In this document: positions 1-64,000 of the stretch, piece after piece | Layout of the letters: every line of letters starts with the position of its first letter | How positions within the stretch are numbered: position 1 is the first letter of the stretch | Assembly (NCBI GenBank): GCA_004431415.1 | Contig: QPMI01000005.1 | Coordinates: 620,001-684,000 of the forward strand | DNA from: Cyanophora paradoxa CCMP329 | Taxonomy: Eukaryota; Plantae; Glaucophyta | Length of the DNA stretch: 64,000 bases | Reading direction: 5' to 3' | Position numbers and translations under genes: made by a program | Notes under the pieces: model-generated | The model's input: only the letters and a program-made list of their open reading frames with translations | Databases searched by the model: none | Told to the model about the DNA's origin: nothing

Positions 1-3000
1 TCACCGAGTGCCCTTCCACCTCTCGGCCCGCATCAAAACCTTCTACCAGCACTTCCTCGTGCGCTCTTTCATTTTCTAGCTTTTACTTTCAAAGTTTTCC
101 GCGGATACGAAATTTTTCGAAGCTCATTTCTGAAGTTGTACGTCTTCGATTCTTAGCCCGGCCTGCTATATATAGAAACACTTGGCAGGATGAGCTCTGA
201 AATTAAATCTGCACGCTAAATTTCTAGAAGCTCTGGAGCTCCGAGGATCTTGCCTCTCTCAAAGTAGGCGTCGCTCACCGCTCGCCGCGCGGGGCGGCGT
301 GCCGGCGCCGGCAGCCCGGGGCGCTGGCGTTCAACGAGGGGGCCCTCCTCGGCGACCTCTCCGCCTCGCTGCGCACCGAGCTTGCCATCTTCCGCCACAA
401 GGACCTCATCCTGAAGGTCCGGGGGCTATTTATATTTAATAGAAACGCAATACATAGCTTGTATAAGGCGACAATCTCAGCTCCAAGTTCGTCGTTAATT
501 ATACAATACTCACTTGGGACGCCCCCGGGCGCAGAGCGCCATGTTCAAGGTGCCTCTCCCTCTCCAAACAGATTTGAAATCCATGCTCCATCCGTCCGCG
601 CTGAACCCCCCCCCTTCTCCCCCCCCCCACATACCAGCGCGTCTACGACCGACGCTTCATTGAGCGGTTCGCGATCGCCCCCCCCCCCCCCCCCCCCCCC
701 CCGCCCCCCGGCGGCCGGCCCGCCCCCGGGGTCCCAAGTTCCCTATTTAGCTGACACGTACATGTACATGTACAGCCTTGCCCTTATTCCTTAATTCCTG
801 AATTGCGTTTCCGGATCCTTTCCACTTCTAAGTTTATAAAAAGGACATGTACAGCCTCGAGCTTGCGATTGCTATCGCCCCCCGGCCCGCCGTGCCGGCA
901 TGCCTCCGCGCACGGGCCGCCCGTTTCTAGATCTTGGCACGCCCTCCTGATTAAGCGGCGCCGCGCACGCGCGCTGGCGCCCGCAGGGTGGTGGTGCTGC
1001 TGAAGCCGTGCTCCTTCGGCCCCGGGGACCAGATCTTCTTCCAGGGCGAGCGCGGCTCCGCCATGTACTTCATGTGCGCGTGTACCCCTAGCTATCATAG
1101 TATAGGGTCCTGCCAGGCTGCGCCAGCCAGCTGCAGCCGCCCTCTCGGAAAAATAAATAAACAGCATCTTCCGGCTAGCTATAGGTATTCGAGCTGACGG
1201 TCCCTGGCCCCTGGCCCCTCGCAGCTCGCAGGGGAAGGTCCGGATCGCGGTGGGCCCTGAAGACAGCGCCGCGACCGTCGCGACCCTGTCGGAGGGCAAC
1301 TTCTTCGGCGAGGTGCCTTCATCATAATAAAGAAAAGCCCGCTTCTAGAAGCCCTACAGTGCCGCGGCCATAGAAAAGCCCTTGTTTTTCAACAAATCAA
1401 ATTTAATAGTTGAGTGGCCTCGAAAGGAGGCCAGGGTATAACCGCCGCGGGGCCGCCTCAGATTGCGGCGCTGACGGACTCTGTGCGGACGGCGCACGCG
1501 ATCGCCATCGACTTCTGCGGTGAGGCAATAATTATATTAATGGCTTTACTAAGTTAGATCCAGATTAATACCAGGAAATGTCTAGATTGATGGCCGCCCT
1601 CTTATTAATACTACTACTATGATATTCAATGATTCCCGCCCTTGCCTGGCTGCTGCTCACGATCCGATCTGACGGAGCCCGCAGAGCTGGTGGCGCTGAA
1701 CAAGGGGGACCTGGAGACGGTCCTCGAGGACTTTCCCTATGTGCGCCGCCGCCGCTCCGGGCCCGACCCGCGGCCGCGCGCTGCGCTTGAATGAGTAATA
1801 CCGCCCCGCGTCAAATTAAAGAGAGACGCGGAGCTTGCCGAGGGGGCTAGAGGGCATTCAAACCTTAACTTCAGCTTCTTAAAGACAAAATGTGCGAAAT
1901 AGGAATTATAGGATCAATACAAGATTGAAGCGCGCTCAGCGGCCGTCAAAGAAATTCGCGCTTTCAGTTTTCCATCAGAGTCCGACCCGCCCGCGCAGAT
2001 CGCGGACATGTTCGCGGAGGTGGCGATGCAGAGGCTGGAGGAGAACGCCTCCAAGAGGGGGTGCGAGGCCGGCGCCTAGGCCTCTGATGAGAATATTGAC
2101 ATCTGAACTAGAATTCGACGATCTATATTTTAATTGCAAGATTCAACAATCCTCGGTTGACCGGGCTGGGCTGGGCGCGCGGCAGGTGGCGGGCCAGTCC
2201 CGACCATGAGACGGCCCCCGGGGCGGCGCACCCGTTCGGCTTCTCCGGCCCGGCTGCGGCGCCGGCGGCGCCCTCCGGATCCTCGGCGGCGCCCGCCGCT
2301 GAGGCCTTCTCGCACCCCTTCGGGCGCCCGCCCGCGCCCGCCCCGAATTCGACGGCCTCGCCTATCGTGACGCTCTCCGGGGGCGCCGGTGCTCCGACCC
2401 TTTCAGCTCTGCTCCGATATTTGATTTCGCCGCTCTCTCTGAGAACCAGCCATCCCGCAGTTACGGAGCGGTTCCTGACGCCGGAGGAGGCGGGCGTCCA
2501 CTTCCACGTGCGATCTCGCGATCGATCGCGGTCGACCGCCCCGCGGGCGGGTGCCGGTCGCGATCGCGATCGCGATCGCGATCGCGACTCGTCGCTATCG
2601 GAGTCGAGCCGCGGGTCCTCTCGGGCGGGCTCGCGATCGGGATCGCGATCGGGGGGCGATCGCGAGGACGGCGGGACGGGCCTCCGGCACCTGCTCGTCG
2701 AGGACGCGCTGGACGCTGTTCGAGTGCGCGCGCTCCGCCCCTCGGAATTTGAAGCCATCTGAAGCCTAGTGAACCCTTGAAACAACACCGCGTCTAAATA
2801 AAAAAATCGCACACCTGCTAGATTGCGCGTACACCCCTCCCCTGCCCCTAGGCCTCCCCTTCCACCCCTCCGACCCCCGCCCCCGGCCCCGGACTCCTGA
2901 TCTCCGGGTGCCCCAACAATTCATTTCCATAATTGTTGCATTTGAAAACGTTCCTCTAGATCTAAATAACCCGCGCACCTGCTAAACCGAACACAGACCC

Positions 3001-5001
3001 CTCCCCCCCCCCAACTCCGGATCCCCGCGTGCACGTGGTTGCGAACATGATGGTTGATTATGGTCACCGGGTTGCGAACATCGATATATCGATATCCCGG
3101 ATCCCTGCGTGCCTGCCAACAATTCATGATCAATTATGCCATGGCCATCATATGATGTTAACGTTTTAATTTTAACGTGATGATGGTCAAATTATATTTG
3201 GAAACGCTAACATAGCGCGCGAGCGCAGGAGGCGGAGCAGCTGCGCGAGTCGGCGCGCTCGGTGGCGCTCGCCGTCGGCCTCGCGAGCAGCCGCGGGCCC
3301 CTCCGCGACGCCATCCTCCGCCGCGCGGTCCGTTTAGTTTCTTTCCATATATAGGATATATACAGATTATCATTAAACTCTACCGATCGCGAATTGAACT
3401 AAATCGCCTTGCAAAAAACAATTGATGCGATCGCTTTACAATAGGCTCCGCCCCTAATCGAAGCGGGCGCGGCAGAGGTCGACTTCCTTCCGCTCAGCCG
3501 GCAGTGGTGGCCATGGAAGCGGCGGGAGCGGCCCCCTGCGCGCGGCGGATCGGAAGGGCAGGGCCCACACGTTCCGCCCGTCGACGCTCTCGATGGCGAC
3601 CACTTCGAAGTCGCAGGCCGCCGCGGCCGCGCCGGCGCCCAAGACGGCGCGCATTAGCCGCCTGCGGCCTCTCTCCACACGGGCGCTTCACCTCTCCCCG
3701 AGCGATCAGACGATCGCAAGGGGGAAGGTCGCGGGAGAGCCCGCTGGGCCCTCGCCCTCGCCCGCGCCCGCGCCCGAGCCCTTGATACCAGCCGATCGGG
3801 AGGTCTCCGGCATATGCATAGAGCCCGAGGAACCCCATGCGCCCGGCGCGGCGCCGGCGCCGGCACCCCTGCCGCCTCCCCTCCCTCCCCTGCCTGCATC
3901 GGACGCCGAGGGTCCGACGATCGCGAGCGGCGCGGGGGCACCGGCGCGAGCCGTCGGAGCGGTGCTGCCGGCCGCGGCCGCGGGGGCCCGGCGCGGGTCG
4001 AACGTGCCCTCCATCCCCGTCGGCTTGCTGGGCCTGGGCCATGAAGCCCCGCCGCCGGTGAGCGTTCTGTTAAGTTGTGGCGGAAGATCATATTAGCGCA
4101 TGCACTGTGCAGCTGACGTAACTGTCATGATCATGGCACGCAGCCGCAGGCGGCATCATCGAGTCATGGCCAGCCGGCCGTGGCCGCGGGCCGGCAACCC
4201 AGCTTCAGCCGAGGTCACAGCCACAGCCACAGCCACAAGACTCCGACAGCGACGCCGCAGCACGGCGCGGGGAGCAAGCTTCGCCGTTTGCAGGTGACCG
4301 TCTCATACACTTCACTGCGTAAAAATGCCGTTAATACTAATAGATTTAGAGAAGTAAAAACGTCAGCAATAGCCGATTCCCTTATACATATGTGTGTGTG
4401 ATTTTTGTCTTGATTATGGATCCGCAGACTTATCTGGGAAATGGACACGGATCGCACAACAGCCGGGCAGACTCCCGGTCGAACTCTATTGGAGGCGGTG
4501 ATCGCGACGCCGACCGCTTCTTTGCCGAGATTGGCGTCCTAAGGTCCATTATATAAAAATCGCTACGGAAATCTTTCAATTCTTCTTAGCTTCTCCTGAG
4601 TTTTCAGCAGAGAGGAAGTGGCGCACATCGCGGGCGAGCAGAGGGCGCTGCGGAGCATGCTGGCCGAGGCGCTGGCCGCAATCCGCGGGCTCGCCGCCGA
4701 GCGCGAGCGCGGGCGCGAGCGCGGGGGGCACGCGCACGGGAGGCGCCACTCGCAGCCGGCGGTCTTGCAGTCGGGGCCGGCGTCGGCCCTGGCCGTGGGG
4801 GCCCCGGCAGCAGTCGTTTTCGCGGCGCCACCGGCGGCGGCGGCGGCGGCTGTGCGCGCGCTCGCCCCGCGGCGAGCTTCGAATTCGGCCGCGGACGTCG
4901 ACGTCGACGGGACCATCGATATCGACGCCGAGCCTCGTACTGCAGTCGCAACTGGTGCGGCCGTTCGGGTCCCCGGGACGGTGCTCTCGGACTCCAGCTG
5001 A
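1..5001 (+). CDS. 3' part of a multi-exon cyclic-nucleotide-binding-domain ion channel (CNG/HCN/KCNH-like): C-linker, CNBD, long low-complexity tail, terminal coiled coil; 5' end is outside the window
   Basis: Manual splicing gives HRVPFHLSARIKTFYQHFL (2-58), ..LLGDLSASLRTELAIFRHKDLILK (~340-416), VVVLLKPCSFGPGDQIFFQGERGSAMYF (988-1073), SQGKVRIAVG..ATLSEGNFFGE (1225-1312), IAALTDSVRTAHAIAIDFC (1462-1519), ELVALNKGDLETVLEDFPY (1686-1740). This is a canonical phosphate-binding cassette (FGE..RTA). Further exons with GT-AG ends continue to a stop at 4999-5001; the tail after ~2720 is less certain. Confidence 0.85.
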
Positions 5002-6039
5002 GGTCCGACGGTCCTTCAAGGAGGCCTAGGGCTCGCCTACAATAGTTTCGTGAAATCGATATCGGTGGTGCAAATTCCGCAAAGAAATTCATTTATATCC
5101 CTTCTGCCCCTGAACTGGGGGGTACGGAAAATTTGCGGACAGCGCGACGATTACGGCAGCGCGGCGGGCCAGGCTTCCCACCCGTGGGTGCCTGATAACG
5201 CCGTGTGTCAAGCTGCTCGGAAAGTCGCGCGCCAGCTCCACCCGACCCCCGTAGACCGACAACGCTAGCCAGCCCAGCCGAGCGCGAGCCGACAGCCGAC
5301 GCGGGCACCTTACCATCCAGCATCACTGCCGAAGCCGACAGCCCGCCCCCGGAGCGACGTGGAGCCCCGCCGACCTCGCCATGACGCCGACGCTTTTTGA
5401 ATATCAAGGACCTTGCCCGCGCCCCGCGCGGGACATACGGATAGCGCGCTGCCACCCTAGATCTTCCGCATAACGTCGCAGTCCTAAAGCGTTGAGCGAC
5501 CACCTCGACTTCGCCCGAGCTCCCGCCATCGCCGCCCGGCCACCCACACGCCGCCCGCCGCATAGCCGATGCCCGATGACCGCCAGCTCTCTAAGATGAC
5601 GCACCCGCCGTCGACGTCGCGCGCCGCCGCCACTAGTACTGTCCCTCGAATGCCGCCGTCATGCTGCAGGCGCCGCGCGCGCCGCCCCATCCTTACAGAA
5701 CGTGCTCGCGCGCCTGCAGATCTCGACCTGCATCTTGACCTCTCTCCTCCGCCTCGAGCTCGCCGCGCGACGGGGCCGTCGGCGCCGTCCGATGTACAAC
5801 TACGGCGGGGTGCGCCCACGCCCAACTCCCTAGCGCCCCGCGCCGGTCCCCCCCCGCCCAGAGCCCAGGCCCCGCGGGCCCACGCCCCCGCCCCCTCTCC
5901 CCCGGCCTGGGCCCAAAGGGCGCCCACCCGGACTCCTCCTCCCCGAGGCCGGTACAGAGACGTGTACGCTCGGTCCCCCCCCCCCGGAGCCAGACGAGGC
6001 TCGCCCGACCCGGCCTCCAAGCCGGCCCCTGCCGCCGGT

Positions 6040-6560
6040 GCCAGCGCCCCGCCCCCGCCCCCGGCTCCAGCGCCCCCCCGCCCTCCGGCTCCAGCGCCCC
6101 GCCCCCGCCATCCGGCTCCAGCGCCCCGCCCCTGCCCTCCGGCTCCAGCGTCCCGCCCCGCCCTCCGGCTCCAGCGCTCCGCCCCCGCCCCCCGGCTCCA
6201 GCGCCCCGCCCCCGCCCTCCGGCTCCAGCGCCCCGCCCCTACCCTCCGGCTCCAGTGCCCGCCCCCGCCCCCCGGCTCCAGCGCCCGCCCCCGCCCTCCG
6301 GCTCCAGCGCTCCGCCCCGCCCCCCGGCTCCAGCGCCCCGCCCCCGCCCTCCGGCTCCAGCGCCCCGCCCCGCCCTCCGGCTCCAGTGCCCGCCCCGCCC
6401 TCCGGCTTCAGCGCCCCGCCCCCCCCCCCTCCGGCTCCAGCGCCCCGTCCCCACCCTCTCCAGCGCCCCGTCCCACCCTCTCCAGCGCCCCGTCCCCACC
6501 CTCTCCAGCGCCCCGCCCCGCCCTCCGCCCCCCCCAGCGCCCCGCTCCGCCGCCCCCAGC
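6040..6560 (+). repeat. C-rich minisatellite, ~22-27 bp unit (CCGGCTCCAGCGCCCCGCCCCCGCCCT-like), degenerating rightwards
   Basis: The core CCGGCTCCAG/CTCCAGCGCCCC recurs in tandem well over a dozen times; the Pro/Ala/Ser ORFs here are products of the repeat. Confidence 0.9.
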
Positions 6561-7466
6561 GCCCTGCCCCGCCGCCCTCCAGCGCCCTGCCCCGACCCTC
6601 AGCGCCCCGCCCGCTCCCGGCCCGTCACCCTCCCGCCCGCCCCGCCCCGCCCGCCCCCCAGCTCCCCGACCCCAGCGCCTCACCCCGCCATGTACCCCAC
6701 TCCCTGCCCAGCGCTCCGCGTACTCCGTGTCCCCCTCCCTACGCCTCGCCCCACGCCAACCCCCAGCACCCCGTGCGCCTCGCCTTCCCCCTCCCTCCTT
6801 TTCCACAGGACCAAGGACACCAACGCATCAGGCCCTCCTCAAGCCGCAGATCGATAGCTCACAGCTAGGATAAGATAGCAGGACGTCTTCCCTCTATGCC
6901 GCAGAGCCTCAGAGCTAGCCTAGGCGCCCCCCCAGTCGATGAAAGCGACGGGGCGGCTGTTGTTGTCCTTAATACGAACATTGCCCGGTTGGGCTTTTGC
7001 AAAAAATCCCTTCTGCCCCTTCGCTTTCCGTCCCGTCGGTCCGTAGGCCAGTTCCGAATTTGAAACAGTACCATTTCTGACCCAGCCGCGGGTGAGCGCG
7101 ACTCTACGACTGCTTTGTGTGCCATTGCGCTGCGCACGCGTCACGGCGTGGCGCCTTCCATCGATCGCGATATCCCACTGATCATGAGCTTTGAAGGCGG
7201 TTCGTTTGATTCTACTTGCGAAGCCAGCTGCAGTTGCAAGGATCGATATCTCGATCATAAGTACATGCATACGAGGGAGATGAATCGCTTAACCATTTAT
7301 ACGAAAAGATCGATATCAGAGCACGTGCACGTCGAAGCATATCGAATTCCGAATCACGGGTTGATGTGGCGAAGCACGCATTGTACACTTTACGGCGAAT
7401 TCGAGTACGATCAGAGTGTTGCTCGTTATCAATCGTAATATAAATTCAAAAAATAATTGGGGCCTT

Positions 7467-10400
7467 CTATGCTAGCGCTGCGCCGAAGCACGGGTTGCTC
7501 TCCTGCGCCCCTTCGGGCGCGTCATCGCCTGCGGCCGTGCACCCAGACGCCGATGCTGGCGACGATATCGATGGCGCTGGCGGGGCGCAGGTCGCGGGGG
7601 GATCCAGAAGCCACCCCACGCCGCCGCCCTGAGCGAACACGCGCCGCAGCGTTTCGTGCGCCCACGTTGCCGCGTCCGCCTGCATCGAGTCAAGGCCGGG
7701 GATGGGCATTGGAAGCAGCGTTAACGTTGAAGCAAGGTACAAAGTGGCGCGCACGATGGCCCCGTGAGGGTCGAAGGGCATCGCAGCCCCCAGGCGGCGG
7801 ATGCTGACAGGAGCCGCACCCGCCATGCTCCAGAGTCGAATGGACCTGTCGTCGCTTCCGGATGCAAGCGTCTTGCCATCCTGTTCAGATCGAGTTCAAA
7901 GCATGAGCGATTGTACGGTAAGATATGTAGGTATGACATTTGCACTGGGGTTCGCCAGCATCAGCCTGAACCCCTCTGCTGAGTTTATTCCGCTAGACAG
8001 CTCGCACCGGAGCGAAAGCCACAGCTGAGATACCAGCCATATGCATGTGCCCTCTGAGGACGTGGAGAAGCGCCCCGCTCGCCACGCTCCACAGCCGAAC
8101 GGAGCCGTCCGCGCCGCCCGACGCCAGCGTTTCGCCGTCCTGTCGTCTCGCTAGAATAAGCAATCACTACAGGCACAGATTTGCAAAGGAAACGCGGCCG
8201 CTCGCACCGGCGAGAATGCCACTGCCTGGCCGACTCCATTATCCTCGTAGAGGCCTAGGACGTGAAGCACGTTGTTCTTAGCAACACTCCACATACGCGC
8301 GGTTCCATCGTAACTGCCTGATGCCAGGGTCTTTCCATCCTGCATTGACCGCAGCCCGTATCACGATTTCGAGTTCGATATGCATATGCATGCGATTGCG
8401 CTTGAACGCTAACGCACAGGCGAGAAAGCCACCGAAATGATGCCGCCTGTGTGTCCCTTAAAAATGCCGAGCGTGGCCCCGTCGGCCACGCTCCACAGTC
8501 GCAACGTCTTGTCCGAGCTTCCTGACACAAGCGTCGTGCAGTCCTACCCGCGGCCGTCTCATGAGCATGCGTTCTAGATGTGAGATCGCGGAAAGCAAGC
8601 CGCTCACCGGCGAAAACGCCAAACAAGTGAATGCAAGCGCATGCCCCTCCAAGATGCAAAGCAATACTTGGTCGACTGTGTTCCAAAGCCGCGCGGTTCC
8701 GTCTTCGCTTCCCGAGGCCAACATTTTGCCATCCTGCACAGCCCAAAACCATACTAGTAAGCAACGCCGATACACAAGCTTAAGCTTTCGCATTTAAATT
8801 TTTGCTTTATGAGCAACTCGTCTTTGCATCTTTCAAAACATCTTCCAAGTTCGCGGGCCGCGGGCCGCACCGGTGAAAAAGCTACTGAATGGATCTTCGC
8901 CTTGTGCCCCTCAAAGACGCAGCGTAGCGCTCCGTCCACCGCGCAATACAGCCGCACGTTGCCTCGCCACGTCCCCAACGCCAGACTCTTGCAGTCCTGC
9001 CCACGCGCAATGCAGCAGGGTCAGCACAAACAAACGTACGACAGCTTAACTCTACGTGCACGATACTTAGAAGTGAATACAGATCAGCCTATTCGCGACT
9101 CAGATCGCTCGCACCGGGGAAAGTGACACAACCCAGCTGCGGATTCGATCTATGTGTCTCTCGAGCTCAATGATGTTGAGCGCGTGCGAAGCCCCGTCTG
9201 CCACACTCCAGAATCGTATGGTACTGTCTCCATGTGATACCAGCGTTTTGGCGTCCTGCGGAGATTGAGCACATCACAAAATTAAGCTCGACTAGCCAAT
9301 GTGTGCCCCTGGCCCCCGCTTTATTTTCGAATGCCTCCTCGTCTATATCAAGAGCTTGTCGAGCCCTCTGATTTATATTGCTTTCTGCATGGGTACATAT
9401 ATATACGCACAGATGTGAATACCAACGCCGTAACTGGACCCTTGTGTCCCCCAGATCTAGAGACGTGGAGCAGCGCCCCGTGGCCATCCGCCTGGTGCAT
9501 ACCCCAGAACCGTACGGTCTCGTCATAGCCGCCAGACATGAGCGATCTTCCATCCTGCAAGCATCGGCGGCATGAGCCTACTAGCGCAGCCATGGCCACC
9601 CGACCGCTTGCAGACGCTGCGCTTCACCGGCAAGAAAGCCACGGACGTAACCCTTGCTTCATGTCCGCCAAGAACACGCACAAGTGTTCCATCTGCAACT
9701 CTCCACAGCCGCACTGTTCTGTCGTCACTTCCCGATGCCAATGTTGCGCCATCCTGCACGTGCATGTGACATATGCATCATTTGCAATTGCGAAGGACCA
9801 GTCAGAGAAACGTCAATAGAGCGGCATATATGCATTGATTTCAGTTGTGCATGTCTCTACACACTTTAACATAGCTCTCGCTTGCAGACCTCAAAATATA
9901 GAGCTCTCAGTTTGCAATTGGCGCACCGGCGAGAATGACACAGAGGAGACGGAATTTGCGTGCCCCTTCAGGGAGAAGAGGAGTGCTCCATTTGCAGCGC
10001 TCCAGAGCTGGACACTGCCGTCCAAACAGCCGAACGCCAGCGTTTGTCCATCCTGCCCGGCTCCGAATCTTCAACATGAGCTCGAGTTTCCTCTCCAACA
10101 AAAGCAAAGTTATAAGCCGCCGCACCGACGAGAAAGCCGCCGTCTGAATGCCCAAAATGCGCTCCTCCGGCTTGAGGACGCGCAGTTCTGTCCCGTCCGT
10201 CGCGCTCCACAGCCGCGCAGCCATGTCACCGCCTCCTGACACCAGCACTGCGCCGTCCTGCATGACGAGCGAGTGTTAGACCCTTGCAAAACTTATCGAA
10301 GTTCCAAAAGCGTTTGAAGTACGCACTGGCGAAAAGGCGACGGAGTGGACCGCTTTCGCGTGCCCCTTGAGGGTACGGAGAGATGTCCCGTCCGCCGTGC

Positions 10401-13400
10401 TCCACAGCCGCACAGTCTTATCCCGGCTGCCTGATGCCAGAGTTGCGCCATCCTGCCGCATTGCAAGAATGAGCTTTGATTCGCCCATGAATATGGGTCA
10501 CGGGAGTTTTTGCACCGGCGAGAAGGCCACTGAGATCACCCAGTCCGTGTGCCCCTCTAACTTCAGGATGCGGGGCTGATCACGAGTCCCATCCTCGAAA
10601 TTCCACAGCTCGACGACGGCGTTCTCACCTCCCCATCCCAACATTGTGCAATCCTGAGCAACGCGTCAACAGCAGGATCCGGATGCATATGCATGCACAT
10701 GAAGATACATCAACAGCAGGATTCATGATTATGAAAGTATTGAATGTCGCTCTCACCGCAGATAAAGCGACAGACAATACGCGCCGGTACCGGTCGCTCG
10801 CCTGCATACGTCGAACCTCGCGATTCGTCTCGACATCGACAAAGCAGACCGCCCCGGCCGAGCATCCAGCGACTATATAGCGGCCATCCTGGAAGAAAAG
10901 CTCACATAAGGATCGATGAAACAAAAGAAACGCATAAAGATCGCACCCGTGCGACTGCAACGCTGAGCACAGCAGAGTCCATCTCACACGCCGGCCTCAC
11001 GCTGAGGCGGCAGCCGGTGAGGTCAGCGCCGCGCAGGTCGGCCCCCGCGAGGTTCGCATCGTCCAGCAGCGCGCCGCTGAGGTCCGCCCCGCGCAGGTCC
11101 GCCCCCGCGGCCTCCAGCCGGAACAGGTCCGCTCCAGGCACCCGAATGCCCCGCAGCTCCTTGCCCGCGAACGAGGTACCGGCTGCGCGATTGTAAGCCG
11201 GAAGTTAAAAGTATCAATTCAATTCATGATCAGAAGCAGAAATATTGCGGACCATGATTCAAGATCGTCATCGCATTTGCGGCTGCGAATAGCGCGATTT
11301 GTGAATCATCTTGCACCGACTTCCGCACGCATTCCCACAGCGCCTGCACACGAAACCCGATTGAATGAGGGCAAATACGTGCACACAATCGCATAGTACT
11401 AGTTCGCACCTCGACAAAGGGCGGGTCGGAGCGGGCGCGGTCGGCGAGGAACCGCATCACAGCCGAGTCGTCCACCAGCAGCCGGCGGCCGAGCCCGCCC
11501 ACGACACCCGCCCCGCTCCCCATCCACCTGCGCAATCGAAGGCGATTCTAAACACCTTTTCAAAGGCAACAATATTTCAGAAGCGGACGTTGCGGATGGG
11601 CGACGCAGGGAGCCGGCCGCGGCGGACGTGTTGGCCGCGAGGCGGGCGTCGAGGTACGGTAGGATGCTGTCGGCGAGGAAGTACTCCTTGAGCGACGCGT
11701 GCACAAAGCTGTACGAGGCTTTGCCGTCGCCCTCCGACACCGTCTTCAGCGGAGAGGCCTTGATGAACTCCTGGTTCTTCTCGCTGGTGAGCAGCATGGC
11801 GGCCTTCGCCGTCGGATCCGGCTCTGTCTCGTCGGCATCTGTGTGCCTTTTCTTCAGATTCAGCACGCCGAACGAAAGCTGCAGATCCACAGTCAAGACG
11901 GTCGTGGCCTGCAAGGGTTTCAATATTAGATAGAGGTACGAAAACCAATATTTATGCCCTAGCGCGTGCGCGCTACAGGTTGCTATAGCGCACCAGCTGG
12001 TCCATCAAAATGGCGAGAGCCCGGCAGAAGTTCCGGCAGTTGACGGCGAAGCGCTTGAAGCGCCCCTGCCCCACCCGCTTCTCCTCCTCCCGCTTGAACA
12101 ACCCGGCAACGAACGCGTCGTACACGTCGCGCAGCAGTACGCGCACAGAACCTTCCTTCTGCTTCTCCTGCCTGCACCCGCATGACCAGAATCAGCCGTC
12201 GTGTGCCTGCAACGCCGCTTTTCAAAAAGCAGTACGAGCGCACATCTTCTTGTCGATGGACGGGAGCTCCTTGCAGGCGATGGAGAGCACGAAGGGCGTG
12301 CGGATGATGTCGAGCAGGCCGAGGATCGTGTTGATCTGCTTCATGTACCAGTCGAAGCCGCGCTCGGGGTCCGGATTCGCGGCGAGCCACTGCCCCACGT
12401 ACGCTCCAATCTGGTCCCGGTTGAATGGGCACGTCCACGCCTCGCAGACTTGCTTGGGTGCCCCGATCGAATCCAGCAGGAAAAAGCTCTGCAGCGACGA
12501 AAACAGGCTCAAACGTTTCGAATCATCACGAAAAGAGGGGCGACGCAGATATTTCGATTTGAATCTGTGCACCTTTGGATCGGCGCCGAGGCTCGGGAGG
12601 TACTGGGCGCGGCAGGCGACGACGACGCGGGCGGCCCACGACTTGAGCTTCGGGAACAGGATGTGCAGAGCGTCGCTCTTCCCTGTCTGCGAGGCGCGAG
12701 GTCAGAGGGGCCGGTCAAGAGCGAAACGCGACGTGCGTGCAGCGTGCACGCGCCTCGTCGAAGCCGTCCAGCAGCGCGAGGAGCTTGACCCTAGCGGCGT
12801 TACCGGTAACGAGTCTGCAGTCAGGAACGAAGATAGGTTTGGGGCCCTCAGGGCCAGCGGCCCCCGCACCTCTGCTGCAGCGCCTCCCTCAGCTCGCGGT
12901 CGCCGTCGTGCAGGCCCGCCTTGGCGACGAGCTCCTCGACGAGGTCCAACTCCGAGACGGTGACGGCGGGCAGGGAGACGAGGACAGGAAAAGGCGAGCC
13001 CGCGGCCGGGCGCCACTGCTCGAGCAGGCGCCTGTGCAGCCGCCGCAGGCTCGTCGTCTTGCTGCAGCCGGAGTCACCTGCGCGGCCGTGGGTGCAACGT
13101 CAGTTCGAGAAATGGATGAAGATTCTAGTGAAGAACGTAAGCCAACCGCGCGAGGCCTGACCTGTGAGAAGGAGCACGCGGTGGCCGGCTGTGCTCCCGC
13201 CGGGCGCGGCGCCGGAGGCCGCGAAGGCGTCGAGGGCGGCGTCGAGATCGAAGCGCCGCCCCTCGTCCGCCGCGAGTCGACCATCGATGTCCGCCGCAGC
13301 ACGCGCCGGCACGTACAGATCGCTCTCCATCTCCTCTCTGTACCGGTCGAGCAGCTCCTCCCGCGCCTGCTTTGCTGTGAGCCCGTGCACGGCGAACGGG

Positions 13401-16400
13401 GCGCCAGCGCCACGGCAAGACGCACCCCAGAGAGCACATCGCTCAGCCGCTGCTCGGGATTGCGCTCCTCCTCCGCCTTGAGAGCCGCAAGGACGAGCGC
13501 GCTCCGCCCCGCGGTCCCCGAAGATGGATGCGCCGTCCCCCGCACGCGCGCGGCCGGCTTGAGGCGTCTCGCTGGACCGGCACCGGCCTCGAGGCCGATG
13601 CTGAAGTGCGCCGCGGCCTCCTCCACCGCCGCCCGCGCAGCCTCCAGAGCCGCCAGCCGGCGGAGTGCCTGCAGGGCTGCAGCTGGCGCAGAGCCGACAC
13701 TGTCCAGAGCCGCGACGTGCGCCAGCGCCGCCGCCGCCGCCCGCAGCGACGCGGCGCCGTCCTTGAGCCCCGCCGCCGCCTCCGCGCACGCCTCGAGAAG
13801 CTTCACTGCGGAATCCGCGGCGGCCGCGGCGCGTCCGCCGTCATCCGCGCGCTCCACGGCCTGCGACGGCGTCGGCGTGGGGTCCTTGCGCCGCTGCGAG
13901 GCGGGACGCACGGCGACGAGGGCGGCGCAGAGGGCGAGGGCGAGCTTCCGGCTGCGAGCGACCTCCGCCATCGCTGGCGCGTCCAGCAGCGCCCGCAGCT
14001 CCTCCAGCCGGCCCCGCTCAGCCAGCGTCCCCACCAGCCGCGCCCGCACAAACCTGCAAGGCGGCGTCGGTGCGAAATGCGAACGCTTGAATCGAAATCG
14101 GACAAGGGGGGGCGGACCAGGCCTCGGCTTTCTTGGGGTGGTCGGCCCCAGCGATGGTCCGCACGTCGCTCCACATCTCCCGGAGCGCCTCCCGCGCATC
14201 GCCGCGATTCTCCTGCGGGCAATCAGCGCGGGCGATCTCGGGCTCGGCGGGCGGGGCGGGCCTTGATCCAAAAGATGGCGTCGATGACGGTCGTGACGCC
14301 GAAGCTCGCCACCCCCTCCGCCACCAGCTTGCCCGCCCTGTACAGCTTCTCCAGCACCCGCACTGCGCGATATCGATGGACTTTCAGAGAGGAAGGAGCA
14401 CACATGCGCCGCCGGAAGGGCGCACTGGCGGCCTTCGCGCGGCGGACGGCGTCGCCAAAGCGGTCGTAGTCGGAGCTCGCGCGCACCAAGGCCTGCGCGA
14501 GATGGTCAAGCGGGCCGCGCTGCGCTCGGGCGGGGCGCGGGGGCCGGGCGGACCTCGCGCGCAAGGTAGGCCGCCGCCTCCGCCCGCCACGATCCCGCCG
14601 CCTCCGCCTGCTTCGCGATCTCCTTCAGCCGCGCGCTCAGCGGCTTTACGACCGCCTCGTGGCTCAACCGCCGCGCCTCAGCTGCGCTCCCATCAGTGGC
14701 GGCGGAGCGGAGCGGAGGCCCAGGCAAGGGGGCCGGGGCGGGCCTTGGGCGGGGGAGGCGGCGGCGGCGGCGGCCTCGAGGGCGGCGAGGGCGGCGGCGA
14801 CGAGCTCGAGCCGCGCGAGGTCGTCGTGGTCCGCCAGCCCCGCCCCCTTCACCCCCGCCAGCTGCGCCCCCGTCGGAGAGGGTGGCGCTTGCGGAAGAGG
14901 GGGGCAGGGAGTGGGGGTGGGGGGGTGGGGAGGGGGTGCAGGGTGTGTGAAAGGTGGGTGGGAAAGGGAAGAGGAAGCGGAGGGTCGGGGGTAGGGGCGG
15001 AAGCGGGGGGGGGGGAGCCGAACGGGGAGGGCGAGGGGGGGGGGGGGGCGGGGGGGCCGGAGGTAGGAGCGGAAACGGGGGGGGAGGGGGGAGGGATGGC
15101 AACCGGGGTTAGGGCAGAAGGCGGCGGGAGGAGCGGGAGGCCGGGGGTAGGAGTGGAAACGGGGGAGGGGGGGGGGGGGGGGGGCGAGGAGGGGATGGCG
15201 ATGGCGACCGAAACGAGGTGGGAGAGGGAGCCGGGGGCGGGCGGGGACGGGCGGGAAAGGAGGGCGGAGGGAGAGTAGAGACAAGCTTAATAGGCGGAAG
15301 AAGCGAGGGCGGGGGAGGGGCGAGGAAACGGGGGGAGAAGGAGGAGAAGCAGAGAGGGGAGAGCGTAGTCAGATCGGGCGGGGTATCGCACCTGCTCGGA
15401 GCAGAAGTCGATGAGGACGCGCCAGTCCGCCGAAGTGAAGGCGCCGGCGCCCTGCGGGAGGCAGCCGAGCGCCGCCACGAGCGCTGCCAGCACACCGCTG
15501 TTCGCCAGCGCCGCCACCTTCGCCCGTCCGATCAGCTCGTTCACCAGCTGCGCCGGTTCAAAGTCAGGCGCGGCGCGGCGCGGACGGGGGCCGGTCCGTG
15601 TCTAAGAGCGGGCCGGGGGCTCGGGGCGGCGCGCCTCGCGACAGAGCCCCGGGTCGGCGGACGCCAGGAGGCCGCACACGTCCGCCAGGTCCTCCGCGCC
15701 CGGCGCGCCCGTCTCTGCGAAGGCCGAGAGCGCTGCGGCGAGGCTCGGGGCGCGCGGGCGCGCGGGATGGGCGCGATCGAGGACGCCGCACCGCGCTCGC
15801 AGAGCCGCCGCAGCCGCTGCCGCGCGGCGGCGAGCTTCTGCAGCTCGCTGGCGCCGGCGGCTGCCTGCACAACCGGCAGCTGCAGCGCGCGCCCGGCCGG
15901 CCCGTCCGCCGCGCAGTCCATCCGACGGGCGGCGGCCTCGCCGGCGGCGACGAGGCGGAGGAGCGCGGCGAGCTGCGCGACGCTGCGCGCCTCCCGCAGC
16001 TGCAGCGCCCGCAGCTCCTCCAGCGGCGGCCCCGCGCCCAGCGGCGCCGGCGGCTCCTCGGGCTCGCCAGGCGAGTCCGGAATGTCGAGTGACACCTCCT
16101 CCGGATCCAGCGATATGACGTGGACGGGCTGCGGCTTCGCGTCGCATTCTGCAGCGGCCGCGGCTGCTGCGCTCGCGTCTGCAGCTTTCAAGCCGCCGCA
16201 GCTATCGGCCGCGGGTGCTGCGGGGCTCGATGCGGCTGCGGCCGCGGCTTTTAGGTCGGCGGGGGCATGGGAGGCTGGTGCGGCTTCGGCGTCGCGGTCC
16301 GACTCGCAGGCTGCAGTTGCAGGTACCGGTTTCGGGTCGCCGGCGCTATAGCTAGCGCCGGCGGCCGCGAGGGCGGCTGCAGTTGGCGCGGCCGCGGCGT

Positions 16401-16554
16401 TCGAGTCGCAGACCGACTCGCAGGCTACAGCTTTCGGATCGATGGATCGTGCCGCAGCAAGCTCTTTCGGATCGCAAGCTACAGCGGGTGCAGCTGCGGC
16501 TGGGGCTGGAGCTGCAGCTGGGCGCGGTTTGGGCTTGCTGCACCCGCAGCCCAT
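7467..16554 (-). CDS. NLR-like STAND protein copy A: N-acylation motif, ARM-like domain, NACHT, pentapeptide repeat, 14x WD40 (~34 exons)
   Basis: Start MGCGCSKP at 16554. Spliced Walker A-like [14 protein letters not shown], Walker [33 protein letters not shown], winged-helix [23 protein letters not shown] followed by [26 protein letters not shown]40 exons DG..LASGS.D.TVRLW..GH..V.SVAFSP lie between 10887 and 7467. Confidence 0.92.
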
Positions 16555-16989
16555 CGCAGGGGAAGCGGCCGGATGTTGAAGGCACGAAAATCCTCGATGG
16601 AAGAACTCTGCGCACGATCGAGCGCTTCAGCAGCTGTACGCGCGCGGGCCCGGCGATGGAGGGAGCGATCAAATGGCCGGCGCACACGCTCCCGACTCCC
16701 GCAGGCACGGGACCGAGCCTGACAACTGCTGGATCGCTGCCCGCTTCTCGCGCGCTGCTCGCTCTGCTCGCGCTCGCTCGCTCGCTCGCTGAAGCTGATC
16801 AGTGAGTGCTGCAAGCCTTCAACGCGTCGGACGTGCGCCGCCGCCGCTGGCCGCACCAGCGTAGCCCCTACAACGCTTCGCTTCGGCGCCGTCATCACCG
16901 CAAAACCGGACCGGCGCGCCTTTGCCTGTACCCCGCGAGTCTTTTTTTCGGCCGAGCGAGCTTGAGACGCGCGACGACGCTCGATTCCA

Positions 16990-18415
16990 ACACGAAGGCG
17001 CTGGTGGCGAAGAAGCGCGGCGCCCAGCCGGGTGGCGTCGAGGCAGCTTGTCGGCCAAGTCTTCGGTGCGCCACCCGCCAGCGCCGCTGCCGGGGCGCCT
17101 CCGCTGACTTGCATCTGTTATCTGCGCCAGACATGCTCGACAGCGCCTTCGGTTTCGTCAAGAAGGACATCACGGAGAAGACCGGCCGCGGGGTGAGCCA
17201 TTCTGCCCTGTGCGGACGCTGCGGCGTCGCGGCCGCAGCTGCGCACGGCGCTGCGCTCGGGGCCGCTCACTGGCCGCCACTCCGCATCGCAGGCCGTCTG
17301 GATCCGGGTCGCTTTCGCGCTGCAGCTCCGCAGCTCTGCGCGAAGCTTCGGTTGCGAGCGCGCGCGGCGCAGAGGATCGTTAGCTATTCACCCCTATCGC
17401 GGTCTGCTCTCTCCCGCAGCTCCCGCGCGTGCCACAGCCCCGCCGCCCCGGCCCGCTGTGAGCGCTGCTGAGCCACGGCGACGACGGCGTGTGCGCCCTC
17501 GCGGCGCTCTGCGGCCCGGGGCTGCGGCGCCTGAACCTCTTCTGGTCCGCCCCCCCCGCTCCAACGCGAGCGCGCTGCCGCACGCCCGCCCCCGACGCCC
17601 GCCCAGGAGCAAGGAGGTGACGGGGCTCGGGCTGCGGGCGGTGGCGGACCGGGGGCCCCCGCTCTGCGCCCTCAACCTCGGCGGGGTACGCTGCATCATA
17701 GACGAGGACCTGGGATACGCTCCAGCGGTGCGCGCCCGGTCCGCCCCTCCCACCTTCGCCCCGCTCACGCCGCCCCCGCAGCTGCTGCGCCGGGCTGCTC
17801 GAGCTGCGGTCCGCCCGTCCGCCCCCTTTCGCCCCTCTCCCCTTCCCGACCATAGCCAGCCTCCCGACCCCCCGCGGCAGCATGCTCTTCCGGTGCGGGT
17901 GGCTGACGCGGCCGGGGCTGGAGGCGGTCGCCGCCTGCCCGCGCCTCTCCCTCCTCGTTCTCTCGGGCTGCCGCGGGCTCGACCCCGCCGTGCGCCCCGC
18001 CGGCCCCCGCCGCGCCCCTCCCGGCCCGTGATCGGGTACCCCCAGGACCTGGCGCAGATCCCGGCGCTGGCGCCGTCGCTGACGGCGCTGCACGTGTCGC
18101 ACTGCCGCCTCTCCGACGAAGCCGTCCGCGCCATCGGCTCCGGCCTACCCCTCCTCCAGGTCCCGTACCCCCCTGCATCCCGTACCGCCCTCATCTCCAA
18201 CCCGGTACCCCCGCAGGTGCTGAACGTGTCCGGGACGGACGTGACGGACGCGGGCCTGGACTGGGGTACGCCCGCGGAGGGGGGGTACGCGCTGCGGGAG
18301 CTGCACGCGCGGCGGTGCGGGCTGCTGCGGGGCGCGGGGCTGGCGGCGCTGCTGGGGCGGTGCCCGCGGCTCGCGCTGCTGGACGCGGGCTCAACCGGCG
18401 GCTCGACGCGGCCGG

Positions 18416-18447
<32 letters not shown>

Positions 18448-19754
18448 GCCGGCCCCCGCTGCGCTCCCTCGACCTCTCCTCGTGCCCGGCGCCCTTCGCC
18501 GAGGCCGCCCCGCCGGGCGCCGAGGCCGCCGCCGCCGCCGCGCTGCCCCGACGCTCCAGTCCCTCGCCCTCGAGGACGTGCGTACCCGCCCCGCTTCCCC
18601 CCCCCCCCCCGGCCGCCGACCCCGTACCCCCATCCGCCGCAGTGCCCGTGGGCGACGGACGCGTTCGTCGCTGCGGCGGCCGCGCGGCTCCCGCACCTCA
18701 CCCGCCTCGACCTCACCGACGTGCGCGCGTAACCCTCCCGCCCCTCCGCCCCTACTCCTCCCGACCATGCGCTTCGCCCGATCGCAGTGCCCCGGGGCCG
18801 GGGCCGGGGCGGTGGCGGCGGTGGCGGCGTGCTGCCCGCGGCTCGAGGAGCTGACCCTCGACCGCTACGCGTGCCGCCTGCCGCCCGGCGTCACCGGCGG
18901 GCCGCCCTTCGGCCCCTTCGGCCCGGCCGACCCCTTCGGCGACCCGTCGGCGCCGGCGGCGGCCTCAGCAGACCTCGCGCCGGCGCTGCGGGTCCTCCTC
19001 GCCTCCTGCCCGCGGCTGCGGTCCCTCTCGCTCGCCTTCCGCCGCGTGGGGCCCTCGCCGGCCCCCGCCTGGCCGCCGCCCGCCCCGCCGGGCCCGCCCC
19101 TCGCCCTCGAGCTCCTCAACGCCAGCGGCGCCCTCGGCGACCTCGGCGCGCCCGTACCCCCCTCCCGGCCCTGTACCCCGTACCCCCCGGGGCCTGACGG
19201 GGGGGCAGGGGCGGCGCTGGACCCGCGCCGCGTGCCGCGCCTGCGCGTCGCCAAACTCTTCCGCGTCGACCAGGCCCGCCCCGATCCTAAGTATCCAGTA
19301 TCCATGAAGATCCTAAGAGCCAAACATTTCTTTGAATCATAACGAATTTTAAGATCTGAGCTATGCCTTCGTTTGCTCCCAGGCGGGGGACGCGCTGGTG
19401 GAGTCGCTGGCGGCGGGCAGCCGGCGGCTCGAGCGGCTCGAGCTCTCGCGCCCGTGCCTCCTCCCGCCGCCGCGCCCGGGGGGCGAGGGCCCGGACCCGC
19501 CCCCCGCCCTCTCCCTCCCGGCCCTGGCGCGCCTCGCCGCCGCCTGCCCGCGCCTCCTCTCCGCCGTCTTCGGCCGCGAGCGCCGCTTCCACTCCGCCGC
19601 GCGCCCTCTCCCTGCGAAAGGCTACTCGGTGCGCAACCCGTCGACCTTCACAGCGGGGCTCAACCAGTCGCCCCCCGGCGGGCCCCATGGCCCCCCCCCG
19701 GGCTCCCCGGCCCCCTGAGGCCCCCCGCCCCCGGCGGCCCCCGGCGGGCTCCCT

Positions 19755-19795
<41 letters not shown>

Positions 19796-19837
19796 TGAGG
19801 AGGCCCCCGGCCCCCGGCGGCCCCGGCGGCTCCCTGC

Positions 19838-19870
<33 letters not shown>

Positions 19871-20232
19871 CCCCCGGCGGGCCCCTGAGGCTCCCGGCCC
19901 CGCCGTCACAGCTGGGATCTCGTTGGGTCTTCCGTAGGCATTCGCAGCCCTTCTGGAGTCCCCGGCCCGCCCAAGCGCCCGCCCCGCTCCGCCCTGACGC
20001 GCCGGGCCCCACAGGACGGGGGCGGGGAGGTGCTGGGCCTGGAGGCGGCGGCGGCCCGGCGGCTCGAGGCGGCGGCCCCCGGCGTGCAGGCGCCTCCGCG
20101 CCCGGCGGGCTCCTCAGCTCCGGCCGCGACCCTACCCGACTTTCGCCGCAGTGGCTGCTGGCGCGGTTCGAGCCTGACTCGAGGGAGCGCGTCGGAGGGG
20201 CCACGGCGATCGGCCCCGACGCCTTCGTCTAA
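16990..20232 (+). pseudogene. Cys-containing (RNI/FBXL/AMN1-like) LRR gene copy A, divergent from NACHT-WD40 A; apparent frameshifts
   Basis: Exons encode LRR motifs LRRLNLFW, LCALNLGGVRCI, LTALHVSHCRLSDEAVRAIG, LNVSGTDVTDAGL, LRELHARRC, LTRLDLTD, CPRLEELTLDR, CPRLRSLSL and end GPDAFV*. Relative to copies C/D there is a 2-bp loss at ~17717 and 1-bp homopolymer losses. The 5' ATG seen in copy B is absent. Some lesions could be sequencing errors. Confidence 0.7.
19612..19947. mobile_element. ~336 bp MITE-like insertion in an intron of LRR copy A
   Basis: Absent from the equivalent intron of copies C and D. Ends CTGCGAAAGGCTAC / GTAGGCATTCGCAG form a 14-bp inverted repeat with 2 mismatches. Flanks CCCTCTCC / CCCTTCTG resemble the empty site CCCTTCCG. 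Confidence 0.6.
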
Positions 20233-20769
20233 CGATTTCTAGCTGTAGATTTGTAGCAGTTGGCCCGCGATTGTACGCGTGGTTCGTTTCTGGGTCGATC
20301 TTTCAAGTTTTTCGCAGTTTTCGCACGGTACGTACAGTAATAATAACAGTATCCGAGGCCCTCGCGCGGGAGTCACGGGGTCGCAATATCAATTTAGACT
20401 CGCAAATTCGCAATTGATTGTAACCAGTGGCTCAGGCCCAGCCTCATGATCAGGGCCAGTCAGGGCCCTCAAAGGCCGGGGCCAGCCTGTAGCTGGCAAG
20501 GCGCTCACACTCTCCCCGGGTCCGATGGTCTGAGCCGTCATCGTAGTCGCCCCTGAGCGCCCTGAGCTCGATCGCGAGCCGACCGTCGGACATCGTACGT
20601 ATATATACCCGGCCCGGGTGACCGACATTCGAATCGATGACACTGCCAGGCTGCTATACATGTACAGCGTAGCCTAGTAGACTGTGTAGTTACTTATATA
20701 TAATTAGTAATTATATAAACACTGACACTGTGACATTGGGCTGCTACCGGGCTGCTACACCCAGCAACA

Positions 20770-22660
20770 TTGCCGAGTCGTTAAATTGCCGAATTCGGCG
20801 TCTCGGCAATTTACGGCAATTTTCGCCTCGGCAATTTTTCGCCTCCTACAGTACTACGGTTCTACTACGGTAGCCTGGTACTGTAGGATTGCTTTTTTAG
20901 CCGATGTTTTAAATTGCCGTAAATTGCCGAAAGGCCGAATTCGGCAATTTCAAGCTACGGCAATTCTCAGGGGGTAGGCCGTGAGGGCTAAACGGCCGCT
21001 TTTGTATGGCGCCATAGAAGAAATTCAGAGTTTCGGCAATTTATCGCCACGGCAATTCCGGTTTTGGTCGAATTCGGCAATTTAACTACGCGGCAATTCA
21101 AGCATTCCTACAGTACTAGGCTGGCAGGCACTGCTAGGCAGCTCCCGGAGTCCGAGCGAGAGTCCGGGAATCTTGCGCCCGGGCGCCGGCGCCGGCCGGG
21201 CGCCCCGCGCCGCGGCCGCGCGCGGGCCGCGGGGCCCGGCCGCGGCCGGGGGCCGCCGGGCCGGGCGGCCCGGGCGGCCGGGCCCCGCCGCCCCGGGGCC
21301 GGGCCCCGCGGGCCGGGCCGGCCCCGGCCGGCGGGGCGGGCCGGCGGCGGCCGGAAATTCCCGGAATCCCCACCGGATCCAGCCTGGCAGATTCCGGTCC
21401 TTCAAAAAATTAATTTTTCGATTCCGAGTTCCGGATCGGAGTCTATCATTCGGAGATACGGTCTCAGATACCTACCGGTACCGTGTTAGTACGGTGTTAC
21501 ACAAGTTAACACAACTTACAAAGTTACAGTACACTTCAGTTTACGTAATGCGCGCACTTAAGTAATATTAATGCGGTCCCTAATTAATGCGTTATAATCG
21601 CTAGCTGGCAAAACGCATTAATTTGGGACCGCATTAATAACGAAACGCTAAGAATCTGCTGTATGTACCCCCCGACTGCAGCCGAAAAGCCAATCGAAAC
21701 GCATATATGCATTAATTCGGTGCCGCATTATTATAAATACTAGGGGTTCGGGTCCAAAAATAAAAACGCATTAATTTCTGGCGCATTAATTAAGTGTTAC
21801 ACGGGAATCCGGACTCGGGAGTCGGGATTCAAAATGCCTTCGGGAAGGCCCCAAAATCCCCCGGCCCGATTCAAAGGCCCATTGCCATTGGCTCGGGCCA
21901 TTGCATGCAATTTGAAATCGTTGCTTAAATTGTTTGTAGCTTGCGAAAGCAAACCGCCAAGTGAACCGTCAAAACGTCAGCTTTTTTCTGCGCGTGCGCA
22001 TGCGACATTCGATTATTTTCGCAGGCTTAAGCGCTTCGAAACGCTTTCGCAAGCTCAATCCTCCGGCAGAGTCCGGGGCCCCGGGCAGACTGGCCCGTAG
22101 CCTTGGTCGTAGCCTGCCCGTAGGGCACATGAATTCCGCGCTCGCTTAATTACCGGCAATTTTCCGCGGTACCAAAATTACCGCGTCGAAATACTGGTAG
22201 GTACCGCGGTGTACTAGCAGGACAGCTGCAGCTAGTAACCCCCGCAATTACCGCGCAATACGTACTGTAACGTACAAGCCTCCAGATTTATACCGCGGTA
22301 CTACTACGGTATTTTTGCTCAACGTTATTAACGGAGGGCCGGGTTTTATAACGCGGTCACCGGTTACTTTATCCCGCGGTAATATTAATCTAGTGCCGGA
22401 CGGTCGTATTAGCGCGGTCACGGGTATGTGAGTCCATAATACTAGTAATGTGACCCGGGGGCCGGGACTCGGGCCGGGGGCCCGGGACTCACCCGGGAGT
22501 GTCCTGCGGTAGACTCCCAACTTAGAGTTCCAAGTTCAACATTCCGTACAAATCCGTACTACCGGTAATTCCGTTAATTTCCGTATACGTAGTACTATGG
22601 TAGTGGTACCGGTAGTCGCCGTACTAGTCGGCGGTAGACTGCGGTAGTGTCAAGTTGCTG
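20770..22660. mobile_element. Non-coding block of nested MITE-like / non-autonomous DNA-transposon-like segments with iterated subterminal motifs
   Basis: 20770-21097 is bounded by ~26-bp imperfect inverted repeats (TTGCCGAGTCGTTAAATTGCCGAATTC / GAATTCGGCAATTTAACTACGCGGCAA) and holds ~12 CGGCAATT motifs on both strands. 21545-21797 has ~7 GCATTAAT motifs and a 26/27 inverted repeat. 22150-22420 has ~8 TACCGCG/CGCGGT motifs. No transposase ORF. Confidence 0.55.
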
Positions 22661-22868
22661 TCAACACATCGTGTTTGCAGCTGCAGGCTCAGCCAGGCTG
22701 CAGCTGTCACAGCGCGCACCGCCGGGCCGTGCGTCACGGTGCGTGCCAATTGCAAACGCTAACAAAAGCAAGTGCCGCAGTGCTCGAGCTTGAGCTATCG
22801 CGATCGGGCCCAAAAAGCTTAAGTATACGCAACAAACGCGTGTGGTCCCGTGCAAGGCCTAGGGATCA

Positions 22869-25800
22869 TGATCATGAGCAGACAGCGGTCCGCGTTTCTG
22901 ACCTCAGCACTCATCTATGCCCTCCTTGCGGCCAGCGCTCGCTCGGAGGACAGCTACATCGCCCGCCCAGCGCGGTCCTCGCCGTGTGATTCCGCGAGCC
23001 CCATTGCCATCGACGCAACTGCGGCGGCAACGGCGGGCGGCGTCGACGTGACGGGCACAACTGTCGGCGGAGTCAACGTGAACCCGTTTGGCTTGACGTG
23101 GGCCAATCCGACGACCTACCCTGATGTCGCGACATCTTGGGCCAACACTGCAACGCCCCAGTACACCCCCAAAGAGCCCGTGTACTACCACGGTCATCCA
23201 GCTCGTGCGCAAGTACGCTCACGCAAGTCGATTGTACGTATAATGCGCGCACTGCGGCACGCAGCCGAGAAGTGGTTCACGCTCACCTTAACGGAAGATT
23301 CGTGAGTGAACTTAAGCTTAGCGCGCTCAAGTCAGCTGCAGAGCGCAGACCGGACTTGCGCAGCGTTGTCAAGATATTACCGGATTCCTCGGGCATCGCG
23401 TGGGCGTTCAAGATGTTTGTCTTCAGCAGTGACATCTGCTCGACAAGCGTTGCGGCCGAATATGCCGTTTTGCACTACGGAGGTGCGCCATCGATCGCGA
23501 TGTTGCAAATCATAGGATCGAAAACCTGCGCATGCTGTGTACACGCGTACCTATACGTAGCTAGCTATAGTTCCCTTCAGCTCGTTTACTTGCATCTGCA
23601 GCTTACAAATTAATTGTACATGTGCGTGTTTTCCTTCTCAGATGCCATCGACGAACTGCATCTGGCCGCATTCGCGGATTCTACTCTCTACCTCGTCGTC
23701 GAAGGTACCTTGAAGCTTGAAATGCGTCAAGCTTAAGCTTGCAGTCGGTAAGAAGTGCGAAGGGAGTGGAAGGAACTCTACGCTGTTCAGTGGAGCTTTC
23801 TCTTTCAATGTGAAGAGTAAGCAAGCATGCGCCTCGAACATTCGAATTTAGAACTTCGCTCCGTATGTTGATGCATGTGCATATTTATGCATGCATACGC
23901 GCCTGCAGCGATGAGTCTTGCTAGCTCGGACACTCTTGCGCTTGACTCGACCGTCGAGCGGACTGTCGAGGCGCAGCAGCTGATCATCCCTGTCCCCACT
24001 TATAAAAGCAAGCCTCAGCGGATTTTCAAGGTTGCACCAACAACAAGCAGGTAATTTAAGATATAAATACTATATATGATAGCGCATGCAAATTTGTCAC
24101 ACTTCAATAACATTTGTATTCCCAGTTACATTGACTTCTCAGTCAACGCATCTGCCGTCTTTGTCATCGGGAAGGAATCTACAACAGTTGGTCACGTCGT
24201 TGCGTACGGAAGTCCGTGCTTTGCTTTCTCATCATGTCATCATCCTTCAAGGCTTATAATTAGCTATATATATAGTCGCGTGCACGTGCACGTGCACTGA
24301 TATATTTCGCCCTGTGCCAGCGAAATCAAGTACCATGGCGGTCGCCCGCATTACGCCGCATCTAATTGCGGACTCCGTCTACTATGTCGTCGTTTCTTCT
24401 CTGGATGGAACGGCGGGCTCCACGGTCTTCCGACTCTCCGCGAAAGGTGCATGCTAGCGCTCTAGATCTCTCTTTCTCTCGTTCTTTGCAATCGCGTTAG
24501 ATCTCGGACTGAGCCCGATCACCGGTGCAGTGATTGCATCTTCGCCATGCTCTAATGCTACCGTCATCCCGAGCTCAAGCATCGAAGGCAACGCAAACTA
24601 CACATTCAGTGGAACCATGCTCGACGCGCGGTATTTCGGAAGTCTACCTGCAGAGATCCAAGTACTGCAGTCTTTGGAGAGCCTGAGCAATGATGCGGCC
24701 GGTCGTCGCAAGCTGCATCGCACCTCCCACCATATCGAGTCTCGAAGCTCCGCCGAACTTGGTCCTCTCGGCGGGGCCTCCTCTTCAAGACCAGAGGTCT
24801 GGTTCAGGTAACCAGAATAATTAGAATATATTCTTCTCTTCGCAAACCATGCCATTACCAGAAGCTGACAAGATCCACAAATGTACATGCGCAGCTTCAA
24901 ACCCTCGCGCGATATGTATGTTCGGTTCTCGACGTGCGTGTTGCGAACATCGAGCGATTGGAACGACGACGCGATGTATCTTTTGACCGGAAACGCCTGC
25001 GGCCCCAAGGGCGTGTCCAAAGACTGTCTGCTGCACCGACATCGTGCGTACCTTTGATAGCATTCATATTTGCGAATGTGCGATCGCTGCAATTCAATCG
25101 CGCTCATGATCATGTCTCTGCTAGACTCAACGTTTCATTTGCACTCCGCCAACGCAGTAAGCGTTTGCAAAGCCGGTATTGACTTCCTTTTTCTCCATGG
25201 CGTCAATTATTATAAAATTAGTTCAGGCGGACTTCTCTAGATTCCAAATTGTTTCCGAGCAGGGACCGGCTCTCAAGGGGCCGAAACGCCATCCACCTTA
25301 AAGGCTCACGTGCGAGCAAACACCCAGGTTGTTACTGCATCTTTCTGATTGGAGCGCACCGTTTTGCCCCTTCGGCGTTAACGTTGTACTTCCGCATCGC
25401 AGTACTACCTCGTCGTCGCCATGGGAGAGAAAGAACTGCTCGGCGGGAAGTTCACTTTGACGGCGTTCGAAGTCGACTCGTTCTGCTCGGATACGACCCC
25501 TTCTATCTCTGTGCCTGGATGGTTTGTGGGCAACTTCTCACAGCCTACAGCCAGCTTCACGCGCCAAGACCGGCTTCCGGTGAGTTCTACTATAGATTTC
25601 TGAAGCATTCGCTTGAAAACGAGCTTCTAACTAAACACCCTTTCAGGATTTTCCGTTTCAAGGCCGATCAACCGACACTAACGTTGCTGGCGTCGCAGAT
25701 CGCGTTGGGCCGGAGGTGCGCTTGAAGCACGTGTACATGTGCAAGCTTACGGTCACTGGTACTTATGTATAAACTTGAAACTTGTTCCTGCCGGCCGCAG

Positions 25801-28800
25801 ATCTATTTCCGTTTCACGCCGACAAGAGACATGAGGGTTCGAACCACCCCAGCTATTTTAAGTATTTGGTCTGCGCAGTTGCAATATATTATAATTTATC
25901 TTTGCATCCACAGGTGCTTTTGCGGTTTGCGAGTGATACCAATACCAAATCCGGTGGTAGTGCCTACTTGCCTCGAATCTACGTGCTCCCTCCAACGGTA
26001 GTTAAACTTTTCAAATTCGTTCTGCAGTGGTCTCGATGCGAACCCATAATCAGGTGTGCCCTATGGACGAGCGCATGGACTTCACTGGGAGTAGTATTCT
26101 GCGCGTTGGAGGAGGCGGTGGCGGCGGTAGCGCCGGTACAGTGAAAAGTGGAGCTTTGTTCGGCGTTTACGCTGGCAGAACGTACTACGTCGCTGTCGAA
26201 CAAGGTGAGACTGCGGCTGAATTGCACGCAGCGGAATGTGCCCTCGTGATCAAGCTAAGCCTCGCCCGCAGTCGATTTCAATCCGCAAGGATATTTCAAC
26301 TTGACCATCTCCGAAATCAAATCTCTGGACCCGGCGACGTGCCCGACGGTCCCGTCGATCGACATCCCCTCCGAGGTTGTCAACACTTTTCCGACGGCGT
26401 CATTCGCATACGGTGCCGACAAGTACACCCTCTACAGTGTCATCCCCCAGATGGACACGTGCGCATTCCCTTATCGTTATATATATATATATTATAAGGC
26501 TCTTAAGCTTCGACACTGATTGCCAGCAGGCTTGCGGTTGTGCGCTGGAAGGTCGGCGTGCTGGGCTTTAATCCTGTGTACATCTTCGGTCCGGTGCATT
26601 GCTCGGGCTACCAGTTCAACGAATCTTACGCACTTGCGCCGCGAAGTGAGCTTAAGCTTGAGCTTACATATATATGCATAAGCTTGAATACGTTTGCTAA
26701 ATTAAAGTGTCTGCAGGAAATCCGTGGGAAGCAACGCCGATGTCCCTTTTCAGCGACATGACTTCGGCAACTCTTCTCAAGGGCAAACTGTACTATATCG
26801 GCGTGAGGAACGTCACCGGCCTTGAGGAAAACGGATTCAGATTTCAGATTATGGGTTCGTTTGCGAGTTTCAATGTTGCGTGAGCGATAATTCCGAGCAT
26901 TGAAATATATTCACGCATGCGTATATACGCAGGCAAAGGGCGCACCGTGTCGCGGATCCGACCCAGTATCCGGCTTTTTATGAGCGGGACGCGAGTAACC
27001 GCTAATGTGACTTTCGATCCGCTGGGCGAGACCGCGGCTGTGCTTGTCAAGTGCACTGGAGACATGTTCGGGAACGGATCGGCGTCGATCCCCGAGGCTT
27101 CCATCGGCGACGCTTCGGTGACTACAGCAACAGTCAACGTCATACTCAGCGTGCAACCGTCAGTTCCCGTCTTTGGTGGCGCTGTCTTGAATACGACCTG
27201 CGTCGCGGAGGCCGTTTCAGCGATCGGCGAGCGCTCGGAGCCGTCGCTGGCTACTAATGCGTCCTATGTGGTGGCGAGTATTCATGATCATGAGCTAAAG
27301 CTTAAGCGCGATATATAATCAGCAAAACTGACTCGAACGTACGTGCAGCCCATGCCAAGTCCGAGCGCTAGCCCTACCCCAAGTCCTGACAGCTCTGGTG
27401 CCGGATCCGTCCCAAGCCCTAGCCCGAATTCGAATTCGTCGCCGATCGCGAGGTCTGCGAATTCGAAGATACCGTAGTACTACGATCACGATAGCTATAG
27501 ATGCTAACGCCTAATCATCGGACTCTAGCATCCAGACTGACTGAATCCAATTTGCAAAATCGGCGCAGCGCTAGCCCGTCACCGTCTCCAACTCAGGCTG
27601 GCGCCCCGCCCCCACCCGGGACCGGGCCCGCACCCGCACCCGCGACTCCGACCCCACGGCCAGCGCCAACCCCGAATAACATTGAGAACTCATTGCCAGC
27701 CCCGCCTTTGGTGCGTCCAGAAACGGAGAAAACTCAATCGAGAAATTGATTGCGTTCCCTGCATGCGCGCGCAGCCTTTTTTCACAGAGAATTCCACAGT
27801 CAGAGCAGTCCTCGGACAGGGGGCAAACATCGTAGCGGTATGCATATGCTGCGCCGGCTCAATTTCAAGCTTGCGATAGCGATCGCATCTGCGCATCTCA
27901 TATGTATATTCGCATGCATATGTGTGCAGCTTTCTCCGAGCGACTTCGTCCTCATGAAGGTGAATATATATACTTGGGCATATGAAGGGCACATGTACTT
28001 GGGCACATGAAGCTTGAGCTGAAGCTTGAGGCGCGCAGGACAAAAAGAACAAAGACGTGTATGTCCTGAAGGTCACTCTCCCCTTCGCAATCGTTTCGAC
28101 TCCACAAGTAAGACTCTGAGACCACCTATTTCGCACTCTGCGACCATCCAGGAATCACTCATTTGCAATATTTAATCGTGTCCAGATACCGACCGGGCCC
28201 CTGGCCGGCCGCTTTCGGGAGTTTATCGTCACAGGCATTTTAAAGGTGCCAAAGTCAGTCGTGATGAGCCGTCTATATATTAATCGGGGACCATCCCGCA
28301 GCCTAAGCAGCAAATCCTCGTGTTCATCGAGAATGAACTAGGCGAGCAGAGGGCTACCACGCAAGTCACTGTCGACATAAGCGACGTCAGCGGCAGGAAC
28401 GAGACCATCCTTCGCTTCCGTGCGCTCGCTGCCCAATATATATAATGATGCGCGGGCGTCACGTCCTTCTAACCCATTCGACTGCATTTCCCTACGTACA
28501 TATATACGTATACGTATATACAGTGCCGCCAGCTCTAGATCTCGGCCGTCGCCAGCGCGCCCGGACGCTTCTCGCCTTCGAACTCAACAAGCGGGTCCGT
28601 CTGAAAGCATGTGTATTAACTAGTAATTATTCTTCTACGTTGCTTGAAGCTTACGCCCGTTCTTCGAATTCATAATGACAGTACGACTTGCGCATCGAGC
28701 CGGCCCCTGGAGAGGCCGCCTTTGTTCCAGTCGTCATCGGCGATGTGTGTAATCTATCATATTTATTTTTGCGCCGTGCGAATGCCGAGCTATATATATA

Positions 28801-29162
28801 TATATAGCTACGCCGTGAAGCGTCCTATCTGACTTTCATTTCCGTAATCCATTCACTTGTTAATATTTGGCGCCGTGCGAACTCGGAATGCCGAGCGACG
28901 CGCCCGATCTGACTTTCATTTCGAATTCTTGCGCTTGCAGGCCTTCCGGTGGACGCCAGTTGCATTTGGCAGCGCTAGCTATAGCATGGCCCCAATGCCG
29001 TACTTGAGCGCTGCCCTTGCTTCAGCTCCGACGGTACGCGTACGCGCCTCAGGCCTCCTGCGCATGCGTTAACGTTGATCTGCTGTGCCACCTGATGTCT
29101 TTGCGCAGTCTCTGCAGCATTTGCTCGTCTTCGTCGTCATCGTTGCGGCGGCCTTATTCTAG
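22869..29162 (+). CDS. Large multi-exon secreted/cell-surface protein: signal peptide, about 4 beta-sandwich (PPC-like) modules, P/S/T-rich stalk, C-terminal hydrophobic tail (probable GPI signal)
   Basis: N-terminus MIMSRQRSAFLTSALIYALLAASARS. Recurring module motifs SSPC..A..I, PEVWFRFKPSRDM / PEIYFRFTPTRDM, SVYYVVV / RTYYVAV / KLYYIGV. SPSPSPT..PAPAPATPTP stalk at 27350-27690. Last exons ..YLSAALASAPT|SLQHLLVFVVIVAAALF* with stop at 29160-29162. Confidence 0.75.
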
Positions 29163-29429
29163 ATTCAGATCTAGATTGCATCTTTGTCTCGAATTCGAAC
29201 TTCGAATCAGATCTACAGACCCGATGGCATGCGCATGGCCCTTTTAATTTTACACATTGATATTTTTTGATATCGATTCTTGCAATTGTGTATGCGACCG
29301 AGCTTTAGATCCCGTTGCGTGCGGGCGGCCGGGGCCCCGGAGAAGGGGGTTGGGAGGTAGGGGGCGCCCGGGGGTGTGGAGGGGGGAGGGGGGGAAGATG
29401 GTGCAGAACGGTGGGAGGGGATGGCCATG

Positions 29430-29615
29430 GGGATCCGGAGGTGCTGGGCTTGGTCTATCAGCTCCGGCCCCGCACGCCGCGACGTCGACCCTACCCGACT
29501 TTCGCCGCAGTGGCTGCTGGCGCGGTTCGAGCCGGTCTCAGTGACTCGCAGGAGCGCATCGGAGGCCTATAGCTAGGGGCCACCGGCACCGCCATCAGCC
29601 CCGACGCCTTCGAAT
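29430..29615 (+). pseudogene. Orphan 3'-end remnant of the LRR gene
   Basis: GGAGGTGCTGGGC..CCCTACCCGACTTTCGCCGCAGTGGCTGCTGGCGCGGTTCGAGCC..CCCCGACGCCTTCG matches 20026-20227 (last exons of LRR A), with insertions and an in-frame disruption. Confidence 0.8.
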
Positions 29616-30567
29616 TCGTGCGCCGGTACGTATACCGCCATATGCATCGGCCCCGGAGCGCTAGCGGCGGCAAGGGCGGGCGGCGGACAGCGGGACATGT
29701 ACAGTCCACTTCCAGGGCTCACGAGGGATGCCATAATGGAGGAGTTGATCAAGGGGTGGGCGCGCGGGACTGGCTACGTACGCGTATACGGCCGGGCTAT
29801 CACCGAAAACCATGTCTCCGGTTCCGAAGTTCCACACTCAAGCGAACTCGGAACCTCCCTTATTGAGCCACCCAGCTAGCACGGCAACTAGCTAGCACGT
29901 GCACCTCCGGCTTGCTTAGTTGATCGGCCGGAAGGGCACGTCACGTCGAATTCGAAAATGGGTACCTGTGCCGTGGTATCAATGCGACGTCCACTTTTGC
30001 AAAAACATATCGCCGAGTCGCGCGCCACTAATTATAAACGCGAGGCCAAAACTTCAAATCCAGCCGGCCAGCTACTAGGCTAGCGCTGTTCAACCAAGGC
30101 GAGGCAAGGCGACTGCCTAGCCTATTAGGCCTTATCTTGTTACTGATCCATGTATTATGTGACCCATACAGAAGTACACCCACGGATGACCGTGGCATTC
30201 AAAGCATAAAAGCATGCGCATGCTGAGCGCATAGACTAATACGAGGGCCGAGATCTAAAAGAGCGGCAACAACACAAAGCTGAAGATTGGAAGGAGAAGG
30301 CGCCCGATGCAAAAGAGCGCCCCTCCTACCCCAGACACACTAAGCCCTAGATAAAAACAAGAGAAAAAGGATGATCCCTATATATGTCGCTCATATATAT
30401 CGTGGAGGATCCGCAGAAAAACGCATTAAGATGGTAAAAGGATGTGAAAGTGCCGCGGCGCGCACTCGGAGCCGTCCCAAAGAAGAGAGGTCCGGCTCCG
30501 GCCCTTCGGCGCGCGGGCGGGCGGGCGGGCGGGATGCGCGGCCCTCTCGCGACCGGCGGTACCCCGG

Positions 30568-32920
30568 TCACACGCAGAGCGGAGGGGGCGCGGGGGGGTT
30601 GCGGGGCGTGGCGGCGCCCCCGCCCCCGCCCCCGGCCCCGCCCCGGACGCTCGAGGCGGGGCTCCCGACTGAGCGCGCCCGCTCCACCAGCGTCGAGAGG
30701 TTCGCGAGTCGCTCGACGGTCTTCGCGAATTGCGCCGCCAGCTCGTCCTGCGCGCGCGTACCCCTCAGAACGGAACGGAAAGGTGGGAAGGGAAACGGAC
30801 CTGGGCGGATTCGATGACGGCACGGACGGCGTCGGAAGGGGCGGCGGCGGTGGCGCCGGGGAGGAGGGAGAGGCCGACGCTGCCGGCGTCGCTGGGGGCG
30901 GGGGCGGGCGAGTCGCGGCCGGCGTGCCCGGAGAGCCGCGAGGCGGACGCGGCCAGGACCCAGTGGGACGTGTAGGTCGGCAGGCCGGCCGCCGAGTGCG
31001 AGGGCGAGGGCGAGGGCGACGCGGGGGCGCGGCGGCGGCGGCGGAGGCGGCGGCGGGTCGCGGGGCGGACGAGGCGGCGGAGGGAGAGGGGGACGGGGGC
31101 GCGGGAGCGGGGGCGCGGGAGGGGCCGCCGTCGGGAGGGCCGATGGGGGAGGCGTAGTTCCCGGCGGCCGTGGTGGGCTTGCGCTTCGACTTTGCGCGGG
31201 AGTGGGACACGGCGGACGAGACGGAGGAGGCGGGGCTCGCTGGCCGTTCCGGCTGCTTCGGGCGGGGCGAAGAAGCCGAAGCCGCGGCGGCGGCGGCCGC
31301 CGCCGCCGCTGCTGCCGCCGAGGCGGTGGACTGGGCGGGGGTCGCCGGGCGCGAGTGGCCGGGGGAACGGACGCTGCCGGCGCGGGAGGAAGGGGAGGGC
31401 ACGCTGAGGACCTCGTCGGGGGTAGCCCGGACGAGCTGGTGCCCATTCCAGTAGGCCGCTGAGAGGGAGCGGCGGGACGACCGGGGCGTGGGGGACGGGG
31501 ATGCCGCGGGGGACCCGGAGGGAAGGGGCGGCGCGGCGGCGCGGGCGGCCGCGGGGGGCGCGGCGGAGGCGGAGGCGGAGGCGGGGCGGGGCGGTGTCGG
31601 GAGGGGAATCTCGCCGGCGCCCGAGGGCGGCGACGCCGTCGAGGCTTCGGCGGCGGGTTCGGAGGAGGGGCTGGAGGCCTGCCCTCCGCTCTCGTCGCCG
31701 ATGGTCGAGTCAGACGCGATGCGGCGGATCGGCGGCACGGCCAGCGGCTTGCCAGACGCGGCCGCCGCAGCCGAGGAGGGGGAGGAGGCGGCGGCGCCCT
31801 GCGCGCGCGAGACGGCCAGCGCGCGCCGCAGGCTCGAGATCTCGCCGTTCAGGTCGCGGATGACTGCCTCGTACGTCCTCCGCTGCTGCTCCGCCGCGCC
31901 GCTGCCCTCCGCCGACGCCGCCGACGCGGCGGCGGCCGCGCGCCGCGCTGCGTCGCGCTCCGCCACAGCCGCAGAGAGCTGCCGGGCCAGCTCCGCGTTC
32001 GCGTCCGTCAGGCTCTGCACCTTCAGCCGCAGCGTTACGTTCTCCTCCCGCAGCCGCTCGGTCTCCAGGTTCACCGGCGGCGTTGGCGGCGTGATCGGAG
32101 TCGGCATGACGAAGCGCGGGGCCGTTGGCGAGGCGCTCCTTTCGGGAGAGGGGCCCGCCGCCGTGAATGCGGTCGGGGCGAACCGCCGCGGCGAGCTGGC
32201 GGCCTCCGGAAAGGAAGGAGAAGGAGGTCCGCCGGCGCCGCCGCCGGGGGGAGCCGCGCGCGGCGGGAAGGCCGGCGTTTCACGCGGGGAGCCGCTGAGG
32301 GGCCGGCGCACCTCGCCGGTCTGCACCATACGCGAGCCCAGCTGCGGGCCGGAGCTGCCCGCGGGCCTCTGCGGCCCCGCCGCCGGCCGCGCGCTCGGAG
32401 TGCCAAGGTCACCCATGCCGCGGGTTGCGGTCGACTCCACCACGTTGACTGCGCGACAGATCGGAACGCGTTAGCTCTCCACACATGATCGGAGGAGGCC
32501 CCGGGCGCAAGCGGGGAGCCCGCCACGCACCAGCCTCAACAACCACTGGCGCCTCCCACCTGCTGTCAAGCCAGCGGAACACCGCCGGTTTCGACTGCCG
32601 TTCATGTCCTTCTATGCGCCTGTTCACTCTGCGGCGGCCAGGCCTCAGGCGGTGCCAAGTCAACCTGTTGCCCTTGCGCGCGGGGCGGCGCACCCTTCTT
32701 CCCAGATGATGCGGCCGCGAATGAGAGCGGCGATTTTGAACTCTATAGGCAGGTGCCGTCGCTCAATGGCCACCGAGGACAGGCCCCGCTCCAGGCGCAG
32801 CGCCCGCAGAATGTCCCATTCGCCAAGCTGGGGGCAGCTGCCGACGACATACACCCTCTCCGCTGGTATAGCGTCCTCGTCAACAGAGAAGGCGACCTGG
32901 CACGCGGCCGGGGCCGCCAT
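30568..32920 (-). CDS. CBM20 starch/glycogen-binding domain + coiled coil + long Ser/Pro/Ala-rich disordered region (about 4 exons)
   Basis: MAAPAACQVAFSV..ERVYVVGSCPQLGEWD..ALRL..IEFKIAA..IIWEEG|VNR fits the CBM20 consensus. A phase-1 intron (donor GCTG|GTGCGT) joins in frame to VNVVESTATRGMGD of the 698-aa ORF, which contains LETERLREENVTLRLKVQSLTDANAELARQL. Last exon QDELAAQFAKTVERLANL..LCV*. Confidence 0.8.
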
Positions 32921-33052
32921 GCTGTGCTCTGGGCCGCCAGCTGCGAACGAAGTGTGGAGGTGCAAGACCAGGGCGGGTACTCGTGGTCATCAGGGCAAAC
33001 AGCTGCGCTGGCGGAAGAAGAAAGTCAGCAGGTCCGGGAAGGCCGCCCAGTC

Positions 33053-34383
33053 ATGACAGTCAGCGTGCGTACCGGGCGTGCGGACCGTCCGCGCCGCCGT
33101 TCTTCACGTCCGTCCCGCAGTACGAAGATGCGCTGGCCACCTTGACAGCGATGTTCCCGACGATAGACAAGGAGGTCATCGGCGCGGTTCTCGACAGTCA
33201 CCAGGTCCTGGCCCGGGCTTTCTCGCAAGAAGACCACTGATGCGGCGCCGATCAGGGGCACATGGAGAACACCATCGAATCGCTCTTGGCGGTCTCTGGC
33301 GAGAACACCGACCCGAACTTCCAGCACAGGGCTCCGGCGGCGGCCGCAGAACGAGAATCGCCGCCCTCGCGGCCCGGACCTCGGCGAGAGGGTCGGCCAG
33401 CGGGAGGCAGCTCGCTGCCGCCGGACTTCCTTGGAGTGAGCCGCTCTTCGGGAGTGCGTACACGGAGCTCCGCGCCCGCGGAGCCACGCGCCTGAGCGGG
33501 GCGCGCAGCCGCACCACAATTCGCAGATCGACGAGGACGAGATGCTCGCGCGTCAGCTGCAGGAGCAGATCTTCCGCGAGGAAATGACTCAGAGCCGGAG
33601 GGAAGGTGCGGGCGCCGTATTCTCGCCCCCCGCCGCCCGCTGACCGCCGCCCGCGCAGTGCGGTCGGCCATCCGCGGTCCGCGCCCCGGCGAGCGCGGCG
33701 TCACCAGCCCGAGCGCGTGCTAACCGAACGCAGACTCCGAGTTCTATGACGCGCGCGGGGCGCAACCTGAGCCGAACGACCTTGAGGCCATTAAGCAGAA
33801 GCTGACGTCCTTCGGGCAGGGCGCGCCGGATCCCGGCGCTCGCTCCGGCCTCCCGCGGCGCGCCCCTGACGCGCGCGCGCGCAGCCGCGAAGCTCAAGAT
33901 GAAGGCGATCGCGGACAAGCTCTCTGGGTCGCGCCAGACGGCCACGGCGGGGCCGGGCGGGCGGGAGTACAGCGCCCGTTACGCGTGCGCCGCCCGCGCC
34001 GCCGCCCGGACGCGCCTCGGGCCGCGGCGATCCGAGTGGTTTCGCGCGCAGGCAACTCGGTGACGGGGACCAGGCCGAGGTCGTGGCGTACGAGAACGAA
34101 ATGCAGGCCGTCACGGCCGGCCGCCGCGTCAACGTGCGCGCCCAGCGCCGCGCCCGCCCCGGCCCCCGCGCCGGGCACTTCCCGACGCTCGCTTGCTTCC
34201 GCAGGCCGGCGAGATGGAGCAGGAGGCCGAGCTCGGTTCGCCGCCGTCCTAGCGCCCCCCGCGGCGCCGAGCCGCGCCGCTGACGGCCCGCCCGCAGAGG
34301 ACCGGAGAGGCCAGACGCGGCCCGCGGCCCCGCCGGCGGCGGCGGCGGCCGGGCGCCCGGATCAGTCCAAGAAGGACCGGTAG
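33053..34383 (+). CDS. CUE-domain ubiquitin-binding protein with UIM-like helix (Cue5/CUEDC1-like), multi-exon
   Basis: MTVS|YEDALATLTAMFPTIDKEVIGAVLDSHQ|GHMENTIESLLAVS carries the CUE MFP and LL motifs; then IDEDEMLARQLQEQIFREE; ends QSKKDR*. Confidence 0.85.
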
Positions 34384-35049
34384 TAGTAGGAAGGGGCGAC
34401 GCAGCCGCCCGCATCGGGCCGACCCCTGTTGTACAGTACCGTAGATCCTTCCGATCAGTCCTCGAAGAATAACTCTCAGTTGTGCGCTGCCCATCACGCA
34501 CGCAGGCCGCGGCCGCCGTGACTGGCGAGCTTAGCAGCGAGCTTGTGATATCGATGGGCGCCCCTGCGGCCTGCCCCACTGCCCCCACTGCCTGGATAAT
34601 TATAAGGGCGATCAGCTAGTCGGGTTCAGATCAAAAGCTCGAGCTCAGCGGCCTCCTGCAGGCGTTAAGATGCGAGCGCGCGCCGCGCATGCATGCGCAC
34701 AGCATATGCTTCGGATCCGGACGCGAGATCCTCACTGATGCTAGCGTTCACTGACGTGACGTGACCCCTTAGCTTTAGCGGACTCGGTGAGTTTGACACT
34801 GTATATAGAGCTGCACTGTACAACACGTACAAGCGGCGCCCCCACCCCCTTGCTCCCTACGGGCGCTACCTGCGGGCGCCCAGAAGGGCCGATCTGCTCC
34901 GGCGCTAGCTAGGGCGAGCGTCCCGCCAATGAGCCGTGAACCTGAGAGCGGCTGCCCGCCAACAGGGCCTCCGGACTCCCTGACGCGCTTGTAGAAGGAG
35001 GAAGGGGGGAGAGGAGGCGGGGGGGGGAGGGGGGGGGGGAGGGGGGGGG

Positions 35050-35821
35050 TTACGGGCGGACCGCAGCTCGGGGAGCCCGGCGCAGCAGCTGCGGAGGCGG
35101 CGTGAGCGGGCCGACGGTGGGAGGGGCGGGCCGGGCGCGCACCGCTGGAGCATGTACCCCAGGTCCTCGTCCATGATGCAGCGTACCCCGCCGAGGTTGA
35201 GGGCGCAGAGCGGGGGCCCCCGGTCCGCCACCGCCCGCAGCCCGAGCCCCGCAGTCCTTGCTCCTGGGCGGGCGTCGGGGGCGGGCGGGTGGAGGGGCGA
35301 ACCAGAAGAGGTTCAGGCGCCGCAGCCGCGGGCCGCAGAGCGCCGCGAGGCCTAGGGCGCACACGTCGTCGTCGCGGACAGCGGGGCGGCGGGGCGGCGG
35401 GGGTGAGTAGCTAACGATCCTCTGGGCCCCGCGCGCTCGCTCGCAACCGAAGCTTCGCGCAGAGCTGCGGATCCGGAGCTGCAGCGCGAAAGCGACCCGG
35501 ATCCGGACGGCCTGCGAGGCGGAGGGGCGGCAGTGAGCGGCCCCGAACGCAGACCCTTGCGCAGCTGCGGCCGCGACGCCGCAGCGCCCGACGCCAGGCT
35601 GGCTCAACCCGGTCTTATTGACGATTCCGAAGGCGCTGCCGAGCATGTCTGGCGCAAAGAACAGATGCAAGTAAGCGGAGGCCTGGCGGGCGGCGCACCG
35701 AAGACGGGTGGCGGGTGGCGCACTGAAGGCTGGCCGCCGTTGGCGGGTGGCGCACTGAAGGCTGGCCGCCGCGCTTCTTCGCCACCAGCTCCTTCGTGCT
35801 GAACGGGGCGTCGTCGGCCAT
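35050..35821 (-). pseudogene. 3'-truncated LRR gene copy B (5' exons only), divergent from NACHT-WD40 B
   Basis: MADDAPFSTKELVAKKRGGQP (ATG at 35821), DMLGSAFG.., PAVRDDDVCAL..AALCGPRLRRLNLFW, GLRAVADRGPPLCALNLGGVRCIMDEDLGYMLQR. Homology stops at a G-run near 35000-35050. Confidence 0.8.
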
Positions 35822-36231
35822 CTTCGCCTCGGCCGAAAAACAGACTCTCGCGCGCGGGGTACAGGCGAAGGCTCGCGCCGGTCCGGTTTCGCGCTGATGG
35901 CGCGCGGTGCCGAAGCGAAGCGTTGGGGCTACGCGGGTGCGGCCAGCGCTAGCGGCGGCGGCGCTCGTTGGACGCGTTGCAGGCCTGCAGCTGCAGGGAG
36001 CGAGCGAGCGAGTGCAACCAGAGCGAGCAGCGCGCGAGAAGCCGGCAGCGATCCAGCAGTTTTCAGGCTCGGTCGCGTGCCTGCGGGAGTCGGGAACGTG
36101 TGCGCGGGCCATTTGATCTCTCCCTGCCATTGCCGGGCCCGCGTGCGTGCAGCTGCTGATGCGCTCGATCGTGCACAGAGTTCTTCCATCGAGGATTTTA
36201 GTGCCTTCAACATCCGGCCGCTTCCCCTGCG
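35822..36231. promoter_or_regulatory. Putative bidirectional promoter between the LRR and NACHT-WD40 genes (homologues at ~16555-16990 and ~50290-50688)
   Basis: 410 bp between divergent ATGs; sequence conserved in all three cassettes. Function inferred from geometry only. Confidence 0.5.
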
Positions 36232-39200
36232 ATGGGCTGCGGGTGCAGCAAGCCCAAACCGCGGCCAGCTCCAGCCGCAGCCGCAGCCGCACCCGCTGTA
36301 GCTCGCGATCCAAAAGAGCTTGCTGTGGCACGATCCAACGATACGAAAGCTGTAGCTGGCGAGTCGGTCTGCGACGAGAAAGCCGCGGTCGCGCTAGCCG
36401 CCCTCGCGTCCGCCAGCGCTAGCTTTTGCGCCGGCGACCCGAAACGGGTACCTGCGACTGCAGTCTGCGAGCTGGACCGAGACTCCGAAGCCGCACCGGC
36501 CTCCCATGCCCCCGCCGACCTGAAAGCCGCGGCCGCATCGACCCCTGCAGCAGCCGCGGCCGATAGCTGCGGCGGCTTGAAAGCTGCAGCCGCGAGCGCA
36601 GCAGCCGCGGCCGCTGCAGAATGCGACGCGAAGCCGCAGCCCGTCCACGTCACATCGCTGGATCCGGAGGAGGTGTCTCTCGACATTCCGGACTCGCCTG
36701 GCGAGCCCGAGGAGCCGCCGGCGCCGCTGGGCGCGGGGCCGCCGCTGGAGGAGCTGCGGGCGCTGCAGCTGCGGGAGGCGCGCAGCGTCGTGCAGCTCGC
36801 CGCCCTCCTCCGCCTCGTCGCCGCCGGCGAGGCCGCCGCCCGTCGGATGGACTGCGCGGCGGACGGGCCGGCCGGGCGCGCGCTGCAGCTGCCGGTTGTG
36901 CAGGCAGCCGCCGGCGCCAGCGAGCTGCAGAAGCTCGCCGCCGCGCGGCAGCGGCTGCGGCGGCTCTGCGAGCGCGGTGCGGCGTCCTCGATCGCGCCCA
37001 TCCCGCGCGCCCGCGCGCCCCGAGCCTCGCCGCAGCGCTCTCGGCCTTCGCCGAGACGGGCGCCCCGGGCGGGGAGGACCTGGCGGACGTCTGCGGCCTC
37101 CTGGCGTCGGCCGACCCGGAGCTCTGCCGCGAGGCGCGCCGCCCCGAGCCCCCGGCCCGCTCTTAGATACGGGCCGGCCCCCGTCCGCGCCTCGCCGCGC
37201 CTGACTTTGGGCCGGCGCAGCTGGTGAACGAGCTGATCGGACGGGCGAAGGGGGCGGCGCTGGCGAACAGCGGCGTGCTGGCAGCGCTCGTGGGGGCGCT
37301 CGGCTGCCTCCCGCAGGGCGCCGGCGCCTTCACTTCGGCGGACTGGCGCGTCCTCATCGACTTCTGCTCCGAGCAGGTGCGATACCCCGCCCGATCTGAC
37401 TACCCTCTCCCCTCTCTGCTTCTCCTCCTTCTTCCCCCGTTTCCCCGCCCCTCCCCCGCCCTCGCTTCTTCCGCCTATTAAGCTTGTTCGGCTCCCCCCT
37501 CGTTCGGCCCCCCCCCCCCCCCCCGCTTCCGCCCCCTACCCCCCGACCCTCCCGCTTCCTCCTCCCTTTCCCACCCCACCTCCCTGCGCCCTCTCCTCCC
37601 TATCCCCTCCCCCACAAATCACCCTCCGATTCCACCCCCGCTCCCCCGCTTCCCCTCCCCCTTTCGTCCCGCCCCCCTCCTTTCTTCACGCCCCCCTTTC
37701 TGCCCCAGGCCCCCTTCCCCCCTCCCCCCCACCCACCCCACCCCACCCCCACCCCACCCCCCACTCCCCGTTTCCTCCCCCACACCCTGCCCCCCCTCCC
37801 CCTGCCCTCCACCCCCTCCCCTACCCCACCCCCGCACGCGCCCCTCCCTCCCTCCCTCCCCCCTCCCTCGCCAGCCCCCCAGCCCGCGCCCCGCCTCGCC
37901 GCCCCGTTTCCCCGCACCGCTGCCCCTAGCCCTTCCGTTTGCCCCGCACCCTCGCCCCGCCCCGCTTCCGCCCCTACCCCCCGGCTCCCCGCTCCCCTCC
38001 CCCCCCCGGCCCCTTCACCCCCGCTCCCCCCCTACCCCCACCTCACTCCCTCCACCCCTCTTCCGACGATTTCGCAAGCGCCACCCTCTCCGACGGGGGC
38101 GCAGCTGGCGGGGGTGAAGGGGGCGGGGCTGGCGGACCACGACGACCTCGCGCGGCTCGAGCTCGTCGCCGCCGCCCTCGCCGCCCTCGAGGCCGCCGCC
38201 GCCGCCGCCTCCCCCGCCGAAGGCCCGCCCCGGCCCTTAGGCCTCCGCTCCGCTTCGCTCTGCTGCCTCTGACAGGAGCGCAGCTGAGGCGCGGCGGCTG
38301 AGCCACGAGGCGGTCGTGAAGCCGCTGAGCGCGCGGCTGAAGGAGATCGCGAAGCAGGCGGAGGCGGCGGGGTCGTGGCGGGCAGAGGCGGCGGCCCACC
38401 TGGCGCGCGAGGTCCGCCCGGCCCCTGCGCCCCGCCCGAGCGCGGCCCGGCGCGCGTGACCGTCTCGCGCAGGCCTTGGTGCGCGCGAGCTCCGACTACG
38501 ACCGCTTCGGCGACGCTGTCCGCCGCGCGAAGGCCGCCGGTGCGCCTCTCCGGCGGCTTATTTACAATATTTTCTCACTGAAGGTCCCTCGCGCAGTGCG
38601 CGTGCTGGAGAAGCTGTACAGGGCGGGCAAGCTGGTGGCGGAGGGGGTGGCGAGCTTCGGCGTGACGACCGTCCTCGACGCCATCTTTTGGATCAAGGCC
38701 CGCCCCGCCCACCGAGCCCGAGGTCGCCCGCGCTGATTGCCCGCAGGAGAATCGCGGCGAGGCGCGGGAGGCGCTCCGGGAGATGTGGAGCGACGTCCGG
38801 ACCATCGCTGGGGCCGACCACCCCGAGAAAGCCGAGGCCTGGTCCGCCCGCCCTTGTCCGACATCGATTCGAAGCGTTTGCATTTCGAGCCGACGCCGCT
38901 TTGCAGGTTCGTGCGGGCGCGGCTGGTGGGGACGCTGGCGGAGCGGGGCCGGCTGGAGGAGCTGCGGGCGCTGCTGGACGCGCCAGCGATGGCGGAGGTC
39001 GCTCGCAGCCGCAAGCTCGCCCTCGCCCTCTGCGCCGCCCTCGTCGCCGTGCGTCCCGCCTCGCAGCGGGCAAGGACCCCACACCGACGCCGACGCAGGC
39101 CGTGGAGCGCGCGGGAGACGGCGAACGCGGCGCGGCCGCCGCGGAATCCGCAGTGAAGCTGCTCGAGGCGTGCGCGGAGGCGGCGGCGGGGCTCAAGGAC

Positions 39201-42200
39201 GGCGCCGCCTCGCTGCGGGCGGCGGCGGCGGCGCTGGCGCACGTCGCGGCTCTGGACAGTGTCGGCTCTGCGCCAGCTGCAGCCCTGCAGGCACTCTGCC
39301 GGCTGGCGGCTCTCATGTCTGCGCGGGCGTCGGTGGAGGAGGCTGCGGCGCGCTTCAGCATCGGCCTCGAGACCGGTGGCGGTCCAACGAGACGCCTCAA
39401 GCCGGCCGCACGCGTGCGGGGGACGGCACAGCCATCTTCGGGGACCGCGGGGCGGAGCGCGCTCGTCCTTGCGGCTCTCAAGGCGGAGGAGGAGCGCAAC
39501 CCCGAGCAGCGGCTGAGCGATGTGCTCTCTGGGGTGCGTCTTGCCGCGGCGCCGACGCCCCGGCCCGTTTGCCGTGCGCAGACTCACAGCGAAGCAGGCG
39601 CGGGAGGAGTTGCTCGACCGGTACAAAGAGGAGATGGAGAGCGACCTGTACGTGCCGGCGCGCGCTGCAGCGGACATCGATGGCAGACTCGCGGCGGACG
39701 AGGGGCGGCGCTTCGATCTCGACGCCGCCCTCGACGCCTTCGCGGCCTCCGGCGCCGCGCCCGGCGGGAGCACAGCCGGCCACCGCGTGCTCCTTCTCAC
39801 AGGTCAGGCATCGCGCAGTCAGCTTGCGTTCTTCACTGGAAGCTGTGCCTATTTCTCGCATTAACATGTATATCGCACCCGGCCGTGCAGGTGACTCCGG
39901 CTGCAGCAAGACGACGAGCCTGCGGCGGCTGCACAGGCGCCTGCTCGAGCAGTGGCGCCCGGCCGCGGGCTCTCCTTTTCCCGTCCTCATCTCCCTGCCC
40001 GCCGTCACTGTCTCGGAGTTGGACCTCGTCGAGGAGCTCGTCGCCAAGGCGGGCCTGCACGACGGCGACCGCGAGCTGAGGGAGGCGCTGCAGCAGAGGT
40101 GCGTCGGGCCCTGAGGGTTCCGAACATCTCTTCGTTCCTGACTTCAGACTCGTTGCCGGCACGGTCGCTAGGGTCAAGCTCCTCGCGCTGCTGGACGGCT
40201 TCGACGAGGCGCGTGCACGCTGCGCGCACGTCGCGCTTCGCTCTTGACCGGCCCCTCTGACCTCGCGCCTCGCAGACGGGGAAGAGCGACGCTCTCCACA
40301 TCCTGTTCCCGAAGCTCAAGTCGTGGGCCGCCCGCGTCGTCGTCGCCTGCCGCGCCCAGTACCTCCCGAGCCTCGGCGCCGATCCAAAGGTGCACAGATT
40401 AAAATCGAAAAATCTGCATCACCGCTCGATAAGTGAAGATTCGAAACGCTTAGCCTTTTTTCGTTGCTGCAGAGCTTTTTCCTGCTCGATTCGATCGGGG
40501 CACCCAAGCAAGTCTGCGAGGCGTGGACGTGCCCCTTCAACCGGGACCAGATTGGAGCGTACGTGGGGCAGTGGCTCGCTGCGAATCCGGACCCCGAGCG
40601 CGACTTCGACTGGTACATGAAGCAGATCAACACGATCCTCGGCCTGCTCGACATCATCCGCACGCCCTTCGTCCTCTCCATCGCCTGCAAGGAGCTCCCG
40701 TACATCGACAAGAAGATGTGCGCTTGTGCTACGTACTGAGAAGCGGCGTTGCAAGCTAGTGACTGCTGATTCCGGTCATGCGGGTGCAGGCAGGAGAAGC
40801 AGAAGGAAGGATCTGTGCGCGTGCTGCTGCGCGATGTGTACGACGCGTTCGTCGCCGGGTTGTTCAAGCGGGAGGAGGAGAAGCGGGCGGGGCAGGGGCG
40901 CTTCAAGCGCTTCGCCGTCAACTGCCGCAATTTCTGCCGGGCTCTCGCCATTTTGATGGACCAGCTGGTGCGCAATAGCTACCTGTAGCGCGCACGCGCT
41001 AGGGCATAAATACGGGTTTTCGTACCTCTAGCTAATCTCGTAACCTCGCAGGCCACGACCGTCTTGACAGTGGATCTGCAGCTTTCGTTCGGCGTGCTGA
41101 ATCTGAAGAAACGGCACACAGATGCCGACGAGACAGAGCCGGATCCGACGGCGAAGGCCGCCGCGCTGCTCACCAGCGAGAAGAACCAGGAGTTCATCAA
41201 GGCTTCTCCGCTGAAGACGGTGTCGGAAGGCGACGGCAAAACGTCGTACAGCTTCGCGCACGCGTCGCTGAAGGAGTACTTCGTCGCCGACAGCATCCTG
41301 CCGTACCTCGACGCCCGCCTCGCGGCCGACCCGTCCGCCGCGGTCGGCTCCCTGCGTCGCACATCCGCAACGTTCGCTTCTGAGACATTGTCCGCTTTGA
41401 AAAGTTCTTAGAATCGCCTTCGATTACGCAGGTGGATGGGGAGCGGGGCGGACGTTGTGGGCGGGCTCGGCCGCCGGCTGCTGGTGGACGACTCGGCTGT
41501 GATGCGGTTCCTCGCTGACCGCGCCCGCTCCGACCCGCCCTTCGTCGAGGTGCGAACTGTGCGATTGTGTTCAGGTGTCAATGTACTCCCTCGTTAAATC
41601 GGGTTCCGTGCACAGGCACTGTGGGAATGTGTGCGGAAGTCGGCACAAGACGGTTCACAGAGCGTGCTGTTTGCAGCCGCCAATGCGATGACGATCTTGA
41701 ATCACGGTCCGCGATATTTCTGCTTTTGAATTGAAATTGATATCTGGCTTACTTTTGGCTTAACAAACGCGCAGCCGGCACCTCGTTCGCGGGCAAGGAG
41801 CTGCGGGGCGTTCGGGTGCCTGGAGCGGACCTGTTCCGGCTGGAGGCCGCGGGGGCGGACCTGCGCGGGGCGGACCTCAGCGGAGCGCTGCTGGACGAGG
41901 CGAACCTCGCGGGGGCCGACCTGCGCGGCGCCGACCTCACCGGCTGCCGCCTCAGCGTCAGGCCAACGTGTGAGATGAAATCTGAAGTGCGCAGCGTCGC
42001 AGTCGTGCGGGTGCGCGCGCTGTTATGCGATTATTCAGTTGCATCCATCTTTCTGTGAGCTTTGCTTCCAGGATGGTCGCTCTGTAGTCGCTGGATGCGG
42101 GGACGGGGCGGTCTGCTTTATCGATGTCGAGACGAATTGCGAGGTTCGACGTATACAGGCGAGCGACCGGCCCGTAAAGTCCTTCGCTTTATCTGCGGTG

Positions 42201-45200
42201 AGAGTGACATTCGAAACTTTATGATCATGAATCCTGCCGTTAATGTATCTATACAATCATGTGTGTGCATCCAGATCCTGCTGTTGACGCGCGCGTTGCT
42301 CAGGATGGCACAATGCTGGGATGGGGAGGTATGAACACCATCGTCGAGCTGTGGAATCACGAAGATGGGACTCAGCCCCGCATCCTGAAGTTAGAGGGGC
42401 ACACGGACTGGGTGACCTCAGTGGCTTTCTCGCCGGTGCAAAAACTGCCGTGACCCGTGCGCGAATCAAAACTCATTCTTGCGATGCGACAGGATGGTGC
42501 AACTCTGGCGTCAGGGAGCTACGACACGACTGTGCGGCTCTGGAGCGTGGCGGACGGGGCGCTTCTCTGCACCCTCAAGGGGCATGAGGACACGGTCTCC
42601 TCCATAGCCTTTTCGCCAGTGCATACTGCATACATTTTTGGAACTTCGATAAGTTTTGCAAGTTTCTCATAATTGCTCGTCATTTTTTTAGGACGGCGCA
42701 GTGCTGGTGTCTGGAAGCATTGGCGCGACTGCGCGGCTGTGGAGCGTGGCGGAGGGGACAGAACTGCGGGTCCTCACGCTGCAGGTGTCTATAACGACGG
42801 CGGCTTTCTCGTCGGTGCGGCAGCTTAGAACTTCGCCTCTGCCAGAGAGCACCGGATGCTCGATCACGAGCTCATGGTTAAGTTGGGGGCCGAGCAGGAT
42901 GGACGAACGTTGGCGTTCGGCTGTGACGACGGCACTGTCCAGCTCTGGAGCGCTGCAAATGGAGCACTCCTCTTCTCGCTTGAGGGGCACACAGCCTCTA
43001 TCTCTTCTGTGGCATTCTCGCCGGTGCGCCCAGTTCGTAGTCTACATGCACAACTGAGAGCTATATCGCTCTCGATCTCTTGACGCCGCTCCTGCACAAT
43101 TGCAAATGTTAACATATCCACATGCAGGATAGCGCGACCCTGGCATCCGGGAGTTCCGACAAAACCTTGCGGCTGTGGAGAGTTGCAGATGGGACACTTC
43201 TGCGCGCCCTCAGCGGACATAAAGAAAGCGTGAAGTCCGTGGCATTCTCGCCGGTGAGACGCGCACAGTGTCAGCGAATTGTCGGGTGGCCGTGCATTCT
43301 GTTAACGTGGCTCTTTGCTCATGTCACCAATGCTTGCAGGATGGAAGATCGCTCACGTCTGGCGGCGATGACAAGACCGTACGGTTCTGGAGTATGCACG
43401 CGGCGGATGGCCACGCGGCGCTGCTCCGCGTCTCTGAGGGGCACAGAAGTCTAGTGAAGTCGTTGGCATTCACATCGGTGCGTAAACATGTACATACCCA
43501 TGCAGATCTAGAAGGCAATTTAATGGGCTTGACAAGATCTAGATCTAGACGAGGACACACACGCATCTCTTGCATTAGCAAACAACACAACTTCAATGAG
43601 TTTCACATCGCCCAAGACATATATATCCGACTAGAGCATTCACGTCAGTGCCTATGACTAGAGCTAGTGGAAGCGAATTTACCAATATGCACAGATTATT
43701 TGGCAATTGAAGGCCTAGGACTTGATCATGACAAGCTTTTGCCGAAGAGGCATTAGAAAGCGGGGGCACATGTCGCGCGTCCAGCTCAATCTCGTGCTGT
43801 GCTAAATCTCAGCAGGACGCCAAAGAGCTGGTGTCGTATGGAAGATCTATTAGAGGGTCAGACGAGACCGTACGGATCTGGAGTGTCCCAGATGGGACTT
43901 CGCTCAACGTGGTTGAGCCCATGTCCGGGAGACACACGGATGAGAAGATCTGTGCTGCTTCACTTTTCCCAGTGCGAGCCATCCGAGTTCAAAATAGGTC
44001 ATCCAGTATAATCATATATATACAGATATAAATCATCATCTATAATCATAAGTACAGTCTATATAGCTAGCTGTCTTTCGTTTGCATCTATAATATTAAT
44101 CATAAGTACGTGTACAGTCTAGCTGTCTTTCGTTTGTGCTTACGCGGCCGAGTTGCACGTGGGCAGGACGGCAAGAGTCTGGCGTTGGGGACGTCACGAG
44201 GCAACGTGCGGCTGTGTAGCGCAGTGGACGGAGCACTACAATGTATCTTTTCGGGACACAATAAAATGATTGTGTCGGTAGCTTTTTCACCGGTGCGGCC
44301 CGCGGAGAACGAGATGCAAAAACGAGTTGCTCAAGATGCAAAGATACGAAAGTTTGTGTACCAGCGACGCTAATGATTTTGGGCTGTGCGTGCGCAGAAT
44401 GGCAAAATTTTGGCCTCGGGAAGCAGAGACAAAACCGTGCGGCTTTGGAATACAGTCGACCAGGTATTGCTTCGAGTCTTGGAGGGACACGTGCTTGAAG
44501 TCACTTCTTTGGCGTTCTCGTCGGTGAGCGGCTTGCTTTTCGCGATCTGACATCTAGAACACATGCTCACGAGAAGGCCACGGGTAGGACTGCACGATGC
44601 TTGTGTCAGGAAGCTCGGACAAGACGTTGCGACTGTGGAGCGTGGCTGACGGGGCAGCGCTCGGCATTTTCAAGGGACACACGAGCTACATTTATTCAGT
44701 GGCTTTCTCGCCTGTGCGCAAGCGTTTAGTGCTTGTGCGCAAGCCTTTAGACTCGAAATGTGATACGGGCTGCGGTGGATGCAGGATGGTAAAATCCTGG
44801 CATCGGGCAGTCACGACCGAACCGTGCGTATGTGGAGCGTTGCTAAGAAAGAAGTGCTTCACGTCCTCGAAGACGATACTGGAATCGTCATGGCAGTGGC
44901 ATTCTCGCAGGTGCAAGCGGCTGCGTTTCTAACTATATGCCCTAGCTATAGCTAGAGCTCGAGGCTCACAAATCCTCTGGATCGGAGCCCTGTACCTGGT
45001 GCAAGCAGACGCGCTTCTAGCTATAGATTTATATTTTTTTTGGACCTTCGGATTCTATATTGATCGCTTATTCGAGCGAGACGGCAGGATAGCGAAACGC
45101 TGGCGTCGGGCGGCGCGGACGGCGCCGTGCGGCTGTGGGGCGTGGCGAGCGGGGCACACCTCCGCGTCCTCAGGGGGCACGCGGATATAGTTTCTGCTGT

Positions 45201-45812
45201 GGCTTTCGCTCCGGTGAGAGCTGTCTGGGGTAAAACTATAATTTAGCTGTAGGGGTCAGGCTGAGTAATATTATATATGAGGCTAGCGAACCCCAGCTCA
45301 CATTTTACATTTACATAGCTAAGCGCACCCCAGTTCATCATTTTATACTTGCAATGCTAATTATAAGCGTACAATTACGTTTACTCATGCTTTGAATCCG
45401 ATCCTAACAGGATGGCAAGACGCTGGCATCCGGCAGCCACGACGAGTCCATCCGACTCTGGAGCGTGGCGGGTGGGGCCCCTGTCAGCATCCGCCGCCTT
45501 GGGGCTGCGATGCCCTTCGACCCTCACGGGGCCATCGTGCGCGCCACTTTGTACCTTGCTTCGATGCTGCTTCCAATATTTTTCCCCGGCCCTGAACCTC
45601 TGCAGGCGGACGCGGCGACGCAGGCGCACGAATTGCTGCGGCGCGTGTTCGCTCAGGGTGGCGGTGTGGGGTGGCTTCTGGATCCCACCGTGACATCCAC
45701 GCCGCCAACGTCGTCGATATCGATGCCTGCATCGGCGCCCGGATGCACGGGCGACGACACACCAGAAGGCGCGCAGGAGAGCAACCCGTGCTTCGCCGCA
45801 GCGCTTACATAG
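36232..45812 (+). CDS. NLR-like STAND protein copy B: N-acylation motif, ARM-like, NACHT, pentapeptide, 14x WD40 (~34 exons)
   Basis: Same motifs as A. WD40 exons start at about 42072, 42304, 42493, 42692, 42898, 43128, 43340, 43816, 44167, 44398, 44588, 44785, 45088 and 45410, each beginning D/N after AG and (except the last) ending before GT. Confidence 0.92.
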
Positions 45813-45984
45813 TAGACTCCAGTCTATCATGAGCGATAAGAAAGCAACACGTCTCTCCGACGTTGCAAAAGACTCTGACTGAGAGGACGTCGACGTTGCG
45901 TTGAATGTTCCGAAGATGCTAGCTAGTTCTCGAACGCATATGCACGACAATCCGTGCTTCGCCGCACAGCGCTAACATAGCTTT

Positions 45985-47378
45985 AGGAGGCCCCAATTTG
46001 CAATCTCTTATATATATAATTATGCATATGATCGATATGAAATCAACACATGTACATATCTCGAGGGTTCCGAGCTCTGGCCCATATGCAGGATCCTGCG
46101 CCGCAGGATCCTGCAGCCCTGCAGGCGCCCCTCTAGATCTGGACCGCCGGGGCCGTGCGGCCGCGGGCGGCGATCGCGAGCCAGCGCAGGTACACCGTCT
46201 CGAGCTCGCTCGCTGTCAGAACGCAGCGCTAGCGTTTGGTATGATCACGATACCTCGCGATCGGACTGCAAAGCTCAACAGAGTGGGGATGGGGGAAGGG
46301 GAGAAAGGAGGACGGGGGGGGGGGGGGGACTGGGGTGACCTTGTGTATGCATAGGGGCAGGGGGGCGCCGGGGCAGGGGGCAGGGGGGCATATATAGGGA
46401 GAGAGGAGCAGGGGGCAGGGGGCGCCGCCCCTGCCGCCCCGTCACGAGTCAGGCCCTTCACTTAACGAGCCGGGAAGGGATTACTAAAGCCGGCGGGCGC
46501 CGGGGCGGGCAGTCGAACTGCAAACGACGGCGAACGACAGGTCGAGCACGAAAACCAGTCATAAAACTGACGCTAGTATCAACACTACGATCAGAATTCG
46601 AACCAGACTGAACTAAACTAGAAGACGGGGAACGCTGGCGCCGGAGGGATACAACCGGCTTTGGGCCATGCATATGGCCAGCGGCGATATTTTTATTTAT
46701 AGTATACGTATCTTTAATTTGATCATGAGTTCTAGATTTGCAGAATGTCAAGGGGGTGGATTACCTCTAGTTCACCCCATCTTCTGGCGTTTGGGACCTC
46801 AGGAAGGAAGCGGGACCTCAGGGAATGCATATGGGGGGAAATCAAGAAGCGTCGAGTCGAGAGGGGCGGCGTCATTTTTTATACAGTATCTTTGAGTTCT
46901 GCACTGCAGCAGAGTGGCCCAGTGGCCCACCCTGGCAGTGACATGTTGGCAGCTCGGGCTCCACGGAACTTCGGAAGTCCCTGTCACTACATGTTCGTGT
47001 TTGTTCATGATCATCGGTTGCTGTTGCAATTGCTTGTTCAAGCAGCCACAACAGCCGCGGCCAATTAAATTTCACAGCTGCAGCTCTGTTCAAGGTTGCT
47101 TGTTCAAGCACTGCCAGGCTGATCATGATCAGGTCTACGTAATTCTCAATATCGACCGACTCGGATTATATAATATCTCATTTCACAATTCGATCAATTT
47201 TTACAGCTGCATCTCTGTTGCTTGTTCAAGCACTAGCACTGCCAGGCTGATCAGGTCTAGGTAATTATACTCAATATCGATCGACTCGGATTTGATTCAT
47301 ATCTCATTTCACAATTCGAACACAAGGAGCCATGGCCATGGCCATGACCAGCGACACCCTCAGATCTCCTAGGCTAGG
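45985..47378. repeat. Non-coding spacer of the tandem cassette (near-identical copy at ~60190-61574), with an internal ~130-bp tandem duplication at ~47070-47320
   Basis: Direct sequence match between the two spacers. Internal repeat ..TTGCTTGTTCAAGCACT..GCCAGGCTGATCA..CTCAATATCGA..ATCTCATTTCACAATTCGA occurs twice. Confidence 0.9.
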
Positions 47379-48822
47379 CTAGACGAAGGCGTCGGGGCCG
47401 ATGGCCGTGGCCCCTCCGACGCGCTCCCGCGAGTCAGGCTCGAACCGCGCCAGCAGCCACTGCGGCGAGAGTCGGGCGGGGTCGCGCCGGGCCGGCCCGG
47501 GGCTGAGGGGGCGCAGGCGCACCTGCACGCCGGGGGCCGCCGCCTCGAGCCGCCGGGCCGCCGCCTCCAGGCCCAGCACCTCCCCGCCCCCGTCCTGCGG
47601 GGCCGGGCGCGTCAGGGCGGGGCGGGCGCTGGGGCGGGGACTCGGGAAGGGGCGCGCCGCGGAGTGGAAGCGGCGCTCGCGGCCGAAGACGGCGGAGAGG
47701 AGGCGCGGGCAGGCGGCGGCGAGGCGCGCCAGCGCCGGGAGGGAGAGGCGGGGGCGGGTCCGGGCCCTCGCCCCCGGGCGCGGCGGCGGAGGAGGCACGG
47801 GCGCGAGAGCTCGAGCCGCTCGAGCCGCCGGCTGCCCGCCGCCAGCGACTCCACCAGCGCGTCCCCCGCCTGCGAGCAAAGGCTAGATCAGATCTAAATA
47901 TTCAGCTTAGATCTTGAGATTCTTTGACGTTCTAGCTTCGATCTTAAGATTCCGTGGGATCGGGGCGGGCCTGGTCGACGCGGAAGAGTTTGGCGACGCG
48001 CAGGCGCGGCATGCGGCGCGCGTCCAGCGCCGCCCCTGCCCCCCCGTCAGGCCCCGGGGGGTACGGGGTACGGGGCCGGGAGGGGGGGGGGGTACGGGGT
48101 ACGGGGCCGGGAGGGGGGTACGGGCGCACCGAGGTCGCCGAGGGCGCCGCTCGCGTTGAGGAGCTCGAGGGCGAGGGGCGGCCCGCGGGGCGGCCGGCGG
48201 CCAGGCGGGGCCGGCGAGGGCCCCACGCGGCGGAAGGCGAGCGAGAGGGACCGCAGCCGCGGGCAGGAGGCGAGGAGGGCCCGCAGCGCCGGCGCCAGGT
48301 CCGCAGAGGCCGCCGCCGGCGCCGACGGGTCGCCGAAGGGGTCGGCGGGGCCGAAGGGGCCGAAGGGCGGCCCGCCGGTGACGCCGGCGGCAGGCGGCAC
48401 GCGTAGCGGTCGAGGGTCAGCTCCTCGAGCCGCGGGCAGCACGCCGCCACCGCCGCCACCGCCCCGGCCCCCGCCCCCGGGCACTGCGATCGAGCGAAGC
48501 GCGAGGTCGGGAGGGGTACGGAGAAGGCGCGGAAGGGGTACGCGCGCACGTCGGTGAGGTCGAGGCGGGTGAGGTGCGGGAGGCGCGCGGCCGCCGCAGC
48601 GACGAACGCGTCCGTCGCCCACGGGCACTGCGGCGGGTGGGGGGTACGATGTCGAAGATCGGGGTGGGGGGGCGAAGCGGGGCGGGGTACGCACGTCCTC
48701 GAGGGCGAGGGACTGGAGCGTCGGGGCAGCGCGGCGGCGGCGGCGGCCTCGGCGCCCGCGGGGCGGCCTCGGCGAAGGGCGCCGGGCACGAGGAGAGGTC
48801 GAGGGAGCGCAGCGGGGCCGGC

Positions 48823-48854
<32 letters not shown>

Positions 48855-50290
48855 CCGGCCGCGTCGAGCCGCCGGTTGAGCCCCGCGTCCAGCAGCGCGA
48901 GCCGCGGGCACCGCCCCAGCAGCGCCGCCAGCCCCGCGCCCCGCAGCAGCCCGCACCGCCGCGCGTGCAGCTCCCGCAGCGCGTACCCCCCCTCCGCGGG
49001 CGTACCCCAGTCCAGGCCCGCGTCCGTCACGTCCGTCCCGGATACGTTCAGCACCTGCGGGGGCACCGGGTCGGAGAGGGGAGGTTACGGGCTGCAGAGG
49101 GGCACGGGACCTGGAGAAGGGGCAGGCCAGTGCCGATGGCGCGGGCGGCTTCGTCGGAGAGGCGGCAGTACGACACGTGCAGCGCCATCAGCGTAGGCAC
49201 CAGCGCCGGGATCCGCGCCAAGTCCTGGGGGTACCGGATCAGGGGCCGGGAGGGTCGCGGCAGGGGCCGGCGGGGCGCACGGCGGGGTCGAGCCCGCGGC
49301 AGCCGGAGAGGACGAGGAGGGAGAGGCGCGGGCAGGCGGCGACGGCCTCCAGCCCCGGCCGCGTCAGCCACCCGCACCGGAAGAGCCTGCGGCCGCGGGC
49401 GGTCTGATGGGGAGAAGGGCGAGAAGGGGTTATGGGCGGACCGTAGCTCGAGCAGCCCGGCGCAGCAGCTGCGGAGGCGGCGTGAGCGGGGCGACGGTGG
49501 GAGGGGCGGGCCGGGCGCGCACCGCTGGAGCATGTACCCCAGGTCCTCGTCCATGATGCAGCGTACCCCGCCGAGATTTAAGGCGCAGAGCGGGGGCCCC
49601 CGGTCCGCCACCGCCCGCAGCCCGAGTCCCGTCACCTCCTTGCTCCTGGGCGGGCGTCGGGGGCGGGCGGGCGGCAGCGCGCTCGCGTTGGAGCGGGGGG
49701 GGCGGACCAGAAAAGGTTCAGGCGCCGCAGCCCCGGGCCGCAGAGCGCCGCGAGGGCGCACACGCCGTCGTCGCCGTGGCTCAGCAGCGCTCACAGCGGG
49801 CCGGGGCGGCGGGGCTGTGGCACGCGCGGGAGCTGCGGGAGAGAGCAGACCGCGATAGGGGTGAATAGCTAACGATCCTCTGCGCCGCGCGCGCTCGCAA
49901 CCGAAGCTTCGCGCAGAGCTGCGGAGCTGCAGCGCGAAAGCGACCCGGATCCGGACGGCCTGCGATGCGGAGTGGCGGCCAGTGAGCGGCCCCGAGCGCA
50001 GCGCCGTGCGCAGCTGCGGCCGCGACGCCGCAGCGTCCGCACAGGGCAGAATGGCTCACCCCGCGGCCGGTCTTCTCCGTGATGTCCTTCTTGACGAAAC
50101 CGAAGGCGCTGTCGAGCATGTCTGGCGCAGATAACAGATGCAAGTCAGCGGAGGCGCCCCGGCAGCGGCGCTGGCGGGTGGCACCGAAGACTTGGCCGAC
50201 AAGCTGCCTCGACGCCACGCGGCTGGGCGCCGCGCTTCTTCGCCACCAGCGCCTTCGTGCTGGAATCGAGCGTCGTCGCGCGTCTCAAGC
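47379..50290 (-). CDS. Cys-containing LRR gene copy C, divergent from NACHT-WD40 C; coding status uncertain
   Basis: Same LRR exons as A, ending GPDAFV* at 47379. 1-bp indels in C-runs and a 5' region like A (no clear upstream ATG). Confidence 0.6.
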
Positions 50291-50688
50291 TCGCTCGGCC
50301 GAAAAAAAGACTCGCGGGGTACAGGCAAAGGCGCGCCGGTCCGGTTTTGCGGTGATGACGGCGCCGAAGCGAAGCGTTGTAGGGGCTACGCTGGTGCGGC
50401 CAGCGGCGGCGGCGCACGTCCGACGCGTTGCAGGCTTGCAGCACGCAGCTTCAGCGAGCGAGCGAGCGAGCGCGAGCAGAGCGAGCAGCGCGCGAGAAGC
50501 CGGCAGCGATCCAGAAGTTGTCAGGCTCGGTCGCGTGCCTGCGGGAGTCGGGAGCGTGTGCGCAGGCCATTTGATCGCTCCCTCCATCGCCGGGCCCGCG
50601 CGCGTACAGCTGCTGAAGCGCTCGATCGTGCGCAGAGTTCTTCCATCGAGGATTTTCGTGCCTTCAACATCCGGCCGCTTCCCCTGCG

Positions 50689-53600
50689 ATGGGCTGCGGG
50701 TGCAGCAAGCCCAAACCGCGCCCAGCTGCAGCTCCAGCCCCAGCCGCAGCTGCACCCGCTGTAGCTCGCGATCCGAAAGAGCTTGCTGCGGCACGATCCA
50801 TCGATCCGAAAGCTGTAGCCTGCGAGTCGGTCTGCGACTCGAACGCCGCGGCCGCGCCAACTGCAGCCGCCCTCGCGGCCGCCGGCGTCTCTAGCGCCGG
50901 CGACCCGAAACCGGTACCTGCGACGGCAGCCTGCGAGTCGGACCGCGACGCCGAAGCCGCACCAGCCTCCCATGCCCCCGCCGACCTGAAAGCCGCGGCC
51001 GCAGCCGCATCGACCCCTGCATGCGCAGCACCCGCGGCCGATAGCTGCAGCGGCTTGAAAGTCGCAGACGCGAGCGCAGCAGCCGCGGCCGCTGCAGAAT
51101 GCGACGCGAAGCCGCAGCCCGTCCACGTCATATCGCTGGATCCGGAGGAGGTGTCCCTCGACATTCCGGACTCGCCTGGCGAGCCCGAGGAGCCGCCGGC
51201 GCCGCTGGGCGCGGGGCCGCCGCTGGAGGAGCTGCGGGCGCTGCAGCTGCGGGAGGCGCGCAGCGTCGCGCAGCTCGCCGCCCTCCTCCGCCTCGTCGCC
51301 GCCGGCGAGGCCGCCGCCCGTCGGATGGACCGCGCCGCGGACGGGCCGGCCGGGCGCGCGCTGCAGCTGCCGGTCGTGCAGGCGGCCGCCGGCGCCAGCG
51401 AGCTGCAGAAGCTCGCCGCCGCGCGGCAGCGGCTGCGGCGGCTCTGCGAGCGCGGTGCGGCGTCCTCGCTCGCGCCCATCCCGCGCACCCGCGCGCCCCG
51501 AGCCTCGCCGCAGCGCTCTCGGCCTTCGCAGAGACGGGCGCGCCGAGCGTGGAGGACCTGGCGGACGTCTGCGGCCTCCTGGCGTCCGCCGACCCGGAGC
51601 TCTGTCGCGAGGCGCGCCGCCCCGAGCCCCCGGCCCGCTCTTAGAAAAGGACCGGCCCCCGTCCGCGCCGCGCCGCGCCTGACTTTGGGCCGGCGCAGCT
51701 GGTGAACGAGCTGATCGGACGGGCGAAGGGGGCGGCGCTGGCGAACAGCGGCGTGCTGGCAGCGCTCGTGGGGGCGCTCGGCTGCCTCCCGCAGGGCGCC
51801 GGCGCCTTCACTTCGGCGGACTGGCGCGTCCTCATCGACTTCTGCTCCGAGCAGGTGCGATACCCCGCCCGATCTGACCTACCCTTCTCGCTTCCCCCCC
51901 CCCCCGCTTCCCTCTCCTCCTGCCCCTCTGCCTTCCCCCTCCGCCTCCGCCCCCCCTTCACCTCCCCACCCCCGTCCCCCGCGGGTTAATGCCGCACCCC
52001 CTTCCTCCATTTCCTATCCCCCTTCCGAACCCCCTCACCCATTCGTTCCCTTCCTATCCCCCTTCCGAACCCCTCACCCATTCGTTCCCTTCCCCCTCAC
52101 CCCCATCCCGCGCGCTCCCCCATGACATACCCTCCCCGTGCTGACCCCTCCCCGCCCTGTACCCCTTCTGCTTCCCCATTTCTCCCCCGCCGCCCCACCC
52201 GATTATTCCCCCCCACCCCCTCCCCCCCCGCCGCTTCCCCCGCCGCTTCCTCCCCGTTACCCGTTACTGGCCTTCCCCTTCCCCCGCCCCGCCGCCCTAT
52301 CCTCCCAAGTCACTCCTCAACCCCGCCCCCCCCCCCCCCTCCACCCCTCCCTGCCCTCCACCCCCCTCTACCCCTCCCCGCTCCTCCTTGTGCAGCCCCC
52401 TCCGCCGTTTCCTCCCCCTCCTTCCCTTCCACCCCCCCCCCCCCACTTTCCCCGCCCCGCCCCGCCGCCCTGTTTTCCCCGCCCCGCCCCCTCCCCCCTC
52501 GTTCCCTACCCCTGCCCCCTACCCTCCCCTTCCCCTCCCTCTCCCTCCCCTCCCTCTCCCCTTCCCCTCCCCTCCCCTTTCTCCCCGCCCTCCGACTGGG
52601 GGCCCCCCCACTAACGCTACCCCCACTATCCAAACCTACCCCCCTCCCTCCCTCCCCCCCCCCGCCTACCTCCTCTCCCCCACTCCCCGCTTCCGCGCCT
52701 ACCCCGCTTCCGCAATCCCCGCCCTCTCCGACGGGGGCGCAGCTGGCGGGGGTGAAGGGGGCGGGGCTGGCGGACCACGACGACCTCGCGCGGCTCGAGC
52801 TCGTCGCCGCCGCCCTCGCCGCCCTCGAGGCCGCCGCCGCCGCCGCCTCCCCTGCCGAAGGCCCGCCCCGGCTCCCTAGCCCAGGCCTCCACTTTGCTTC
52901 GCTGCCGCTGATGGGAGCGCAGTGGAGGCGCGGCGGCTGAGCCACGAGGCGGTCGTAAAGCCGCTGAGCGCGCGGCTGAAGGAGATCGCGAAGCAGGCGG
53001 AGGCGGCGGGGTCGTGGCGGGCAGAGGCGGCGGCCCACCTTGCGCGCGAGGTCCGTCCAGCCCCCGCGCCCGCGCCCCGCCCGAGCGCAGGGCGGCCCAC
53101 AACCGTCATGCGCAGGCCTTGGTGCGCGCAGGCTCCGACTACGACCGCTTTGGCGACGCCGTCCGCCGCGCGAAGGCCGCCGGTGCGCCTCTCCGGCGGC
53201 GCATGTACACTCCTTCCCCGCTGAATGTCCCTCGCGCAGTGCGGGTGCTGGAGAAGCTGTACAGGGCGGGCAAGCTGGTGGCGGAGGGGGTGGCGAGCTT
53301 CGGCGTCACGACCGTCCTCGACGCCATCTTCTGGATCAAGGCCCGCCCCGCCCGCCGAGCCCGAGATCGCCCGCGCTGATTGCCCGCAGGAGAATCGCGG
53401 CGAGGCGCGGGAGGCGCTCCGGGAGATGTGGAACGACGTCCGGACCATCGCGGGGGCCGACAACCCCAAGAAAGCCGAGGCCTGGTCCGCCCGCGCCTCT
53501 CTGCTATCGATTCGAAGCGTTCGCATTTCGAGCCGACGCCGCTTTGCAGGTTTGTGCGGGCGCGGCTGGTGGGGACACTGGCGGAGCGGGGCCGGCTGGA

Positions 53601-56600
53601 GGAGCTGCGGGCGCTGCTGGACGCGCCAGCGATGGCGGAGGTCGCTCGCAGCCGGAAGCTCGCCCTCGCCCTCTGCGCCGCCCTCGTCGCCGTGCGTCCC
53701 GCCTCGCAGCGGCGCAAGGACCCCACGCCGACGCCGTCGCAGGCCGTGGAGCGCGCGGGAGACGGCGGACGCGCCGCGGCCGCCGCGGATTCCGCAGTGA
53801 AGCTGCTCGAGGCGTGCGCGGAGGCGGCGGCGGGGCTCAAGGACGGCGCCGCCTCGCTGCGGGCGGCGGCGGCGGCGCTGGCGCACGTCGCGGCCCTGGA
53901 TATTTCAAGCCCCTCGCCTGCAGCAGCCCTGCAGGCACTCCGCCGGCTGGCGGCTCTGGAGACTGCGCGGGCGGCGGTCGTGGAGGCCGCCGCGCGCTTG
54001 AGCATCGGCCTTGAGACCGGTGGCGGTCCAACGAGACGCCTCAAGCCGGCCGCACGCGTGCGGGGGACGGCACAGCCATCTTCGGGGACCTCGGGGCGGA
54101 GCGCGCTCGTCCTTGCGGCTCTCAAGGCGGAGGAGGAGCGCAACCCCGAGCAGCGGCTGAGCGATGTGCTCTCTGGGGTGCGTCTTGCCGCGGCGCCGAC
54201 GCCCCGGCCCGTTTGCCGTGCGCGGGCTCACAGCAAAGCAGGCGCGGGAGGAGTTGCTCGACCGGTACAGAGAGGAGATGGAGAGCGACCTGTACGTGCC
54301 GGCGCGTGCTGCAGCGGACATCGATGGTCGGCTCGCGGCGGACGAGGGGCGGCGCTTCGATCTCGACGCCGCCCTCGACGCCTTCGCGGCCTCCGGCGCC
54401 GCACCCGGCGGGAGCACAGCCGGCCACCGCGTGCTCCTTCTCACAGGTGAGTCCTCGCACAGTCAACTTACTTTCGTCACTGGAAACTGCACCTATATAC
54501 TTCTCAAATTGACATTGCGCCCGTGGCCGCACAGGTGACTCCGGCTGCAGCAAGACGACGAGCCTGCGGCGGCTGCACAGGCGCCTGCTCGAGCAGTGGC
54601 GCCCGGCCGCGGGCTCTCCGTTTCCTGTCCTCATCTCCCTGCCCGCCGTCACCGTCTCGGAACTGGACCTCGTCGAGGAGCTCGTCGCCAAGGCGGGCCT
54701 GCACGACGGCGACCGCGAGCTGAGGGAGGCGCTGCAGCACAGGTGCGGCGAGCCGAAGGACTGAGTGCTCCGAACCTCTCTTCGTTCCTGACTTCAGACT
54801 CGTTCCCGGCACGGTCGCTAGGGTCAAGCTCCTCGCGCTGCTGGACGGCTTCGACGAGGCGCGTGCACGCTGCGCGCACGTCGCGCTTCGCTCTTGACCG
54901 GCCCCTCTGACCTCGCGCCTCGCAGACGGGGAAGAGCGACGCCCTTCACATCCTGTTCCCGAAGCTCAAGTCGTGGGCCGCCCGCGTCGTCGTCGCCTGC
55001 CGCGCCCAGTACCTCCCGAGCCTCGGCGCCGATCCAAAAGTGCACAGATTCAAATCGAAATATCTGCGTCGCCCCTGGATAAGTGACGATTCGAAACGTT
55101 TGAGCCTGTTTTCGTTGCTGCAGAGCTTTTTCCTGCTGGATTCGATCGGGGCACCCAAGCAAGTCTGCGAGGCGTGGACGTGCCCCTTCAACCGGGACCA
55201 GATCGGAGCGTACGTGGGGCAGTGGCTCGCTGCGAATCCGGACCCCGAGCGCGACTTCGACTGGTACATGAAGCAGATCAACACGATCCTCGGCCTGCTC
55301 GACATCATCCGCACGCCCTTCGTCCTCTCCATCGCCTGCAAGGAGCTCCCGTCCATCGACAAGAAGATGTGCGCTCGTGCTTCGAATCCAAAAGCGACGT
55401 TGCACGCGTGCGATTAATGCTGATTATTCTGCCTATGCGGGTGCAGGCAGGAGAAGCAGAAGGAAGGATCTGTGCGCGTACTGCTGCGCGATGTATACGA
55501 CGCATTCATCGCCGGGTTGTTCAGGCGGGAGGAGGAGAAGCGGGCGGGGCAGGGGCGCTTCAAGCGCTTCGCCGTCAACTGCCGCAATTTCTGCCGGGCT
55601 CTCGCCATTTTGATGGACCAGCAGGTGCGCGATAGCAGCCTGTAGCGCGCACGCGCTAGGGCATTCATATTGGTTTTCGTACCTCTAGCTAATCTTGTAA
55701 CCTTGCAGGCCACGACCGTCTTGACTGTGGATCTGCAGCTTTCGTTCGGCGTGCTGAATCTGAGGAAACGGCACACAGACACCCATGAGACAGAGCCGGA
55801 TCCGACGGCGAAGGCTGCCGCGCTGATCACCGACGAGAAGAACCAGGAGTTCATCAAGGCCTCTCCGCTGAAGACGGTGTCGGAGGGCGACGGCAAAACC
55901 TCGTACAGCTTCGTGCACGCGTCGCTGAAGGAGTACTTCGTCGCCGACAGCATCCTACCGTACCTCGACGCCCACCTCGCGGCCAACCCGTCCGCCGCGG
56001 CCGCTTCCCTGCGTCGCACATCCGCAACGTACGCTTCTGAAACATTGTTCGATGCGAAAAGGGTTCGAGAATCGCCCTCGATTGCGCAGGTGGATGGGGG
56101 GCGGGGCGGATGTCGTGGGCGGGCTCGGCCGCCGGCTGCTGGTGGACGACTCGGCTGTGATGCGGTTCCTCGCTGATCGCGCCCGCTCCGACCCGCCCTT
56201 CGTTGAGGTGCGAACGGAGCGATTGTGTGCGCGTGTTGGCCGTCATTCGATCGGGTTTCGCGTGCAGGCGCTGTGGCAATGCATGAGCAAGTCGGCGCAA
56301 GATGGTTCGCAGAGCGCACTATTTGAAGCCGCCAATGCGATGACCATCTTGAACCACGGTCCGCGATATTCCTGCTTTTGAATCGAAATCGATAATTTTA
56401 TTTTTTGCTCACAATCGCGCAGCCGGCACCTCGTTCGCGGGCAAGGAGCTGCGGGGCATTCGGGTGCCTGGCGCAGACCTGTTCCGGCTGGAGGCCGCGG
56501 GGGCGGACCTGCGCGGGGCGGACCTCAGCGGAGCGCTGCTGGACGAGGCGAACCTCGCGGGGGCCGACCTGCGCGGCGCCGACCTCACCGGCTGCCGCCT

Positions 56601-59600
56601 CAGCGTCAGGCCAACGTGTGAGATGAAATCTGAAGTGCGCAGCGTCGCAGTCGTGCGGGTGCGCGCGCTGTTATGCGATTATTCAGTTGCATCCATCTTT
56701 CTGTGAGCTTTGCTTCCAGGATGGTCGCTCTGTAGTCGCTGGATGCGGGGACGGGGCGGTCTGCTTTATCGATGTCGAGACGAATTGCGAGGTTCGACGT
56801 ATACAGGCGAGCGACCGGCCCGTAAAGTCCTTCGCTTTATCTGCGGTGAGATTGACATTCGAAACTTTATGATCATGAATCCTGCCGTTAATGTATCTAT
56901 ACAATCATGTGTGTGCATCCAGATCCTGCTGCTGACGCGTTGCTCAGGATGGCAAAACACTGGGATGGGGAGGTATGAACACCGTCGTCGAGCTGTGGAA
57001 TCACGAAGATGGGACTCAGCCCCGCATCCTGAAGTTAGAGGGGCACACGGACTGGGTGACCTCAGTGGCTTTCTCGCCGGTGCAAAAACTGCCGTGACCC
57101 GTGCGCGAATCAAAACTCATTCTTGCGATGCGACAGGATGGTGCAACTTTGGCGTCAGGGAGCTACGACACGACTGTGCGGCTCTGGAGCGTGGCGGACG
57201 GGGCGCTTCTCTGCACCCTCAAGGGGCATGAAGACACGGTCTCCTCCGTAGCCTTTTCGCCAGTGCATACTGCATACATTTTTGGAACTTCGATAAGTTT
57301 TGCAAGTTTCTCATAATTGCTCGTCATTTTTTTAGGCCGGCGCAGTGCTGGTGTCTGGAAGCATTGGCGCGACTGCGCGGCTGTGGAGCGTGGCGGAGGG
57401 GACAGAACTGCGGGTCCTCACGCTGCAGGTGTCTATAACGGCGGCGGCTTTCTCGTCGGTGCGGCAGCTTAGAACTTCGCCTCTGCCAGAGAGCACCGGA
57501 TGCTCGATCACGAGCTCATGGTTAAGTTGGGGGCCGAGCAGGATGGACGAACGTTGGCGTTTGGCTGTAGAAACGGCAGTGTCCAGCTCTGGAGCGCTGC
57601 AAATGGAGCACTCCTCTTCTCGCTCGAGGGGCACACAGCCTCTATCTCTTCTGTGGCATTCTCGCCGGTGCGCCCAGTTCGTAGTCTACATGTACATGCA
57701 CAACTGAGAGCTATATCGCTCTCTTGACGCCGCTCCTGCACAATTGCAAATGTTAACATATCCACATGCAGGATAGCGCGACCCTGGCATCCGGGAGTTC
57801 CGACAAAACCTTGCGGCTGTGGAGAGTTGCAGATGGGACACTTCTGCGCGCCCTCAGCGGACATAAAGAAAGCGTGAAGTCCGTGGCATTCTCGCCGGTG
57901 AGACGCGCACAGTGTCAGCGAATTGTCGGGTGGCCGTGCATACTGTTAACGTGGCTCTTTGCTCATGTCACCAATGCTTGCAGGATGGAAGATCGCTCAC
58001 GTCTGGCGGCGATGACAAGACCGTACGGTTCTGGAGTATGCACGCGGCGGATGGCCACGCGGCGCTGCTCCGCGTCTCTGAGGGGCACAGAAGTCTAGTG
58101 AAGTCGTTGGCATTCACATCGGTGCGTAAACATGTACATACCCATGCAGATCTAGAAGGCAATTTAATGGGCTTATCTCGTGCTGTGCTAAATCTCAGCA
58201 GGACGCCAAAGAGCTGGTGTCGTATGGAAGATCTATTAGAGGTTCAGACGAGACCGTACGGATCTGGAGTGTCCCAGATGGGACTTCGCTCAACGTGGTT
58301 GAGCCCATGTCCGGGAGACACACGGATGAGAAGATCTGTGCTGCTTCACTTTTCCCAGTGCGAGCCATCCGAGTTCAAAATATGTCATCCAGTATAGTCA
58401 TATATATACATATTTAAATCATCATCTATAATCATAAGTACAGTCTATATAGCTAGCTGTCTTTCGTTTGCATCTATAATATTAATCATAAGTACGTGTA
58501 CAGTCTAGCTGTCTTTCGTTTGTGCTTACGCGGCCGAGTTGCACGTGGGCAGGACGGCAAGAGTCTGGCGTTGGGGACGTCACGAGGCAACGTGCGGCTG
58601 TGTAGCGCAGTGGACGGAGCACTACAATGTATCTTTTCGGGACACAATAAAATGATTGTGTCAGTAGCTTTTTCCCCGGTGCGGCCCGCAGAGAATCTTT
58701 GGAAGATGTGAACAAGACTTCAGCTTTCTCCTGATGCAGATGCAAAACTTGTGTACCGGTGATGCTTATGATTTCATGCTGCGCAGGATGGCAACATGTT
58801 GGCCTCTGGAAGCAGAGACAAAACCGTGCGGCTTTGGAATGCAGTCGACCAGGTATTGCTTCGAGTCTTGGAGGGACATGTGCTTGAAGTCACTTCTTTG
58901 GCGTTCTCGTCGGTGAGCGGGTTGCTTTTCGCGATCTGACATCTAGAACACATGCTCACGAGAAGGCCACGGGTAGGACTGCACGATGCTTGTGTCAGGA
59001 AGCTCGGACAAGACGTTGCGACTGTGGAGCGTGGCTGACGGGGCAGCGCTCGGCATTTTCAAGGGACACACGAGCTACATTTATTCGGTGGCTTTCTCGC
59101 CTGTGCGCAAGCGTTTAGTGCTTGTGCACAAGCCTTTAGACTCGAAATGTGATACGGGCTGCGGTGGATGCAGGATGGTAAAATCCTGGCATCGGGCAGT
59201 CACGACCGAACCGTGCGAATGTGGAGCGTTGCTAAGAAAGAAGTGCTTCACGTCCTTGAAGACGATACTGGAATCGTCATGGCAGTGGCATTCTCGCAGG
59301 TGCGAGCGGCTGCGTTTCTAACTATATGCCCTAGCTATAGCTAGAGCTCGAGGCTCACAAATCCTCTGGATCGGAGCCCTGTACCTGGTGCAAGCAGACG
59401 CGCTTCTAGCTATATAGATTTATATTTTTTTGGACCTTCGGATTCTATATTCATCGCTTATTCGAGCGAGACGGCAGGATAGCGAAACGCTGGCGTCGGG
59501 CGGCGCGGACGGCGCCGTGCGGCTGTGGGGCGTGGCGAGCGGGGCACACCTCCGCGTCCTCAGGGGGCACACGGATATAGTTTCTGCTGTGGCTTTCGCT

Positions 59601-60182
59601 CCGGTGAGAGCTGTCTGGGGGAAAACTTTTAATTTAGCTGTAGGGGTCAGGCTGAGTAATATTATATATGAGGCTAGCGAACCCCAGCTCACATTTTACA
59701 TTTACATAGCTAAGCGCACCCCAGTTCATCATTTTATACTTGCAATGCTAATTATAAGCGTTTGAATCCGATCCGAACAGGATGGCAAGACGCTGGCATC
59801 CGGCAGCCACGACGAGTCCATCCGACTCTGGAGCGTGGCGGGTGGGGCCCCTGTCAGCATCCGCCGCCTTGGGGCTGCGATGCCCTTCGACCCTCACGGG
59901 GCTATCGTGCGCGCCACTTTGTACCTTGCTTCGATGCTGCTTCCAATATTTTTCCCCTGCCCTGAACCTCTGCAGGCGGACACGGCGACGCAGGCGCACG
60001 AATTGCTGCGGCGCGTGTTCGCTCAGGGTGGCGGTGTGGGGTGGCTTCTGGATCCCACCGCGACATCCACGCCGCCAACGTCGTCGATATCGATGCCTGC
60101 ATCGGCGCCCGGATGCACGGGCGACGACACGCCAGAAGGCGCGCAGGAGAGCAACCCGTGCTTCGCCGCAGCGCTTACATAG
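50689..60182 (+). CDS. NLR-like STAND protein copy C: N-acylation motif, ARM-like, NACHT, pentapeptide, 14x WD40
   Basis: Same motif series and exon structure. Walker A exon junction at 54447/54535, [12 protein letters not shown] at ~55903, WD40 exons 56720-60182. Confidence 0.92.
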
Positions 60183-61574
60183 TAGACTCCAGCCCCAATT
60201 TGCAATCTCTTATATATATAATTATGATCGATATGAAATCAACACATGTACATATCTCGAGGGTTCCGAGCTCTGGCCCATATGCAGGATCCTGCGCCGC
60301 AGGATCCTGCAGCCCTGCAGGCGCCCCTCTAGATCTGGACCGCCGGGGCCGTGCGGCCACGGGCGGCGAGCCAGCGCAGGTACACCATCTCGCTCGCTGT
60401 CAGAACGCAGCGCTAGCGTTTGGTATGATCACGACACCTCGGACTGCAAAGCTCAACAGAGTGGGGATGGGGGAAGGGGGAAAGGAGGGGGGGGGGGGGG
60501 GGGGGGGGGGGGGAAGGCTGGGGTGACCTTGTGTATGCATAGGGGCAGGGGGGCGCCGGGGCAGGGGGCGGGGGGGCAGGGGGCAGGGGGGCATATATAG
60601 GGAGAGAGGAGCAGGGGGCAGGGGGCGCTGCCCCTGCCGCCCCGTCACGAGTCAGGCCCTTCACTTAACGAGCCGGGAAGGGATTACTAAAGCCGGCGGG
60701 CGCCGGGGCGGGCAGTCGAACTGCAAACGACGGCGAACGACAGGTCGAGCACGAGGACCAGTCATAAAACTGACGCTAGTATCAACACTACGATCAGAAT
60801 TCGAACCAGACTGAACTAAACTAGAAGACGGAGAACGCTGGCGCCGGAGGGATACAACCGGCTTTGGGCCATGCATATGGCCAGCGGCGATATTTTTATT
60901 TATAGCATACGTATCTTTAATTTGATCATGAGTTCTAGATTTGCAGAATGTCAAGGGGGTGGATTAGCTCTAGTTCACCCCATCTTCTGGCGTTTGGGAC
61001 CTCAGGAAGGAAGCGGGACCTCAGGGAATGCATATGGGGGGAAATCAAGAAGCGTCGAGTCGAGAGGGGCGGCGTCAATTTTTATACAGTATCTTTGAGT
61101 TCTGCACTGCAGCAGAGTGGCCCAGTGGCCCAGTGACATGTTGGCAGCTCGGGCTCCACGGAAGTCACTGAGTCCCTGTCACTACATGTTCGTGTTTGTT
61201 CATGATCATCGGTTGCTGTTGCAATTGCTTGTTCAAGCAGCCGCAACAGCCGCGGCCAATTAAATTTCACAGCTGCAGCTCTGTTCAAGGTTGCTTGTTC
61301 AAGCACTGCCAGGCTGATCATGATCAGGTCTACGTAATTCTCAATATCGACCGACTCGGATTTGATCAATATCTCATTTCACAATTCGATCAATTTTTAC
61401 AGCTGCAGCTCTGTTGCTTGTTCAAGCACTAGCACTGCCAGGCTGATCAGGTCTAGGTAATTATACTCAATATCGATCGACTCGGATTTGATTGATATCT
61501 CATTTCACAATTCGAACACAAGGAGCCATGGCCATGGCCATGACCAGCGACACCCTCAGATCTCCTAGGCTAGG

Positions 61575-64000
61575 CTAGACGAAGGCGTCGGGGCCGATGG
61601 CCGTGGCCCCTCCGACGCGCTCCCGCGAGTCCGGCTCGAACCGCGCCAGCAGCCACTGCGGTGAGAGTCGGGCGGGGCCGCGCCGGGCCGGCCCGGGCCG
61701 GGGCTGAGGGGGCGCGGAGGCGCACCTGCACGCCGGGGGCCGCCGCCTCGAGCCGCCGGGCCGCCGCCTCGAGGCCCAGCACCTCCCGCCCCGTCCTGCG
61801 GGCCGGGCGCGTCAGGGCGGGCGGGCGCTGGGGCGGGCGGGGACTCCGGAAGGGCGCGCGGCGGAGTGGAAGCGGCGCTCACGGCCGAAGACGGCGGAGA
61901 GGAGGCGCGGGCAGGCGGCGGCGAGGCGCGCCAGGGTCGGGAGGGAGAGGGCGGGGGGCGGGTCCGGGCCCTCGCCCCCCGGGCGCGGCGGCGGCAGGAG
62001 GCACGGGCGCGAGAGCTCGAGCCGCTCGAGCCGCCGGCTGCCCGCCGCCAGCGACTCCACCAGCGCGTCCCCCGCCTGCGAACGAAGGTTAGGCTCAGAG
62101 TGAAATTCTTAGAGATTCTAGCTTAGACGTTCTTCTTTGTGAGATTCTTTGACGTTCTAGCTTAGATCTTACGATTCTAAGAGCGTTCTAGCTTATAAGT
62201 TGATTTTAAGATTATGGATACTTAGGATCGGGGCGGGCCTGGTCGACGCGGAAGAGTTTGGCGACGCGCAGGCGCGGCATGCGGCGCGGGTCCAGCGCCG
62301 TCCCTGCCCCCCCGTCAGGCCCCGGGGGGTACGGGGTACAGGGCCGGGAGGGGGGTACGGGCGCACCGAGGTCGCCGAGGGCGCCGCTCGCGTTGAGGAG
62401 CTCGAGGGCGAGGGGCGGGCCCGGCGGGGCGGGCGGCGGCCAGGCGGGGGCCGGCGAGGGCCCCACGCGGCGGAAGGCGAGCGAGAGGGACCGCAGCCGC
62501 GGGCAAGAGGCGAGGAGGGCCCGCAGCGCCGGCGCCAGGTCCGCAGAGGCCGCCGCCGGCGCCGACGGGTCGCCGAAGGGGTCGGCCGGGCCGAAGGGGC
62601 CGAAGGGCGGCCCGCCGGTGACGCCGGGCGGCAGGCGGCACGCGTAGCGGTCGAGGGTCAGCTCCTCGAGCCGCGGGCAGCACGCCGCCACCGCCGCCAC
62701 CGCCCCGGCCCCCGCCCCGGGGCACTGCGATCAGGCGAAGCGCGTGGTCGGGAGGGTACGGGCGGAGGCGCGGAAGGGGTACGCGCGCACGTCGGTGAGG
62801 TCGAGGCGGGTGAGGTTCGGGAGCCGCGCGGCCGCCGCAGCGACGAACGCGTCCGTCGCCCACGGGCACTGCGGCGGGTGGGGGGTACGGTGTTCGACGA
62901 TCGGGGGACGGGAGAAGCGGGGCGGGGTACGCACGTCCTCGAGGGCGAGGGACTGGAGCGTCGGGGGCAGCGCGGCGGCGGCGGCGGCCTCGGCGCCCGG
63001 CGGGGCGGCCTCGGCGAAGGGCGCCGGGCACGAGGAGAGGTCGAGGGAGCGCAGCGGGGCCGGCGGGCCGCGAGGGCGGCGACGGCGCCGGCCGCGTCGA
63101 GCCGCCGGTTGAGCCCCGCGTCCAGCAGCGCGAGCCGCGGGCACCGCCCCAGCAGCGCCGCCAGCCCCGCGCCCCGCAGCAGCCCGCACCGCCGCGCGTG
63201 CAGCTCCCGCAGCGCGTACCCCCCCTCCGCGGGCGTACCCCAGTCCAGGCCCGCGTCCGTCACGTCCGTCCCGGATACGTTCAGCACCTGCGGGGGTACC
63301 GGGTCGGGAAGGAGGGGGTACGTGGTGCGGGGGGTACGGGACCTGGAGGAGGGGTAGGCCCGAGCCGATGGCGCGGACGGCTTCGTCCGAGATGCGGCAG
63401 TACGACACATGCAGCGCCGTCAGCGACGGCGCCAGCGCCGGGATCCGCGCCAGGTCCTGGGGGTACCGGATCAGGGGCCAGGATGGGCGCGGCGGGGGCC
63501 GGCGGGGCGCACGGCGGGGTCGAGCCCGCGGCAGCCCGAGAGGACGAGGAGGGAGAGGCGCGGGCAGGCGGCGACCGCCTCCAGCCCCGGCCGCGTCAGC
63601 CACCCGCACCTGAAGAGCCTGCGGGGGCGGCTGGTCGGGAGGAGGAGAGAGGCGAGAGATTGGGGGAGAGGGGGTACGGGCGGACCGCAGCTCGAGCAGC
63701 CCGGCGCAGCAGCTGCGGGGCCGGCGTGAGCGGGGCGAAGGTGGGAGGGGCGGGCGGGGCGCGCACCGCTGGAGCATGTGCCCCAGGTCCTCGTCCATGA
63801 TGCAGCGTACCCCTCCAAGGTTGAGGGCGCAGAGCGGGGGCCCCCGGTCCGCCACTGCCCGCAGCCCGAGCCCTGTCACCTCCTTGCTCCTGGGCGGGCG
63901 TTGGGGGCGGGCCGGCGGGAGGGCGCTCGCGGCGGAGCGGAAGGGCGGACCAGAAGAGGTTCAGGCGCCGCAGCCGCGGGCCGCAGAGCGCCGCGAGGGA
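61575..64000 (-). CDS. Cys-containing LRR gene copy D (5' end beyond the window)
   Basis: Same LRR exons. Stop at 61575-61577 lies 14196 bp from the stop of copy C; one apparent C-run indel is shared with C. Confidence 0.7.

Follow-up and report, generated by a model that had tools for sequence, protein, structure and literature searches.

In a 64,000-nucleotide stretch of Cyanophora paradoxa contig tig00000042 (the window), we probably see a young, still recombining array of NLR-like STAND NTPase genes, together with an FBXL-type LRR gene that already neighboured the ancestral copy and was duplicated with it. Self-BLAST of the window returns the underlying cassette in three copies of 81–95% identity. 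Each copy has its NACHT-type paralogue, one of them inverted (A, ATG at 16554, minus strand) and two in tandem (B, ATG at 36232; C, ATG at 50689). The ATGs of B and C are exactly 14,457 bp apart, and gene mapping agrees with the layout described in the first-pass annotation. That annotation also described a divergent LRR–NACHT pair occurring three times, which stands for A and C, where both genes are complete, and fails for B, where the LRR gene is a broken 5′ relic. A CBM20 gene lies to the left of copy B.

The NACHT genes turned out longer than the duplicated block had suggested. Gene A (tig00000042_g15539, model P0038, 1948 aa) maps exactly from 16554 down to 7467 on the minus strand, with its stop codon at 7467–7469. 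Its database model begins upstream at 16895, and the start encoding MGCGCS is at 16554. In the NACHT region it is 94% identical to P0001, the model of gene C, and the P0001 frame runs through it without a stop codon. Gene B (g15546) occupies 36232–45812 on the plus strand; its model, P0037, ends short at 43482, and the downstream WD40 exons are all present. It carries a 258-bp intron insertion (43531–43788), and its N-terminal exons have one or two indels of 1 bp. Gene C (g15549, model P0001, 1823 aa) extends over 50689–60182 on the plus strand in 32 mapped exons, with the pentapeptide segment at 56422–56658 and WD40 exons at 56720–60179, three of which, within 58550–59102, are omitted from the model. 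Across the Cyanophora NACHT genes, 32–35 exons were mapped, with one WD40 repeat per exon.

All three proteins share one build. An MGCGCS start leads into an N-terminal region that is all-helical and ARM_5-like; the NACHT module follows, and then come a short pentapeptide linker and about 14 WD40 repeats, which would suffice for two propellers. Pfam searches with single exons matched the pentapeptide family (PF00805, 1.4e-12) and WD40 (PF00400); ARM_5 is matched weakly at the N-terminus. The NACHT family PF05729 is matched marginally by P0001 (residues 740–1240, 27.7 bits against a gathering cutoff of 26.7) and by P0002 with 29.2 bits. A family profile search of the PDB recovered NLRC4 at 5e-5, along with NLRP1 and NLRP9. 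The NACHT module as modelled with AlphaFold (pLDDT 82.8, pTM 0.84) shows the NBD-HD1-WHD-HD2 fold, and the best 50 Foldseek matches in the PDB are all NACHT modules of animal NLRs, each with probability 1.00. The predicted module can be superposed on NLRC4 and NOD2 in their closed, ADP-bound form (E 7.7e-11 and TM 0.58 for NLRC4). Identity to animal NLRs (NLRC4, NOD2, NLRP3/9) is 13–16%; the Cyanophora proteins differ from them in having WD40 repeats rather than LRRs as sensor and in having no CARD or PYD.

The start motif was read directly in A, B and C and has the features of an acylation signal: Met-Gly at positions 1–2, Ser or Thr at position 6 and Cys near Gly2. It is identical to the N-terminus of Lck. 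Two other Cyanophora paralogues start similarly (MGC/MGG...CC), and the A–C proteins are predicted to be dually acylated, with myristoyl and palmitoyl groups. The Pfam and PDB profile matches and the fold model bear out the NACHT module proposed earlier. The Walker A motif, from 54537 in gene C, reads GDSGCSKT in each of the nine close paralogues in Cyanophora; compared with GxxxxGK[ST], it retains Lys and Thr and has Ser for the last Gly. Since this Ser is conserved across paralogues, the non-canonical P-loop is probably functional. A Walker B motif of the hhhhDGhDE type with extra acidic residues (54823–54858 in gene C) is followed by a sensor-1 Arg.

Substitution and indel patterns indicate that these genes are maintained. 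All three retain open frames. NACHT exons have diverged by 3.6–7.4%, three to four times less than introns (13–23%), and between A and C all 10 exon indels are multiples of three, compared with 20 of 54 in introns (p = 2e-4). The dN/dS ratio is 0.14–0.21 in the NACHT part and 0.53–0.67 in the WD40 part. At least 10 NACHT paralogues are found in the genome of C. paradoxa. Diverged members include tig00020902_g15013, tig00000076_g2426, tig00000248_g21806, tig00001231_g7652/3 and g15554; paralogues occur on five further contigs, and two of them (g7652/g7653) are adjacent. The sole hint of expression comes from seven runs, guessed to be RNA, that contain about 0.3 of the 31-mers of 54100–58300.

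The LRR gene was read by comparing copies A, C and D and the unlinked paralogue P0036. Copy A (17133–20232, plus strand) has 13 inferred exons encoding about 600 aa, with a TAA stop codon at 20230–20232 and deletions of 2 bp and 1 bp in exons 3 and 7. Copy C (47379–50119, minus strand) is complete, with eight 1–2 bp deletions in inferred exons. The fourth LRR gene, reported earlier as leaving the window, is copy D (61575–64000, minus strand): exons 3–13 are present, the 5′ end lies beyond the window, one 1-bp deletion is common to C and a 9-nt in-frame deletion is common to P0036. Copy D lies tail-to-tail with NACHT-C, and its own partner would fall outside the window. Copy B (35024–35646, minus strand) comprises exons 1–4 only; in a four-way alignment, its exon-2 acceptor is deleted and exon 3 has lost 2 nt. 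Homology ends at 35024–35046, and within 20300–35100 the only further LRR exon is an orphan fragment of the last exon on the opposite strand (29486–29565, plus strand), 86% identical to 20127–20198 in self-BLAST. The encoded protein is an FBXL-type array of cysteine-containing LRRs (LRR_6, 4e-14) with matches to FBXL2 (2e-10) and FBXL17 (8e-8), and language-model features place it in FBXL15/16 clusters. Such cysteine-containing 26-residue repeats are shared with FBXL2, FBXL15/16/17, TIR1 and F-box-less AMN1-type proteins. The Cyanophora protein differs from FBXL proteins in its long Pro/Ala-rich inserts and in that no F-box was detected in the ORFs at 17133–17468 and 17197–17600, where the 5′ exons are inferred and a small exon could be missed. 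No P-loop or other nucleotide-binding domain occurs in any LRR-gene exon.

The spacers between the divergent genes, measured from ATG to ATG with the LRR 5′ exons and start codon inferred from sequence, are 578 bp in A (16555–17132), 585 bp in B (35647–36231) and 569 bp in C (50120–50688), longer than the roughly 0.4 kb given before. By identity counts in the alignment, the A spacer is 97% identical to that of C and 78% to that of B. Segmental duplication enlarged the array, once in inverted orientation and at least once in tandem, and gene conversion homogenises patches of it. The two tandem units meet at 49425/49426, inside the span of LRR-C, and on its left side the 14.4-kb tandem array ends in the LRR-B relic: the duplication breakpoint cuts the LRR gene, so that NACHT-B, apparently intact, now stands next to a dead remnant. 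Conversion is seen as a mosaic in which A is close to C in the 5′ part and B is close to C in the WD40 part. NACHT-B and NACHT-C are nearly identical over 56600–58170, and an A–C tract (15311–19612 against 51926–47644, 93.7% identical) extends from the NACHT 5′ exons over the spacer and the LRR gene. Together with the open frames and the paralogue number, this history fits the earlier proposal of a receptor array evolving by birth and death in a eukaryote that is neither plant nor fungus.

All pairs in the window stem from one ancestral adjacency; their recurrence is therefore no independent evidence for pairing (n = 1), and the head-to-head position of the LRR gene is inherited, not independently recurrent. 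We favour the reading of the LRR gene as a passenger because the array edge cuts it, because no LRR neighbour occurs at the three bacterial relative loci inspected (Mycoavidus and two other assemblies) and because the contig of the one unlinked LRR paralogue found, tig00020951_g16450, has no listed NACHT paralogue (1003–3190 aa). Retention of two complete pairs and a conversion tract spanning the whole unit count against it, as a co-adapted unit would look alike. These same observations, with the head-to-head arrangement in all copies and purifying selection on both genes, speak for the LRR protein as a dedicated NLR partner, co-transcribed and duplicated whole as both genes were needed: the WD40 propellers would monitor it as guardee or decoy, or it would regulate NLR stability in the manner of an FBXL protein. 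CPR1, an Arabidopsis F-box protein, controls NLR levels, which can be counted on this side as well, and the shared 0.57-kb spacer could co-regulate both genes. Against such a partnership stand the common origin of all pairs, a NACHT-B seemingly intact next to a dead LRR relic, the F-box not found in the 5′ ORFs and the bacterial and unlinked loci just mentioned, and we consider it quite unlikely. The fuller version, in which the FBXL-type LRR protein and the membrane-anchored ARM-NACHT-pentapeptide-WD40 protein form a co-transcribed, interacting immune module, with a receptor of bacterial ancestry and a paired system independent of plants, seems to us very unlikely. The co-regulated partner, guardee or decoy of the first-pass annotation is thus unsupported, as is a paired NLR–LRR system claimed from adjacency, and we prefer the caveat voiced alongside, that the duplicated segment may simply have brought the LRR gene with it as a passenger.

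The dN/dS of the LRR gene is 0.17–0.20 (p = 2e-8 against neutrality), far from the value near 1 that the first-pass annotation had named as speaking against its proposal; its exons show three to four times less substitution divergence than flanking non-exon sequence, and the inferred frame contains no stop. The pattern suggests that the LRR gene is real, is kept by purifying selection and probably has a job of its own. The inferred exons also contain 11 frame-breaking deletions (four in A, eight in C, of which two are shared with A or D, and one in D), which are either assembly errors or early decay; if they are real, these copies are dying rather than functional. It is accordingly conceivable, though unlikely, that the window copies are recently inactivated pseudogenes and only others, such as that on tig00020951, work, the low dN/dS predating inactivation or reflecting conversion from a live copy. 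LRR-B is certainly dead, the change of TACATG to TACG at 17718 lies outside a homopolymer, and in the comparably GC-rich N-terminal exons of the NACHT genes (A–C) none of 23 G/C runs is deleted, against 10 of 36 (p = 0.005). No LRR gene model was returned for the window locus in a search covering 184–586 aa, a range outside which a gene of about 600 aa may fall. Besides the selection signal, it weighs against real decay that the events are all deletions, mostly in G/C runs at 80% GC, a typical signature of long-read consensus error. Errors on a larger scale, with B, C and D as mis-assembled haplotypes or collapsed or expanded repeats, might be suspected from the long-read contig names (tig...), the high similarity of the copies and the near-identical stretch in B and C. 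The introns nevertheless differ by 13–23%, indels are private (258 bp in B, about 330 bp in LRR-A), flanks are distinct (the CBM20 gene left of B, the inversion of A) and the mosaic identity pattern is typical of gene conversion. Moreover, runs from 2012 whose kind is unrecorded contain 62–76% of the words of 54100–58300, and the public annotation has separate models g15539, g15546 and g15549. Mis-assembly is hence extremely unlikely.

Outside Cyanophora, detectable relatives were found in endofungal bacteria only. NACHT-PPR-WD40 NOD-like receptors have been described in Mycoavidus endosymbionts and Mortierellomycota, and Mortierella fungi were reported to have gained such genes from endofungal bacteria (Ciach et al., bioRxiv 10.1101/2021.12.02.471044). 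The Cyanophora proteins agree with this family in NACHT and winged-helix homology and in domain order: NACHT, a winged helix with FxHxSLxEY, pentapeptide and WD40, at 26–30% identity over about 580 residues and with E down to 8e-36. One bacterial member, P0051, also matches ARM_5 strongly at its N-terminus (1e-88), so that the whole four-part build is common to both, whereas most Mycoavidus members have an N-terminal region unlike that of Cyanophora. The bacterial relatives carry GDSGAGKT in place of GDSGCSKT; the Cyanophora genes, in contrast to the Mycoavidus type, are nuclear and intron-rich, encode an acylation motif and lie in a duplicated array adjoining an LRR gene. Fungal NWD/HET-E receptors resemble them in combining NACHT with a WD40 sensor, in paralogue clusters, in homogenisation of repeats and copies and in raised WD40 dN/dS. 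No match to these receptors was obtained at the sequence level, and the Cyanophora proteins differ in their ARM-like N-terminus, in their pentapeptide linker and in lacking HET, HeLo and any other known death domain. The plant pairs RRS1/RPS4 and RGA4/RGA5 are likewise divergent, with a short shared spacer, and duplicated as a unit. In these pairs, however, both head-to-head genes are NLRs, one with an integrated decoy, whereas the Cyanophora neighbour is an LRR-only protein without a nucleotide-binding domain, linked to the NLR-like gene by adjacency.

The mechanism may be like that of NLRC4, NOD2, fungal NWD/HET-E and bacterial NACHT proteins: tethered to the membrane, the protein would be kept closed and ADP-like by its WD40 propellers until these bind a ligand that signals non-self or danger. 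Binding would then trigger nucleotide exchange and oligomerisation of NACHT, and the clustered ARM-like regions would signal. Paralogue expansion, conversion mosaics and the raised WD40 dN/dS are indirect signs of a possible immune role. Given that Cyanophora is a unicellular alga, a role in allorecognition is unlikely.

Glaucophytes make up one of the three lineages with primary plastids, and in the literature searched we found no description of NLR-like receptors in them. The window provides a multi-copy, selection-maintained and recombining ARM-NACHT-pentapeptide-WD40 family, whose conserved non-canonical P-loop, GxxGxSKT, is biochemically testable. A paired NLR–LRR system would be important if true. 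The family adds Cyanophora as a third, intron-rich eukaryotic lineage to the story of NACHT-pentapeptide-WD40 proteins in bacteria and Mortierella, and is an example of NLR-type 'birth-and-death' evolution from a single-celled alga.

The exon ORF at 54926–55366 retrieved, in a search of 1.84 billion protein representatives, a 100% identical protein of 1823 residues (P0001), entered in EukProt (EP00741) as Cyanophora paradoxa tig00000042_g15549.t1; judged by its sequence, the window belongs to the nuclear genome of C. paradoxa, a glaucophyte. Self-BLAST revealed a tandem unit of 14.4 kb (35046–49425 and 49426–63999, 81–95% identity) together with an inverted copy, seen for example at 15311–19612 against 51926–47644 (93.7%). 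The same ten-residue sequence opens all three long NACHT genes of the window, at 16554 on the minus strand (A), 36232 (B) and 50689 (C), and the B and C starts lie 14,457 bp apart, as the first-pass annotation had claimed.

In a first scan the long ORFs gave no Pfam match, the exons being short. The alignment of the three copies revealed GT-AG introns of 46–100 nt, and single exons matched Pentapeptide (1.4e-12), WD40 and AAA_22 in Pfam. Mapping P0001, the database model of NACHT-C, onto the window placed 32 exons at 50689–60179, followed by a stop codon at 60180–60182. In the database models NACHT (PF05729) scores 27.7 and 29.2 bits against a gathering score of 26.7, and the N-terminal region has weak ARM_5 matches. 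P0001 omits three good WD40 exons in 58550–59102 that are kept in the model of A, and the model of B (P0037) stops at 43482, with the downstream WD40 exons (43482–45812) intact and 95% identical to those of C. The public gene models look wrong at both places, so the true proteins should carry about 14 WD40 repeats.

A word-index protein search with a NACHT exon ORF returned no match, a single NACHT region compared with the PDB by sequence matched P-loops only, and PADLOC holds no family for the module. A profile of 22 family members found NLRC4 (5e-5) in the PDB, and also NLRP1, NLRP9, NLRP5 and NLRP3. For the AlphaFold model of residues 715–1225 (pLDDT 82.8, pTM 0.84) the best 50 matches in the PDB were all NACHT modules of NLRs, led by autoinhibited NLRC4 and ADP-bound NOD2 (E 7.7e-11, TM 0.58); residues 250–714 were modelled as all helical at low confidence (pLDDT 52). 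A Walker B motif, the sensor-1 motif VVVACR and a ten-residue winged-helix motif could be read directly. Walker A is GDSGCSKT, at 54537–54560 in C and in the regions of 39893 in B and 13100 in A, whereas the bacterial relatives have GDSGAGKT. Serine replaces the conserved glycine in 9/9 close paralogues from Cyanophora, with identities as low as 42%, and GDSGCSKT is a conserved, family-specific P-loop variant.

All three NACHT copies look functional from their pattern of substitution. Exons diverge by 3.6–7.4% and introns by 13–23%, indels between A and C are multiples of three in 10/10 exonic cases versus 20/54 intronic ones (p = 2e-4), and there is no in-frame stop codon in any of the copies. 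The ratio dN/dS is 0.14–0.21 in the NACHT and winged-helix part, 0.37–0.46 in the N-terminal part and 0.53–0.67 in the WD40 part. In the N-terminal exons of NACHT-B there are one or two indels of a single base, which the annotators bridged. The in-frame exon indels between the paralogues are mostly of 6 bp; alignment gaps lie at C coordinates 50723, 51019, 56813, 58076 and 59258, with insertions in A, C or both. Several follow a palindromic rule, XYZ-revcomp(XYZ)-XYZ (for example CAG-CTG-CAG, GCA-TGC-GCA, ACC-GGT-ACC, TCT-AGA-TCT, CCT-AGG-CCT), and such insertions add two codons within coding exons, WD40 repeats included.

Identity among the copies is patchy: over the kilobase at the 5' end A matches C at 97–100%, with B the odd one out, whereas over the WD40 part it is B that matches C, at about 100%, with A at about 80%. 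The dS values vary between gene regions in line with this mosaic, which reflects gene conversion between the paralogues. The copies B, C and D are not mis-assembled haplotypes, a reading ruled out by the intron divergence, private insertions (258 bp at 43531–43788 in B) and distinct flanks. LRR-A, the LRR gene beside NACHT-A, likewise has a private insertion of ~330 bp at 19604–19947 (+), with very long poly-C tracts, at a site that is intron in C and D. Look-ups for independent Illumina assemblies, with the EukProt models and with four ATG-ORFs of the window, found none on record; one of these ORFs, from copy D, covers a paralogous, non-identical stretch near 63062–63091 and had no exact match.

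Regarding expression, the signs are indirect: seven runs from two studies, of a kind guessed to be RNA, contain 0.17–0.31 of the sampled words of 54100–58300, and four runs from 2012, whose kind is not on record, contain 0.35–0.76. Exons make up about two thirds of this stretch, and the shares are compatible with spliced transcripts, without amounting to proof.

The LRR gene was read from the alignment of copies A, C and D and from comparison with its unlinked paralogue P0036 (tig00020951_g16450, 268 aa), the sole match in a word-index protein search with an LRR ORF. It would comprise 13 exons and about 600 residues. LRR-A runs from 17133 to 20232 (+), LRR-C from 50119 down to 47379 (−) and LRR-D from beyond 64000 down to 61575 (−); the spacer between LRR and NACHT start codons is 578 bp in A, 585 bp in B and 569 bp in C. 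The repeats are cysteine-containing LRRs (LRR_6 4e-14 in Pfam, FBXL2 2e-10), and language-model features place the protein near FBXL15/16. A Pfam scan of the putative 5' ORFs of the gene gave no F-box match, and the reading as an F-box protein was therefore dropped.

Across A, C and D the LRR exons carry 11 frame-breaking deletions of 1–2 bp (A coordinates 17718, 18386, 18453, 18513, 18545, 18884, 19062, 19089, 19463, 19478 and 19505), mostly within G/C runs at 80% GC. If real, they would mean recent decay of the LRR copies, and this explanation draws support from the comparably GC-rich N-terminal exons of the NACHT genes, where a comparison of A with C shows no indel of this kind (p = 0.005). 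However, when the frame was restored by taking all alignment columns of the concatenated exons, dN/dS was 0.17–0.20 (p = 2e-8 against neutrality) rather than the value near 1 considered in the first-pass annotation, no stop was present, and substitution divergence was 3–4 times lower in exons than in flanks. On balance we lean, with some reserve, towards consensus errors of long-read assembly, and recent decay is the less favoured account.

The first-pass annotation had proposed the LRR protein as a partner of the NLR-like protein. Beyond an inherited adjacency this partnership finds no support. All pairs in the window derive from one ancestral adjacency, so that the three cases amount to a single observation. 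The boundary of the tandem unit falls within the LRR gene, after exon 4, and LRR-C is thus made up of sequence from both sides of the junction between units 1 and 2. The unit at the left end retains only a broken 5' LRR relic (35024–35646), with the exon-2 acceptor lost and a 2-nt deletion in exon 3, so NACHT-B appears intact beside a dead LRR gene. To the left of this relic there is no other LRR exon; an unrelated gene with a CBM20 starch-binding domain (PF00686, 2.4e-7) occupies 30350–32986 (−); after the domain comes an ORF of 707 codons, rich in Ala, Pro and Ser, that includes a coiled-coil stretch. No LRR neighbour occurs at three loci of bacterial relatives, and no NACHT paralogue of 1003–3190 aa is listed on the contig of the unlinked LRR copy.

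Further observations concern the surrounding sequence. An orphan 80-bp copy of the last LRR exon, 86% identical, lies at 29486–29565 (+), far from other LRR exons, and may have been left behind when the region was rearranged at an earlier time. The stretch 5566–6870 has a GC content of about 80%, is open in all frames and contains internal repeats offset by about 100 bp with 72–78% identity; ORFs of 1–7000, this repeat included, and of 22800–28200 had no Pfam match.

The genome encodes at least 10 family members. Four lie on the contig of the window (g15539, g15546, g15549 and g15554) and others on tig00000076, tig00020902, tig00000248, tig00001231 (two adjacent genes) and tig00021433. Their N-terminus is variable, as in P0053 (tig00021433_g21275) and P0040 (tig00001231_g7653): one member of 2781 residues starts with a PH domain, and another begins with MGGVCCKK, an acylation motif of a different type. 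The best relatives outside Cyanophora, from Mycoavidus and other bacterial assemblies, share 26–30% identity over about 580 residues and the same order of NACHT, pentapeptide and WD40; the gene contexts at three of their loci are plainly bacterial. One of these three has a strong ARM_5 domain as well. Genes of the NACHT-PPR-WD40 kind are reported in a preprint for Mycoavidus, together with their transfer to Mortierellomycota (Ciach et al., bioRxiv 10.1101/2021.12.02.471044), and the searched literature contained no publication on such genes in Cyanophora. The initial observation was largely right and its domain calls accurate: the locus is a genuine array of NLR-like paralogues, whose architecture is of a known kind and which here occurs in a new lineage.

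What the first reader, a model, noticed from the sequence alone, without database searches (positions are those of the whole stretch)
7467..10887. Paralogue divergence concentrated at predicted top-face WD40 residues (HET-E-like hypervariability)
Seen (A vs B): WD3 SGSRDK..GHAKAVHS vs [14 protein letters not shown]; WD6 SGSDDR..GHEARVTS vs [14 protein letters not shown]; WD7 GGYDE..GHKGPVTA vs [13 protein letters not shown]; WD9 GHKAKIHS vs GHNKMIVS; WD11 GHTGGIIS vs GHTSYIYS; WD14 SGSDDR vs SGSHDE. WD5 reads GCLDGS / GCDDGT / GCRNGS in A/B/C although B and C are otherwise nearly identical there. NACHT exons differ by only a few residues. Known: residues after GH and around SGSxDx form the propeller top face and are the positively selected specificity sites in Podospora HET-D/HET-E. 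Inference: diversifying selection on ligand recognition.
Basis: partly seen in the sequence, partly recalled or inferred. Interest (0 to 1): 0.8.

Follow-up and report, generated by a model that had tools for sequence, protein, structure and literature searches.

The report
Algal sensor gene's fast-changing binding face
Neighbouring copies of an immune-receptor-like gene in the alga Cyanophora paradoxa differ mainly at the few amino acids on the predicted binding face of their WD40 propeller sensor, and these positions have changed two to four times faster than silent DNA, the mark of selection for new binding specificity known from fungal self/non-self receptors.

Summary
The window holds three copies (A on the minus strand, B and C on the plus strand) of a spliced gene with ARM-like, NACHT-like, pentapeptide and 14 WD40 parts. 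Each WD40 repeat is one phase-0 exon. I pooled the 14 repeats in one 42-residue register. A-versus-B differences peak at positions 10, 12, 32-34 and 36. These are the b-c turn and the d-a loop, which are the codons under positive selection in Podospora HET-E and the published top-face hotspots. At the four HET-E codons dN is 0.89, against a dS of 0.23 and an intron distance of 0.32. Elsewhere omega is 0.3-0.5, and loops on the opposite face are conserved. Synonymous change is not raised at the variable codons, and no repeat swapping is seen. Positive selection on the binding face is therefore the best reading.

There are caveats. B and C are nearly identical in the sensor, so only two lineages are compared. 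Recurrent diversification, the ligand and an immune role are not shown. The quiet NACHT part is partly a younger history, because gene conversion has made the copies mosaics. Repeats share only 54% identity, so they lack HET-E's near-identical repeats. The scan already noted similar hypervariable WD40 arrays on other DNA of this genome.

The parts
7467..16554 (-). Gene A (annotated in EukProt as Cyanophora paradoxa tig00000042_g15539.t1 = P0029). Probable start MGCGCSK at 16554, stop at 7467-7469.
   Evidence: My exon model of the WD40 part plus tail equals P0029 residues 1268-1948 exactly. The start motif was located.
7470..7679 (-). Last exon: non-repeat C-terminal tail.
   Evidence: An RNA contig covers 7460-7679. 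Omega A-B is 0.38.
7755..10888 (-). Fourteen WD40 exons of A, one repeat each, all AG|..|GT in phase 0. WD14 7755-7880, WD13 8008-8139, WD12 8208-8339, WD11 8418-8543, WD10 8608-8733, WD9 8871-8996, WD8 9115-9255, WD7 9411-9554, WD6 9628-9753, WD5 9927-10052, WD4 10126-10257, WD3 10327-10452, WD2 10516-10653, WD1 10757-10888.
   Evidence: Introns 8140-8207, 8340-8417, 8544-8607, 8734-8870 and 8997-9114 are confirmed by spliced contigs with no mismatch. Pfam WD40 scores 41.6 bits on a single exon. AlphaFold models give two 7-bladed propellers.
10947..11182 (-). Pentapeptide-repeat exon of A, the linker between the NTPase and the WD40 sensor.
   Evidence: Pfam Pentapeptide, 47 bits, E = 1.4e-12. 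Boundaries and P0029.
11994..13077 (-). NACHT-like NTPase exons of A: 12870-13077 (Walker A, G-D-S-G-C-S-K-T), 12754-12790 and 12573-12686 (Walker [11 protein letters not shown]), 12244-12488, 11994-12171. The winged-helix-like exon continues to 11410.
   Evidence: Splice joints seen in RNA contigs. Translation. Pfam NACHT scores 25.8 bits on paralogue C's protein (cut-off 26.7) and 27.9 bits on family member P0006.
42072..45815 (+). WD40 exons, tail and stop of paralogue B (gene start at 36232). WD1 is 42072-42197 and WD14 starts at 45411.
   Evidence: B and C are 97-100% identical in this part.
56720..60185 (+). WD40 exons, tail and stop of paralogue C (gene start at 50689; EukProt tig00000042_g15549.t1 = P0004).
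42925..42935 (+). WD5 b-c turn patch. Five of 11 bases differ between B and C (C: 57569-57579). The D-1 codon reads GAC in B, AGA in C and TTG in A.
   Evidence: The scan statistic gives about 0.003 expected by chance. No donor sequence occurs elsewhere in the window.

Best explanation
Genes A, B and C are clustered paralogues of an NLR-like STAND protein of Cyanophora paradoxa. Its parts, in order, are a probable N-terminal acylation motif, an ARM-like helical region, a divergent NACHT NTPase, a pentapeptide-repeat linker and 14 WD40 repeats that fold as two seven-bladed propellers.

Shown: since the sensor part of A separated from that of B/C, amino-acid replacements have accumulated at the b-c turn and d-a loop residues. 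These are register positions 10, 12, 32-34 and 36, which correspond to the published hotspots D-1, R1-2 and R1. They changed 2-4 times faster than synonymous or intron sites, while the propeller scaffold, the bottom-face loops, the tail and the NTPase stayed under purifying selection. This is positive selection for a changed top-face surface, reached by point substitutions in positionally orthologous repeats. Gene conversion between the copies reshuffles whole segments on top of this.

Inferred, not shown: the top faces bind a ligand, probably of non-self origin. Binding would release the NTPase switch to oligomerise and signal, as in other NLR/STAND receptors.
For: - Register-position profile of A-B differences.
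- The a-priori sites come from Paoletti 2007 and Chevanne 2010: codons 7, 9, 25 and 27, each pair flanking a consensus residue, on the top interaction surface (PMC1805685, PMC2873952). They also match the hotspots R1-2, R1 and D-1 of Wu 2012 (PMC3419727).
- At the four sites pN is 0.52 and dN 0.89, against dS 0.23. At six sites omega is 2.8. At other variable positions omega is 0.5, and in the core 0.31.
- Non-synonymous change at the top sites exceeds WD40 synonymous change (p = 2e-10) and intron change (p = 3e-7).
- The result holds in the gap-free repeats alone. A bootstrap over repeats gives a ratio of 2.29 (1.88-2.97).
- The LWL85, YN00 and ML estimators agree.
- Both propellers show the signal, and bottom-face loops have omega 0.39-0.45.
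- AlphaFold models have pLDDT 88 and 85.5 with 28 strands each. They place positions 10 and 12 in the b-c turn, 32-34 in the d-a loop and 36 at the start of strand a. The folds match solved 7-bladed WD40 propellers.
- Differences at the variable codons sit in codon positions 1 and 2 (37, 38 and 20 by position). pS there (0.23) and in the flanking codons (0.26) is close to the background of 0.20.
- A is transcribed and correctly spliced and all reading frames are intact.
Against: - Only two independent sensor lineages are compared, because B and C are near-identical here. There is no outgroup, so the changing lineage and the number of episodes are unknown.
- The young pair B-C shows no top-face excess: 2 of 14 replacements.
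- Introns carry many indels. The aligned intron distance (0.26 raw) may therefore understate neutral divergence, and the most divergent single introns reach 0.39-0.41.
- No recognised death or effector domain was found in the N-terminal part. Only a borderline ARM_5 match appeared.
- No ligand, phenotype or polymorphism data exist.
- Donor paralogues outside the window cannot be searched for micro-conversion.
Confidence: 0.68

Rival explanations
1. There was a single adaptive shift after duplication (neofunctionalisation). One copy was retuned once to a different partner, possibly a host-cell protein. Since then both copies have been conserved. There is no ongoing diversification and no immune role.
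For: Only one deep comparison is available. The recent pair B-C shows omega 0.45 overall and no top-face excess. Non-variable sites are well conserved in both lineages.
Against: Forty of the 52 codons at the four a-priori positions, spread over nearly all 14 blades of both propellers, carry replacements. Twenty-six of the 74 six-site codons carry 2-3 base changes. This looks like repeated hits rather than a small retuning. The WD5 D-1 codon differs at all three bases even between B and C. The family is large and clustered in this genome.
Confidence: 0.2
2. Selection is relaxed on exposed loops. The variable positions are simply the unconstrained x positions of any WD40 repeat and drift neutrally.
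For: The same positions are the least conserved between repeats of WD40 proteins in general. Overall omega for the WD40 part is 0.65.
Against: Neutral drift cannot exceed the silent rate, yet dN at these codons is 2-4 times dS and intron divergence. Other unconstrained positions and bottom-face loops show omega 0.4-0.5.
Confidence: 0.05
3. A mutational process acts rather than selection: short gene-conversion tracts from unseen family members, or targeted hypermutation, write new codons into the loop positions.
For: Gene conversion is clearly active among these copies, giving mosaic identity. A divergent patch covers intron 9 plus the start of WD10 between B and C. The WD5 patch has 5 changes in 11 bases. 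A DNA run shows that the NACHT and pentapeptide parts are multi-copy in the genome.
Against: Synonymous differences are not raised at the variable codons or at the codons flanking them. Changes favour codon positions 1 and 2. No repeat in the window matches A's or B's variable codons better than chance, and all repeats remain positional orthologues. No donor for the WD5 patch occurs in the window. The sensor of A is single-copy at 95% identity in the DNA run.
Confidence: 0.07

Closest known systems
Podospora anserina HET-E / HET-D / HET-R (NWD family, NACHT-WD40 NLRs)
   Same: Both have a NACHT-type NTPase followed by 42-residue WD40 repeats of the GH...SVAFSPDG..LASGS.D.T..LW type. Positive selection falls on the same four codons, the two that flank the conserved V after GH and the two that flank the conserved D. 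These map to the top interaction face (PMC1805685, PMC2873952). Both are clustered or multi-copy families with exchange between members.
   Different: The fungal repeats are near-identical to each other and diversify by repeat gain, loss, shuffling and RIP. Here the repeats are about 54% identical, are positional orthologues, sit one per exon, and differ through point substitutions. This protein also has a pentapeptide linker and an ARM-like N-terminus, and it lacks a HET domain. No incompatibility phenotype is known.
Ectocarpus NB-ARC-TPR and LRR-ROCO candidate receptors (Zambounis et al. 2012, PMC3341825)
   Same: This is an algal STAND/GTPase family in which each sensor repeat is one exon. 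It shows rapid gene birth and death and diversifying selection on the repeat domain.
   Different: The repeat type differs (TPR/LRR rather than WD40), as do the NTPase class and the lineage (a brown alga). Exon shuffling dominates there, whereas none is seen here.
Bacterial NACHT-pentapeptide-WD40 proteins (e.g. Sorangium spp. 'pentapeptide repeat-containing protein', P0032, P0125, P0126, P0140)
   Same: The domain order is the same. The alignment is collinear from Walker A through the DGFDE Walker B and the F-H-x-S-x-x-E winged-helix motif into the pentapeptide repeats (26% identity over 545 residues). The WD40 parts are 44-47% identical.
   Different: These are intron-less bacterial genes. 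At least some carry other N-terminal modules (PF01048 appears in the precomputed lists). I made no analysis of selection on them.
Other NACHT-pentapeptide-WD40 genes of Cyanophora paradoxa noted earlier in this scan (s1-543457, s1-607532, s1-554066, s1-607566)
   Same: They come from the same genome, with the same chassis, one WD40 repeat per exon and variation described at the binding face.
   Different: Those reports describe near-identical repeats within one gene, or other N-terminal modules (TIR, SAM). The present case is a comparison between paralogues with intron and synonymous controls, in a gene whose repeats are old and dissimilar.

Membership tests
WD40 repeat beta-propeller | Repeats of about 42 residues that match the WD40 profile (GH ... 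WD). | tested here: met
   A single exon scores 41.6 bits against PF00400 (cut-off 27). P0004 and P0029 carry many WD40 and propeller family matches.
WD40 repeat beta-propeller | Four-stranded blades closing into a propeller. | tested here: met
   AlphaFold models of C repeats 1-7 and A repeats 8-14 have 28 strands each, pLDDT 88 and 85.5, and pTM 0.86 and 0.85. Foldseek matches 7-bladed WD40 structures such as 5yzv, 5mzh and G-beta, with TM up to 0.91.
NACHT STAND NTPase (PF05729) | Profile match above Pfam's gathering score. | tested here: inconclusive
   Paralogue C's protein scores 25.8 bits against a cut-off of 26.7. Family member P0006 scores 27.9 bits and passes. Single exons give only weak AAA_22 matches.
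NACHT STAND NTPase (PF05729) | Walker A GxxGxGK[ST] and NACHT-type Walker B hhhhDGhDE. | tested here: met
   Walker [11 protein letters not shown] is present. Walker A reads G-D-S-G-C-S-K-T, with Ser in place of the last Gly, in all three copies. The region is collinear with a bacterial NACHT protein.
Pentapeptide repeat | Profile match to PF00805. | tested here: met
   47.4 bits, E = 1.4e-12, on exon 10947-11182.
HET-E/NWD-type hypervariable WD40 NLR | Positive selection at the two codon pairs that flank the conserved V (after GH) and the conserved D (b-c turn). | tested here: met
   At those four codons over 14 repeats, pN is 0.52 and omega 3.9. The rest have omega 0.3-0.5.
HET-E/NWD-type hypervariable WD40 NLR | High internal conservation of repeats, with concerted evolution and repeat shuffling. 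| tested here: not met
   Mean nucleotide identity between repeats is 0.54 (maximum 0.71). Every repeat is closest to its positional counterpart in the other paralogue.
HET-E/NWD-type hypervariable WD40 NLR | N-terminal HET cell-death domain and an allorecognition phenotype. | tested here: not met
   Pfam finds no HET domain, only a borderline ARM_5 match. The phenotype cannot be tested with these tools.
NLR-type innate immune receptor (functional class) | Ligand-triggered oligomerisation and a defence output. | not testable with these tools
   Only architecture, clustering and the selection pattern are available.

The most novel reading that the evidence does not exclude
Glaucophyte algae run a true, diversified intracellular receptor repertoire built on a bacterial-type NACHT-pentapeptide-WD40 chassis. 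Clustered paralogues would be kept different at the propeller top face by recurrent positive selection and remixed by gene conversion. This would be an NLR-like non-self recognition system in Archaeplastida that uses WD40 rather than LRR sensors and arose independently of plant NLRs.
Probability: 0.3. Interest if true: 0.7.

Novelty: new member of a known kind. Interest (0 to 1): 0.55.

Why it matters
Positive selection on the binding face of a repeat sensor is the evolutionary hallmark of immune and allorecognition receptors. For WD40 sensors, to my knowledge, it has been documented only in fungi. For algae, a comparable pattern is reported in brown-algal TPR/LRR genes. Finding the same four-codon signature in a glaucophyte points to functional non-self or partner-specific recognition by a receptor family that has had no experimental attention. 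My paper search found no study that links Cyanophora to NACHT receptors. The finding also names the exact residues to swap in binding or genetic tests. In addition, it shows that the top-face signature can arise by plain point substitution in old, dissimilar repeats, without the near-identical repeat arrays that drive the fungal system.

Tried and rejected
- A word search with the last exon found no Cyanophora entries, only cyanobacterial-type WD40 fragments. It gave no extra paralogues.
- Exon-by-exon Pfam and PDB sequence searches of the NTPase exons gave no family above threshold. The domain was named only after the representative search returned full-length EukProt proteins.
- Looking for alleles failed. 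All DNA runs that hold the stretch appear to be the same strain, and the one laid run has no differing letters in the sensor. No polymorphism test was therefore possible.
- I tested for repeat shuffling or donor repeats inside the window and found none.
- I tested for a mutational hotspot through synonymous and flanking-codon rates and found no sign of one.
- PAML-type site models were not run, because three sequences, two of them near-identical in the sensor, carry no phylogenetic information per site. I replaced them by pooling the 14 repeats by register position.
- The other family members (P0006-P0009) are too divergent, and not positionally orthologous in the sensor, to serve as outgroups.
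Searches used single exons by reference. The Pfam scans, alignments and folds of full-length protein used database entries returned by the searches (P0004, P0029). Exons were joined only inside local scripts, for codon counts and for the identity check against P0029.
Full report
WHAT IS THERE

A self-comparison of the window shows three copies of a unit of about 13 kb. A runs inverted at about 7458-20231, B at about 35024-47651 and C from about 47644 to the window end. Earlier scan notes name the genome as Cyanophora paradoxa. I confirmed this: a search with one NTPase exon returned EukProt proteins of C. paradoxa. Protein tig00000042_g15539.t1 (P0029) is paralogue A, and g15549.t1 (P0004) is paralogue C.

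Each copy carries 14 WD40 repeats, and each repeat is one exon bounded by AG and GT in phase 0. My exon model of A's sensor and tail translates to exactly residues 1268-1948 of P0029. That model has WD1 at 10757-10888 through WD14 at 7755-7880, a last exon at 7470-7679 and a stop at 7467-7469.

Contigs of three runs that look like RNA carry the spliced joints 8140-8207, 8340-8417, 8544-8607, 8734-8870 and 8997-9114. They also carry six introns of the NTPase part, one of them GC-AG. These joints show no mismatch to A and are absent from the DNA run. A is therefore transcribed and spliced as modelled.

Upstream lie three further parts:
- a pentapeptide-repeat exon at 10947-11182 (Pfam 47 bits);
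- NACHT-like exons with Walker A G-D-S-G-C-S-K-T and Walker [11 protein letters not shown];
- a probable start MGCGCSK at 16554.

On the full-length proteins, Pfam gives NACHT at 25.8 bits for C (cut-off 26.7) and 27.9 bits for family member P0006. ARM_5 is borderline.

THE OBSERVATION

I placed the repeats in one 42-residue register: D1 G2 .. S9 x10 D11 x12 T13 .. W17 .. G30 H31 x32 x33 x34 V35 x36 S37 .. P42. A-versus-B differences per position are:
- position 10: 11 of 13
- position 12: 9 of 14
- position 32: 9 of 11
- position 33: 7 of 11
- position 34: 10 of 12
- position 36: 10 of 13
- every other position: 5 of 14 or fewer, or at most 3 of the 6 gap-free repeats for positions 23-29.

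The literature fixes the test set in advance. Paoletti et al. 2007 and Chevanne et al. 2010 found strong positive selection in the Podospora NWD repeats at codons 7, 9, 25 and 27. Each pair flanks a consensus residue, and all lie on the top interaction surface (PMC1805685, PMC2873952). These are my positions 34, 36, 10 and 12. Wu et al. 2012 define the top-face hotspots R1-2, R1 and D-1 from the pattern (V/L/I)-R1-R2-(V/L/I) and the conserved Asp (PMC3419727). These are my positions 34, 36 and 10.

IS IT SELECTION?

Nei-Gojobori counts for A versus B:

| Site class | pN | dN | dS | omega |
|---|---|---|---|---|
| Four a-priori codons | 0.52 | 0.89 | 0.23 | 3.9 |
| Six loop codons | – | – | – | 2.8 |
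| Other non-consensus positions | – | – | – | 0.5 |
| Conserved core | – | – | – | 0.31 |

Introns of the same region differ by 0.259 (Jukes-Cantor 0.32). The non-synonymous proportion at the top sites exceeds the synonymous proportion (p = 2e-10) and the intron proportion (p = 3e-7).

The result holds in several checks:
- It holds in the six gap-free repeats alone, with omega 2.2-2.7.
- No random four-position set out of 5000 matches it.
- A bootstrap over repeats gives a ratio of 2.29 (1.88-2.97).
- The LWL85, YN00 and ML estimators give omega 2.5-8.6 at the variable codons and below 0.7 elsewhere.

AlphaFold models of C repeats 1-7 (pLDDT 88) and A repeats 8-14 (pLDDT 85.5) each have 28 strands. 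They place positions 10 and 12 in the b-c turn, 32-34 in the d-a loop and 36 at the start of strand a. In a four-stranded meander these two loops lie on one face, and the a-b and c-d loops lie on the other. Top loops differ at 62 of 111 residues and bottom loops at 21 of 130 (p = 8e-11). Bottom-loop omega is 0.39-0.45, and both propellers show the signal.

AGAINST A MUTATIONAL CAUSE

- Differences at the variable codons fall on codon positions 1, 2 and 3 as 37, 38 and 20. Elsewhere the counts are 49, 32 and 72.
- Synonymous differences are not raised at the variable codons (0.23) or at their neighbours (0.26), against 0.20 elsewhere.
- Every repeat of A is closest to its positional partner in B: 0.78-0.94 identity outside the variable codons, against 0.80 or less to any other repeat.
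- The variable codons match no other repeat in the window better than chance.
- Repeats within A share only 0.54 identity.

The fungal route of near-identical repeats, shuffling and concerted evolution therefore does not apply here.

HISTORY OF THE COPIES

Identity along the units is mosaic. Upstream, at A 17650-16500, A and C are 98-100% alike and B is about 90%. In the NTPase part all three pairs are 91-95% alike. From the pentapeptide/WD1 border onward, B and C are 97-100% alike and A is 72-88%.

| Part | dS | Intron distance | Omega |
|---|---|---|---|
| NTPase exons, all three pairs | 0.09-0.10 | about 0.16 | 0.22-0.34 |
| Sensor, A-B | 0.235 | 0.259 | 0.65 overall |
| Sensor, B-C | 0.028 | 0.032 | 0.45 overall |

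Even so, non-synonymous divergence rises sevenfold from the NTPase to the sensor, while silent divergence rises about twofold.

Between B and C there is no top-face excess (2 of 14 replacements). One patch in WD5 changes 5 of 11 bases, including all three bases of the D-1 codon: GAC in B, AGA in C and TTG in A. About 0.003 such patches are expected by chance, and no donor occurs in the window. A second patch covers intron 9 plus the start of WD10, where B and C differ by 0.26.

WHAT IT IS LIKE

The closest functional parallel is the Podospora HET-E/D/R NWD family. The selected codons are the same, but the repeat dynamics differ and there is no HET domain.

The exon-per-repeat layout with selection on the repeats parallels the Ectocarpus NB-ARC-TPR and ROCO genes (PMC3341825).

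The domain order NACHT-pentapeptide-WD40 occurs in bacteria such as Sorangium. Their proteins align collinearly with A from Walker A into the pentapeptide repeats (26% over 545 residues). Their WD40 parts are 44-47% identical.

The scan has already reported hypervariable exon-per-repeat WD40 arrays and several N-terminal variants of this chassis on other DNA of this genome. One family member, g15554 (P0007), lies on the same contig. The present case is therefore a further member of that family. It adds a quantitative test with silent-site and intron controls.

My paper search found no study that ties Cyanophora to NACHT receptors. One survey reports no APAF1_C-type protein in the glaucophyte proteome (PMC8891106).

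LIMITS

Only two sensor lineages are compared and there is no outgroup or polymorphism data. The ligand, the signalling output and any immune role are inferred by analogy. Intron alignments are rich in gaps and may understate the neutral rate.

Full-length analyses used the database proteins P0004 and P0029 that the searches returned.

Noticed in passing
window 7458-20231 (-), 35024-47651 (+), 47644-64000 (+): The three paralogous units are mosaics. A and C are 98-100% alike at A 17650-16500, where B is about 90%. All pairs are 91-95% alike in the NTPase part. B and C are 97-100% alike from the pentapeptide/WD1 border onward. This points to repeated gene conversion with a breakpoint near the pentapeptide exon.
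   Followed up: partly
window 44304-44452 (B) / 58690-58841 (C): Intron 9 plus the first 19 codons of WD10 differ by about 26% between B and C, inside a region that is otherwise 97-100% identical. The variants match A in a mixed pattern, as if this patch escaped homogenisation or came from an unseen donor.
   Followed up: partly
window 43531-43788 (+): Intron 7 of B carries an insertion of about 258 bases that is absent from C (338 against 80 bases). It may be a small mobile element.
   Followed up: no
window 10946-11142 and 11026-11120: In the DNA run the pentapeptide block has about five times the depth of the single-copy sensor. Several contigs match only 11026-11120 and then run into unlike sequence on both sides. 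This suggests a block of about 95 bases shared almost unchanged by many family members.
   Followed up: no
window 13060-13077 and 13162-13180 (-): The Walker A motif is split by an intron and reads G-D-S-G-C-S-K-T, with Ser where P-loops normally have the last Gly. It is conserved in A, B, C and in family members P0006-P0009.
   Followed up: partly
window 12687-12753 (-): A GC-AG intron in the NTPase part is supported by spliced contigs of two runs. It is also the most conserved intron among the three copies, at 0-3% difference.
   Followed up: no
P0004 (paralogue C, window about 58202-59102): The public gene model of C jumps from inside WD8 to inside WD11, skipping about three repeats, although the genomic exons are intact with good splice sites. 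This is probably an annotation error and not an alternative isoform.
   Followed up: partly
window 16554 (-), 36232 (+), 50689 (+): All three genes start with MGCGCSK, a Gly2/Ser6 pattern with Cys3 and Cys5. This fits N-myristoylation plus palmitoylation and hence a membrane anchor. The public model of A uses a different start.
   Followed up: no
window 5569-6873 (+): A long proline-rich open frame is built of degenerate tandem repeats (PAPRLQRP-like units) just downstream of gene A. It has self-similarity of 72-78%.
   Followed up: no
P0032, P0125, P0126, P0140 (Sorangium spp.): Myxobacterial proteins share the full NACHT-pentapeptide-WD40 order and align collinearly with the algal protein. 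This hints at a bacterial origin of the chassis.
   Followed up: partly
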